From positions 9,610,001 through 9,674,000 of the forward strand of contig JBHGNT010000006.1 of the NCBI GenBank assembly GCA_043228905.1: 64,000 nt of DNA, given 5' to 3'. The translations under genes and the position numbers were made by a program. The notes beneath the pieces were generated by a model. That model saw nothing but the letters and a program-made list of their open reading frames with translations, was not told the DNA's origin and made no database searches. Positions 1 to 64,000 of the stretch are shown here, in pieces (positions within the stretch are counted from its first letter, which is position 1; each line of letters starts with the position of its first letter). Source of the DNA: Azolla caroliniana. Its lineage: Eukaryota; Plantae; Polypodiophyta.

Positions 1-448
1 GACCACTCGACCTTGCAGTAAATTGGATTACCAACGTTTTGGCCCTTACATGATCACTGGTAAGATAAGTGATGTTGCATTTCGTCTTGCCCTCCCTCCG
101 CACATGCATCTTCATCCGGTGTTTCATGTATCCCTTTTGGAACCTTATACTACAAGTTCAATTCCGGGCTGACTTATGACACCCCCACCACCTGTCGAGT
201 TCTTGGACGGGCCTGAATTTGAAGTTGTTATCGTTCTCGATTCTAAAATCGTGCGAAACAAGCTGTATTACTTAGTCGATTGGCTAGGTTATACCCCCAA
301 TGATCGAACTTGGGAACCTGCCGCAAATCTTTCCAATGCTGCAGAACTCGTCAATGCATTTCATCGCCAATATCCTTGTAAATCAGGTCCTAATACAAAC
401 CCTACGACCCGTGAGACATGTCGTCGAAGAAGGGGGATAGTGTCATGA
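1..448 (+). pseudogene. 3' end of chromovirus (Ty3/Gypsy) pol, element A: integrase C-terminus and chromodomain
   Basis: ORF 176-448 'EFEVVIVLDSKIVRNKLYYLVDWLGYTPNDRTWEP' closely matches the chromodomain of the intact pols at 25.7 kb and 36.7 kb. Upstream is the 'RFGPYMITGKISDVAFRLALP...HPVFHVSLLEP' GPY/F motif. PPT aagaagggggatag ends at 440. Confidence 0.9.
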
Positions 449-909
449 TAACACTCACATCATGCATCAAAAGGATCATGACACTCACATTATGACTCAA
501 AAGGATTTGAACCCACGACCTTGTTGTACACATGACAAATCCTTAACCATTGTATTACTATTCTTATATGTATAGTCTCTAGAATATGAAATCTAATATC
601 ATAGGAATATTCTATATTACTCTACATTCTAGAATGACCTAGAATATTCTACATTGTTCTATACCACTAGAACCTTCTAGAATACTCTAGAGATCTTCTA
701 GATTACTCTACATTCTAGGATAACCTAGAATATTCTAGAATGTTCTCTATTACTTATAAATAGGGATCTACCACCCATCCCAAACCTAAATTGGTTCAAT
801 GCCATTTTGTAGCCTATTCTTTGTAATCCATTTTACGCTTCAATATAATAATTCTCTTTCAATTATCTCTCTATCTCTTTTTCTCTCTTTCTCTCTCTCA
901 GTCTTGACA
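441..909 (+). mobile_element. 3' LTR of chromovirus element A
   Basis: Starts TGTCA right after the PPT and ends TGACA. Contains a TATAAATA box, many (T)TCTAGA repeats and a CT-rich U5. Confidence 0.85.
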
Positions 910-1547
910 GTCACTCACACCCGTTGATATTTGTATTCCAGTTCTAGGCGAGGACCACACATGGTTGCTCATGCCCGTTGGTGTTAAATACCTCATCTTG
1001 TGGAAGGGTTACTCCTTGTCTAAGATTTACAAAATGCTTTGGAGGTGATCTAAGATTTTCATCAACAATATCCCCTTAAGCCGATAAACGATTTGGGAAG
1101 GCATCGTTGAAGGGGGGATAATGTCAAGATTCAAACTCTTGACATGACCATGTTATAATCGAGTGTTATGTGTTAACCACACATCTAGCATATAATCATG
1201 TATATACTTCCTCATTGTAGGTTTTAGCTAGCATTATGTGCATAATTTCTCCCTTGTATTATTAACACTTGGCACATGCATGCGTACCTACTACCTACAT
1301 GCTCTATTGTATCACATGCGTGCAACAGGTATGCATGCCACTTAGTATAAATAGTTGAGTTCACCTTGAAGGAATTCAAGGTGAACAACGCCAGTCATGG
1401 ACATATCAATCTAGTATTCTCATTTCGCCCATCTTCTCTCCTTAATCTTCATCTCTATCTTTATGCTCTTGTGTCATTCCGTCATCGCTCCGTCGTAGCC
1501 TCATCATCCGTGCTTCGTCTTAGTTCGCACTTGGTGTGTCCGTGACA
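910..1547 (+). mobile_element. 3' remnant of a second chromovirus (A2): decayed chromodomain, PPT and 3' LTR (1122-1547)
   Basis: Broken frames read 'KYLILWKGY...LQNALEVI*DFHQQYPLKP'. PPT gaaggggggataa precedes an LTR running TGTCAAG (1122) to GTGACA (1547). Element A is inserted into it. Confidence 0.75.
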
Positions 1548-3670
1548 GGCACATTGTCGATTGGGGTGTAATCACGGGGCCGACATTACGGGAAGGACTA
1601 TATGCGTATCAGGCTGTTAAGAAACTACGGCCAATCATTCAACAATATCTTATTGTGCTATTTCCCCCTTGCAGACTTCCCGCCCCCCCAACCAACAAAC
1701 AGACGCCTCCGCCACAATCCGCAAAACGACAGCTAGCGGAGTTAGCCACCACCGAATGGGAAGAAGAGGCACAATCGCCCCGCACCACCAAGCCAACGAT
1801 ACAGCCGGAGCCACCGGCCAGGTGCGCCAAGACACAAACCTCCACAGCAACAGAGGAACAAGAGCCTGCCCAAGGCAGTCCCAGGCCCAAATGGCGAAGA
1901 TTGGATCGAAAAGACAGGGAGGGATTGGTAAAAGATACAATGGCCCCAGTCGAAAACATCGCCACTACAGAGCATACAACCACATTGGAATTAATCTGTG
2001 AGCCACAACCGATCATTACGGCTCAATCACAACGTGGCAAGGGCGTGCTCACAGCCGAGAGCGAAGTCTTAAGGTATCCGGCCAGTATGGATACAACCCA
2101 TGAGTTCGGCACACTATTACAATTTGCAACTACCTACAAACTCATGGGGTTTTTGCCAACACAACAAATAAAAGTCTCTCAACGGATGGCCGAAGAGCAC
2201 GCAGAACAACAAATGATCGAGTGGGCACTAACAAGAACGACGAAAAGTGAGGATGAGGGGCCGCTTGCCAAGGTAGGCAGACAACGGAATGCCGGAATAC
2301 ACCGAATGGGCATTGAGCTACCTCCCTTGAATATGACCCTCGTCGAAGTACACCACGAGTTGGCCAAAGTTAGCATAGGCGCCAAGGATATAGCAACCAA
2401 GAATAAGAATGCCTGGAAAACAATAACACTGACACAGGACCAACTCCAGAAGGCCAAGGAACACATTACACAGTTGGAACATAGCACGACGACGGCAACG
2501 ACCATCCCAGATAACGCGTCAAACACCTTACGAGAAGACCTCGAAGCATAGCAAGCCCTAGTGGCCACAGCAAAGAAAGCTACTCAAATGGCTGAAACAG
2601 AGATTGATCGGCTCCGAGCGGAACTTCGCCAGTCTTCGGATAGGGAAGCAGATGTTAGGGCGAAAGGCCGTCCGGTGGTCAAGACATTGGAAGGCAAGCT
2701 CCAAGTGGACGTCGCAATGCATAACAGAACGAAGGAGGAATATGAAAAGCTATGTGAAGAGGCAAACAAGAAGGACGCTGCAATCGCGGGATTATGGGAG
2801 CTCGCGAAGAAAAAGAAGGCATGGTACGACGAGCAACTGGTACATGAGCGCGTAGAGACGCATGAAGTCCAGGTATGCCCAAACAATGAGATGGGACGGC
2901 TTGAGGAACTTCATTTAAAGGAGTCCTAGTTATGGGCCAAAATGAAGAGTCTTTACGAAGAAGCCGTGGTGGCAAATAAGCGTAAAATAGAGAATCTAAC
3001 GAAAGCTTTAGATGAGTCCCAAGTACACGCCACCTTGATGACAGACCGGATCCGCACCATCCTACAAGCCAATCACGAGAAATTTAATACACAGCCAAAG
3101 GCGGCTATGGACAAAGGATGGGCCGGATGGGCGACGTAGGCCGTGGAGCTACATACATACTGCACGGATAAGGAGAACCGCCGAAAGGACAACAAGGTAG
3201 CCAATCAACACTCATAGGAACTCACACAGCTGATGGAGGAGTTCACGGAAAGCCAGGAAGAGACCTTTCGACAATTGATGGACATGGGCATCGAAACTCA
3301 GAGGGTGGAAGAATTAAAAAAAGCGGAGGCAATGACTGTGCCGGACAATCACGCCATAGAGAAAACCGAGTCCCCGACCAATGACGGGCCTGAAGTCACG
3401 ACGGTGGGCAATCAAACGAGTGCCAAAACAACAGAGGAGCGGCTATTAGAGGGGGAACCATGCCAAGAAGAGCCCTCGACAGAGCTGGAAAAGGTGGTCC
3501 CCAAAGAAGCACCAGCAGAGCAAGCCCAGCCGACCTTCGGCAAAGAAGAGAGAGCGGAAACTGCAGCACCAATTGAGCCAAACAGCGACGCCCCTACGAC
3601 CCTCACGCCACCCTCGGACCACGACACACGGGCAGAGCCAAACATCTTGGACACTTTGGATGACGAATAG
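1548..3670 (+). pseudogene. Extra 3' ORF (ORF3) of the D-family element, interrupted by in-frame stops
   Basis: ORFs 1655-2551, 2561-2929, 2942-3139 and 3233-3670 share one frame, broken by TAG stops. They are homologous to the ORF pieces at 44451-47018. Confidence 0.8.
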
Positions 3671-4185
3671 ACGGACGGGTTCGACGTGCCATGGCACTGT
3701 CCCACAAGTTTGCTAGGTGTTGTCCGTCAGAATAGTAACCACCGGACATAACGTGGGATAAATTAAAATATTGTAAGAAACGAATGTAACGGTTCACACG
3801 AGGAGCGTAACCGACGAGACGCCCTGTGTATATAAAGGGCAGAAATCTTGTGTAAAGGGTTATCGTTGTTTTGAGAGTTCTTTTCTAATATAGTACTATC
3901 TCCCCTGATCTACTATGTAAGTGCCAATGTGATAATTAGTGAGGGTTATACGCTATTAAGAAGTGCATAACTGGAAACGTAAGGTTAAGCATGTTAGCGT
4001 AGTTATGCATCGTTCCTTCGATTGTAGCCAGGAACCTTCACGCCCTGTAGATACGTACCATTCAGTAACAAGTGAGGTATGGACGTACGCAGTACGCCTC
4101 TCTATCCCTTGTAACGCAATCCCTTGACGCCTACCCCGAAGGACTGTGGGTAGACAGTGTTCTAGTCGACAGTACGCCGACAACA
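1548..4185 (+). mobile_element. 3' part of an Athila/Tat-like Gypsy (same family as element D), with 3' LTR 3718-4185
   Basis: Sequence from 1548 aligns with 44680-47065 of element D. The LTR runs TGTTGTCCG to GACAACA and resembles the D LTR start (tgttgtccg..aatagtaacc..cggaca). Confidence 0.85.
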
Positions 4186-5477
4186 CTTTTGGTTGTGTCA
4201 GTTTCACGCCAAAAAGTCATGGGTGGACAACTTGTTGCCAAAAGTAAGTGCAACTCAGAGAAGCCATCTTTATCAACGAATGTGCCAACTAATGCAATGC
4301 ATTACTGAATCCACATTCAATGCGATGTGTGAGGAGTTAAAGGTAGAATATACAAACAAGCCCGGTGTTTGGCAATATATAGAAGGAGGATGGTGTGGTT
4401 TGACATGTGTGTGGAGGAAACTCTGGCCCAAGTTTGGTAGAATGTTCAACTATGGACACGTTGACACTACCAATATTGTGGAAAGACATTGGTAGTTTAT
4501 CAAGTATATTGCCTTGAGAGGAAGAATAAACCGATCAATTACCGACCTTCTGCATGTCTTAATCGGGGATAGTGAAATTGGCACTTGCATAGGAGGAACA
4601 GTAATAGAGTGGTACAAGCAACGACAAGAAATATGTGAGTGGTCGGTTTGCACCCCGTGCGAATTGTAGGGATCAAAGGTCCCGACTTAAAGAAGTGGAG
4701 ACAATATTGGAAAGGTATGTTGATGATACTTCCATAATGGAAATTGTCGACAAGGCCCGATATTGGTTTAGAATCTTGAGCATGAAGACTCCCACTCTAT
4801 GGTATAATGTCTCACTCCAATGCTCATATTGTGATTGCCAAGACATTGTGAGTAAATGTAAGCATTTACTCGGCATCCGAATGATTATTGAGAGGCATAT
4901 GCCACATTTATGTGGCTCATTGCCTTTTATAGATCACGCGACCCAAATGCGAATAGACCATAATACAGAAATAGAAGTGGAGGCAGAGGTAGAACGAGTC
5001 GAGGAGACAAACCCCACAACATCCGAGATTGAATCATTCAAGTCCAAAATACAAACAGTCGTGAAAGCACTTAAATGTCTTGAGCAAGGGTTAGGAACCT
5101 TCGACCGTGCAACTATTTTCGAAGGTATACAAACATTGGAAGATGTGGCTGAGAAGGTGTATCGCGTTGGTGCACCAAAATCAACCAATGAAGAAGATGG
5201 CAGATCAATAAGTCGCAACCAACAAATCGATGCCAAAAGAAGTGCAACAATAGACATCTCGCAAGAACTTATTGGCAACTCCCCAAACACTTCCAAATCC
5301 CACTTCCGAAAACTATAAAGAGGTGCAAGTTGGGCTAGGAGGCGATTGCCAATAGGTGACCATGAGAAGGTTCGGTGTTTGTGTTGCGATGGTTTGACCT
5401 TGACTTCAAGGGACTCGAATGTTACATGTTGTAAAAATTGTGGTTGCATCTTGCAATCATCCCGACATGAGCCCTAA
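4186..5477 (+). pseudogene. MULE/Mutator-like transposase remnant with SWIM zinc finger
   Basis: Shows 'WLCQFHAKKSW' (CxxH motif), 'TTNIVERHW' (catalytic E region), SWIM 'CDCQDIVSKCKH' and a Cys-rich C-terminus. It has a stop at 4493-4495 and a frameshift near 4635. The 5' part is cut off by the D-family insertion. Confidence 0.8.
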
Positions 5478-5659
5478 TCTTAATATGTAACGTGTATATT
5501 CATATTTCATTTTAGGGTTGTCAACATTTGACGTTTTAATATTTTATGTAAGACTTGTTATTTGAATCTTTAGTTTTATTTGAGAAATTTTATGATCATT
5601 TTCATGGCAAATATTTGTTGTACACTTACCATTTTTTGGAGTTTTTGATGTTTGTTTTT

Positions 5660-5790
5660 AAGTCAGGCTCCCTTCCATGAGTCAGTCGGGCTCTTGATGA
5701 CAGAGGTTGTCAAACAACGGGGCTCCTTTTGACAGAGTCGGGCTCTTGCGTACAGAGGCTGTCTGAGAGTCGGGCTCTTGGTGATAGACG
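5660..5790. repeat. Array of GTCGGGCTC(T/C) subterminal repeats, probable end of the MULE
   Basis: About five imperfect copies of (a)gtcgggctctt interspersed with gacagag, just after the AT-rich 3' region of the transposase. Confidence 0.55.
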
Positions 5791-5919
5791 CTGTCAGCTT
5801 TTTATCCATCTTGGACGGTGGAGATCGAACGCGCCATCAGCGGTGCGACCTGCACCGTCCCTCTCCGCGATTCCCTCACTTGCCCTCTTAAGTATTTGGT
5901 AGTAGTTAGTCACGAGCTG

Positions 5920-5973
5920 TATATACATATACATATGTCCACATACATACATACATACATGTATATACATATA

Positions 5974-6011
<38 letters not shown>

Positions 6012-6012
6012 G
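5920..6012. repeat. (TA)n/(TACA)n microsatellite
   Basis: Directly visible. Confidence 0.95.
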
Positions 6013-6079
6013 TGAACGAGAAAAGAGAGGACATAGAGATTGAGGTAAAAGTAAGCATCGCCGTCCGATTGGGTGGTGG

Positions 6080-6138
6080 TGGGCCAAGGGGAGCCGTTGG
6101 ATTCTTAAGTTTTAGCTACTTCTCTCGACAAACCCTAA
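6080..6138 (+). promoter_or_regulatory. Site II (TGGGCC, 6080-6085) and telo-box (AAACCCTAA, 6130-6138) upstream of the cold-shock gene
   Basis: Both motifs are present. This pairing is typical of plant promoters of translation and RNA-metabolism genes. A (TTC)n/(TCA)n-rich leader follows. Confidence 0.5.
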
Positions 6139-6294
6139 ACATTCTGCAGTTCTTCTTCTTCTTCTTCTTCATCTTCATCGTGTCGCACTCTTCTTCTTCT
6201 TCTTCTTCTTCTTCTTCTTCGTCATCATCATCACCATCATCTTCATCTTCACTTCCTGCATCGACTGCACGCCATCTCTACCCCCATCATCGCC

Positions 6295-6756
6295 ATGTCT
6301 TCCGACCATGCCAAGAAGACTGGCAAGGTCAAATGGTTCAACATCACCAAAGGCTTCGGCTTCATCACCCCTGACGACGGCACCGAAGACCTGTTTGTCC
6401 ACCAGACCTCCATACTCGCTGAGGGCTTCCGATCCCTCGCCGAAGGAGAGGAAGTGGAGTTCCTCATCGAGCAAGGCGATGATGGGAGAACCAAGGCCGT
6501 GGAGGTCACGGGCCCGGACGGCGCTCCTGTGAAAGGAGCCTCCAGATCCGACGGTGGAGGGGACGGTTATGGATCGTACGGTGGGCGTGGAGGCCGTGGA
6601 GGGGGGTACGGCGGAGGAGGCGGAGGCGGAGGTTATGGAGGAGGAGGCGGCGGCGGCGGCGGGAGAGGAAGGGGTCGAGGTGGGAGAGGTGGAGGAGGCT
6701 TCGGAGGACGCGGAGGAGGAGGAGGTGGCGACCGCGGCGGCAGTGGCGGTTACTAG
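6295..6756 (+). CDS. CSP: Cold-shock domain protein with glycine/RGG-rich tail (153 aa)
   Basis: '[31 protein letters not shown]...[13 protein letters not shown]...[12 protein letters not shown]' is a CSD with RNP1/RNP2 motifs. Good ATG context (gccATGt). Gly/Arg/Tyr tail. Confidence 0.96.
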
Positions 6757-6776
6757 ATCTGACGCCTTTCCATTAG

Positions 6777-7015
6777 GTGTGCAAAATTAGGGCTTTCCTT
6801 CTACTTCTACTCCCCCTCCCTGTCGTTTTATCTTTGCACGAAGCCTTGTATTTCGTCATTTCCTTCGCCACGTCTCTACCTAATCTCACTCCCATGGTGG
6901 CCATCCATCGCTCCTTCAAGCTTCATCTTTAGGGTTTCTTCTTCTGTTCACGATGGTGGATCTCCATCGCCTCACTACAAAGCTTTAATTCCCTGTCTCC
7001 GTATCTCTACTGCAG
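6777..7015 (+). other. Putative 3'-UTR intron of the CSP gene
   Basis: AG|GTGTGC donor 20 nt after the stop codon; pyrimidine tract and ctactgcAG acceptor at 7015. Confidence 0.4.
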
Positions 7016-8492
7016 GCACACCTCGAGGGAAGAGTAGATAATTTTTATCTTTCAGACTCCTGCGTGCCATTTTTGTCGTGTAATTTCTGGTTCTCATTCC
7101 AGATCTGGTTCGGGCGAGGAAGCCATAGCTGGACGAGATGTTCTCTGTAGGTTCCCCTCTCTCTCTGATATGTGTGGGAGAGGTTGAACTGATGTGATTC
7201 ATAGAAAAAGCTCTGGTATTCTCCTTTGTATTTCTGGTTGTTGTTCCCTGAAAATTTTGAACACAGTTTGGATTTCTCATTATTGTCTTGTTCCCTTCAT
7301 CCTCTTGATATGTACTAAAGTTATTTGTGTAACTTTCGCTTGGAAATTACATTGTCAACTGTCGTTTGGAGTAATTGGCAACTTATATGTGAGATTTGTC
7401 TCAAAGTCTTGTTCTTTTTGCTTGGAAATTATACTATCAGCTTTTATTTGGGAGTAATTGAAAACTATAGAAGATATTTGTTCTCATACTCTTGTTTATT
7501 TCTTATTCGTCATGTCTTTAATTACTCTTCAGAATGGATTGTCTCCTTCTGCAATGCTTCACCATTGTTTGTTGTAAAGTTTCCTCACTGACCTGAACTT
7601 TTCTATAAAGATATTATATTACGTTCAGCTGTCTAAGAACATTGTGTTATGCATATGCCTCTAAATGTTTAAAAGAATGTAATTTGTCTTGAGAAAAGAT
7701 TTTGTTAACTTCTTTTCGAGTAGATCCTGTTACATGTGAAGGATGCTTGAGCAGCTTGGTGATTCGAGATGTATTTTTGTTTTAGAAGAGATATAACATT
7801 CTTATTCGATAGTGGTGAGAGTAATTGGAATATATTTTGGTCCTGTCATCTCTGAAATGGTTGGGGCTCAAGAAAACAAATTTGACATTATAATTATTGA
7901 AGTGAGTTTGGATTACTGTTTGCTGGATTTTGTTACACATATGAAGAATGTGCACATGTTGGAAATTTCCAATGGATTTCAATATTTTGGTTAACTTGAA
8001 CAGGTGTAGAGGGAAGGTGAATCAGGTGTGTATGTAGTAGTACTAGTGAGTATTCAGAGAGGATTATGCATCTCTTACATATACCCGTGAATGCTATGTG
8101 GGTGGTGATGTAAACTAAATTTCCACTAATGCTTCTCTATGTAAATATTTCAGTTAACTGACATGGTGGATAGAGCATCTCTGGTTCCATTCACGTTGTT
8201 GCCATGAGAGTCTTGATATTTCTGTTTGGCAGTGCAAGTTCTTGGGTGTAAGTTTATGTACGTCAAATTGTTTTTCTCTTTGAAACATTTCTTTGGAGCA
8301 ACCTGCTCTTTGTTGTTCCACATGGTGTTCTGTGATATCCTGCTTCTTCAGACACCAAGTCTTGGGTGATAATTTTGATTTTGCTTGAAACAATGATGCA
8401 ATAACCTGACTGACAAATAGCTTCTGTTTTATTCACAAGGATTTTATGCATTGCCAGAGTATTGGTGTTTCTAATTGTAAGCCTATGCGTGC

Positions 8493-8658
8493 ATGCTACC
8501 TTTATTAGCCTTTAGAGGCCAATGACATTTGATTGCGGAGAAATCAGATGCTACCATTCTTACCCTTTAGAGGCCAATGACATTTGATTGTGGAGAAATC
8601 AGATGCTACCATTATTAGCCTTTAAAGGCCAATGACATTTGATTGCGGAGAAATCAGA
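8493..8658. repeat. 55-bp tandem repeat x3
   Basis: Unit atgctacc...cctttagaggccaatgacatttgattgcggagaaatcag starts at 8493, 8548 and 8603. Confidence 0.9.
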
Positions 8659-10906
8659 GAATGGCCGAAGATGTCTTGCATGTATTTGCCACATTGCAGC
8701 ATGTATAGTCATGTTTCGGAAGGTGAAGTTCTATAATAAGAATGGTGGGTCCATGAAGAATATATTATTTGACTTTAGAAAGCATTTTAAGAGTAGGCTC
8801 TAATATAATATCCAAAACCTCATGAAATGGGATAGGAATTTATTGAAGTATACATTGATTCTACACATGCTCCCTTAAGTCAAATTTAGATGCTGTATAT
8901 TATTATCGGAAACCATGGTCCACAAGTATTGTTGACAGGGAATGAAAGACTTTTCCCAAATATTGAAATGGATGTTCAACACAACCTTACTTTCCTCCAA
9001 ATAATCTTTTTGTATTCAATGACCTATGTTGCTCGAAAATAGTTCTTGGGGAGGTATTTACAGTTCCCTTCAATACAGTCGTCCCAAATATTACATGTGA
9101 TCTTATACATTCTCTTGATGACTAGTAACATGTGCACACTATATATATCCCATATGGATAACTCTGAAAGGACTAAACTTAGTGAAGCTCTACCATATGC
9201 AAGCTCAAACAAAAGTCTTGCATTTCAAAACGTTCCGTACATAGTAATGAGTTGAAGGGACAACATTTTTTTCCTTTTCATAAACTTCAACCATGTTGTG
9301 TGTGGGATACCCTTAGTAAATGATGTGATGGTAGGTTAACATGATAATAAAGTGTGACATTGGCAAAGGAAAAAATATTGCATAATAAACATGGAAGATG
9401 CAAGATAGGTTGCTAATGCTAATGCATGTTTGAAGGTGGGATTTGGGATTTCCTAGACATGTTTTTTGTGACAAGGTTGTGAGTAATCAATGCAATTATG
9501 ATGCAATATATGCCTACATAACCCTATGAGGTGCACTTCCTCGTGATATTTTGTGAAGGGTTTCAAATGTCTCCAAGGTCTACTTTCAATTGAGCTAATC
9601 CGTAGTTGTGAGCATGATGATGAGTGATGGCTTGTTGAATCTTATATGATGCAAGTTTGATGATCAATGCAATTGGATATGTGTTGATGATCCTGTAGAC
9701 TTCCCACTTTGTTTGATTGATGTGAATGACATTTTGCTTTAGTTTCCCATAAGAAGTGATTCAATGTCTATCATTCAAAGCATCAACAACTAGTTTTATG
9801 ACTCCGCACAGACCATATACGGAACAATTTATGTATATCTAATGCCCAAAGTGGTCAATAATGCATCAATATTTACTTCACTCTAGCTAGTAGCCACATT
9901 TTTATACAATCTCACAATGAACTCCATTTCAATCAGTTTAATGTTGAGCCATTACTTAGAAAGGGATAATTATTTTTCTTTGTAAGTTTATCAACTCATG
10001 AGTTATGTATGAATTTTGCACTCCCAATGCCATATTCTCTCTATGAGTTCCGCTCCATCCCTAAATAAATAATCACGTGGAAAGGTAACCATCTCATGTG
10101 TAGAGACTCGAGAGAAAGTAATCGTAGCCAAGCAAGTGCTATGAAATGAAAGCCCAATATGATTGACTTTGGCTAGGCATGCAATCTCAAGGAATGCTTC
10201 ATACCTTGTCACGTCTACAATAAGGACAACCCTTCATGTTTTTCTTTGGAACCAAGTAGTTACCATCATGAGCTCCTGTATGCGTTGAATCATCAAGTAT
10301 CGTCTCAAAGCCTAAGTATAGTTCAAAAGTTTTCCGTAACCAACACAAATTTTGTAATGTGTCAGCAGTAGACCGCTTTTCCTTCTATGCCGTGCAAACG
10401 CCCCCTTTGCTACTATGATGTTGTGATGATGCCAATAGTTTTCTACCACGTCTAATCTATAACACCATTGTTGTTCATGGAACCAATGATCAATTTATCT
10501 CCATTTTGGAAACTAGGCCGGCCTTGCTGCCAATGGTTCGCCTCCACGTTAGCACCACACACCTTTTTTCGACCATTTATTTTACCGCCACGTTGGCAAC
10601 ACCATGGGGTCACCTGCACATCAGGACGACGCCGTTTTCCGACCATTCAGTTTTGCCACATCAGCACTATGTTGTTTTTCCGACCAATCATTTTGCGCCA
10701 CATCAGCAACACGGGGCCCTTCTTTCACAATGGATGGATCATGAGTCACACACACACACACAACAAGCACAGGAGATCGAGAGAGTGTAGAGAAATAGAG
10801 AGGCCTAGTTTTGTAAATATGCATATAAAGAAGAAGAAGAAGAAGAAGAAGAAACAGAGAGTGTGTTCTGTTACCTGTATACAGTTTAAAGCTTTAGAAT
10901 CTGGCC

Positions 10907-11457
10907 ATGGCGTCGCTGCCCCTGTTCTCGCCACAACCCCTCTACTCATTTCAACCCAGACGAACAACCGCTCCTTCTCCCTCATCCTTCCTTCTCTGCC
11001 TCAATTCTAGCCCCTCCAAAAGATGCACCCCTCTTCGCAAAGACGCCATTTTTTTCTCTTTCTCCCCCCTTCTTCATTTCTGCAGCTCTGTTTCTTCATC
11101 TTCTTACTCCCCCTCCTCATTATCATTATCATCATCATCATCATCTTCTTCTTCCTCTTCTTCTACGCAGGATGCTATAGAAAGAGAAGAAGGGATGCCT
11201 ATTCCAAATACAATAACGTTCAGGAGGAGCTCAACACAGAAGCACTATGAGTATTTGACGGATCTTGAGACATTAGGAATGGAGGATTTCTCTTCTGAAT
11301 TGTCTCGGTCTGTGGCTATGTCGATGGGAATCAAACCAGATTCGAACTCTGCACCTTCCACAACACCCGTGTGTATTTCTATAGATGTTTCCAAAGAAGG
11401 AAGGGACCTCAGACTTGATGGTATTGTTAAAACATCCATAGCTCTCCATTGCTGCAG
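10907..11457 (+). CDS. DUF177A: DUF177/YceD plastid large-subunit rRNA accumulation protein, exon 1
   Basis: Ser-rich transit-peptide-like N-terminus (MASLP...), then 'TPVCISIDVSKEGRDLRLDGIVKTSIALHCCR'. GT donor at 11458 (phase 2). Confidence 0.88.
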
Positions 11458-12283
11458 GTAATGCACACATACATGTTAAAACAAAGCATTTGCACTTCTG
11501 TCTTGTAAAAGCATGTAAGAGATAATGCCTTTCTTTTATGTGTCATTGAATTATCAAGCATACACGATGCATATGCTATTTTGTTTTGTGTTTATTGATG
11601 CTTGGATGGTGATATGTTTCTTTTTGTGCCTTTGCATTATCCAGCCCATGAAGCATTCACAAACTCCCTTTGTGGTATCGATGCTTGGGTGCTCTTATGT
11701 GATATTATGTATTTCTGTATGAATCCTTGCAGTATCAATCATAAGATGCCTACATTCACTTGATTCATAGCATTGGTACCTGTAGTGCAGGGACATGCAC
11801 TTCATATCTCTCTGAATCCTTGCATTATCTTGCATTCAATGTGTTCACAATAATGAATCATGATATTAATTCATACATGTCACATGCGGCAATGCGTTTT
11901 ATTATTATTTACTTCCACCTTGCTACCTAAATTTGTGGTATTAATACACATATTATAGTGCATGTCTTGTGTTGCCCTTGCATTAATAGGCATAAGGCGC
12001 ATGAGCTTGCTTCATGATTTTGTAATTCAAACATCAGGTGAGGGAAGAATGATTTTAAAATAGAGGATGTTATGTGGCAGTGCATTTCTTTACATGTTCC
12101 TTGCATACACCACACATTCGCTCCCTTGATTTGAAGAATTAGTAGTTGTGTGCTGGGTATATCTTTATGTTTTTCATGGATCAATAGATTTCTTTATATT
12201 TGCTTGCACTGTTAAGCTATCAGAAACTAGTTTTGTTTACCTATTACCAGCGCTTACATCTACCACTACTCTCTATGAACTAG

Positions 12284-12704
12284 ATGTGGGACTCCTGTCG
12301 GTGAGAGGGTATTTGGAGAATTTAGCCTTTTGCTGACCGAGAATCCAGTTGTTGAGCCGACAAAAACTCGTTTAGGGGTTGTTTTAGGAGGTGATTCGAT
12401 GATGCCAGATGAAGAAATTGACTTGGAAGATGTTTTGGATCTAGATCTTGATGATAAGCTTCACTTCCCAAGAACGGATAAATCCATAGATATATCCAAA
12501 TATATTCGTGATACCGTGCATCTTGAGATGCCATTGCAATGCTTATGTGATCTTCATTGCAAAGGTAAATGTATTGATTGTGGTATCAATCTCAACCAAG
12601 ACTCTTGCAAATGTGATTTGGGTGCACATAAAAAGAATAGACAATCGATATGGGACCCATTGAGAGAGCTTAAAAAGAAACTAGAAAGTGAGGGTGCAAC
12701 TTAG
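12284..12704 (+). CDS. DUF177A: DUF177/YceD protein, exon 2 (spliced product about 323 aa)
   Basis: The AG acceptor at 12283 restores 'CCRCGTPV...FSLLLTENP'. C-terminus reads 'IDISKYIRDTVHLEMP..CLCDLHCKGKCIDCGINLNQDSCKC...WDPLRELKKKL'. Confidence 0.9.
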
Positions 12705-14119
12705 TGCTGTTTGAAGCTGATATTAAGGCCAGCCATGAGAATGGCAACTGTTTGTATACAAAAGCCTGAATCACAATGTGTGATTTATGTTCCCCCAAAT
12801 GCAGAAGTTGTCTTATACTGTAAAATCTGAGAAAAATTAGGAGATTTCCCCTAGTGATGAAGTGAATGAGATGTCTTCTTCTGTTTCTTTTGTTGCTACT
12901 TGTCAAATATTTTGTTGTCGAGTTTCCTGAAATGTTAGGAAATCTAAAATGTGATTGGGTTTTTAATGACTTTCTTAATTATGAGTAGAGGATTCTGCAT
13001 GGGCATCCTCTAAAAGGGATATTGAGCAATGAGCATGGATAGCTTCTTTGAAAGTATTTGGCATGGCTTATGATCTGAAGAGAGCAGTACTTCATGGTCA
13101 CAACTAACACTATTGTCTCTCGAAAAGAGGAAAACAAAACCAATGTGATAGTTTAAAAGTTTAGTAAAAACAACAATACAATGGAGACCTAATGCTTTCC
13201 ACATAATGAGGAGGTTTATAGGGCTCAGAAGTCTGTGTAATGAGGTTATGTGAAAATCAGAAACAAGACAAAAGGAAAAAGAAAAGGTTTGTTCATTGCA
13301 CATGGTCGATAATTTTGTCTTATGGAGGGTATGGGTTTCAACCTCATTGATTCGGATGAGAGTGAAATGGATGGGCATTGGTTGACGGCCCTTTTGAATG
13401 CCAAGGACCAATCAATCCTATGGAGCCTTCTGATCTTTTTAACTTGTTTATTAATTTTAAACTCTTATTATAAATTCTTGGGCTGCCCATTTTCAACCCT
13501 AGTGTTGCGGAAGAAATATCATTGATATAAAAGCCACCTTTACGACACCCATTGTTCTTGTGTATGATCTCGTACAGTTGTTATGAATGGTTTCTAAGTA
13601 ATACTCATTAATTATTGTATTTCTCACATAGAGTTACATTAATTATTATGGTATATTAATTTAGTTATGAGTTAGGGGTTAATGCAGAGATTATTGCAAT
13701 CATAGTTAAACATAAAAGTCATTCAAATGATTAGTAATTTTAATAGCTTCATTAATGATATTTTGAATTTGATACTCTCAAAGTAGCACATCCATAGTAT
13801 TGATATTACCATTGAAAGAAGGGGTGTTGCTGACAGTTTGCCGTCATGACTTTGTAATGAATATATCATTAAAACTATTGCACAATATTTTAGATCTCCA
13901 TTGTTACAAATTGTCTTCTAATTGGATAATTGAATGTTTATATAATCTATAAGGACAGGGGTGTCTATATGATGCATCAAGTCAATGGCTTTTCATTTTG
14001 TGATTCAACAAATAATGTCTTCTCTTTATAAATTACTCTATTAGCTTTGCCCGTCCATGCACACACACATTTTGTGAGAACCATGCAAACTTTCATATGG
14101 AGTTTTGGATAAGCTATGT

Positions 14120-14316
14120 AATACTTGTGTGTCTTGTTAGAGCTTGATTGGCACTAGAGCAAGACAATTAGAGGCCGCTACAAGTTTTGCAACACGAGTG
14201 TTGAAAAGGCACACCAATATTGTGTGTCTTGTTAGAGCTTGATTGGCACTAGAGCAAGACAATTAGAGGCTGCTACGAGTTTTGCAACACATGAGTGTTG
14301 AAAAGGCACACCAATA
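14120..14316. repeat. ~95-bp tandem duplication
   Basis: tgtgtgtcttgttagagcttgattggcactagagcaag...gaaaaggcacaccaata occurs twice. Confidence 0.9.
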
Positions 14317-15658
14317 CGAGGAGCTATCTAAATTGGTCCACCAATTTGATTCGGCTTTATTAACTTGTGGCGACAATTGATCACGAGGAAAAACTTCCTC
14401 AAAGCAATTGCATATGCACCCATTTTGGTTCATGTTGATTGACCAAGCCCTTCATCTTCAAACCTATGGTTTTGGTCTTGGGACTCTGAAACTTCCCCAC
14501 AATGAGCATTTGCATCTACACTCATTTTGGCTCATATTGATTTGACTACGCCCTTCATCCTCGAAGATGATGCACCTTGTTTTTGGACTTGGGAATTTGA
14601 GTTTGCCATATCACTAACCAAAGATGATGAGCAACTACTTTTGATTGGATTTCGTTCTTGAAAGTTTGAAGTTGTGGAAATCAATTACAGGATTCATGAC
14701 AAATAGCTTCTAGTCATTGTGGATTACTATAATTAGTGGCGTCATATTTTGAGGGCTGTAATCATTATAACGGGTATGTCAAAACAACATTAGAGCGAAG
14801 GGTGTGTCTTGAAAAGTAGTTGGGCTTCAATTCCCCTAAAGAAGAGATGTATAATGCATATTGTGAAAGTGTTTTAAGAAGCTAAGCCATTGAACATTAG
14901 AAGAATATAAAGTATGGATAATTCACATTTGGAGGCTAAGAACACGAACCAAGACCTTAGGAAGAAGTCAAAAGTAAAAGTAAGAGACCAAAAGAAAAGT
15001 AAAAAGAGAAAAAGCGAACCATAAAAAATAGTAAAAAAGGAATAGTCATAACTCCGTTTTTCACCCAAATATTATGTTTAAATAGGGGTTAGAAAGCTTG
15101 TAAAGAGAGCTATCTATAGCGTTTTAAATCACTAAATTCAGAGCTCTAAGGAGGGAGATATGACGATTAGAAGGTCGTTGGGTCTTAGCTAAAAATAGGA
15201 GATAAAAAGCTTCTAAAAATAGCGTGAACGAGGAGGAAGAAGAAAATTATAAAAGAAGAAGTGGGGGAACCAATAGGGAGAGGATCCTAATAGAGGAGGA
15301 GGAGTCTTAGGAAGAGGTGTCTTAGTAGAAGAGGAAGGTCTTTGGTTTTAGTGGACTTTATCTCCTTTGTATTCTCTTGATAGTGGAATATGAGAACATT
15401 CTTATTTCTTACTCATTTTCTCAATCTTTTTTCTTAATTTCTTGAGTCATTCTCTCCAATTCGTAGATACCTTGATCTATATAATATATTATGATTCATA
15501 ACTCTATCTAATCAGTTTGGTGAAGCCCCCATATTGTGTATAACTATCCTTTGTCTTATACACGCTATCATTTTTGGCGCTGCAGGGAGGGCCGATCCTT
15601 TCCGTATAGGAGGAGAAGTTATCATTTAATTGTGTTAATATATTACATTAACTTTGCT

Positions 15659-17005
15659 ATGCAATTTGCATTTTCAGGTGAAAGAACACAAGATGCTGGT
15701 GCCTTTTTGGCATGCTTTGAGCATCATGCCATCTCTATTGGACGCATCACCGACAACGAAAAGTTGCCCTTGTTGGTAGCTACATTCTATGGTCGTGCTC
15801 GAGATTGGTATGACTCTCTTCCGCAAAATGAACAAGGAGAATATCAATTGTTGGTGCATCAATTTCGTACAAGATATATTCAATGGAAAAGTGCAACGGA
15901 AATCAGGGAAGAGTTTTTTCGACTAAAGATGGAATCACCTTTTGGTTTTATAGAGTATGAAAGAATTTTCCAAGAATTGTGGACGACGTGGATTCGTCTT
16001 CGTGGTGGCATTGAAGACGAATGGTTTAAGATAGAACAATTTAAGATGGGCCTTGATATGCATTCCCGTTTGGAGGCAAGCTTGAAGGATCCAACGACTT
16101 TTCAAGCTCTTCTCCAAGTTTGTCAAGATTATGATCGACGAGTGAAGATGATGAGTTCCATGGGGGATCCTCAAATGACGGCTTTGGGTGCAAATTTGAT
16201 GCCTCGTGCCAACTTTGAAGCCTCATCTTCAATTGTGCATGGTGGACAAGTGTTTCCAAATGTGTATACCACCACAACAATAAACCCAACAAGTATATCC
16301 CAAGAAGTGGAACAAGTGAAGAGTGAACAAGATACAATGGCATTGGTGAATGGGCGCTTTGATGAAGTGATGGCCCGCTTGCAACAATCCCAAGCAATTC
16401 GCAACACTATTCCCGATGGTGGTGGCTCTAGCGGGCATCAAGGTGTAATTTGTTATTCTTGTCAAGAGGAGGGACACATCTCAACAAGATGTCCTCATCG
16501 ACAACAAAGAGGTATGGAAAGAGACATGTATGAAGTGCAACGGAATGGACAACGACCTATCAACAATGGAGTCGAAGGAGGCCAATCCATAACACTTCAT
16601 ATGACTCAGGTTCCTACAATTCCTCATAATGTGAATCTTCTTAATTTTATTGATGATAGTGATAGTGCTTGTGAAGTAGCTCATGTGAAAAGGACAAGAG
16701 CCTCGCAAAAGGAGAAAGAAGTTGATGGAGAATCTAGTGCCTCGAGAGAAAAGAAGAAGTCTAAGGAGAATGAGGAAGGGGAGAAATTGAGAAGGAGACA
16801 CTCCAAATGGAAGATAAAGATGGAGGATATTCCTATGGGAGAAGGTGTAGAAGCTTTCAATCGGAAGCATGAATTGATATCGAGTGGACCAAGGATAACA
16901 TGGCCACAACTTCTCCAATTATCTCCCACATTACGAAAGGAGTGGGGAAAGCTTGCAAGTATTCACCAAAGTAGGAAGACCGTGCATTACGTGGGGATCA
17001 TGTGA
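15659..17005 (+). CDS. gag: Gag of element H
   Basis: Open frame from ATG 15659 with a retrotransposon capsid-like 'GRARDWYDSL' and zinc knuckle CYSCQEEGHISTRC. Confidence 0.8.
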   Translation: MQFAFSGERTQDAGAFLACFEHHAISIGRITDNEKLPLLVATFYGRARDWYDSLPQNEQGEYQLLVHQFRTRYIQWKSATEIREEFFRLKMESPFGFIEYERIFQELWTTWIRLRGGIEDEWFKIEQFKMGLDMHSRLEASLKDPTTFQALLQVCQDYDRRVKMMSSMGDPQMTALGANLMPRANFEASSSIVHGGQVFPNVYTTTTINPTSISQEVEQVKSEQDTMALVNGRFDEVMARLQQSQAIRNTIPDGGGSSGHQGVICYSCQEEGHISTRCPHRQQRGMERDMYEVQRNGQRPINNGVEGGQSITLHMTQVPTIPHNVNLLNFIDDSDSACEVAHVKRTRASQKEKEVDGESSASREKKKSKENEEGEKLRRRHSKWKIKMEDIPMGEGVEAFNRKHELISSGPRITWPQLLQLSPTLRKEWGKLASIHQSRKTVHYVGIM

Positions 17006-17754
17006 GTAGAAGATCGAAAGGACATATGTCCAACCATCCCGGTCTCCATCAAAGGGTTTCACATCAAAGATGCCTTGGCTGATAGTGGTGTTAAGGTAAA
17101 GCTTGATTTCTGAATTTGTAGTAAACAAAGTGGGAATTCCTATTAGTAGGTCATCTTCAGCAAGGGTGGTTGTAGTAGATAGTGGAGTGGTGCATTGGAC
17201 AAGCATAGTGGAGGATGTGTTCATCAAGTGTTTTGGGATAAGAGGAGAAGCTTGCAACAAATACCACATCAACTTGAAGGAAAGTGTATCAATTTCCCCA
17301 AAGCTTCGGCAATTGAGTGTTGAACAAAAGGAAGAATTTATGCAAGAGTTCAACGCATGGTTACAAGAAAGTTCCAATTATAAGATGGAAGATTTGAAGT
17401 GTGTCACCTATAGTTTTGGTTCCAAAGAAGAATGAGATCAATTTCAAACCCTTGAATGATTCGACCAAACGAGATCAAATTTCACTTCCTTTCCGAGATG
17501 AGATTGTAGATCAAATGGTCATTTATACAAAACAAGGTAGTGTGAACAATGTGTTGTGCCAAGAAGATGTGGATGATTCAAAGATCAACGTACTTCAAAA
17601 GATAATCATTCTAACAAGTCTCGAAGCTTTGAAGGTATTTGTGCAAAAGGTTCGCTCACTCAAAAGATTCATTCATATGTTGACATGCTTACTTTTATCA
17701 AGAGCTATGTATCCCATGGCCCTACTTGTGTATGGAGAGTTGACAAAGACATAA
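17006..17754 (+). pseudogene. Collapsed protease/RT remnants of element H
   Basis: Contains 'DALADSG' and 'SPIVLVPKKN..INFKPLNDSTKRDQISLPFRDEIVDQM'. No YxDD, RNase H or integrase is visible. Confidence 0.65.
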
Positions 17755-19197
17755 TAATTGTAGTAACCTCTTTCTTTGTGTTGACAAGGACAAAGATGGT
17801 GATGGCAATTGTCAATGTGCGTGTGCGTGCGTGTGCGTTTAGAAGTGTGAGTTTTTTTCCTACCGATTAGCGGGGGTTTTACTCACATCTTTTTATTTTA
17901 TTTTCTATTATATCTCTCTCATTGTCTATAGCCAAGAGATTGGCGAGAGAGCTTTCGTTTGTTAAGTACTACCGTTAAGTGCTTCGCCATAAATGGCTTA
18001 GCCTCTAGCGGGGGGGGGGGGGGCTAAATGTGAAAGTGTTTTTAGAAGCTAAGCCATTGAACATTAGAAGAATATAAAGTATGGATAATTCACATTTGGA
18101 GGCTAAGAACACGAACCAAGACCTTAGGAAGAAGTCAAAAGTAAAAGTAAGAGACCAAGAGAAAAGTAAAAAGAGAAAAAGCGGACCATACAGTAAAAAA
18201 GGAATAGTCATAACTCCTTCGTTTTTCACCCAAATATTATGTTTAAATAGGGATTAGAAAGCTTGTAAAGAGAGCTATCTATAGCATTTTAAATCACTAA
18301 ATTCGGAGCTCTAAGGAGGGAGATATGACGATTAGAAGGTCGTTGGGTCTTAACTAAAAATAGGATATAAAAAGCTTCTAAAAATAGCATGAACGAGGAA
18401 GAAGAAGAAAATTATAAAAGAAGAAGTGGGGGAACCAATAGGGAGAGGATCCTAATAGAGGAGGAGGAGTCTTAGGAAGAGGTGTCTTAGTAGAAGAGGA
18501 AGGTCTTTGGTTTTAGTGGACTTTATCTCCTTTGTATTCTCTTGATAGTGGAATATGAGAACATTCTTATTTCTTACTCATCTTCTCAATCTTTTTTCTT
18601 AATTTCTTGAGTCATTCTCTCCAATTTGTAGATACCTTGATCTATATAATATATTATGATTCATAACTCCATCTAATCGGTTTGGTGAAGCCCCCATATT
18701 GTGTATAACTATCCTTTGTCTTATACACGCTATCACATATAATTGGGTGCCACAAAAGAAAGAAAAGAAAGAAAAAGAAAAAGATCTTGTTCCTTAATGT
18801 TGAGCACTTGAAGTCGAAAAGAGTTTCCAGTAATGCAAGCAATGAATTCATATCATTGCTTCTATTGCCGCTATGTTGTGTCATTCAAATCAAGAGTGTT
18901 TGGTGACTTAAGGTGATTAGTTTCACCAAGATTAGTATCTTGTAATGCAAACAATGAATTCATATCATTGCTTCTATTGCCGCAATGTTGTGTCATTCAA
19001 ATAAAGAGTCTTTCATGACTTAAGATCATTTTTCATTGTCTTAGCAAACTTTTTAGCCCCCTCATAAGTGTTAGCCATGTAAAACCAAACTCTAAAAGGA
19101 GTGCAATTATGAAATGTATACCCTCTCTCTCTAAAGCATATAGTATTTTTAAATCATGTCATAGAGCACACACAAGAATCATATCTGATTCTTTACA

Positions 19198-20259
19198 TGG
19201 TATCAAAGCGATTTGGTAACTCGATCTAGACCACTCGCCTCATCGTGATCGCGTGTTGTGCTCTACGTCGACGTTCAAGAAGAACCGACTCATCATTATC
19301 ATAGTGCGACTACATAGCTCGTGTTCGAGAGAGAAGGAAAAGAAACGAAGGAAGAAATCTACATCGACAATGAATACTCAAATGGGGAGCGCTCTCCCTA
19401 GCGAGAAGTTGGATCACAACAACTTTGCATCTTGGGAGTACAAGATGCACCAATACCTTGTCGGCCAAGGCTATTGGAGCTACATCAAAGGAGCACAAGA
19501 AAATCGGCCTAACCCGAAAGACGCTGACTATGCAACGTGGGAGCAAGCGGCAAGCCGAGTGATGTATTGCTTGGCGACATGTGTTCACGACCACATGCTC
19601 GGGTACATTCGAGAAGCCAAGACGCCGAAGGAAGCATGGGAGAATCTACGAAAGATTTTCGCTGCCAACACTACCACGAGAAAGCTTCAACTCCGCCAAG
19701 AGTTGAATAATATCCAACCAAGGGATATGTCCGTCACGAGCTACACCTTGAAGATCAAGGAGCTTTGTGATTCACTCGCCTCAATAAGCGTAAATGTGGA
19801 GGATGACGAGATGGTGCAAGTATGTCTCGGTGGCCTTGCACCACAATTCGGTGCGATGAGGACCACCGTACTAGCACGAGAGAATCTGCCCTCCTTCTTC
19901 GATCTTCAGTCCATGTTATTGGTCGAAGAGAATCATGTTCGAATGAGGAGCAACGCCTCAGAAGGCCATATGCTCTACACGCATTCAAACAGAGGAGGAG
20001 GACGCGGCCGTGAAAGAAGAGGCCGATTCGGCCAAGGACGAGGCGGATGAGGCCTGACTTACGAAAACAACTCGCAATTTCGGCATCAAGATGGATGCCA
20101 TCGAGGAACCTTCGGAAGAAGGGGGAGCTTCCATTCCGGTCCGAACCGACAAAGATCGGTCAAATGCGGATATTGTGGAAAAATCGGCCACCATGAAGAA
20201 GAATGCCGGAAGAAGATACGCAAGTCAGCTTCCACTAGCCGACAACTCACCAACTACGC
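19198..20259 (+). mobile_element. Copia element I, 5' part: tRNA-iMet-type PBS and gag
   Basis: LTR end ttctttaCA followed by TGGTATCAAAGC. ORF 19253-20050 is a UBN2-type gag nearly identical to Copia K at 62.3 kb; zinc knuckle CGYCGKIGHHEEEC. Confidence 0.88.
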
Positions 20260-22397
20260 TGTCGTGAAGATCTGTCACTACGTGCGGATCGTGAGGCGGA
20301 ACCGCCGAGGTTCTGGACTGGAAGGACTCGAAGTTTGCACAAGCTTTAGCGAGAAAGGATTTAAGAAAGATTGAGATAAGATAAAACGCTTGACTTTAGA
20401 TTGAGAGAGAGGTTAAGATTGAACTCTTGACTTTAGATTTGAAGAACAAGATTGATACATCAATTGGATATCAAATTTCTTACTTTTAATTTCTTGATTA
20501 ATACATCAATTGGATAACGAATTTTCATCTTAATATTAAATTTGATATAAAGTACAAAGCTTGCTTGATAAAAATCCCCTTTCATCTTTTTCCTCTCCTC
20601 TTTTATAGATGCCCTCATGCATTTGAGGGTACAAGACATGCATAAAATGCATGTTTGCCATTTGGCGCTCATGTATTACATGTGGTGCATGATAACCACG
20701 TCACTCATTTTAGCTCTCATGTATGAGAATTTACCTGTAAAGTTATAATGATAAAAACATACTCTCTAAAGAAATGGTTTGGCGTAATGGTAAGCCTATT
20801 GCTTCCTTTCTTGGAGGTGTTAAGTTCAAGTCTTGTTTACATCTATTTCTTTTATGCACAAAATACTATTAGGCTTTTGGACCAAATATCTTAAAGGCAC
20901 CATGCACCGCGATCAACCGACCCGACTGATCCGTCCGATTTGCATCCGTTTGGTCCGGTCCAATCCGCATCCCGAGTCATTTGCCGGTCACCGGCCGGTC
21001 GTTGCTTGCCGTCGCCGGCTCCGAACTGGCTCACCGACTCCGTCGCCGGATGCCACTAGCTCATCTAGTCGCTGCTTGTCGTCACCAGCTCCGTATTGGC
21101 TCACCGGCTCCATCGCCGGTTCAAAATCGGCTCACCGGCTCCGATGCCGAATGCCGCCGGCTCACCAGCTCCATCGCCTATTCTGAACTGGCTCACCGGC
21201 TCCATTGCCAGATGCCGCCGGATGCCGTTCTCCGGCCACCGGATGCTGTCACAATCGCCGGTTTCGTCTGGTCACCAATTGCCGGATCCATTCGGTCACT
21301 GATTGCCGGCTCTATCCGGTTTCTAGTCCTGTTATCGACTGGTTTGAGTTTCTTCACCGGTTGGTTCATGCACTTAACCACATCCGGCGACTTAGCCACA
21401 TATGTCCATCTCAACAAAAGTGGCTCACGTGGAACTATTTTTTTTGTGCTCTTAACACATAGATGAAATATGATGGATCTCAATCTGCTTATATAGCTAG
21501 AGCCTAAACTTTCCTATCTATGTGGGATATTTCACAGTTTTCGTTTTCTCTTTTTCTTTTGCAAAACTTCAAACCCACATAAGTTGACACTTAGATGTCT
21601 GTTTCTTATGTAGTAAAGTGCATCTGAAAGCTCTTCAAGAACTCCATCTTCCCGCACCAAGATATTAAGCTAATATAAAATAATATCTTCACTATTATTG
21701 TTTTCGTACTCGATGTCACATGTTTTATGCAATTTTCATACCATTGCCGAAAATCTTCACGACATCCACCCCCAGCCAAACCGCATGTCCTTCGGTACGT
21801 GCCAAGAAGAGAGAATGTGAGATTTCGGCAATAGTGATCAGCATGACTCCTCAACGTCAAGCATGTCTGTTTCTTTGTACTCGAATCATTGTTGCCACTC
21901 AATCCACCATATCATTCATTTTTTCTTTGCTTTACCATGACTTGTTATCATGGCACCTGTCTCTCTTCTTGAGGATAATCGTTTAAGCCTCATGAATGTT
22001 CCACCTTCATCTCGGCCATCTCCTTGGTCACCTAACTTTCCTTTATCATCATTTCTCGTCTCATGCTTGCCTTTCCTTATCCTCACTAGCCTCGACCGGG
22101 TGTCGCGGCTCGTCTACTTCAACCTTCGTCTAGGCCGGTTCAACTTCTGTCTGTCTCGACCAATCAACTTCCGGCTTGGTCGGCCTTCGTCCGTATTCGC
22201 ATACGGCCGAATCGGACTCAGACGATTGACTTTCAACTGGGTCAATTTACATCCGGTTTTCGGTTGGGTCGGACCCGGTTGATCAACTCTCGTTCGGTTC
22301 GGCTTCCATTCGGGTCGGAATACCAACCTCGTCATCTTCCATCCGGATTGTATTCCGGTTCTTCCTTTCTTGCCACTATCTGGCTCTTCATTGAACT

Positions 22398-24349
22398 CTA
22401 TTGTAACTTTGTTTTTGGCGTCCTTGTTGGCCGCCGTTCCTCTTGATTTGTCAAGTCTTCTCTTGCCAGCACTAAGTACTTCATTTGTCCCACTCCCATT
22501 GGCATCGAGACCAGATCAACCATCCATTTGAAGTGTATGGTGAGCTGGTATGTCGGTCGTAGCTCATCACGATGACGTATGTTGGAATGTAGTTGGCAAG
22601 TTTTGGACGTGGACACGAAATGGAGTACATCTTTGTACATGCTTGGCCACTAGTACTTTTCCTTCAACTTTTCGAATGTTGCCCATGTTCCTCTATGACC
22701 TGCCCAGGCACTCTCGTGGAGTTCGGTCATTAGCGTCACTTGCTCTCGTGGAATTTGGTCATCAGCGTCACTTGCTCTTCTTTCTTCAACACCACTCGGC
22801 GTGGTATTCCCGTCCTCCTTTTTGGGTGTCGCCAAATGAAGCCTCCCTTCAAGAAGTAGCGATAAGCTTTCTTCCGGATTCGTAGAGCCTCCTCCTTTTT
22901 CAATGAAGCATCCGTCGTCATTGTTCTTAAGAATCTACCGATCGTAGACCCTCCTCCTTCGTACTCATCCTCGTTGAAGGCATGGAGGGTTAGTGTGTCC
23001 TTGTCTTCCGCCGATAATTGCGCCATCTTGAAGAAGTTGAGGGTGACATCTTCATCTTCCGAAACCATGTCACTTTCATTCTCAAATCTTGCCCTCGACA
23101 ACATGTCAACCATGGTGTTCTTCTTCCTTGCAATATGGCGGATCTCTGGGTTTAAAGATTTGATATAAGCGATCCACCTTAGCATAGCTAGATCTGGTGT
23201 CGCACATCCTGAGATCATCCTGAGGATTGGGAGACAATCTGTCTCGATTATTACTTCCGACCCGATCAAGTAGTCTTTGTCTGTCTTCACTACCGACACA
23301 ATACCCCAAAGTTCCCGCTTGACTTGAGCGTATCTTTGTTGTCGTTCGTTGAGAACCTTTGCTCCAAACCGGATGGCATACCGCGCATTATCTTCTCCTT
23401 CTTGGTTGATGACCCACCCGATTCCGGTTGGGCTCGTATCTATAGTTACATAAATTGGCCTCCCTTTGGTATAGTCGGCCTTTCTTAGTGCTGGAGCTTC
23501 AAGAAGTAGTTTCTTCAATCTTCGCATCACGTTCGTGTGGTTGTCTCGCCATTCGAACTTCATTCTTTGCTTTAGCAACCCCTATAAAGGCTCGACGACA
23601 TGGGCGTAGTGCGGAATCCAGATATGATAAAACGTGCATGCTCCAAGGAACCTTCGAACCTCCGTTTGGTTTACTCATTCTTCTTTCATATCTTGGATCG
23701 CGTTCACCTTGGATGGCGAAAGCTTCCGGCTGTATGCTCCACACAAGTGACCTACCACCAAGATCTTCGGTTGCCCTCAAGCGGATTTTCTCCCGAAAAT
23801 GTCAAATTCGCATCTTCGAGCCTTTGAAGCACCTTCTCGCAATCTTTCATATGATCCGCGACGAACTTTCTACACCCTTCCTTATCTTTCGATTCATCTT
23901 TCTCCTCATCCGAACATCCTTTTATCGTAATATCATCCAAGAATGGCATCGTGATGTTTGGGATACAATCCTTCAAGACTTTGTTCATATCATTCACCAT
24001 ATGAGCCACCGAGTTCGTTGCGCCTTGAGGTAAGGTACACATCCGCACAAGCCCGATCGGAGTCCTGATGGTTGTAATGTCACGACTGTCAATCGCCAAT
24101 TGGAATTGGTCATATCCGGAGTAGAGATCGCGAATGGAGTAGATGGACCAGCCCTTAAACGCCTCGGCAAATTCGTCCACGCTCGGACCGATTCCGGCAT
24201 TTCGAATTGTCACCTTGTTGACGGGTTTAAGATCTTGGATGAATCGCAATGATCCATTCTTCTTCGGCACCGTGAACCACCTATTGGAATAAGGAGCATT
24301 CGACGGTTTCAGAATTCCCATATTCACCTTCTCCTTTAAGAGCTCGATC
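22398..24349 (-). pseudogene. pol: Element B pol: RT, RNase H and truncated integrase
   Basis: Reads 'YSNRWFTVPKKNGSLRFIQDL...PFLDD', 'IDTSPTGIGW...RYAQVKRELWG' and the HHCC region 'GHRGTWATFEKLKEKY'. The integrase core is lost after 'AREDLTNQ' (~22443). A 32-bp duplication at 22711-22774 shifts the frame. Confidence 0.88.
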
Positions 24350-25104
24350 TGTTGGGAGACAGGTCCCTCCGGATGGGAAGGGAGAAGAACAGTGCTGATG
24401 AGCAAACTCGGCCTCGGCCGAAACCGGATGAGGAGTACCCGGCTACGGAGAGCCGGATGGTGCAGACCCGGTGAGAACCAGATGAGGAGTACCCGGCTAC
24501 GGAGAGCCGGATGGTGCAGACCCGGTGAGAACCGGATGAGGAGTACCCGACTATAGAGAGCCGGATGGTGCAGACCCAGTGAGAACCGGATGAGGAGTAC
24601 CCGGCTACGGAGAGCCGGATGGTGCAGACCCGGTGAAGAGTGTTCACCGGATGAAGAGACATATTCGTAAATATGTTTTCTGAGAGTCCATTGGGGCTAT
24701 ATTTGTAAATAGCCGGAAAGTCATATTAGTATAAATATGACTTAGGGCAAACTTATGGTGTTGTTGTCATTCTTGTTGGTGCAAGAAGAGAGAGCTCGTA
24801 ACAGTGTACAGAGAGTGAGAGAGAGGAAGAGGTCGTTGCCTCTGTTGTAACCGCCGCCTGTGGCGAAGGTCGTGAGCGCGAGGTCGTTGCCTCCGTGAGC
24901 TCACTATTGTAATCATTGTGATATAGTGATAGTTTGGAGTCTGTGGACTCCCGTGGTTTTTCCCTCTCAGGGTTTTCCACGTTAAACATCCTGTGTACTC
25001 TTCTCTCCTTTGTGTTGTGTGTTTTTCGTTTCCCGTTTTTTGTGTATGATTCTAAGCTCGGTTGTGGCCGAGCGTTGCGCATAGGGAGCGTGCAGTTCCT
25101 GACA
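24350..25104 (+). mobile_element. Solo LTR G (Copia, Tork/Tnt1-like U5) inserted in element B pol
   Basis: Runs TGTTGG to CTGACA with TSD CGATC. U5 motif cccgtggtttttccc...gggttttccacgt. The flanks rejoin as 'PKLIELLKEK'. Confidence 0.85.
24423..24636. repeat. 54-bp tandem repeat x4 in solo LTR G
   Basis: Unit accggatgaggagtacccggctacggagagccggatggtgcagacccggtgaga. Confidence 0.93.
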
Positions 25105-25611
25105 CGATCAACTTCGGTAGGTGTGCTCTCGGAACCGGTATCGGTTTCAAATTCCAACCATCGGCTCTATTGCCCTTGGATCAACACATCCGATTTCTTG
25201 TGGGAAAAATGTGAAAGCCTTCCCATGTCTCTCAAGTGTCAGGAATAGTACTAAAACAGAGATGGAATTAGTACTAAGAACAGCAGTACTATTAGTACTA
25301 AGAGGACGGGACTGCGTAAGATTCCCGAGAGAGGAAGTGAGAAGAGGAGAGAGAGAGAGAGAGAGAGATAGCGAGAATGAGAGAGATGATGACAGCAGCT
25401 ATATATTATGTGAAAAGATAAGTACAAGCGGCTAAGAGGCTTAAGACTGGCGTTGAACCAATTTGGTTCAAAACAATGCCTTGTGCCTCCTTTTATAGTG
25501 TTTTTAGGAATAATCTTGAAGCTTCTAGAATGTTCCAGAGAGATCTGGAATATACATCAATTTTCTATGATAAAGTACAAATGAAAATAATATCCTACAA
25601 AATACAATTCC

Positions 25612-25675
25612 TAATGTAATGGTAAGAGCTCGACCCATGTAGCATAAAGTCATGGGTTCGAGTCTTGCCATGACA
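25612..25675 (+). promoter_or_regulatory. tRNA-like A/B-box module at the U3 end of the F LTR (copy ending at 30920)
   Basis: TAATGTAATGGTAAG ... GGGTTCGAGTC, ending at the LTR terminus. Confidence 0.55.
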
Positions 25676-25686
25676 CTATCTCCCCC

Positions 25687-28600
25687 TTAAAGACGACGAG
25701 TGGAACGAGTCGGCGCTAACTGCGGACCGGGTTTGTCTGGATACTTTCGGTGGAAATCAGCAAGAAGATCTTGTGCATTGGCAACATTCTCGACGGGTTC
25801 CCAAGTACGTTCGCTCGGACTATAACCGAGCCAATCGACCAAGTAATAAAGTTTGTTGCGAACAAGTTTGGAATCGAGGATGGCAGCAACTTCATACTCC
25901 GGGCCGGCGTCCAACTCCAGCGGGGGCGGCAGTGGTGTCACACGATCGGGAATGGTGTTTGCTTTATAAGGTTCAAGAAGAGAACAATGGAAAACCGGAT
26001 GTATCTGAAGCTGCGGAGGGAGATCCAGGCGGAAGGTGACATCATTAATCTTCCCCGTAATACGGAAAGGACCGAGTCGTCGATAATCCAACTTGTCGCA
26101 CGGTCGAGTAGTCTTGATGTGACGACGTAAGAGCCATACTCGATCTCCGATGGCAAAAGAGGAGGGAATCCGATGACGATCCGCATAAGTCTTCTGTGTG
26201 TGTTGAGCATGACGAAGGTGAGTAGAGAGATCCATCTGGATCTTGCGTAGCCTCTCCAAATGGTCCTCGGCACGAGGGTTGGTAGGTAGCTCCGGAGTGT
26301 CGATCACCGACCAGCGAGGATGGAAACCGGTATAAGCGAGAAATGGGGAGACCCGAGTCGAGGAGTGAATAGCATTATTATACGCAAACTCCGCAAAGTG
26401 GAGAATCTCGGCCCAATCGTCCTGTTGATAACTCAGGAAACACCGGAGATATTGCTCCAACGTTTGGTTTGTTCGTTCCGCCTGTCCGTCAGTTTGAGGA
26501 TGGTAGCCGGAGGAGAGGTTGCAGGAGACCTTGAGCATCCTGAAGAGATGCTGCCAAAATTTGGAGACAAATTGCGGGCCTCGGTCACTGATAATACTGT
26601 CTGGTAGGCCATGATGCCGAAATACCTCACGCATAACAAGAGCGGCGGTTTCCTCGCTAGTGATGGCTTTAGTACATGGCACAAAATGTGCCATCTTCGT
26701 ATATCGATCGACGACGGTTAGGATAGCATCGAACCCCTTCGAGACCGGCAGATCTGTAATAAAATCAAGACAAATAGACTGCCATGGCTTACTTGGAATT
26801 GGTAAAGGTTCCAACAAGCCATATGGATGGTGTCGTGGCATCTTTGCTCGGCAGCAAGCATCACAGGTCCGAACGTAGTCGTCGACAAAACGGCGCATGT
26901 GGGGCCACCAAAAAGATCGCTGCACTAACTCCAACGTCTTGGTACTACCGAAATGTCCCGCCGTATGGGTGTCGTGACAATGTTGGACGATTTGAAGGCG
27001 ACAGGAGCAATCGGGGACATATACGCGCTTTTTAAAGAATAACAAACCATCATGATATTCGAATTGTCGGTAGTCAATACCTGGTTGTTGAGACTGAGAA
27101 CAGGATGCCCGAGAAGTATCAATGTGCGCCAGGATGTCTTGAGCAAAACTATCCGTCTTCAAGGTTGCACGTATGTCATCGGTAATCCGTGAATCCATCG
27201 GGGTGTGAAAAATCCGCGTCGTGTGCAATCGTGTTGGTCCCAAGATTACTTGCTTTTGATTATCAAATGTTGCGTCACCAGGACGAGGTGCAAGATATGA
27301 ACGCCGTGATAGTGCATCTGCTTTTCCTTGCTGCTTCCCCGGTCGATATGTGATTTCGAAGTTGAAACGCGTGAGGAATTGCGCCCACCGAGCTTGCCGT
27401 CGATTTAGTACGCGAGCGTTCTGAAAATAAGCAAGATTTTTATGATCGCTAAAGACAATGACCTGATGTGGAGAGCCCTCTAAGAAATGCTGCCATTGTA
27501 CAAATGAATCCACGATGGCTAATAACTCCTTGTCATGTATTTCGTAGTTGATTTCTGCGACATTGAATTTGCGCGAATGGAAAGCCACCGGATGCAACTC
27601 TTCTTTATCGCCTTGTTGAGAAAGGATGCTACCGAGGGCGAAATCTGATGCGTCGGCCTCCATGATGAATGGTTTGCTTGTATCCACATGAGCTAGAATC
27701 GGTGCTGATGTAAAGGCTTTCTTAAGATGCCGGAAAGCCATATCTGCTTCGATGGACCAAAGAAATGCTTGGCCCTTCTTCGTAAGTTGTGTGAGAGGTA
27801 AAATAATCTTCGAGTAATCCTGTATAAACTTACGATAGAAGTTAGCAAAGCCTAGAAAACATTGTACATCTCGTACCGACCGTGGAATTTGCCACTCTAG
27901 TACAGTTTGGATTTTAGCTGGATCCATGGCGATGCCTTTTGAGGAGATGACGTAGCCTAGAAATTCCACTTGCTTGCAGTCAAAGCTACATTTCTCTAGC
28001 TTGGCATAAAGACCATTCTCGCGGAGTCGCTTTAGTACTAATAGTACATGAGAATCGTGCTCTTCCTGGGTCTTCGAATAAATCAACAGATCATCCAGAT
28101 AAATGATCAAACAGATATCCAAGAGGTCTCTGAATATATCATTTGCCATGTGTTGGAAGACTGCGGGTGCATTGGTTAGGCCAAACGGCATAACAGTATA
28201 CTCGAAATGCCCATACCGCGTGCGAAAAGCGGTCTTCCACTCATCTCCCGGTCGGATCCGCACGAGATTATACGCTCCTCGTAGGTCGATTTTAGTAAAA
28301 AACTTGGCACCATTAACTCGCTCTAAAAGACTTGATATAAGAGGAAGTGCATACCTATTCCGGATGGTGACTTTATTCAATCCGCGGTAATCAACGACAA
28401 GACGAAGTGAGCCATCTTTCTTCTTGACAAAGAAGATGGGTGCACCGGCCGGAGATTTCGAATGACGGATGAACCCGCTTGCCAAGTTCTCCTCTATGTA
28501 GGCTCGAAGGACTTCTAACTCGGTGGGTGACAAGTTGTAAATTGGTCCCCATGGTGGCTCGGTTCCTGGTTGTAAATCGATGGGACAGTCATAGGGACGG

Positions 28601-29259
28601 TGATGAGGAAGGGTACCGGCTTTTACCTTGTCAAATACATCGGCATAAGGATGATATTTTGCCGGAAGTTGTATTGAGGAGTCCTTCTTAATAGTGCTAG
28701 AAGGATGTACTGATATGGCAAATAGGAACATTGACTCCTTGGGTCCTTCTTCGCGTAGTTGATGGAGTGAAATGGTCGAAACTCGGTGAGTTGATTCTTG
28801 GGGTGGTCGATATCGGACTTCTCTTGTTCTCCAATCTATGGCTGGATTATGTAATTCAAGCCAAGGTAATCCTAGGACAATGGGATGCTCTGGACTACTA
28901 ATTATATTAAATGATATTATACACACAAAACTACCTAGGACAACTTGAATGGGTTCTGATTCTTCTACAATATTCCCGGAAGCAATGGGACGACCATCAA
29001 TGACCACTACAGATGCGGGACAAGGAAGTTTTCTTAAGGATATCTGAGAAGCTTGGGCAAAATTTCGATCCATGAAACAGGAATTAGCTCCGGAATCTAA
29101 AAGTGCTAGGACGGGTACTGGGGGAGTACTTTTAGTACTAACAATGACTTGGGCTAGGAACACATTGCTAACTTGCTTGGAAGGAATGGAACCACTAATG
29201 GGCTGTACAGATCTAGGGCTGCTGTCCAACCAAATGGCTCCTATTTTGGCTGGACTCAA
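25687..29259 (-). CDS. pol: Pol of chromovirus F (PR-RT-RH-IN-chromodomain), -1 frame relative to gag
   Basis: Motifs LLDSGA, YLDD, DASDFA, integrase HHCC/DDE, 'GPFRI' and chromodomain 'YLVDWLGY..SERTWEP'; no stops. Confidence 0.96.
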   Translation of the reverse strand: MSPAKIGAIWLDSSPRSVQPISGSIPSKQVSNVFLAQVIVSTKSTPPVPVLALLDSGANSCFMDRNFAQASQISLRKLPCPASVVVIDGRPIASGNIVEESEPIQVVLGSFVCIISFNIISSPEHPIVLGLPWLELHNPAIDWRTREVRYRPPQESTHRVSTISLHQLREEGPKESMFLFAISVHPSSTIKKDSSIQLPAKYHPYADVFDKVKAGTLPHHRPYDCPIDLQPGTEPPWGPIYNLSPTELEVLRAYIEENLASGFIRHSKSPAGAPIFFVKKKDGSLRLVVDYRGLNKVTIRNRYALPLISSLLERVNGAKFFTKIDLRGAYNLVRIRPGDEWKTAFRTRYGHFEYTVMPFGLTNAPAVFQHMANDIFRDLLDICLIIYLDDLLIYSKTQEEHDSHVLLVLKRLRENGLYAKLEKCSFDCKQVEFLGYVISSKGIAMDPAKIQTVLEWQIPRSVRDVQCFLGFANFYRKFIQDYSKIILPLTQLTKKGQAFLWSIEADMAFRHLKKAFTSAPILAHVDTSKPFIMEADASDFALGSILSQQGDKEELHPVAFHSRKFNVAEINYEIHDKELLAIVDSFVQWQHFLEGSPHQVIVFSDHKNLAYFQNARVLNRRQARWAQFLTRFNFEITYRPGKQQGKADALSRRSYLAPRPGDATFDNQKQVILGPTRLHTTRIFHTPMDSRITDDIRATLKTDSFAQDILAHIDTSRASCSQSQQPGIDYRQFEYHDGLLFFKKRVYVPDCSCRLQIVQHCHDTHTAGHFGSTKTLELVQRSFWWPHMRRFVDDYVRTCDACCRAKMPRHHPYGLLEPLPIPSKPWQSICLDFITDLPVSKGFDAILTVVDRYTKMAHFVPCTKAITSEETAALVMREVFRHHGLPDSIISDRGPQFVSKFWQHLFRMLKVSCNLSSGYHPQTDGQAERTNQTLEQYLRCFLSYQQDDWAEILHFAEFAYNNAIHSSTRVSPFLAYTGFHPRWSVIDTPELPTNPRAEDHLERLRKIQMDLSTHLRHAQHTQKTYADRHRIPSSFAIGDRVWLLRRHIKTTRPCDKLDYRRLGPFRITGKINDVTFRLDLPPQLQIHPVFHCSLLEPYKANTIPDRVTPLPPPLELDAGPEYEVAAILDSKLVRNKLYYLVDWLGYSPSERTWEPVENVANAQDLLADFHRKYPDKPGPQLAPTRSTRRL

Positions 29260-30413
29260 TCGTTTAACTCTTCATCTAATTGACTAAGGATTTCAAATTT
29301 ATTTGAGATACTTGGGCTATTAGTACTATGAATACTATCTGACACTCTATTAGTACTATTAATACTATCAGACACTCCAAAGGGAAGAATTGACTCGGGT
29401 TTAGTACAGGCGACGATTTGATTTACCTGTCTTCTTGGCCTATGGGGACAATTGATGGCGATATGTCCTGGTCCACCGCAATAAAGACATAATCGATTGG
29501 CACGTCGTCGTTGCTTTTCTTCTTCCGATAACGGACCGCGTCGACGCATGGTATCGATCTCCATCGGTGTCGAAGTATTTGCTTGAGGTGTGTCTCGTGC
29601 AAACGGTTTAGCCGCGACTGCGGCGTAAGTGGGCTCTGGCCTAGAGCGTGGTATCTGTAATTGACGTTCTGAACGCCGTTCAAAAAGGCGGTTGTCACAT
29701 CGAACTGCTCGACTGATTGCCTCCGTAAGAGACTTTGGTTCTTCGGGGAAAGTTAGAAGTAGATCTTTGACATCGTTTCGCAAGCCATAGCGAAACTGCT
29801 CCATTAGTGCTTGATCATCCCAGGGTATATCTGAAGCAAGTAGGCGGAAATCCGCCGCGTAGGCAGAGGCTGGACGATCGCCTTGACGCAATCGCCGGAT
29901 CTTGTTGATCGCCGTCCTGATGCTGTCGGTGTCTCCAAAGCAGGCTTTAAACTCACCAATAAAATCTTCAAAGTTATTAAGTAAGGGTGATTGTTTTTCT
30001 AGAAGCGGAGCAAACCATGCCAAGGCTGAGCCGCTAAGTAGCGTGCCTATTAGGCCGACTCGAGATGCATCAGTGGGATATCGGGAAGGATGCATCTGGA
30101 TGACTAAGCGTACCTGATTAAGGAATCCCCGGAATTGCGAACGCGTTCCATCAAATTTCACAGGAAGTCCAATCTTGGGCTCTTTATGAAATCCTTGGGG
30201 ACTGGATCCTTGTTGTTGCAACACTGCTTCGAGTTGTTGTACCCGTAACGCTAACTCCCCATGTTGTTGTTGCGTTTGTTGTTTTTCTAGAGCGATTTGT
30301 TGCAGATCCCCTATCAGCCGTTGGTTTTCTTGTTCCAGGGCAACAAACTTTTCTTTTAGGCACTGTAGCTCGGAAAAAACGGATTGGTATTCTTGGGCGC
30401 TAACAGTAGCCAT
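29256..30413 (-). CDS. gag: Gag of chromovirus F (385 aa)
   Basis: PEG10/DUF4939-like 'PVKFDGTRSQFRGFLNQV', 'PMEID' and zinc knuckle CLYCGGPGHIAINC. Confidence 0.95.
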   Translation of the reverse strand: MATVSAQEYQSVFSELQCLKEKFVALEQENQRLIGDLQQIALEKQQTQQQHGELALRVQQLEAVLQQQGSSPQGFHKEPKIGLPVKFDGTRSQFRGFLNQVRLVIQMHPSRYPTDASRVGLIGTLLSGSALAWFAPLLEKQSPLLNNFEDFIGEFKACFGDTDSIRTAINKIRRLRQGDRPASAYAADFRLLASDIPWDDQALMEQFRYGLRNDVKDLLLTFPEEPKSLTEAISRAVRCDNRLFERRSERQLQIPRSRPEPTYAAVAAKPFARDTPQANTSTPMEIDTMRRRGPLSEEEKQRRRANRLCLYCGGPGHIAINCPHRPRRQVNQIVACTKPESILPFGVSDSINSTNRVSDSIHSTNSPSISNKFEILSQLDEELND

Positions 30414-30920
30414 AGTATAGGGAAAAGGGTAGGAGGATGAGGGAGAGTGACAAGTAGGCTAGAGGAGAAATTGGTTCAAACTGTCAGGAATAGTACTAAA
30501 ACAGAGATGGAATTAGTACTAAGAACAGCAATACTATTAGTACTAAGAGGACGGGACTGCGTAAGATTCCCGAGAGAGGAAGTGAGAAGAGGAGAGAGAG
30601 AGAGAGAGAGAGATAGCGAGAATGAGAGAGATGATGACAGCAGCTATATATTATGTGAAAAGATAAGTACAAGCGGCTAAGAGGCTTAAGACTGGCGTTG
30701 AACCAATTTGGTTCAAAACAATGCCTTGTGCCTCCTTTTATAGTGTTTTTAGGAATAATCTTGAAGCTTCTAGAATGTTCCAGAGAGATCTGGAATATAC
30801 ATCAATTTTCTATGATAAAGTACAAATGAAAATAATATCCTACAAAATACAATTCCTAATGTAATGGTAAGAGCTCGACCCATGTAGCATAAAGTCATGG
30901 GTTCGAGTCTTGCCATGACA

Positions 30921-31613
30921 TCAAGCATGTTGCGAAACTTTCGCACCTCTTCAGAGAGAAGGAAATCCTCCCTTCCAACTCGTAGCTTTCCCTTCGTCTC
31001 TTTAGTGAAGACATGATCTATTGTCTTCGGATCTCTTAAGCTTGGATTGTTAGCGACTTCCTTCATCTTTTGCCAGCTATCTTCCGGTAGTGGAATTGCA
31101 ATTTGCTTGACCTTCTTATCCACGGTTTTATATTTTGTGTTGATGTCAATTTCCTTCATCAAGATGCTTCGATGATATTCATCAATGATAACGTACATGT
31201 TGATGGAGCTAACCGAAATCACGTGATGATCGTGAAGATAGCTCAAGTCCACGACGTCCTCGATTTCACCGATGGTGTTGTTAAATGAGGCTTCTTCCAA
31301 AATAAGAGTCACAAACTCTTCTTCTTCTATTATGTTTTCTTCTTTCAGCATCTTCTCGAAGTTTTGTATCCGATGCTTGTCCTTCTTGTCGGGTAGTACT
31401 AGTTTACATGCGCCACTAGGTGTGACACATGTTGCTTCTCCTTGCAATCCACGCGCTCTACTTTCTTGTGGGGACTTGTGATTGCTCGGCCTATTTGTGC
31501 CCCATGCTTGAATAGTCCACTCTAAAAATCCGGGGATTCGCTTCCAAGACTACCTCGATTTCTTTCATGATTAGCTCGCACCATTAGGAATTGGACCAAT
31601 CTTTGGTTGTCAA
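30921..31613 (-). pseudogene. Element B pol segment between protease and RT
   Basis: 'TKYKTVDKKVKQIAIPLP...' continues across the F and E junctions. Confidence 0.7.
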
Positions 31614-31674
31614 TGTCATAACTAGACTCGAACCCATAACCTTTTGTTACACGGGTCGAGACTTTACCATTAGG
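31614..31674 (-). promoter_or_regulatory. tRNA-like A/B-box module at the U3 end of the E LTR (copy 36915-36975)
   Basis: Minus strand reads CCTAATGGTAAAG ... GGGTTCGAGTC. Confidence 0.55.
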
Positions 31675-31903
31675 TTATGAATTGTAATTTGAAGGATATT
31701 ATTTTCATTTAGGTTTTATTGGGAAATTGATGTATATTCCAGATTTCTCTGGAACATTCTAGAAACTTCAGGAGTATTCCTGAAGACACTATAAAAGGAG
31801 GCGCAAGGCATTAGTTCGAACCAAATCGGTTCAACGCCAGTCTTAAGCCTTCTAACTACTGTTGTATATCTTCCGTCATATAATACATATATCTTTCGCA
31901 TCA

Positions 31904-31947
<44 letters not shown>

Positions 31948-32168
31948 ACTCATTCCTTCTCTCAAAGTTCGACACCTCTCATAGTACTAATCCTTCTCTG
32001 TCTTAGTACTATTCCCCAACAATAGTACTAATCCTTCTTTTAGTACTAATTCCTTCTCTGCCTTAATAGAGTTCCTGACAGTTTGAACCGATTTCGACTA
32101 CTAGTCTCCCTCTTCCTTCTGTCTCCCTCCTTTCCTACTAGTCTCTTATTTCCCTTTTCCTTCATCCC

Positions 32169-33338
32169 ATGGCCACCGTTAGCGCTGAAGAGTATCAATC
32201 CGTTTTCTCGGAATTTCAATGCTTGAAAGAGAAGTTTCATGCTTTGGAACAAGAAAATCAACGCTTGTTGGGGGATCTTCAGCAAATTTCCTTAGAAAAG
32301 CAGCAAACGCAACAACAGCATGGGGAACTTGCGTTACGCGTGCAACAACTCGAAGCAACCATCGTAGCAATGCAACAACAAGGGCACGGAGCACAAGGGA
32401 TTCATAAAGAACCCAAGATTGGCCTTCCCACGAAGTTCGATGGAACGCGATCGCAGTTTAGAGGGTTTCTTAACCAGGTACGGTTAGTTATTCAAATGCA
32501 TCCGTCCCGATATCCCACCGATGCATCACGAGTGGGTTTAGTAGGCACGTTGTTAAATGGCTCAGCATTAGCATGGTTCGCTCCGCTACTAGAAAAGGAA
32601 TCTCCAGTACTAAATAATTTTGAAGAATTCATAAGTGAGTTTAAAGCATGTTTTGGAGATACTGACAGCATAAGGACTGCAATCAACAAAATCCGGCGAT
32701 TACGCCAAGGTGACCGTCCAGCCTCCGCATATGCTGCAGATTTCCGCCTACTCGCCGCCGATATCCCCTGGGATGATCAAGCATTGATGGAGCAGTTCCG
32801 CTATGGTCTACGCAACGATGTCAAGGATTTACTCTTGACATTCCCTGAAGAGCCAAAATCATTAACAGAAGCAATCAGTCGAGCGGTCAGATGTGACAAC
32901 CGCCTCTTCGAGCGACGTTCGGAACGACAATTTCAGATGCCGAGGGCAAGATCCGAGCCTACCTATGCCTCAGTGGTAGCGAAACCTTTTCAAAGGGAGT
33001 CACATAATGCGCCTCCAGTAAGTACTCCAACTCCAATGGAAATTGACACTACACGTCGTCGTGGGCCGCTATCGGAGGAGGAAAAGCAACGACGCCGAAC
33101 AAACCGATTATGCCTTTATTGCGGTGGACCAGGGCATATCGCGATAAACTGTCCCCATAGACCAAGAAGGCAGGTAAACCAAGTCATTGTTAGTTCTGAC
33201 TATACTAAACCCGAGTCAATTTCAGTAGGAATCTCTGATAATCCTCATAGTCATAATAGTCCTAATAGTACTAATAGTCCGAATCTCGCAAACAAATTTG
33301 ATGTCCTTAGCCAATTAGAAGAAGAGTTAAACGACTAA
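32169..33338 (+). CDS. gag: Gag of chromovirus E (389 aa)
   Basis: Close homolog of F gag with a CCHC knuckle. Confidence 0.95.
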   Translation: MATVSAEEYQSVFSEFQCLKEKFHALEQENQRLLGDLQQISLEKQQTQQQHGELALRVQQLEATIVAMQQQGHGAQGIHKEPKIGLPTKFDGTRSQFRGFLNQVRLVIQMHPSRYPTDASRVGLVGTLLNGSALAWFAPLLEKESPVLNNFEEFISEFKACFGDTDSIRTAINKIRRLRQGDRPASAYAADFRLLAADIPWDDQALMEQFRYGLRNDVKDLLLTFPEEPKSLTEAISRAVRCDNRLFERRSERQFQMPRARSEPTYASVVAKPFQRESHNAPPVSTPTPMEIDTTRRRGPLSEEEKQRRRTNRLCLYCGGPGHIAINCPHRPRRQVNQVIVSSDYTKPESISVGISDNPHSHNSPNSTNSPNLANKFDVLSQLEEELND

Positions 33339-33364
33339 GTCCAGCCAAAATAGGAGCCGTTTGG

Positions 33365-36300
33365 TTGGACAGCCCTAGATCTGTGCAGCCCATTAGTGGT
33401 TCCATTCCCTCTAAGCAAGTTAGTGATGTGTTCGTAGCCCAAGTAGCAGTTAGTACTAAAAGTACCCCTCCAGTACATACCTTAGCCCTTCTAGATTCCG
33501 GAGCTAATTCTTGCTTCATGGATAGGAATTTTGCCCGAGCTCATCAGATATCTCTCAGAAAGCTCCCATGTCCGGCCTCAGTAGTAGTCATTGATGGTCG
33601 TCCCATTGCTTCTGGTAATATCATAGAAGAGTCGGAACCCGTTAATATTGTCCTAGATAACTTAACATGTGTAGTATCATTTAATATTATTAGTATTCCA
33701 GAACATCCCATAGTTTTAGGATTACCATGGTTCGAGTTACATGACCCAGACATAGATTGGAGGACAAGGGAAATCCGGTTGCGACAAACCCAAGGATCTA
33801 CCCAGAAGGTTGCAACCATTTCGCTACGTCAGTTGCGTGAGGAAGGGCGCAAGGAGGAAATGTTTCTCTTCGCAATATCAGTACAACCCTCCAGCACCAC
33901 CAAAGAGGAGTCCACCGTTCAACTTCCCGAGAAGTATCGTCAGTATGCTGATGTGTTCGATAAAGTACAAGCCAACACACTTCCTCATCATCGGCCGTAC
34001 GACTGCGCCATCGACTTACAACCGAGAAAAGAGCCGCCATGGGGGCCGATCTACAATTTGTCACCAACCGAGCTAGAAGTCCTTCGAGCCTATATAGAGG
34101 AGAATTTGGAGAACGGTTTCATTCGGCATTCGAAATCTCCAGCCGGCGCACCCATTTTCTTCGTCAAGAAAAAAGATGGCTCGCTTCGACTCGTTGTAGA
34201 TTACCGTGGCTTGAATAAGGTCACAGTAAGAAATAGGTATGCTCTTCCCCTTATCTCAAGTCTTTTAGAACGGATCAACGGTGCCAGGTTCTTCACGAAG
34301 ATCGACTTACGAGGAGCATATAACCTCGTACGGATCCGACCAGGAGATGAATGGAAGACCGCGTTTCGCACCAGATATGGGCACTTCGAGTATACGGTCA
34401 TGCCGTTCGGACTCACTAATGCGCCGGCAGTCTTCCAGCACATGGCGAATGATATATTTCGAGATCTCTTGGATGATTTTTTGATCATCTATTTGGATGA
34501 TCTACTGGTTTATTCAAAGACCCAAGAAGAACATGATTCTCATGTACTATTAGTACTAAAACGACTTCGAGAACATGGTCTGTATGCAAAGTTAGAGAAA
34601 TGTAGTTTCGGGAGCAACCAAGTGGAGTTTCTCGGCTATGTCATCTCCTCAGAAGGCATATCTATGGACCCAGCCAAGGTCAAAACGGTGATAGAATGGC
34701 ACACTCCGCGTTCAGTGCGGGATGTGCAATGCTTCCTAGGCTTTGCAAATTTTTACCGGAAGTTCATACAAAATTACTCAAAAATTGTGCTGCCTCTCAC
34801 ACAGCTCACTAGGAAGGGACAATCATTCATTTGGTCTAAAGAGACGGACATGGCTTTCGAGAGTCTTAAGAAGGCGTTTACATCAGCTCCAATTTTAGGT
34901 CATGTGGATCCGGAAAAACCATTCATTATCGAAGCTGACGCATCGGATTTCGCATTGGGGAGCATTCTGTCACAACAGGGTAACGACGAGAAGCTACATC
35001 CTGTGGCTTTCCACTCCCGTAAGTTTGACGCCGCCGAAATCAACTACGAAATTCATGATAAAGAGCTATTAGCAATAGTTGATTCTTTTATGCAATGGAG
35101 GCATTTCCTGGAGGGATCTCCTCATCAGGTCACTGTATTCAGTGACCACAAGAACCTTGCCTACTTTCAAGATGCTCGTGTACTGAATCGACGTCAAGCT
35201 CGGTGGGCCCACTTCCTCACACGCTTCGACTTCAAAATTACATATCGTCCGGGGAAGCACCAAGGGAAGGCAGATGCATTATCACGGCGTTCGTATCTAA
35301 CACCACGTCCCGGTGAGCCAGCTTTCGATAACCAGAAGCAAGTAATCTTGGGTCCAGCACGACTGCAAGCAGCACAGGTCTTTGACATGCCCGTGGATTC
35401 CGACATTACCAATACTATACGTGAGGACTTGAAGACTGACGCTTTCGCCCAAGCTATACTAGCACAAATTGACCCCTCTCGAGCGTCATGTTCACAATCA
35501 CAATCACCAGGTACGGATTATCGGCAATTCAAATACTGTGATGGATTACTCTTCTTTAAAGAACTTTTGTATGTTCCTAATGGTTCTTGCCGCCTTCGAG
35601 TAGTACAAAACTGCCATGACACATATACAGCAGGACATTTTGGTAGTACTAAAACATTAGATTTAGTACAACGATCATTCTGGTGGCCCCGTATGCGACA
35701 ATTTGTCGAAGATTTTGTTCGGACTTGCGATACATGCTGCAGAGCGAAAATGCCAAGACATCATCCATATGGTTTATTAGAACCATTACCAATTCCAAGC
35801 AAGCCATGGCAATCCATTGCTCTTGACTTCATTACAGATCTTCCAGTCTCTAAGGGATTCAGTGCGATTCTCACAGTGGTGGATCGATATACGAAGATGG
35901 CTCATTTCTTACCATGTACTAAAGAAATATCTAGTGAAGACACCGCCGAAATTGTCATGCGGGAAGTATGTCGGCATCATGGACTCCCTGATAATATCAT
36001 CAGCGATCGTGGACCCCAGTTTGTGTCAAAATTCTGGAAGCACCTTTTTAAAATGCTGAAGGTCACTTGTAACCTCTCCTCCGGCTACCACCCACAAACC
36101 GACGGTCAAGCCGAACGAACAAATCAAACACTGGAGCAGTATCTGCGGTGCTTTCTCAACTATCATCAGAATGACTGGGCAGATATTCTTCAGTTCGCCG
36201 AATTTGCCTATAATAACGCTATCCACGCATCGACTAAAGTCACGCCATTCTACGCTTATACGGGATATCATCCCCGGTGGTGTGTCCTTGAAACCCCAGA

Positions 36301-36922
36301 AGTGTCCACAAATCCTTGCGCGGAGGATCGTTTGGAGCGGTTACGCAAGATACAAGCGGATTTATCTACTCAACTCCAGCAAGCTCAACAATCACACAAG
36401 GACTACGCAGATCGTCATCGACTTCCATCCAGTTTTAACATTGGAGATCGGGTGTGGCTGCTACGACGACACATCAAGACTACTCACCCATGTGAGAAGT
36501 TGGATTATCGGCGATTAGGTCCTTTCCGTATTATCGGGAAGATTAATGATGTCGCTTTTCGTCTCGAGCTACCTCCGCAACTTCGGATACATCCGGTGTT
36601 TCATAGTTCTCTCCTCGAACCCTATCACGAGAGCACTATCCCAGGACGTACTATACAACCTCCACCTCCTATCGAGCTCGAAGATGGACCTGAGTATGAG
36701 GTCGCTGCCATCCTCGATTCCAAGATTGTTCGCAACAAGCTCTACTATCTAGTCGATTGGCTAGGATATAGTCCCAGCGAGTGTACTTGGGAACCGATCG
36801 AGAATGTGACCAATGCTCGTGCTCTTCTAGAAGACTTCCATCGACGATATCCCGAGAAACCGGGTCCTCAATCCAAAACGACTCGTGAAACTCGTCGTTT
36901 TAAAGGGGGGATAGTGTCATAA
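33365..36922 (+). CDS. pol: Pol of chromovirus E (PR-RT-RH-IN-chromodomain), -1 frame relative to gag
   Basis: All catalytic motifs present. The frame is open from about 33311, overlapping the gag end. Confidence 0.96.
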   Translation: MDSPRSVQPISGSIPSKQVSDVFVAQVAVSTKSTPPVHTLALLDSGANSCFMDRNFARAHQISLRKLPCPASVVVIDGRPIASGNIIEESEPVNIVLDNLTCVVSFNIISIPEHPIVLGLPWFELHDPDIDWRTREIRLRQTQGSTQKVATISLRQLREEGRKEEMFLFAISVQPSSTTKEESTVQLPEKYRQYADVFDKVQANTLPHHRPYDCAIDLQPRKEPPWGPIYNLSPTELEVLRAYIEENLENGFIRHSKSPAGAPIFFVKKKDGSLRLVVDYRGLNKVTVRNRYALPLISSLLERINGARFFTKIDLRGAYNLVRIRPGDEWKTAFRTRYGHFEYTVMPFGLTNAPAVFQHMANDIFRDLLDDFLIIYLDDLLVYSKTQEEHDSHVLLVLKRLREHGLYAKLEKCSFGSNQVEFLGYVISSEGISMDPAKVKTVIEWHTPRSVRDVQCFLGFANFYRKFIQNYSKIVLPLTQLTRKGQSFIWSKETDMAFESLKKAFTSAPILGHVDPEKPFIIEADASDFALGSILSQQGNDEKLHPVAFHSRKFDAAEINYEIHDKELLAIVDSFMQWRHFLEGSPHQVTVFSDHKNLAYFQDARVLNRRQARWAHFLTRFDFKITYRPGKHQGKADALSRRSYLTPRPGEPAFDNQKQVILGPARLQAAQVFDMPVDSDITNTIREDLKTDAFAQAILAQIDPSRASCSQSQSPGTDYRQFKYCDGLLFFKELLYVPNGSCRLRVVQNCHDTYTAGHFGSTKTLDLVQRSFWWPRMRQFVEDFVRTCDTCCRAKMPRHHPYGLLEPLPIPSKPWQSIALDFITDLPVSKGFSAILTVVDRYTKMAHFLPCTKEISSEDTAEIVMREVCRHHGLPDNIISDRGPQFVSKFWKHLFKMLKVTCNLSSGYHPQTDGQAERTNQTLEQYLRCFLNYHQNDWADILQFAEFAYNNAIHASTKVTPFYAYTGYHPRWCVLETPEVSTNPCAEDRLERLRKIQADLSTQLQQAQQSHKDYADRHRLPSSFNIGDRVWLLRRHIKTTHPCEKLDYRRLGPFRIIGKINDVAFRLELPPQLRIHPVFHSSLLEPYHESTIPGRTIQPPPPIELEDGPEYEVAAILDSKIVRNKLYYLVDWLGYSPSECTWEPIENVTNARALLEDFHRRYPEKPGPQSKTTRETRRFKGGIVS

Positions 36923-37204
36923 CTAGACTCGAACCCATAACCTTTTGTTACACGGGTCGAGACTTTACCATTAGGTTATGAATTGTAATTTGAAGGATAT
37001 TATTTTCATTTAGGTTTTATTGGGAAATTGATGTATATTCCAGATTTCTCTGGAACATTCTAGAAACTTCAGGAGTATTCCTGAAGACACTATAAAAGGA
37101 GGCGCAAGGCATTAGTTCGAACCAAATCGGTTCAACGCCAGTCTTAAGCCTTCTAACTACTGTTGTATATCTTCCGTCATATAATACATATATCTTTCGC
37201 ATCA

Positions 37205-37252
<48 letters not shown>

Positions 37253-37385
37253 ACTCATTCCTTCTCTCAAAGTTCGACACCTCTCATAGTACTAATCCTT
37301 CTCTGTCTTAGTACTATTCCCCAACAATAGTACTAATCCTTCTTTTAGTACTAATTCCTTCTCTGCCTTAATAGAGTTCCTAACA

Positions 37386-38366
37386 GTCAAGACTCCTTAT
37401 TCGTGCGATGGTTGCTCCATTATCGAATACTTTGGTCTCCATCCGAGATGATGTGATATACGGTTGTCCTAGGATGACAGGATGCGACACCGATTCTTGC
37501 ACGAAGAAGTCTTGATCCATCTCCACATCCCCGATCGTGACTTTAACATTGAGACAAGCTCCGTACAAGTCCTTCGTAGTCTTTGATGCCGCGCGAATCT
37601 TCCATCCGTGATTTGTATTGATTGGCCATCTTCCTTTTTTGTAGAAGTCGGTTGACATGAGGTTGATCTCCGAGCCGTGGTCGATCAAGGCTACCACGGT
37701 CTCTTTCTTCTCCCTGATCTTCACCGGCGTCTTTGTTGTCGCTCGTGCCCAATGAGGTCGAGTATAATGTCTGTCCACCATATCTTCATCGACTTCGTCT
37801 CTTGCCATCGTTATGGCATTCGTTTTTGCTTTTTGCGGCATCTCTTCTTCCTCGTCCGATTGTTGTCTTTTTCTCTTTACAAGGTCCACGATCGTGTCAT
37901 GGAACTCCTTCGTAATGCCAAGCAATTCCCTCAAGGACAAAGTCACGTGGTTATCAAGAACACGTTCTTCGAGAATCTTCTTTAGGTCTGTTGTCTGCTC
38001 TATGTCCGACCTTAGATTATAGGTAGGCATAGCCGTTGTCCTCCGAGTGGGGTCTTCGACACCAATCTTCACGGGCCGAACCGTTTCTTCGACTCGTTTG
38101 CTCGACTTCGCTTTTCGGCTTGCGTCTCCTTCCTCCATTTGCAAGGTTCAACTCGTCTCTGCATCTTCTTTCTTTTTCGCGTTCCTTGTTTCATGTCTTT
38201 TTGATGGGCCTTGCTCTTCTATTCTTTTTCTCTTTTCTTCGATGAATACTTCATGGTTGTCGCACATCACTTCCGCGAGTATAGTGTTGTCATCTACCGG
38301 ATCTGACCACCCGGTTATACTTTGCATGCTTCGGTCCGCAAGCTCCACCTCATTCGATGTGACCTT
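37386..38366 (-). pseudogene. Element B gag C-terminus and aspartic protease
   Basis: 'VALIDHGSEINLMS...VILGQPY'. Confidence 0.82.
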
Positions 38367-39095
38367 TGTTGTCCGCCGGAATAGTAACCGACGGACAAAA
38401 GCGTAGGAATAAGAAATTATATAAGAGCATAACGCATGTAACGGTTCACGCAGGAAGCGTGAACGGCTAAATAGACCCTGCATATATAAAGGGCAGAAAA
38501 CCTCTGATGGAGGTGCGTGTAATTATGGGGAATGTAAAGAAACGCCTGATAATAGAATTTTATCTTCTATGATTTCCTGTGTATAGCTACGACTAATTCA
38601 GTTTGTGTGTCTTGAATACCTAAGCATTTAAGTACGTAAGTGTAACCCTTGATAGGGATTCGGTTGTAGCCGTCTCCCCTTATACGCTGATAGGGTACAA
38701 GGATCCTTCCCTTACGCATTACGCTTAAACACCTGTTCATTGTTCCACACCCACTTTGAGGTCTAGGTCGAAGGTCTGACCACGGACCGTGTTCCTAAAC
38801 GGCAACACTTTTGGCACGCTTGGTGATCTGTGTTTTCTCACAGACGAGCAACAACGAATGGATGTTTAGCCACAGACGACCTAGAGAACCAACATGACAA
38901 GACCGGCCAATAACAAGGTCCGTCACACGCCAGGCAGAAGAATGCGCACGACAAAAGCCGCACCTCAACGACCTCAGTACTGCCTACCGTGAGTGCAAAG
39001 GGGATTCTTCGCTCCCCAAATACCTCGACGAGACGCGGGGACCACGCTCACCACAACCACCCTGTGGTCTTTCCCGACCCGCCGTAGCTCCCACT

Positions 39096-42000
39096 ATGGC
39101 CTTTGCCTACCCCTGCTTTAATGGCGAAACCGACGCCGCAACTCATATTCGCATGTTCCTGAATGTTTGGAATGCGGAACACATGGCGCAGAGCCTCTCC
39201 GAGGCGGTGGCACACCAGTTGAAAATGACGGACGCTCGAGAAACATTTTTGGCAGCTTTACGTCGACCCATCCGGGCAACGCTCAACAACAATAGTGTGA
39301 AAGGGGAAACGACAGATATGGTAATTGAATGAGCGTTACAGCTCGAGTTGGATGACGCGGAGGAAAGGTTTTCTATGTCCTCCTTACGACAAGCGTTACC
39401 TCAGGATGAGGAACGCCAGTTTCGTCAAGCAATCCAGTCCACGATTTGCTTGAACTCGGGGCATTCCGCAGTGGACTGCAATATGCGAATCCACTGCCCA
39501 CTCTGCCACTCGAAGGCTCACACAGTCGACCAATGTGAGTACAATATGTTAAATAGAGCCACTCCCGCAGTCCGCAGCATGGACACAACGTCAACCGCAT
39601 CGGGCTGAACAAAGGAGGCAAGACAACCGACCCCGGTATAAGGATCGCAACCCGCGGGAGGACTGGTACAACTGGAATCACCGGAATCACAACGATTCCG
39701 AGGAGGACGACCTAGAGGACGAGGATTATCGTGGACATCCGAGTTACGCCAAAGGGGGTCGGCGCTACGAGAATCAACGGCCGACAAACAAACGGGGCGG
39801 CTTCAATGGCTATTGGGGTAAGCCTCGGCAATATAGAGATCACCAGCGTTACGACGAAAGCTCGGGGGATGATCGGCACCAGGAACAACAACGGGACCAA
39901 CAACAACCACCGCGTACGTTCCGACAAACGAGGCCGAACCGCGAAGAGCAAGTAGCACCAGGGGAGCGGCACACACCACCAGGAGCCGAGAAGGGTGAAT
40001 CAAGCATCCATTGTTTTATTTGTCAGCAACCCGGACATTATGCCACGCAATGCCCAACACGCAAGGGAAAGGGGCCCGCTGTCAATACGATTAAGGCGGA
40101 GGTGCAACAAGTCATGACATGCCAACAAACAAAAACGGCGGATTGGGTTGCGCAAGACGAGGTACGCCGACAAGCCCAAGCGTGGGTGGAAAAAGCAAAC
40201 GCGACCAATACGGAATGTATGAGGCAGGAGCCCGCGAAAACAATGGAGCGAATAGAGGACGAAAGACCAGGTTCGGACCCCATTTGGCAGGCATTAGCAG
40301 GCTGTGAAATAACGTTAACCATGGAAAAACTACTACAGCTAGTTCCACGCTTCCGCCAGACCATGGAAGAACAAGTGACGGGCATACCTGGGGCAAGTGC
40401 CGTCACAAGCCTGACAGACGTCAGCGATGGACCGCCGGTGGTGGATCAGCAAAACCCGGCCATTACAGTAATATTGCACGGACAGGAAGTTCCTGGATGC
40501 GTAATCGACGACGGCTCAGGTGTCAATGTAATTAGCGCGAAAACTTGCGAACAGTTAGGCATTTCCGAATGGGAGGCATGTCCATTCTGGCTCCGCATGG
40601 CAAATACCCGCTCAGTGCGACCGTTGGGGTTAATTCGCAAAATAGGCATCGTTGTGGGCGGACACCACTTTGACATCTCGGCGGTCGTCCTCTCTTTGGA
40701 CGCCCCAGGGGCGTACCCAGTGCTTCTGGGCAGACCATGGCTTTGGACAACAAATATCAAGCAGAGCTGGCAACACGAGTGGATCAGTTTCTGGCATGGA
40801 CGCACCAAGGTTCGCGTACCTACGGAAGGCAGCACGCCACAACCTAAGGGTATAACACCGTTATACGCGGAGGACATAAATATGATGGCTGGGATGGAGG
40901 ATGCAGAATTGGAGGCATACCTCGACCAACACCCTCGGATTATTCCGCTGTTCGAAATAGATGTCATCGCAACCGCGACAGAATATGCCACGACTACTGT
41001 TCCCCACGATGAGCCTTACGAACCAAACCCAGAGTCCATATTGGAACTCAGCAGAGCACGGGCGGCATTCGAAAGGGAAATTGAGATTTCACGACGAGTC
41101 ACCGCTTCCGCTCTCGAAGAAGTAAATGTGGGTACGGAATCAGAGCCCCGGTTCCTCTCCATCGCAAAGGAATTAAGGCCGGACTAGAGAATCACAATGA
41201 TCGCACTACTCACGAAATATAAAGATGTGTTCGCTTGGGCTCACGAGGACATGAAGGGGTTAGATCCCAAATTCTATCAGCATAAGATCAATTTAGCAAC
41301 TGACGCGAAACCCGTCTAGCAACGCCGCTATCGCATGAACCCCAACTACGCGACCCGCGTGAAAGAAGAAATTGACAAGCTCCTGAAGGTGGGGTTCATA
41401 CGACCAGTTAAACAAGTGACATGGCTAAGCCCGATAGTGGTCATCCCAAAGAAAAATGACAAAATACGGGTATGCGTAGATTACCAAAAATTAAACGCCG
41501 CAACCATTACAGACACATTTCCCTTACCCTTCATCGATAGCATGCTGGACGTTGTCGCAGGCCATGAGATGTACAGTTTCTTAGATGGCTTCAGTGGCTA
41601 TAACCAGGTACGCATGCATCCCAAGGACCAGGAGAAGACGGCGTTTGTCACGGACTGGGGAGTATATGTGGCAGTCGTTATGATGTTCGGGCTAAAGAAC
41701 GATTATGGAGATGTTTGGGGAATACATTCTAGCGTTCATGCAAGTTTTTCTAGACGACTTTGCGGTATATGGGAGAACAATAGACCATTTTACGCACTTA
41801 CGACTGTGCCTGGAACGTTGCCACACCGCACGCTTAAGCCTGAATCCCGCGAAATGTGCCTTCGGCGTGATCAGCGGGACTCTCCCAGGCCACATAGTCA
41901 GCAAGGAGGGAATAGTGGTCGACCCAAACAAAATCTCCCTGATTACGCAAGCCAAAACTCCGACAAACGCCAAATCACTTAGCCGGTTTTTAGGAACAAT

Positions 42001-43950
42001 ACGGTGGCATAGTCGGATGATACGGTATTTGGCGGACTTCGCCACGGGCTACACGTTGTCGTACATCGAACTCCTTTCCAATGGACTGCAATGGAGGATA
42101 AGGCCTATGAGGCACTTAAGATAATGCTCACACAGGCTCTCGTCGTACAAGCACCAGGTTGGGCGAAGCCATTCCACGTGTTCGTTGACGCCTCGGACAT
42201 AGCAATAGGAAGCGCACTAATGCAGCTCACCGAACCAAACTGGTACAGGCCAGTATACTACACGAGTCGTAAATTGTCAGCAGTAGAGCGTAACTATTCC
42301 ACAACAGAGCGGGAGGCACTAGGGATGATCTATAGCATCAATAAATTCCGATACTATTTATTAAGAAGGAAATTCACGTTCCACGTGGATCATTCGGCAC
42401 TACTGTATTTGGTGGAGAAACAAGCCCTGATAGGGAAATTGGCGCGGTGGATGTTGCTGCTCTAGGAATTCGATTTCGTAATTCAGCAACGACCAAGGAC
42501 GCAACACACAGTGGCGGATTTTTTGAGCAGACTCGAGAATGGAGAAACAGTACAGGAAGACGACGACGATTTTCCGGATGCCGAGATCCTGCGAGTAGCA
42601 ACACTAGCAGAAAAAACGGAATCGACCTTTCCAGACCGGTGGCTTATGGAAATGACGTACTTTTTAACTACAGGACTGCCTCCACCACAATTACGCACGG
42701 ACGAGAAGAAACGACTAGCCGTCCGAAGCCGTCACTTCTGCCTTGTCGAAGGCATTTTATATCACAAAGGAAGTGATGATATTTGGCGACGTGGGGTCCG
42801 TCAGCATGAGAAGGAAGGAGTTTTACGGGAGGCACATTGTGGCACGACAGGCGGCCATTATGTGGGCGACCTGACAGCCCGGAAAGTATGGCAGGCGGGC
42901 TTATGGTGGCGAACAACGCAGAAGGACGCATCCGAATATTGTAGAAAGTGTGATTTGGTTCAACGGATGGGTCAGCCCACGGAGGACGCAAGGATGCCAC
43001 AGTAGCCCGTATTACAGCTAGATCCCTTCCAAAAGTGGGGTTTGGATTTTGTAGGGCCCTTCACACCAGCAGCGGCCCGTATGGGCAATAAATACATATT
43101 GGTAGCCACGGATTACTGCACCAAATGGGTAGAAGCAAAGGCACTACGTGAAAATACGGCGGCCGTCACAGCCAGATTCCTTTACGAGCACATCTAGTGC
43201 CGGTTTGGCTGTCCGATTGAGCTCATAAGTGACTAGGGGAGTCACTTTCTCAATACGGTGGTTCGGGAACTAACACATCATTACGCCGTAGTCCATAAGA
43301 AGAGCACGCTATATTATCCGCAGGCGAATGGATTAGCAGAATCCACCAACAAGACATTACAGACCATTTTGAAGGAAACCGTCAATGAAAATAGAACGGA
43401 CTGGGATACCAAACTACAGAGTGCGTTATGGGCGTACAAAACTAGCTACAAAACAAGCATACAGTCAACACCGTTCCGACTAGCGTTTGGACTGGAGGCT
43501 GTGATGCCGGTCGAATTTCAGGTACCTAGTTTGCGCATTCAGGTACGGAACCGATTATCAGAAGCCAAGTCGGAGGAGGTACGGCTCTACCAACTCCTCG
43601 AACTAGGGGAAAAATGCATCCACAGCATGGCTGTGTTGGAACAAGAACAACGACGGCGTAAAGCGTTTGTAGATCGACATCGGAACGCAAGGGAAAAGGA
43701 GTTCGTCGTGGGCCGAGTGGTGCTAGTTTTTCAAACGCGCATGGGCCATATGTTGGGGAAGTTACGTTTCCGCTGGACCGGCCCATACTAGATAATTGGA
43801 GCGGAACAAGGCACGTTCCAACTAGGTACGCTGGCTGGAGAAGTAGTACGGCAAAAGGTGAATGGGTTTCGGCTCAAACCTTACCTGGGCCCTACGCCAC
43901 CTAACCCATTCACCGCCGAACGGGACAGAGCCGGAGAACCCGTGGCGTAA
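39096..43950 (+). pseudogene. gag-pol of element D (multiple stops and frameshifts)
   Basis: Zinc knuckles, PR 'VIDDGSG', RT 'LDGFSGYNQV..FLDD', RH 'DASDIAIG..TEREAL', IN 'YYPQANGLAE' and 'WTGPY'; no chromodomain. Confidence 0.9.
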
Positions 43951-44006
43951 AATGGACAGCCCCACTTGTACTATAATGTAAAAATAGGTTGTAAATAACC
44001 GTTACG

Positions 44007-44037
<31 letters not shown>

Positions 44038-44108
44038 GAGAAGATAGCGACTATTGAAACGACTAAAGGCATGCACAAACTCCTAGTTCAAGAACACGCG
44101 GCACCACG

Positions 44109-47018
44109 ATGGCTCACCGCCCAATGAACCCTAAGCCACAAAAAGAAGGAAACAGAAGATTTTCTACACAAAGCAGAAACCCATCTTCTAGCTATTAGCG
44201 CTCCCATCTCTCCTCCCCCTCACCTTCTCCCCCATCCTATCTCAGAGCTCCAACTCACCGCAACCAACCGTCTCCTCCCCACGAACCTACTCTGGCAATG
44301 CCGATCTTCATCTCTATTGCCCTACGCCGATGGCTCGTGGAGAAACGCCTGGATGGTTACATCCGGGTCGCACCTCCACACCCGGATGCCATGGACATCG
44401 CCAGGAAGCTTAACATCGACACGGTCACCAACTCTTCCATCTAGAAGAAGTTGGACCTATCCTCATTAGGCGAAAGACATTTCGAAATACCTCCTGCAGA
44501 GGCACTACAACGGTATTTTGGGCCATATTCCTCCTCCGCCAAGGCCTATAGAACAAAGCAGATTCCGGATCCCTTCTTCCGTGAAGTTGCCAAGTTCTTG
44601 CTAGAAGTCGGTTGCGTACATGTCAACGCATATGGGATGCCTAAGCAGAAGGCGGGCATCATTATCGATACATTTGAAGGGTGTGCCGTCGATTGGGGGG
44701 TCATCACAGGGCCATCGTTAAGGGAAGGCTTGCATGCGTACCAAGCAGGCAAAAAGCTCAGGCCGATCATCCAACAATACCTTACGGTACTAGTTCCACC
44801 CTGAGGCCTGTCGGGACCACAACCCAGCCAACCCACGGCCCTAGAGTGGGAAGAGGAACCCCAACCCGCCCAGCCAGACCCAAGGACAACACCTCCTACC
44901 AACTAGCCGGACACACGGACAACGCAGGAGGAACAGCCGGCATGTTCCATGGAAACAACCCTAGAGCCAGACACTGAAACACGGCAGGAAAGCCCCAGAC
45001 CAAAACGGCGCAGATTGGACAAGAAAGATGGGCGGGGGTTGGTAAAAAATGCCCCCATGGCAACAGAGACACCGACCAAAGGCGATGGCTCCGCAGTAGC
45101 GGAACCCAATACCACCTTCGAAGTCATCCGGGAACCACGGCCGATTATTACGACCCAGTCCCAATGAGGGAAGCCGTATTGACGGCGGAAAGCGAGGTTT
45201 TGGCATATCCGGATATCCCGGATACGGCCCACGAGTTCAACGCCCTCTTGCAGTTCGGTACTTCTTTTGAGCTTATGGAGTTCCTGCCAACGCAATAGGT
45301 CAAAGCCGCCCAACGAATGGCCGAGGAGCATGTAGAACGCCAGATGATCGAGCGCACCCTAACACAAACAACAGAGAGCGACGATGAGGACCGGCTAGCC
45401 AAGGTCGGGAGACAGAGAAACGTCGGGGTACGCCGAGTGGGGATGGAGATACCCCCCTTAAACACGACCCTAGTCGAAGTCCATTGGGAACTGGCAAAGG
45501 TCAGCACGGGCGCCAAGGAGATGGCCATAAAAAAATAAGAGTGTCTGGAAGAAGGTTAAACTGACCCAAGCCGAACTGCAAAAAGCCAACGCACGCATCG
45601 CGGAGTCGGAAGCTCACGCGACTACAACGCAACACGCAACCCCGCCACTGAACCACGTCATCGATGCTCTAAAAGAAGAAATCGAGGCTGAGACCGCCAT
45701 TGCCTCAAAAGCAAAAAGGGTCGTGCAACTAGCGGAATCAGAAATTGACCGCCTTTGAGCAGAACTACGCCAATCCTCAAACAGAGAAAAGGAGATACGG
45801 GCTAACGGCCGGAAGGCAGTAAAAACCCTTGACGAGAAACTCGCTATGGAGGTAGCTCAGCACATCCGGACAAAAGATGACAACGCCCAATTACGGGAGG
45901 ACGCGAAGAAATCGGAGGCGGCAATAGCGGGACTCCGGGCCTTATTAGAAAAAAAGAAGGTATGGTTCGATGAGCAGTTGGTGGTTGAACAAGACAGAAG
46001 GCATCAGCTCGAAATCCGCCTAAACAATGAAATGGGGAGATTAGAAGAACAACATGCAGAGGAATCCCAACTATGGGCAGGCCTGAAGGCCATGTATGAG
46101 GAAGCGGCAGTGGATAAACAGCAGGAAATCGCAAATCTCCAGAAGTCGATGGAAGACGCACGCAACCGTTGCCAGGCCATCACAGATAATATGCGGATCC
46201 TTCTCCAAACAAATCGGGAGAGGTTCACAACGCAATTTAAAACGGCGCTGGACAAAGGATGGATGGCGTGGGCAACCCAAGCAGCGGAATTGCACGCTTA
46301 TCGTGCAGACTGGGAGAACCAGCGAAAAGACGGTCGAGGTTTGCATAAACTAAATGAGGAGAGCATTGCGGCCGTACGGGAGGACCTAGCGCAAGACTAT
46401 CGTGTGCTAGCAGACCAACACTCCGAAGAACTCGCACAGCTCTTAGATGATTTTGGTGAAAGTCAGGAGGAGCTATTTCACAAGAGCACACATGCCGGCA
46501 ACACGCGCACAAACGAGGAATCCAGCGCGACGCCAATTCCGGGCACAACCGAAGAAGAGGAACCTCAGGCCCGATCACCAGAGATGACAAGGATGGAGAA
46601 TAGTGAGGACCGACGAGCGGAGTTCCCCACAGGACCAGACAGCGAAACCACTACACAACAAGAGGTCCAACCGCACGAGCCCACACTATCATCAGACCAC
46701 ACGGAGAACGATGCGAACTAGGCGGAATCTCCGCCCCACTCCCCGGAACATACAAAAACGGCCGACACCATGGAGGACATAACAATGGAGGCAGAGCCGT
46801 AGCCGACTGCAAGCACGACAATGGAGAAGCCCAACCCACTAGCTCAAGAAGAGCCCATCGTACCCGGACCACCCACACACGGCGACGGCGACTCTGGGAG
46901 AAACCAGCCCGACCAAACAGAGGAGCCACACCACGATGCACCTACGGGCCCTACATCACCTCTGGACGCGGACACCGCAGCAAAGCCGAACATCCTGGCC
47001 ATTTTGGAAGAGGATTAA
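44109..47018 (+). pseudogene. Extra 3' ORF (ORF3) of element D
   Basis: Pieces 44451-44804, 44949-45167, 45317-45538, 45846-46721 and 46821-47018 are homologous to 1548-3670. Includes a coiled-coil region. Confidence 0.75.
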
Positions 47019-47506
47019 CGAGATGGGTCTGACGTCCCATGGCACTGTCTCAGAGGCGTGCCAAGTGTTGTCCGCCATAATAGTAACCGACGGACAAAAG
47101 CGTAGGAATAAGAAATTATATAAGAGCATAACGCATGTAACGGTTCACGCAGGAAGCGTGAACGGCTAAATAGACCCTGCATATATAAAGGGCAGAAAAC
47201 CTCTGATGGAGGTGCGTGTAATTTTGGGGAATGTAAAGAAACGCCTAATAATAGAATTCTATCTTCTCTGATTTCCTGTGTATAGTTAGGGCTAATTCAG
47301 TGTGTGTGTCTTGAATACCTAAGCGTTTAAGTACGTAAGTGTAACCCTTGATAGGGATTCGGTTGTAGCCGTCTCCCCTTATACGTTGATAGGGTACAAG
47401 GATCCTTCCCTTACGCATTACGCTTAAACACCTGTTCGTTGTTCCACACCCACTTTGAGGTCTAGGTCGAAGGACTGACCGTGGACCGTGTTCCTAAACG
47501 GCAACA

Positions 47507-48917
47507 ACCTTCCCCATCTTCTCATACTCGAGAACGGAAGACCAAAACTTTGCTCCCACTTTCGCAACTTCAATTTTGTCTTTCCCGACTCTTATTCCGG
47601 CCGTTGCAACATAGTGCATTGCATCCACATGAGTTGCCTTAGCATCTTCCATAGATTTCTTCATTGCCCCTCTTCCGAAATTCACCGATAGGGGTCTTCG
47701 TGTTTCAATCGAGCAGATCATGTTGTCTTCTATGTATACGATATTTTGTCGGATCGCCTCTCGAAGGCTCGCACAATCCCTTCTCATGTGGTCCATGCTA
47801 TTGCACCACACGCATCTAAAGGGTTCTTTTCCGTTGGAGCCCCGACGATTCATGTTGGCTAGCGTGACCTTCTCGAATTTCTTCGCTAGCTCTTCGATGA
47901 TGTCGTCATCAATCTTCTTTTCTTCAGGGCTGCTTTGTTTGGGCGGCTCAGCTACTTTCGGTTGTCTTGTTTTCTCCGCAACAATCGATCCTGCGAAGTC
48001 GGTGTCATCAACCCACTGACGACGCTTGTCGAGCCTATTGCATGCTCGCTTTACCGCAACCCAGTCCACCACAAGCCCATTTGCTTGGGTATCTTCTTCG
48101 AGAAGAGTCCCCAATTCTCATCTATCCTTCATGTCCACAGCTTTCAAGAAGTACAAAGTGTTGTCTTCTTCAAGTAGCAATTGGCCCGTGTTGGGGAGAC
48201 GACTAAACATCCAGGCGGCTCAGCTACTTTCGGTTGTCTTGTTTTCTCCGCAACAGTCGATCCTGCCAAGTCGGTGTCATCAATCCACTGACGACGCTTG
48301 TCGAGCCTATTACATGCTCGCTTTACCGCAACCCAGTCCGCCACAAGCCCATTTGCTTGGGTATCGTCTTTGAGAAGAGTCCCCAATTCTCGTCAATCCT
48401 TCATGTCCACAGTTTTCAAGAAGTACAAAGTGTTGTCTTCTTCAAGCAGCACTTGGTCCGTGTTGGGGAGACGACTAAACATCTGGCCGAATTTGTCGTA
48501 CACCCTCGAGGCGCTCATCTTCTTATTCTTCTTTTCTATCCACTTCATCAAGGCATGTCGAGTCATTCTTATTGAGTCTTCAGTCACGAACTCCGCTAAT
48601 ATTGCTTTCTCAAACTCGGACCATGTTATCTTACCTTCTTGAAGCTTGATGACGTGTCTTTGGATGTTGTTGGAGACCGCCCTCTTGAAACTCTTGATTT
48701 GCCGTGCTTCAGACACGTCTCTTTGATTCATCTCCCTTTTGTATGCGTCAAGGAACTTCGTAACGTTCCTTCCATCAAATTGACCCTCGAGCTCTACGAC
48801 ACGGTCGATGACCTTCTCCACGCTCGCATCGTTGTCTCGAGATGTCATCATTTGTTCGACGATTATCATCATCCTTTCGAACTCTCCTGCTTGGTTTCTT
48901 GAGGATGCCATCTCCAA
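47507..48917 (-). pseudogene. gag: Element B gag with a 272-bp tandem duplication (47942-48485)
   Basis: 'GQFDGRNVTKFLDAYKREM' and knuckle CVWCNSMDHMRRDC. Duplicated block 'MGTLL.(E/D)DTQANGLV.DWVAVKRAC'. Confidence 0.85.
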
Positions 48918-50462
48918 GTATCGGTTGATCCTCGATTTGATCCTTCTTGCCGCCTCTTTAACGTCGGGTTCACCACTTAATTATGTTGTGAAGATCCGTC
49001 ACTACGCGTGGATCGAGAGGCGGACCCGTCGGGGTCAGTTCTTGACCGGAAGGACTCGAAGTTGGCGTTAGCTTTAGCGAGAAAGGATTTAAGTAGATTG
49101 AAAGAGAGAAAGATTGAGTTAAGATTGAACTCTTGACTTTAGATTTGAAGAACAAGATTGATACATCAATTGGATATTGAATTTCTTGCTTTTAATTTCT
49201 TGATTAAAACATTAATTGGATAAGGAATTTTCTTCTTAATATTAATTTTGATTTAAAGTACAAAGATTGCTTGATAAAAATCCCCTTTCATCTTTTTCCT
49301 CTCCTCTTTTATAGATGCCCTCATGCATTTGAGGGTACAAGACATGCATAAAATGCATGTTTGCCATTTGGCGCTCATGTATTACATGTGGTGCATGATA
49401 ACCACGTCACTCATTTTAGCTCTCATGTATGAGAATTTACCTGTAAAGTTATAATGATAAAAACATAATCTCTAAAGAAATGGTTTGGCTTAATGGTAAG
49501 CCTATTGCTTCCTTTCTTGGAGGTGTTAAGTTCATGTCTTGTTTACATCTGTTTCTTTTATGCACAAAATACTATTAGGCTTTTGGACCAAATATCTTAA
49601 AGATACCATGCACCGCGATCAACCGACCCGACTGATCCGTCCGATTTGCATCTGTTTGGTCCGGTCCAGTCCGCATCTCGAGTCGCTTGTCGTCGCTGGC
49701 TCCGAACTGGCTCACCGGCTCAGTCGACGGTTCAAAACAAGCTCACCGTCTTCGATGCTGGATGCCGGCGGCTCATCCAGTCGTTGGTTGTCGTCGCCAA
49801 CTCTGAACTGGTTCACCGGCTTCATCGCCGGTTCAGAACTAGCCCGGCTCACTGGCTTCGTCGTCGGTTCCGAACCGGCTCATCGGCTCCGTTGCTAGAT
49901 GCTGCTGGATGTCGTTCACCGGTCAACGGTTTCGTCGTCGGATGCCGTCACCGTCGCCAGTTTCGTCCGGTCATTGGTTGCCGGATCTATCCAGTCAGCG
50001 ATTGCCAGCTCTATCCGCTTTCCGGTCCTATTATCGACCGGTTTGAGTTTCTTCAGCGGTTGGTTCAAGCACTTAGCGACATCCGACAACTTAGCCACAT
50101 ATGTCCATCTAGACAAAAGTGGCCCAACTCGAAATATTTTTTATGTGCTCTTAACACATAGATAAAATATGATGGATGTCAATCTGCTTATATAGCTGGA
50201 GCCTAAACTTTCCTATCTATGTGGGATATTTCACAGTTTTCGTTTTGTCTTTTTCTTTTGCAAAACCTCATACCCACATAAGTTGACACTTAGATGTCTG
50301 TTTCTTATGTAGTAAAGTGCATCTTCAAGACCTCCATCTTCCCGTACCAAGATATTAAGCTAATCTAAAATAGTATCTTCACTATTATTGTTTTATATTA
50401 TTCATACTCGATTTTGTGTGTTTTATGCGATTTTCACACCATTGCCGAAAATCTTCACGACA

Positions 50463-50720
50463 ACGCCATCAACTCCGACTATGATGATCGCGGCGGAATG
50501 TTCGTGATCAGACATAGAGTGAATTCTATGTTGGCCTCTACTTCTGCTAGTGCCTTCGGTCTGGAAGACGTATGGTTCGTCAATTTCGGTGCCTCGAACC
50601 ATATGACATCGCATGAAGAATGGTTCCGAGAACTTCGAGAGACGGACCGACCCGGCTATGTCGAAACCGGAGACGACACTACGCACCCGATTTAGCACAT
50701 CGGCAATGTTCCGTTCGGCA
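50463..50720 (+). pseudogene. Continuation of Copia I after insertion B (protease), then truncated
   Basis: Joining 20259 to 50467 recreates caactacgccatcaactcc as in Copia K (63261-63280). Encodes 'WFVNFGASNHMT'. Confidence 0.88.
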
Positions 50721-51020
50721 CATCTAATTAATCATATAATTGAATGAGCCCAACATAAAACATCTAGCTAATCACATAATTGAATACTTGAGGAAGAATG
50801 GGAAAACTAAGGTTTACTCCCAAGGTTCTACTCCACCATGTTTGTAGATGCAATGTTCTCTTATGTGATTTGAGTGGATTTAAGTCCTTTCCAAAAGGAG
50901 TCATCTTTCCCAATTGTTTAGAATTTTCTTTTAAAGATAAGCTTCCATCATTTAAATGAAGAAGACTCCCAAGAGATATGACATATGACAGGGACTTTTG
51001 TATCGATCAATTTGCATTCA

Positions 51021-51408
51021 TGTTGAGAATCAAACTCAACTTCCCTATGGTGTGAACACACTTTAAGAATATTCAAGTGTGTGAACCCCCCACTACCATG
51101 TAAAATAACTAATGTGTCATAAGACTTAACATAACTAATGTGTCATAAGACTTAACTTCTATTCCTAACTAATGGGAAAGTTCCTAACTAATGGAAAAGT
51201 AGCTTCATTTTGGAAAAAGAAGAAGAAGAAAAGACTTAACTTCTATGCCACATAGTTTGTAGGTAGATAGTTAAGTCCACACCTCTTTCCCAAGAGGTAG
51301 TAAGAGAATGTTGAGAGAAAGTGACTATATAAGCACCTTCTCCTCACCTTGTATTGTTGTTAGTTGTTATTTTTTTGTGAATACAATTTTCTTGTTTTTT
51401 GTCTATTT

Positions 51409-51464
<56 letters not shown>
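51021..51464 (+). mobile_element. Copia K-family LTR, split in its (CT)n tract (continues at 61039-61088)
   Basis: Begins tgttgagaatcaaactcaac, like the LTR at 61748. Shares tgtgaacaca, taactaatg and tatataagcacc blocks. Confidence 0.65.
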
Positions 51465-51466
<2 letters not shown>

Positions 51467-52120
51467 GATGCATCATTAGATTCCTCTGTAAATGAGGCCT
51501 TTTTGCAACTCCAATGTATCATGACATGGGGCAAATATGGAGGCTCACGTTGTCGTGCCTTTCGGCTCCGGATCGTTTGCGTGAGTCGGGTGGGAACCAC
51601 TGGGGTTTTGGACTAGGAAGAGGAGAGTTTTAAGGCTAATAAGAATATAAATATGTTGTAAGAAAGAGTTATAGCAAACTCGTGAATCCCACGAGTGTAT
51701 TGTATTAGATTAATCAATATGAATATAAGAATATAAACTTCGGTTGAAAGAGAATGATATAGAATTCTCGTGAATCCCACGAGTATAGTTTATTAATTGG
51801 TGTTTTTTAGAAACATATCCAGTTTCCAAATATTTTTCACACACAATTACATTGTGCTCCCCATCCTTATGTAGTAGTGATGAGGAAGTCTTAGTAATCC
51901 ATGCTTTTTCTCTAACTATAGACCCCATGCTTTTCCTATAGATAGACTATATGCTTTATCTAAAGTGATCATGCTTTTTTCTAACTTGTGCGTTTTTTAT
52001 CATGCACGCTAGATGTGTATGTGTAGCTTTTTCTTTTGTTATGCGTTTTTCTAATGTTTATCCTAGCGTGAATTTACCTTTCTATGTGGGACATCTATTC
52101 ATGCTTTAACACTAATGAAA

Positions 52121-52188
52121 TGCTAGTGTAATGGTAAGACATTACATTATTAACATGGAGGTGCAAGGTTCGAATCTTGCCCTATGCA
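52121..52188 (+). promoter_or_regulatory. tRNA-like Pol III A/B-box module in the LTR of C (copy at 54914-54981)
   Basis: A-box-like TAGTGTAATGGTAAG and B-box GGTTCGAATC inside a gcaag/cttgc stem, with tRNA-like spacing. Confidence 0.6.
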
Positions 52189-52287
52189 TGTTCCATTTAT
52201 TTTGCTATTTTCTTCTATTTCTTCATTTTTTATTGAATCTAATACTATATACGTTTTTCACGTAGTGTACAAAATACACTACGACAC

Positions 52288-54330
52288 TCACCCCCTCCAA
52301 ACCCGCACATCCTCCGGTATGTGCCGAAGCTGTTGGTGTTTGTTAGTCTCCTCCGTCCGGTCTCTACCCGATTGGTTTCGTTGCCGGCTCGTAGTACCCT
52401 CGACTTCTCTTGTTATGTTGACTTTGTCTCTCCATTTGGAGCACATCCATTCTTTCCACCCGAACCATTGTCGACATCCGATCCACCATAGTCTTCGTTC
52501 GCTTTTTGCATGGCCCACTTGGTCCTTGTCATCCGCGGTAGTATCTTTTCTTGCCCTCTTTCTTTTCTTCATCAATCTCGACTTCTTTTCGGATTTTCGG
52601 TTTAGTCGGATTAGCTTACTTCCGATTCGGTCTCGTCGGATCGTCTTTCGTTTAGTTCGGCTTCCTTTCCGATTTGTATTCGGTCGATCCGGACTCGGTT
52701 GATCGGTTTTTACCGATTCAGTGCTCTTTTGGGTCGGTTTCTTTTCTTTTCTTTTCGTCCGGATTTGCTTTCTTTTCTTCGTTTTCACCTGCCTTGTCCG
52801 GTTCGACTTTCGGCACTTCTTTCCGTTGTTCGCTACGTAGGTCCTCCGATATGTGCTCGTTGTTCGGTCCTCGTGTGGTTGTAATGCATGCTTCTTTTCT
52901 CGCCGTAGCGCGTGCTTCTTTATTCGCCATAACACGCGTTTCTTTATTCGCCGTAGAGCGTGCTCTGTATTACGCGCTTCTCCCGTCGTAGACCCGACCT
53001 CCGCATTGTCGCACTTTCTTTTAGATTGGAATTTCGGATGGATCATTTTCCATCCGAACCGACTTCCGACTTTACCTTCCTCGCCGCCATCTCCCGTCTC
53101 TCCGGTCTCACGTTGGTTCTCGGACACAACCGCCGAAGTCTCTAGATATTGTTGGCATGAATCCTCAGTATTACCTTCTTTCGTAGTTTCACCCTTAGCA
53201 TTCTTCTCGGCTATCTCTTCATCGTATTCGTCGGCTTCGACATTCGTTTTCTCTCCGCCACCTTCCGTCTCTTCGGTCTCACGTTGCCTTTCGATCGCAA
53301 CCGCCGGAGTCTCTGGAATCAGTGGTGGGGAAGTCTCGATATGGCAATCCGCCATTGATTCGTCCATAGCCACCTCCGATTCGATTTCGTCTTTTGTGGC
53401 TACCTCCTTAATCACATCCGCTTCACACTCTTTATCTGCATCAATTATGCAAACATCTATTATGCTTACCCCTTTTTGACCCGATGTCTCAGGCACTTGT
53501 ATCCCGAAATTTCCTTCTACACTTAAATTATCGGCCTTATCCTTCGCCATCGTTCTTTCACAAGACGAGTGGGTGTCTTGTTCCACTCTTTCTCCCGTGG
53601 TACCATCATGTTGTATTTCGGCCTTCATATTGGCTTCATCGTTTTTCCTCAATCGACCATCCTTCATGGGCCATGTCGTTGTTGACGAGATTCTCAGCTT
53701 CCTTTCATCATGTCTTCGGCATACCCTTTCGACTTTGGCCCAATCCTCGGTAAGGCCGTTCGCACCGTCATCATCTTCGAGTTCGATCCCAATGTCCATC
53801 CTTTCTTTCCGATCGATCGATCTTACGAACATTAAGACTTTATCTTCTCCCACCAATCTTCGTTCCCGCTCCGAGAGTCGAGCAAAACGATGCTCGAACT
53901 CTAGGAACGCTTGCGTTGCACTTCGGTGAGTCTTCTCCGACGCCACCCATTCGTCGAATTCTCGTCGATCTCGTCCCGTCCATCTCTCATAGTCATATGC
54001 CTCCCGTAAAGCTTCTTCAAAGGACTCCCATGTCGAGTTTTGTTGTTGTATCTTGTGGATTCTCTCTTGTAGTTCGTCCGAGGCCACCCGACTAAAGGAT
54101 ATCACTTGCAATCCTTCCGGTATCCGATATTGCATCATCTCCGCCTTATATTCACGTAGGTAGCGTGACACACCCTTACCGTTGAATTCCCCGTTTCGTC
54201 GCAGAAGCAGCTCTACTGCCGCCTTCATCTCGGACATCGCACGTTGTTCTTGTTGCATCCGCTCAAACATTATCATCATCATGTTCATCGCCTCTTGTTG
54301 ATTCTCCATCTCCTTGCCACCCGCCTTCAC
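52288..54330 (-). CDS. Gag-derived ORF with acidic middle and K/R-rich C-terminus (up to 680 aa)
   Basis: N-terminus is homologous to B gag ('GEFNGKGVSRYLREYKAEM', 'ANGLTEDW'). Open from PBS to PPT; no pol motifs. Confidence 0.8.
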   Translation of the reverse strand: MKAGGKEMENQQEAMNMMMIMFERMQQEQRAMSEMKAAVELLLRRNGEFNGKGVSRYLREYKAEMMQYRIPEGLQVISFSRVASDELQERIHKIQQQNSTWESFEEALREAYDYERWTGRDRREFDEWVASEKTHRSATQAFLEFEHRFARLSERERRLVGEDKVLMFVRSIDRKERMDIGIELEDDDGANGLTEDWAKVERVCRRHDERKLRISSTTTWPMKDGRLRKNDEANMKAEIQHDGTTGERVEQDTHSSCERTMAKDKADNLSVEGNFGIQVPETSGQKGVSIIDVCIIDADKECEADVIKEVATKDEIESEVAMDESMADCHIETSPPLIPETPAVAIERQRETEETEGGGEKTNVEADEYDEEIAEKNAKGETTKEGNTEDSCQQYLETSAVVSENQRETGETGDGGEEGKVGSRFGWKMIHPKFQSKRKCDNAEVGSTTGEARNTEHALRRIKKRVLWRIKKHALRREKKHALQPHEDRTTSTYRRTYVANNGKKCRKSNRTRQVKTKKRKQIRTKRKEKKPTQKSTESVKTDQPSPDRPNTNRKGSRTKRKTIRRDRIGSKLIRLNRKSEKKSRLMKKRKRARKDTTADDKDQVGHAKSERRLWWIGCRQWFGWKEWMCSKWRDKVNITREVEGTTSRQRNQSGRDRTEETNKHQQLRHIPEDVRVWRG

Positions 54331-55095
54331 GTCGGGTTCACCAACTGTGTCGTGCCTTTCGGCTCCGGATCGTTTGCGTGAGTCGGGTGGGAACCACTGG
54401 GGTTTTGGACTAGGAAGAGGAGAGTTTTAAGGCTAATAAGAATATAAATATGTTGTAAGAAAGAGTTATAGCAAACTCGTGAATCCCACGAGTGTATTGT
54501 ATTAGATTAATCAATATGAATATAAGAATATAAACTTCGGTTGAAAGAGAATGATATAGAATTCTCGTGAATCCCACGAGTATAGTTTATTAATTGGTGT
54601 TTTTTAGAAACATATCCAGTTTCCAAATATTTTTCACACACAATTACATTGTGCTCCCCATCCTTATGTAGTAGTGATGAGGAAGTCTTAGTAATCCATG
54701 CTTTTTCTCTAACTATAGACCCCATGCTTTTCCTATAGATAGACTATATGCTTTATCTAAAGTGATCATGCTTTTTTCTAACTTGTGCGTTTTTTATCAT
54801 GCACGCTAGATGTGTATGTGTAGCTTTTTCTTTTGTTATGCGTTTTTCTAATGTTTATCCTAGCGTGAATTTACCTTTCTATGTGGGACATCTATGCTTT
54901 AACACTAATGAAATGCTAGTGTAATGGTAAGACATTACATTATTAACATGGAGGTGCAAGGTTCGAATCTTGCCCTATGCATGTTCCATTTATTTTGCTA
55001 TTTTCTTCTATTTCTTCATTTTTTATTGAATCTAATACTATATACGTTTTTCACGTAGTGTACAAAATACACTACGACAACGCTTCACACATTAT

Positions 55096-58000
55096 TGTGA
55101 AAGATTATGTGCGGAAGCAAGTAGAAAACTGAACACAGAAAACACACAGGTTTAATGGAGAGCTTGAACGTACACAGTACGCGGGAGAGACAAAGAGAGA
55201 GAACACACATAAAAACTCGATTCAAAATAATACTCAATCTGTACATAGGATGTGCTCAGTGACCACTTTTATACAAGTCCATACGGATTGACAAAAGTAC
55301 TGACACGTACTTCAATGCTCATAACTGAGCTCTACGCTAACTCCCAAAATATATTCCTACACGGAATATCTTTCCAACGGGCTCGCGGTTTACGCACCGC
55401 TACGGCTTCTCATTACGCACCGGTTTGCGTACTGGTTTACGCACCCGTTTTACGCACCGGTCCGGCCTAACCGATCGGCCCCAATTGATCCGGTTCTCGA
55501 CTTGCACAGCCGATCCGGCCAATGTTGAGCTTGTATCTCAACACTCCCCCTCAAGCTCAACTTGAGGTTCCATCTGCTCTTCCGGATCTGCTCTCTGGTT
55601 CCTTCTAGCTTCACGCCTCGCTTGCGCTCCTCGACCTGTTCGATTCCGCGCGCCTCGACCCTTTTGGTCGGCTTGTCTGCTCACACGGCCCTTCTCAGCG
55701 TCCTTGTTGTTGTGGTGTTGGCGCCTCTTCTGCTGCCTTCTCTTCCGCTTGGCCCTTGGTTGATTCAACGTATCCGAATCAAACATCTAAACCGACTCGG
55801 CTTCCTCCGATCGGTTTTCGCACTCGTTCGAGTTGGCAGTCTCCAACCCGTCCTTGGTCTTCTTGACCTTGGTTGGCTTCGGCTCTTCCTTTCAACTGCT
55901 CCCCTTATGTCCACTTTCGGAATCTTCCGTGGATCCGCCCTCGGCTTCTTCAGCCGATCCGAAGTCGAATTCGTCATCCGACTCGGCGTCACGGTCTTTT
56001 CCACTCCTTTCCTGCTCCCTTCCGTGGTCATCATGGACATCTCTCCCCCTCATGTTCGGCATGTCGAGGTGACGCAACCCAAGTGCACCCAAGAAGTGCC
56101 GCTTGTCCAGACCAAGAAGCTTGGTGAAGATGTCGGCATTATGTCGATCCGTCGGAACATACTGAAGTTCAACTTCACTAGAGAGGACACGCTCACGGAC
56201 GAAATGATAGTGCACCTCTATGTGCTTAGTCTGGGCGTGGAAGATGGGGTTCTTAGCTAGCTGGATGCTGCTGAGGTTGTCGCAGTAGATTTTTGTTGGA
56301 TCGAATACCTCCACCTGCAGATCCTTAAGTAGTCGCTTCAACCATATGGCTTCGCATGTGGCTATAGCCACTCCTCTATACTCGGCTTCGGTGCTCGACA
56401 GCGGAATGTCAGCTGCTTCTTGCTACTCCACGCGATCGCGACACTCCCGAGAGAGAACGTGAAACCGGATGTGGATCGGCGATCGCCGGTGTTTCCTGCC
56501 CAATCAGCATCGGTGTAACCGACCAATTGCGTGGTAGTATCGGCCCGATATAGTAGCCCCTGGTCCTTAGTGCCACTGACGTACCGGAGTACACATTGTG
56601 CGCACTGAAGGTGCTCCTCGGTCGGTCGCACCATGAACTGACTGATCACCCCGACAGGGTAGCTGAGATCTGGTCAGGTGATGGTCAAGTATATAAGGCT
56701 TCCGACTATCTGTCAGAACCTCGTTTGGTCGCATACCTTTCCGGAATCGGGGCGAATCTTGACGGTTCTATCTAGAGGAGTCAAGACGGACTTACAGTCG
56801 GCCATCCCGAATTTAAAGAGCATATTCAGCGCGTAATGATGTTGGCTGATCAAGATGCCTTTGGGGGTACGGATCACTTCGATCCCGAGGAAGTAATGAA
56901 GGTCCCCCAGATCCTTCATGTCGAATGATGCCGCGAGCTGGAGCTTCACGCGGGCTATCTCAACTAGGTCGGCATCGTTGATGACCAAGTCATCTACATA
57001 AAGTAAAATACTAACCGGCCCAAGTCGACCTTTACGAATGAACAGTGAGGATTCTGATTTTGACGTCACAAAGCCCATCCGACGCAATCGTTGTGTGATC
57101 TTCGTGTTCCAGGCACACGGGGCTTGCTTTAGTCTGTAAAGGGACTTCTTCAATCGGCACACCACCGAAGTGTTCGTTCCAGAGTGAAATCCGGGGGGTT
57201 GTACCATGTACACATGTTCCTCAAGATCACCTTGCAAGAACACGTTCTTTACATCCATTTGATGTAAGTGCCACCCCTTCGCCGCAGCTACCGCAAGCAA
57301 AACACGGACAATCGTCATCTTCACGACCGGCGCAAACGTCTCATCGTAGTCGATGTCATGTTTCTGCGTGTAGCCTTTCGCTACTAACCGGGCCTTGTAT
57401 CGGTTGACCGAGCCGTCAGTGTTGTACTTGACCTTGTACACCCACCTACATCTGATCGGCTTCACATCTTTCGATACGTCAATCAGGCCCCAGGTTTCAT
57501 TCTCCGCCAATGCGCGCATCTCTTCCTCCATTGTGGCACACCAATTCGCGTCCTTCGCCGCTTCTGCATAGCTCTCCGACTCACGCACTTCCGCTACACG
57601 CATCATGTACGCATAGTGATGCACCATGTACTCATTGTAACCGAACCGCACAACAGGGTTCTTCTGGCGGGTTGATCAGCGTAATTGCTCATTAGCCGAT
57701 GGTGAGGCTTTCTTGGCCGACGCGGACTTCGCTCTCAAAGACCCATCGTCACTTCCCTCAGAGTCGGACTCGCGTCGATCCGACTCATTCCTCTCCATGC
57801 CATAATCTGACACCTTCTTCTTCCCTTTTTCTTTGCGCGTAAGCCATCTCCTCGGCTTCCTGCCCGGGGAATGCACGGTCGAGTCTCCACGACTCACCGA
57901 CTCTTCATGGGACTGGTCGAACCGACTCAGTCCTACATCCGGTCCGCTTAACCGAAACGAAATCGGACTCTCTTCGTGGGTCCCGATTTCATGCTCATCC

Positions 58001-60556
58001 GGTGGCACCTCGGCCTCACTGACCTCATCATCAGAACTCGGATTGGAGATGAGGTCCAGAGTCGAAAGCAAGTACCAGGACGCGGACTCGTCAAACACAA
58101 CGTCACGGCTCACGTGCGCTTGTTTGGTGCGAGGGTTATAACACTTATAACCCTTCTGCTCGTCTGAGTAGCCGACCAAGATACACTTCTCGGCTTTCAC
58201 ATCGAACTTCCTCCGTTTCTCCTTCAGTACATGCACATATGCAATGCTACCGAAAACTCTCAAGTGTCGTAGATTCAGCTTCCTTCTGAAATACTGCTCA
58301 TGCTCCGACACTTTGTCTCCGATCCAATTCTGGATGTATATTGCGGTTCGTACTGCCTCGGCCCAATAGAACTTGGGCAAGCTCTTCTCCTCCAACATTG
58401 CCCGTGTCGCTTCTACAATTGACCGGTTCTTCCTTTCAGTCACGTCGTTTTGCAGATAGCCGTTGAATTGACTAGAAAAGTATTCTTTTCCACCATCCGA
58501 CCGTAGGCACTTGATCTTTCGTCCTGTTTCCGTTTCCACGAACCCTTTGAGGTCCTGGAAACAGTCGAAGACTTCACTCTTCTTCTCGATGAGATGATCC
58601 ACGTGTGCCACGTATAGTGATCGATGAAGGAGACAAAATATCGACTCCCGCCAAGACTAACGTTCTGTGCCGGCCCCCATACATCGGAATGTATCAAGTC
58701 GAGCTTGTTCCGAGTCCGGTTATGCTCGTTAGGGAAAGGAAGTCGATGTTGCTTCCCGAGTTGGCAGGCTTCACAAATTCGTGCCTTTCGGCCACTAAAT
58801 TTGGGCAATCCGAACACCACCTATTTCAATTGCAGGTCCTGAAGCTGTTGATAGTTGACATGGTCTATCCGCTTATGCCATAAGTTGATATCCGACTCAA
58901 CTTTTTGTCCTTTCGCGAACATTGCAGTGCCACCATCACTAGAGTCAAGGATAAACATCCTCCCGTCTCTGCGCCTTTGCGCAATAACTCGGCCTTCTTC
59001 CTCAATGAAACACCCGAGATGCGTGAACCAGACTTGCATCCCCTGGTCGACGATCTGCCCAACCGAAACCAGATTCTTCGTGATTGTCAAGATGTGTAAC
59101 ACGCTCATAAGTTTCCCTTTATGTCCGACATGGCTCAAGGGAACTTCACCGACATTCGCGATCGGATGTGGAGTGTCATCTCCGGTTGCGACTACTCCTG
59201 GTTGCATCGGTTTTTCCAGGTACGAGAACCACTCCTTGTGGCACATCATGTTGTTTGATGCGCTCGAGTCGACGTACCACATCTCATCCGACTTCGGGGT
59301 GATCTTCTTCATCGAGTTTGCTTCGTGTCTCGTCACGAAGGCAGGCCCTTTTCCGGCTTTTCCGGACCTTGCGACGTAGTGCGATCGCTGCCGATTTCCT
59401 TTGTTGGTTTGTCCGGAGCTTGATCCGGATCCGGTCCTTTCTAAATCGGCGCGCTTTTTCCAGCACTCGCTTTCCCTGTGGCCTTTCTTGCCACAGTACC
59501 AGCATTCCGCAACGGATTTCCCATGCCGGTTCTCGTCGCCTCGGCTCCCCCTGTTTCCGGAGGGTCCGGAATTGTTGTTGGCATCACTTCAGTGCCTTCC
59601 TCCTTGATCCTGTCGGCCGCCCCCATTGCGCACCGACTCGCCTCGTCTGCCATGACCACGGGGCCTATCTCCCTCCGTGTACAACATCTTGCTGTCAGCA
59701 TGCGTGCTCGTCGATGCACCCGCGTGGTTCTCCTCTATAAGGAGCATCGACTCTAAGTCGAAAAACGACAACGTATTCTCCCGTGTATACACAACAGTTC
59801 AGAACGCTCCGAACTTCGATGCCAGTCCCTCAAGACAGATTTGGACCATCTCGCCTTCCTCAACGTTCACATCGATGGAGGCTAAGGAGTCGCATATATC
59901 TTTGATCTTCGAGGTGTAATCAGCCACCGACAAATCGTGTTGTCGTAGGTTGCTCAGCTCTTGTCGGAGTTGAAGCTTTCTGGTTGTAGTGCTCGCGGCG
60001 AAAATCTTCTTCAAATTTCCCCAAGCATCTTTCAACGTTTTTGCATCCCGAATGTAGCTTAGGAGCTGTTCGCCCACACAAGACGTGAAGCAGTACAGTA
60101 CTCTGCTCGCCAACGGTTCCCACGCCGGGGAATCTCTGTGTGTCGATTCGGGTGTTGTGTCATTTGCTCCGTCGACATAGCTCTAGTAACCATGCCCGAG
60201 TAGGTACTGGTGCATCTTGTAGACCAAGACGCATAAAAAAACTCGATTCAAAATAATACTCAATCTGTACATAGGATGTGCTCAGTGACCACTTTTATAC
60301 AAGTCCATACAGACTGACAAAAGTACTAACACGTACTTCAATGCTCATAACTGAGCTCTACGCTAACTCCCAAAATATATTCCTACGCGGAATATCTTTC
60401 CAACGGCCTCGTGGTTTACGCACCGCTACAGCTTCTCGTTATGCACCGGTTTGCGTATTGGTTTATGCACCAGTCCGCCCTAACCGATCGGCCCCAACCG
60501 ATCCGGTTCTCGTCTTGCACAGCCGATCCGGCCAATGTTGAGCTTGTATCTCAACA
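55096..60556 (-). mobile_element. Copia element J, decayed (3' LTR 55096-55543; partly deleted 5' LTR ~60232-60556)
   Basis: TSD ATTAT and PPT ttgagggggag. Gag 59799-60113, PR 'WYVDSSASNNM', IN 57676-58820, RT 'YKARLVAKG..LYVDD' and RH 'YCDN..KHIEVHYHFVRE', with many stops and frameshifts. U5, PBS and gag start are deleted. Confidence 0.92.
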
Positions 60557-61035
60557 ATTATGCTACGCATGTTGCACCTAACTTCAAAACCATATTCTTT
60601 GCAGAACGGGGAAATCGTACACATCGATGCATGTTAGAGTCCATACCGTTATGTGCCATTCAAACCATTGCTTCCATGCGACTTAGCTCACATGCATTGC
60701 GATGTGAGACAGGGCGTTGGGGCACAAGTGATGAGAGTGGTCAGCTATGGACTCTTTGCCCTAAACAAGTTCGCGAGTCTGAGTATCACACTTTGATACA
60801 ATGCTCCGCCTTTGATCACATTCAACCATGCTTTCCACATCTCTTCGACCGAGCCCAATCCTTGCATGAATTCCTCTCACAACCACAATGTGCACTCTCA
60901 ATTGCAACATTCATTGGTAAAGTTCTTGAACATCGAGAGTCACTACTCACTTTCACACGTATCACATGAAATTTAATATTTTTGGTCTCATAGGTCATAT
61001 TTGACCTTCGAAGACAATAATATAATCTATCTATC

Positions 61036-61038
<3 letters not shown>

Positions 61039-61088
<50 letters not shown>
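61039..61088. repeat. (CT)n(CA)n compound microsatellite
   Basis: Directly visible. Confidence 0.95.
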
Positions 61089-61747
61089 TATCGTGGCTTT
61101 CGGCTCCGGATCGTTGCGTGAGTCGGGTGGGAACCACTGAGGTTCTGGACTAGGAGAAAGAAGAATATGAGATAAGGCTAGTAATCAATAGGTAGAAAGA
61201 GAGGCAAGTTATGAATCTCGTGAATCCGATGAGTTTAGTATCTTTAATCAATATTTAGATAGTAAGAGACAATTTAGATGACAAATTCGTGAATCCCACG
61301 AATATATTATATTGGTCCTTCCTTACAAAATAATCAACAACCAAATACATCTTTCTCTCTTCCGTATATGGTGATGGAAGAGGCTAAGCATAGCATCATG
61401 CTTTCCCTAAATTGTTTATGCACGCTACGTGTGCATGAGTTGCCTCCCCTCAACCATGCTTTCCATTTCCTAAATAAAGTGTTCATGCACGCTAAGCATG
61501 CATGAGTAACTTTTCTTTTGTTTGCTTGTTTATTCTAGATAAAGTTTTCACCCCCTCTAAAAGTGCATGATCTGCCTTATTGTAAAAGTAGGCATACATA
61601 TAAGTCATATATCACTTATGATAAGTTATTACAATACTAAAGTTTGGGATATTTACATGGAGGTACAGGGTTCGAATCCTGCCCTATGCATGTAACAATC
61701 TTTTCTTCTATTTACAAATTTGTCTCTTCACCCGGTGAGAGACTCTC
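61089..61747 (-). mobile_element. LTR of the C family, interrupted by Copia K
   Basis: The first ~75 nt match the C LTR start (tcgtg..tttcggctccggatcgtt.gcgtgagtcgggtgggaaccactg). Shares catggaggt..ggttcgaatc.tgccctatgcatgt. Confidence 0.8.
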
Positions 61748-64000
61748 TGTTGAGAATCAAGCTCAACATAGCACAGCGTGTGAACACACCTTTTGAGAAT
61801 CTATGATTACTCAAAGGTCAAGAGTCACACCACTACTCTCTACACATTAACTATGTGTCATAGAATCATATTCTATGACACATAACTAATGAGTTGCACA
61901 TTCGCCATGACTATGAGCCTTCACATTCCCCAAGAGAGAGAGTGGTTGTTGTAAAGTTAATGAAGAGAGAGGGTGACTCTATATAAAGCACCCTCCTCGT
62001 ACTTCATACTAAGTCGGTTGTGACTCCTTGTAACGCTATTTTTTGTATCTCATATTCTACTTGTTAATATACATCTCCTTCTTCTTCTTGAGTATTTCAT
62101 ATTGTCTCTTATTTATCTTGTGTTTCTCTCCTCTCCTCTCTTCTCTCACACATACAAACATAACTCACATCTCTTCTGCTTCACAAGAATCACCATTGAT
62201 TCTTTACATGGTATCAGGGTGATTTGGTAGCTCGATCTAGCCCACTCGCCTCATCATGATCATGTGTTGTGCTCTACGCCGACATTCAAGAAGAACCGGC
62301 TCATCGCTATCGTAGTTCGACTACATAGCTCGTGTTTGAGAGAGAAGGAAAAGAAAAGAAGGAAGAAATCTACATCGACAATGAATACTCAAATGCGGAG
62401 CGCTCTCCCTAGCGAGAAGCTGGATCGCGACAACTTTGCATCTTGGGAGTGCAAGATGCACCAATACCTTGTCGGCCAAGGCTATTGGAGCTACATCAAA
62501 GGAGCACAAGAAAATCGGCCCAACCTAGAAGACGCCGACTATGCAACGTGGGAGCAAGCGGCAAGCCGAGTGATGTATTTCTTGGCGACATGTGTTCACG
62601 ACCACATGTTTGGGTACATTCGAGAAGCTAAGACGCCGAAGAAAGCGTGGAAGAATCTACGAAAGATTTTCGCCGCCAACACTATCGCGAGGAAGCTTCA
62701 ACTCCGCTAAGAGTTGAATAATATCCAACAAAGGGATATGTCTGTCACGAGCTACACCTTGAATATCAAGGAGCTTTGTGATTCGCTCGGCTCGATAAGC
62801 GTAAACATGGAGGATGACGAGATGGTGCAAGTATGTCTCAGCGGCCTTGCACCACAATTCGGCGCGATGCGGATTGTCGTACTAGCACGGGAGAATCCAC
62901 CCTCCTTCTTCGATCTTCAATCCATGTTGTTGGTTAAAGAGTATCATGTTGGAATGAAGAGCAACGCCTCGGAAGGCCACATGCTCTACACGCATTCGGA
63001 CGGAGGAAGAGGACGCGGTTGTGCAAGAAGAGGCCGATTCGGCCAAGGACGAGGCGGACGAGGCCCGACTTACGAAAACAACTCGTAATTTCGGCATCAA
63101 GACGGAAGCCATCGAGGAACCTTCGGAAGAAGGGGGAGCTTCCATTCCGGTCCGAACCGACAAAGCTCGGTCAAATGCGGATATTGCGGAAAAATCGGCC
63201 ACCACGAAGAAGAATGTCGTAAGAAGATACGTGAGTCGGCTTCCACAAGTCGACAACTCAACAACTACGCCATCAACTCCGACTATGATGATCACGGTGG
63301 AATGTTCGTGATGAGACATAGAGCGAATTCTATGTCGACCTCTACTACTACTAGTGCCTCCGGTCTGGAAGAGGTATGGTTTGTCAATTCCGGTGCCTCG
63401 AACCATATGACATCGTATCAAGAATGGTTCCGAGAACATTGAGAGCCAGACCGACCCGGCTATGTCGAAACCGGAGATGACACTACGCACCCGATTCGGC
63501 ACATCGGCAATGTTCTGTTCGAAGAAGAAGGTAAGCAAACTTATATTAAAAATGTCTTGCATGTACCAACTATCACGAAGAATTTGGTCTCCGTCGCCCA
63601 AATTGTAGAGCAAGTACGATTTAATCAAGGTGGTTGCTTCATTGAAAAAGAGGGCCAACTCATCGCTCGCGGACGAAGAGAGGGACGAATGTTCATTCTC
63701 GACTCACACGAGATAATATCGGCCATGTTTGCAAAGGGCATGAAAGCCGATTCCGACATAGAGTTATGGCACAAGCGGAGCCATATCAACCTCCAAAAGC
63801 TCAAGGCAATGCAATCGAAAGGAGTCGTCGTCGGGCTCCCGACATTCACGGAGAGAGAGATTGAAGGTGTGTGTGCCGCTTGCCAATTCGGCCAGCAACA
63901 TCGGCACCCATTTCCGAAGGAGCGAAACGTGAGCAAAGGCGTACTCGACATAATTCATTCCGATGTATGGGGTTCGGCTCAAACGGCGACATTCGGCGTA
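61748..64000 (+). mobile_element. Copia element K, 5' part (LTR 61748-62208, PBS, gag, PR, GAG-pre-integrase), running off the window
   Basis: TG...tttaCA followed by TGGTATCAG. Gag ORFs 62264-63088 have TAA stops. Motifs 'WFVNSGASNHMT', 'LWHKR' and 'IHSDVWG'. Confidence 0.9.

Follow-up and report, generated by a model that had tools for sequence, protein, structure and literature searches.

Pol III promoter sequences within the LTRs of retroelements have been described for several systems. The Helenus TRIMs (TRIMp3; Kojima 2024), which include one plant family, from Selaginella, possess a tRNA-derived LTR sequence whose conservation is centred on boxes A and B and for which insertion of a SINE into the LTR has been proposed (PMC10886601). 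There, "not a few" Repbase LTRs are stated to be partly tRNA-like, the analysis itself being confined to TRIMs (PMC10886601). The Cassandra and Ajax TRIMs likewise harbour the Pol III promoter of a small-RNA gene within their LTRs, in their case a 5S-derived type 1 promoter which transcribes the non-autonomous element itself (PMC10886601). Foamy viruses, as autonomous retroelements, carry A/B-box units in their LTRs as microRNA cassettes; the RNA described there is structured and terminated and gives rise to microRNAs (PMC3993851). Outside LTRs, tDNAs act as boundary elements with TFIIIC residing at B-boxes, and adjacent tRNA genes are also able to repress Pol II promoters, which is established for yeast (PMC13711678, PMC8136502).

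The module described here shares with Helenus the tRNA-derived A- and B-boxes within the LTR; neither is a functional tRNA and the function of either is putative. Helenus elements are short and non-coding (311-1263 bp), whereas the module resides in 5.7-kb autonomous chromoviruses and in Phygy-like elements which keep a TATA-type Pol II promoter. Furthermore, the boxes are in sense orientation in the Helenus consensus LTRs compared (SMo and three ToGe) and able to transcribe the element, while they are antisense here. Since, unlike in TRIMp3, the orientation in these autonomous elements is antisense, the module promoter cannot serve transcription of the element, and a function as promoter of the genomic RNA is ruled out. 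The module extends the TRIMp3 idea from non-autonomous, sense to autonomous, antisense elements. In contrast to the foamy virus cassettes, it shows no conserved hairpin or terminator (PMC3993851). With tDNA and B2-SINE boundaries and with tRNA gene-mediated silencing it has in common that TFIIIC-type boxes adjoin a Pol II promoter and that the proposed action is at the DNA level, yet those are host loci or separate SINE insertions, while the module is a fixed part of the LTR with putative activity (PMC13711678, PMC8136502). In our literature search we found no earlier description of such a module in autonomous Gypsy LTRs, in agreement with the original prediction.

The module-bearing LTRs of the window (the whole stretch of 64 kb analysed here) belong to two deep lineages, as had been proposed. 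Tcn1 chromoviruses are defined by a chromodomain following integrase and a self-priming site replacing the tRNA PBS (PMC6317226). Both features are present in elements E (31614..37385, plus strand; gag and PR-RT-RH-IN-chromodomain) and F (25237..30920, minus strand), which are intact in gag and pol, 5.7-5.8 kb in size, and show LTRs of 99.8% identity and a 5-bp TSD; the self-priming site of E (32083-32094) is complementary to 31823-31834. A and A2 are assigned by their chromodomain ends only. The Tcn1-type label rests on these element features, the chromovirus tree being a quick version with rows excluding L086 and named reference elements. The second lineage, that of the Phygy-like non-chromoviruses, is characterised by a 4-bp NCGN TSD and a PBS which we take to be of the tRNA-Trp type, both found in B and C. 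Element B (20260..50462, minus strand), within which F, E and D are nested, is older, with LTRs of 90% identity and RT/RH remnants. Element C (51551..55079, minus strand) is young and gag-only, with a gag-like ORF in 3.5 kb, LTRs identical over 732 aligned nucleotides and one mismatch in its NCGN-type TSD. The named relatives of B originate from Riccia and Adiantum, and the Phygy-like label rests on TSD and PBS features. A search of viral and genome contig collections for further Phygy-like LTRs retrieved none, so this lineage is represented by B, C, the C-related LTR X and aligned public contigs. A function of the module as reverse-transcription primer was discarded, as E and F self-prime and B and C possess the Trp-type PBS.

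The A- and B-box consensus sequences are the textbook motifs of type-2 Pol III promoters. They were fixed before the scan as TRGYNNARY(N)GG and GGTTCRANYCY, respectively, with at most one mismatch per box. In the 64-kb window this strict scan yields eight matches, all inside LTRs and all antisense to the element, with a tRNA-gene-like A-to-B-box spacing of 43 in seven and of 44 in one, compared with a mean of 0.82 and a maximum of 4 matches in 60 block-shuffled windows. Counted per LTR family (11 in the window), five contain a strict antisense match and none a sense match, while 1500 shuffles gave a mean of 0.047 and a maximum of 2. A loose B-box pattern finds 13 matches in the 64 kb, eleven of them at the module sites and two elsewhere (1840 and 11348); the match at 11348 sits in an apparent host coding exon. 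Bit scores were calculated with a profile trained on chromovirus modules only, with 60 shuffled windows as control. This profile assigns 32 bits to the modules of the Phygy-like B and C, while the maximum of the 60 shuffled windows amounts to 23.3. By sequence, the modules would qualify as type-2 Pol III promoters, combining A- and B-box consensus with tRNA-like spacing.

All eleven sites named in the original prediction are present at the claimed positions and strands. In the chromoviruses, both the strict scan and the profile detect the modules of F (25612..25665 in the 3' LTR 25237-25675 and 30857..30910 in the 5' LTR 30482-30920, plus strand, with the element on the minus strand) and of E (31624..31677 in the 5' LTR 31614-32080 and 36925..36978 in the 3' LTR 36915-37385, minus strand, with the element on the plus strand). 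The module of A (503..557, minus strand) lies in the plus-strand 3' LTR 441-908, is directly followed by a T4 run after its B-box and scores 40.9 bits as a member of the training set. That of A2 (1127..1187, minus strand), at the outer end of the plus-strand LTR 1122-1547, is as degenerate as predicted, with a spacing of 50, a B-box C56T exchange and 16.5 bits, a score within the shuffled maxima; its homology is argued from the relatives L040 and L037. In B, the module of the 3' LTR (20780..20833, plus strand; LTR 20260-21764) attains 32.0 bits with the chromovirus-trained profile and that of the 5' LTR (49486..49539, plus strand; LTR 48984-50462) 27.0 bits with two B-box mismatches. In C, both boxes are canonical in the 3' LTR (52124..52177, plus strand; LTR 51551-52286), where a T4 run follows 22 nucleotides downstream, and the 5' copy (54917..54970, plus strand; LTR 54348-55079) is detected by strict scan and profile. 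In LTR X (about 61090-61747), the module (61627..61679, plus strand) retains, as foreseen, only a good B-box half (21.8 bits) with a canonical B-box, its A-box being decayed and lacking the GG. The module is absent from the LTRs of the Gypsy-type families D and G and from those of H and Copia in the window; for D, H and Copia this had already been noted. The claim of antisense orientation in every case holds for all strict matches, but the orientation bias is no statistical result, since the chromovirus copies largely share ancestry and the Phygy-like copies probably do so too, which leaves about two independent events.

In all of these elements the module is located in U3, in B and C about 940 and 120 nucleotides, respectively, inside the LTR. 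In A, E, F and B a TATA box is situated roughly 110-200 nucleotides further in, resulting in a divergent Pol III/Pol II geometry. Use of the module as a landing pad for Pol III-seeking elements found no support within the window, where no nested insertion adjoins any module.

To assess conservation, 80 related loci were surveyed, 19 of which were not scorable; a module was called at a score of at least 16 of 19, and L021 and L034 belong to one family. Among the scorable loci whose integrase-chromodomain region is at least 64% identical to that of E, close relatives selected for their protein similarity, nine of nine bear the module in antisense orientation within the first 150 nucleotides of U3, compared with one of the 52 more distant scorable loci. 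As expected, the boxes exceed their surroundings in conservation (68-88% versus 32-36% identity). Pairwise identity over eight divergent chromovirus families averages 0.68 for the A-box, 0.88 for the B-box, 0.86 for variable-loop positions 44-48, which did not serve as anchor, 0.36 for the spacer and 0.32 for the flanks. When 150 shuffled sets are anchored in the same way, values of 0.42/0.43/0.29 result, with maxima of 0.58/0.58/0.49. The standard deviation of the box spacing is 0.5, compared with 3.0 in the shuffled sets. The degenerate N positions within the boxes vary as the spacer does (identity 0.29 and 0.42), and chromoviruses show little retention of the A-box G10 (0.32). The B-box CpG is kept in eight of eleven representative families (E, F, L022, L024, L026, L040, L031 and C) despite a CpG-poor U3, and changed in the remaining three (A, L034 and B), each time to the tolerated CA. 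We infer that this excess conservation reflects purifying selection on replicating lineages. The module is, however, dispensable, since it is absent from L037 (a multi-copy sister of L040 and A2), L029, L032/L035, L042 and L046 as well as from Gypsy D and G, and decayed in A2 and X. None of 19 relatives from a viral collection contains a B-box match, and two module-like matches in the pol of L034 (16.6 bits and under 13) fall within the shuffle range of the profile.

Public contigs, which convey neither strand nor expression level, were aligned on F and C. On F, the canonical G is the most frequent letter at A-box position 10 in three of four runs. In the contigs aligned on C, depth on the B-box half exceeds that of the flanks about 6-25-fold in four of four runs; many repeats therefore share only that part, and the peak may derive from SINEs instead of LTRs. 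The box-breaking C56T accounts for 26-30% of depth on C, exceeding the tolerated G57A (6-13%) in all four runs. Protection thus does not extend to individual copies, and a high-copy subfamily whose box is broken may lie behind this share. The B-box core is intact in seven of seven high-coverage contigs and damaged in three of four low-coverage single copies, a contrast to which we give no weight, since private decay is concealed in collapsed contigs wherever it occurs.

Our best reading, about as likely as not, takes the module for an internal promoter of the tRNA-gene type, reversed in U3 of two Gypsy lineages and conserved across families, which likely provides a TFIIIC/TFIIIB docking site on the DNA and would thereby shield or open the element's Pol II promoter. 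A tRNA gene or the head of a tRNA-derived SINE would have entered the 3' LTR and subsequently been copied into both LTRs. TFIIIC would bind the boxes and TFIIIB would sit inwards of them, between module and TATA box, in a platform facing away from the Pol II promoter at its back. Elements located in nested, silenced chromatin would profit from such a barrier or from the nucleosome-free state it brings about. As adjacent tRNA genes can repress too, the effect on the Pol II promoter could have either sign.

Rather unlikely is a role of the module as a Pol III transcription unit whose short RNA, or whose antisense transcript running from the 3' LTR through the polypurine tract into integrase, tunes or limits the element via small RNAs. 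The retention of both boxes and of their exact spacing corresponds to the requirements of initiation, and foamy virus LTRs do drive Pol III small-RNA genes (PMC3993851). A T4 run inside the LTR within 25 nucleotides of the B-box is found in seven of 17 modules (B, C, X, A, L024, L026 and L086) and lies 24 to 1363 nucleotides away in the others; the modules of F and C adopt stable folds (z -5.0 and -3.2). On the other hand, no T4 precedes the LTR end in E, F, L020, L034 and L031, where the first one lies at 46 to 1363 nucleotides; across all modules this distance ranges from 0 to 1363 nucleotides, with no shared terminator. The modules of A, L024, L026 and L031 fold no better than shuffles, folds differ by family without stem covariation, and the spacer, which would form the body of the RNA, is not conserved. 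The predicted T-arm-like hairpin did not emerge as a conserved feature. A functional tRNA was likewise rejected: stem pairing occurs in 55.4% of cells (55.1% when shuffled) with a covariation of 0.199 (0.195), and neither cloverleaf stems supported in this way nor an anticodon loop were found. ARAGORN (default) and Rfam call no tRNA gene in the whole window, relaxed ARAGORN produces hundreds of noise matches, and module A gives no tRNA match; the C module (241-nucleotide stretch) aligns colinearly with positions 8-63 of the Rfam tRNA model, but its 13.4 bits fall short of the gathering score of 29. Since neither the tRNA stems nor the fold or the terminator is conserved, it is likely the DNA motifs and not an RNA that are under selection; judged by sequence, action at the DNA level is to be preferred over action by antisense RNA.

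With a low probability, the module binds TFIIIC/Pol III yet dampens the adjoining Pol II promoter by tRNA-gene-mediated silencing, keeping the element quiet until induction by stress. Between module and TATA box, A, E, F, L034 and L040 contain heat-shock-element-like arrays. The divergent Pol III/Pol II geometry would suit such repression, and silencing of nearby Pol II promoters by tRNA genes is established in yeast (PMC13711678, PMC8136502), but why two lineages should have been selected over a long time to repress themselves is less easily explained than selection for expression. It is improbable that the motifs are kept for another use, as Pol II factor sites or as an LTR-end structure for reverse transcription or integration, their tRNA likeness being left over from their origin. 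Conservation does cover positions 20 and 44-48, outside the textbook boxes (identity of 44-48, variable-loop positions not used as anchor, 0.86 over the eight chromovirus families), and in F, L020, L024, L026 and A2 the first bases of the LTR are complementary to the variable-loop part. This pairing fails, however, in E (sense strand), L022 and L034 and is impossible for the deeply placed modules of B and C, and conserved versus free positions track the A/B-box pattern. Already disfavoured, and very improbable, is the view that old SINE or tRNA-gene insertions left the module behind as a neutral relic, its antisense orientation being due to the removal of sense insertions. The losses or decay in L037, A2 and X, the accumulation of C56T in copies and the small number of independent orientation events, about two, would fit it, but boxes and spacing persist while spacer and flanks are near background identity, and the U3 regions of distant families hardly align elsewhere.

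It is a standing question how the promoters of LTR retrotransposons remain usable once the elements have inserted into silenced chromatin, and Tcn1-type chromoviruses carry a chromodomain thought to steer insertion into just such chromatin. Docking of TFIIIC/TFIIIB at a conserved two-box motif in a fixed place of U3 would offer one answer, testable by point mutation. Tentatively, and with more doubt than confidence, we suggest that autonomous LTR elements of non-seed plants domesticated a tRNA promoter at least twice independently as an outward TFIIIC insulator, staying expressible in heterochromatin and spreading many mobile TFIIIC sites which shape host chromatin. Should TFIIIC bind, the genome would receive a large number of mobile boundary sites from these families of very high copy number.

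The tRNA-gene-type modules, each composed of an A-box and a B-box in the U3 of an LTR, were recovered at all 11 sites (11/11) at which the original prediction had located them. Scanning the window with A- and B-box consensus sequences set beforehand, with at most one mismatch allowed per box, yields eight matches, all of which reside in LTRs (8/8) and run antisense to the host retrotransposon (8/8) at an A-to-B distance of 43 or 44. This lies above the shuffled controls (0.82 matches on average over 60 windows), as does the number of LTR families with a match, five of 11, the average over 1500 shuffles being 0.047. Degenerate modules are present in A2, in the Phygy-like LTR X and in the second copy of B. 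The predicted absence from the LTRs of D, H and Copia holds, with no consensus match in any of them, nor was one found in the LTR of G, which is Gypsy-type like D. A profile trained on seven chromovirus modules assigns 32 bits each to C and B and 21.8 bits to X, the best score in 60 shuffled control windows being 23.3 bits. The module of C is colinear with positions 8-63 of the Rfam tRNA (13.4 bits, below the family threshold); for that of A no such alignment was obtained.

The window consists mostly of nested LTR retrotransposons of plant DNA. E (31614-37385, plus strand) and F (25237-30920, minus strand) are intact chromoviruses encoding RT, RNase H, integrase and chromodomain, each with LTRs of 99.8% identity and a 5-bp TSD; in E the own R region is complementary to the priming site. 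Features as in E and F are described for the moss and club-moss clade Tcn1 (PMC6317226). Of two additional chromoviruses, A and A2, the 3' ends are present. B and C are flanked by 4-bp TSDs of the NCGN type and possess a PBS which we take to be of the tRNA-Trp type. The combination of such a TSD with a tRNA-Trp PBS is described as the Phygy signature; named relatives of B come from Riccia and Adiantum. The plant that harbours these elements is thus probably not a seed plant. The claim of two lineages is borne out by these features. The B polyprotein is represented by pieces at 37383-38147 and 30773-31549 (minus strand), split by the nested F, E and D, one of them with DUF4100. Element D is devoid of a purine tract ahead of its 3' LTR; in its place, 2 nt from the LTR, the beginning of D's PBS recurs in inverted form (47030-47065 and 38808-38830). 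Two likely host genes were recognised by eye among the elements, a cold-shock-domain glycine-rich protein (6296-6757, plus strand) and a YceD/DUF177-like one (about 10908-12700, plus strand). An unclassified repeat is present as two related copies (1499-3845 and 44688-47198), whose ORFs are without any Pfam family match.

Relatives were collected with an integrase-chromodomain alignment from part of one metagenome collection, where 549 stretches were confirmed and the 80 top-ranking ones used; the loci were thus picked by protein, not by motif, and 61 have a scorable LTR start. At identities of at least 64% the module is antisense in the first 150 nt of the LTR in 9/9 loci; among the remaining scorable loci 1/52 equals that score (L098, spacing 48). 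In a fast tree the strong carriers fall into one 12-row group (SH-aLRT 91), which comprises 11 carriers and L023 with its truncated LTR. The modules of L031 and L040 are weaker yet recognisable; the former lies just outside this group, the latter clusters with the module-less L037, L046 and L042. From this distribution of carriers and non-carriers, the module is old within this chromovirus branch and has undergone loss or decay there more than once. The LTRs of B and C align neither with chromovirus LTRs nor with each other, so the modules of the two lineages may have a single origin or be captures of different tRNA-derived heads. Removal of sense insertions, rather than function, may account for the antisense orientation. 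The search also returned an unplanned positive control, a canonical tRNA-derived head outside a retrotransposon which resembles that of Helenus-1_SMo (L092:14288-14342, plus strand; 41.4 bits). A single distant element, unlike its close relatives, carries a borderline tRNA-like stretch in sense in its LTR (L077:8116-8170, plus strand; 23.3 bits). An A/B-box-like pair of spacing 42, scoring within the shuffle range, lies antisense in the pol protease-RT linker of two related copies (L034:583-635 and L034:5907-5959, minus strand).

As here, Helenus TRIMs carry tRNA-derived boxes in their LTRs; in contrast, they are short and non-coding, and their boxes are sense in the consensus LTRs examined (PMC10886601). 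The phenomenon may have been glimpsed already, since an aside in that paper mentions a number of Repbase LTRs that look like part of a tRNA. Foamy viruses harbour Pol III small-RNA genes inside LTRs. For A/B-box modules set antisense in the LTRs of autonomous Gypsy elements we found, in agreement with the original prediction, no prior description in the literature covered, which comprises few subscription journals and no Repbase entries.

The modules themselves are confirmed and their interpretation is partly supported. The most likely reading, to which we give an even chance, is that the module is a putative TFIIIC/TFIIIB platform which acts on chromatin, by analogy to tDNAs, which act at chromatin boundaries (PMC13711678, PMC8136502). 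That it is a transcribed antisense unit we regard as unlikely: the tRNA stems of the modules exhibit no covariation, the predicted folds are unlike among families (z-scores -5.0 to +0.7), and the first run of four T past the B-box follows at 0 to 1363 nt, within the LTR in 7/17 modules. The signals that flank plant tDNAs are less pronounced outside the angiosperms (PMC13437025), so that the missing fixed upstream motif is of little informative value. Quite improbable is a built-in repressor of the Pol II promoter. The module stands back to back with this promoter in A, E, F and B (TATA box about 110-200 nt downstream); for C and X an unambiguous TATA call was not obtained. Between module and TATA of chromovirus LTRs, heat-shock-element-like TTCnnGAA/GAAnnTTC arrays are present (window 605-745, 31750-31780 and 30765-30790; U3 of L034 and L040), which suggests heat-inducible elements.

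The claim that the boxes are more conserved than their surroundings is upheld in eight divergent families (E, A, L022, L024, L026, L034, L040 and L031), with mean pairwise identities of 0.68 (A-box), 0.88 (B-box) and 0.86 (variable-loop positions 44-48) compared to 0.36 for the spacer and 0.32 for either flank, these contrasts being descriptive rather than independent trials as the families are related. Degenerate positions within the boxes vary as the spacer does. Since the boxes themselves served as anchors, the anchoring was repeated on 150 shuffled sets, giving 0.42, 0.43 and 0.29 (maxima 0.58, 0.58 and 0.49) and a spacing SD of 3.0 compared to the observed 0.5. What is retained are two motifs and their distance. 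The B-box of chromoviruses lies 16 to 73 nt from the LTR end, an interval that grows to about 120 nt for C and about 940 nt for B, the inner spacing remaining constant. Conservation for some other reason has a slim probability, and a neutral relic is the least probable reading.

In public contigs matched to C, depth on the B-box half exceeds that on the flanks roughly 6- to 25-fold (4/4 runs), so this half is common to many repeats, be they LTRs or SINEs. Variants of the A-box at a level of at least 4% fall on tolerated or free positions (among 40 of 45 rows). The B-box CpG, however, has changed to TG (C56T), which breaks the box, at 26-30% of depth, the tolerated CA (G57A) accounting for 6-13%; this counts against the favoured reading. 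At the family level the pattern is opposite, as 8/11 representatives keep CG, 3/11 have CA and 0/11 TG; A2 has TG, as have two single copies of low coverage excluded from the representatives (L025 and L028), and L086 is damaged otherwise. In contigs matched to F the canonical G is the majority at A-box position 10 in 3/4 runs (best 40 of 222 rows). A successful subfamily with a broken B-box may alternatively underlie the CpG pattern, which fits selection on replicating lineages together with free decay of inserted copies. If the module is indeed a platform, putative docking of TFIIIC/TFIIIB on it, antisense to the element, would exert an effect on chromatin.
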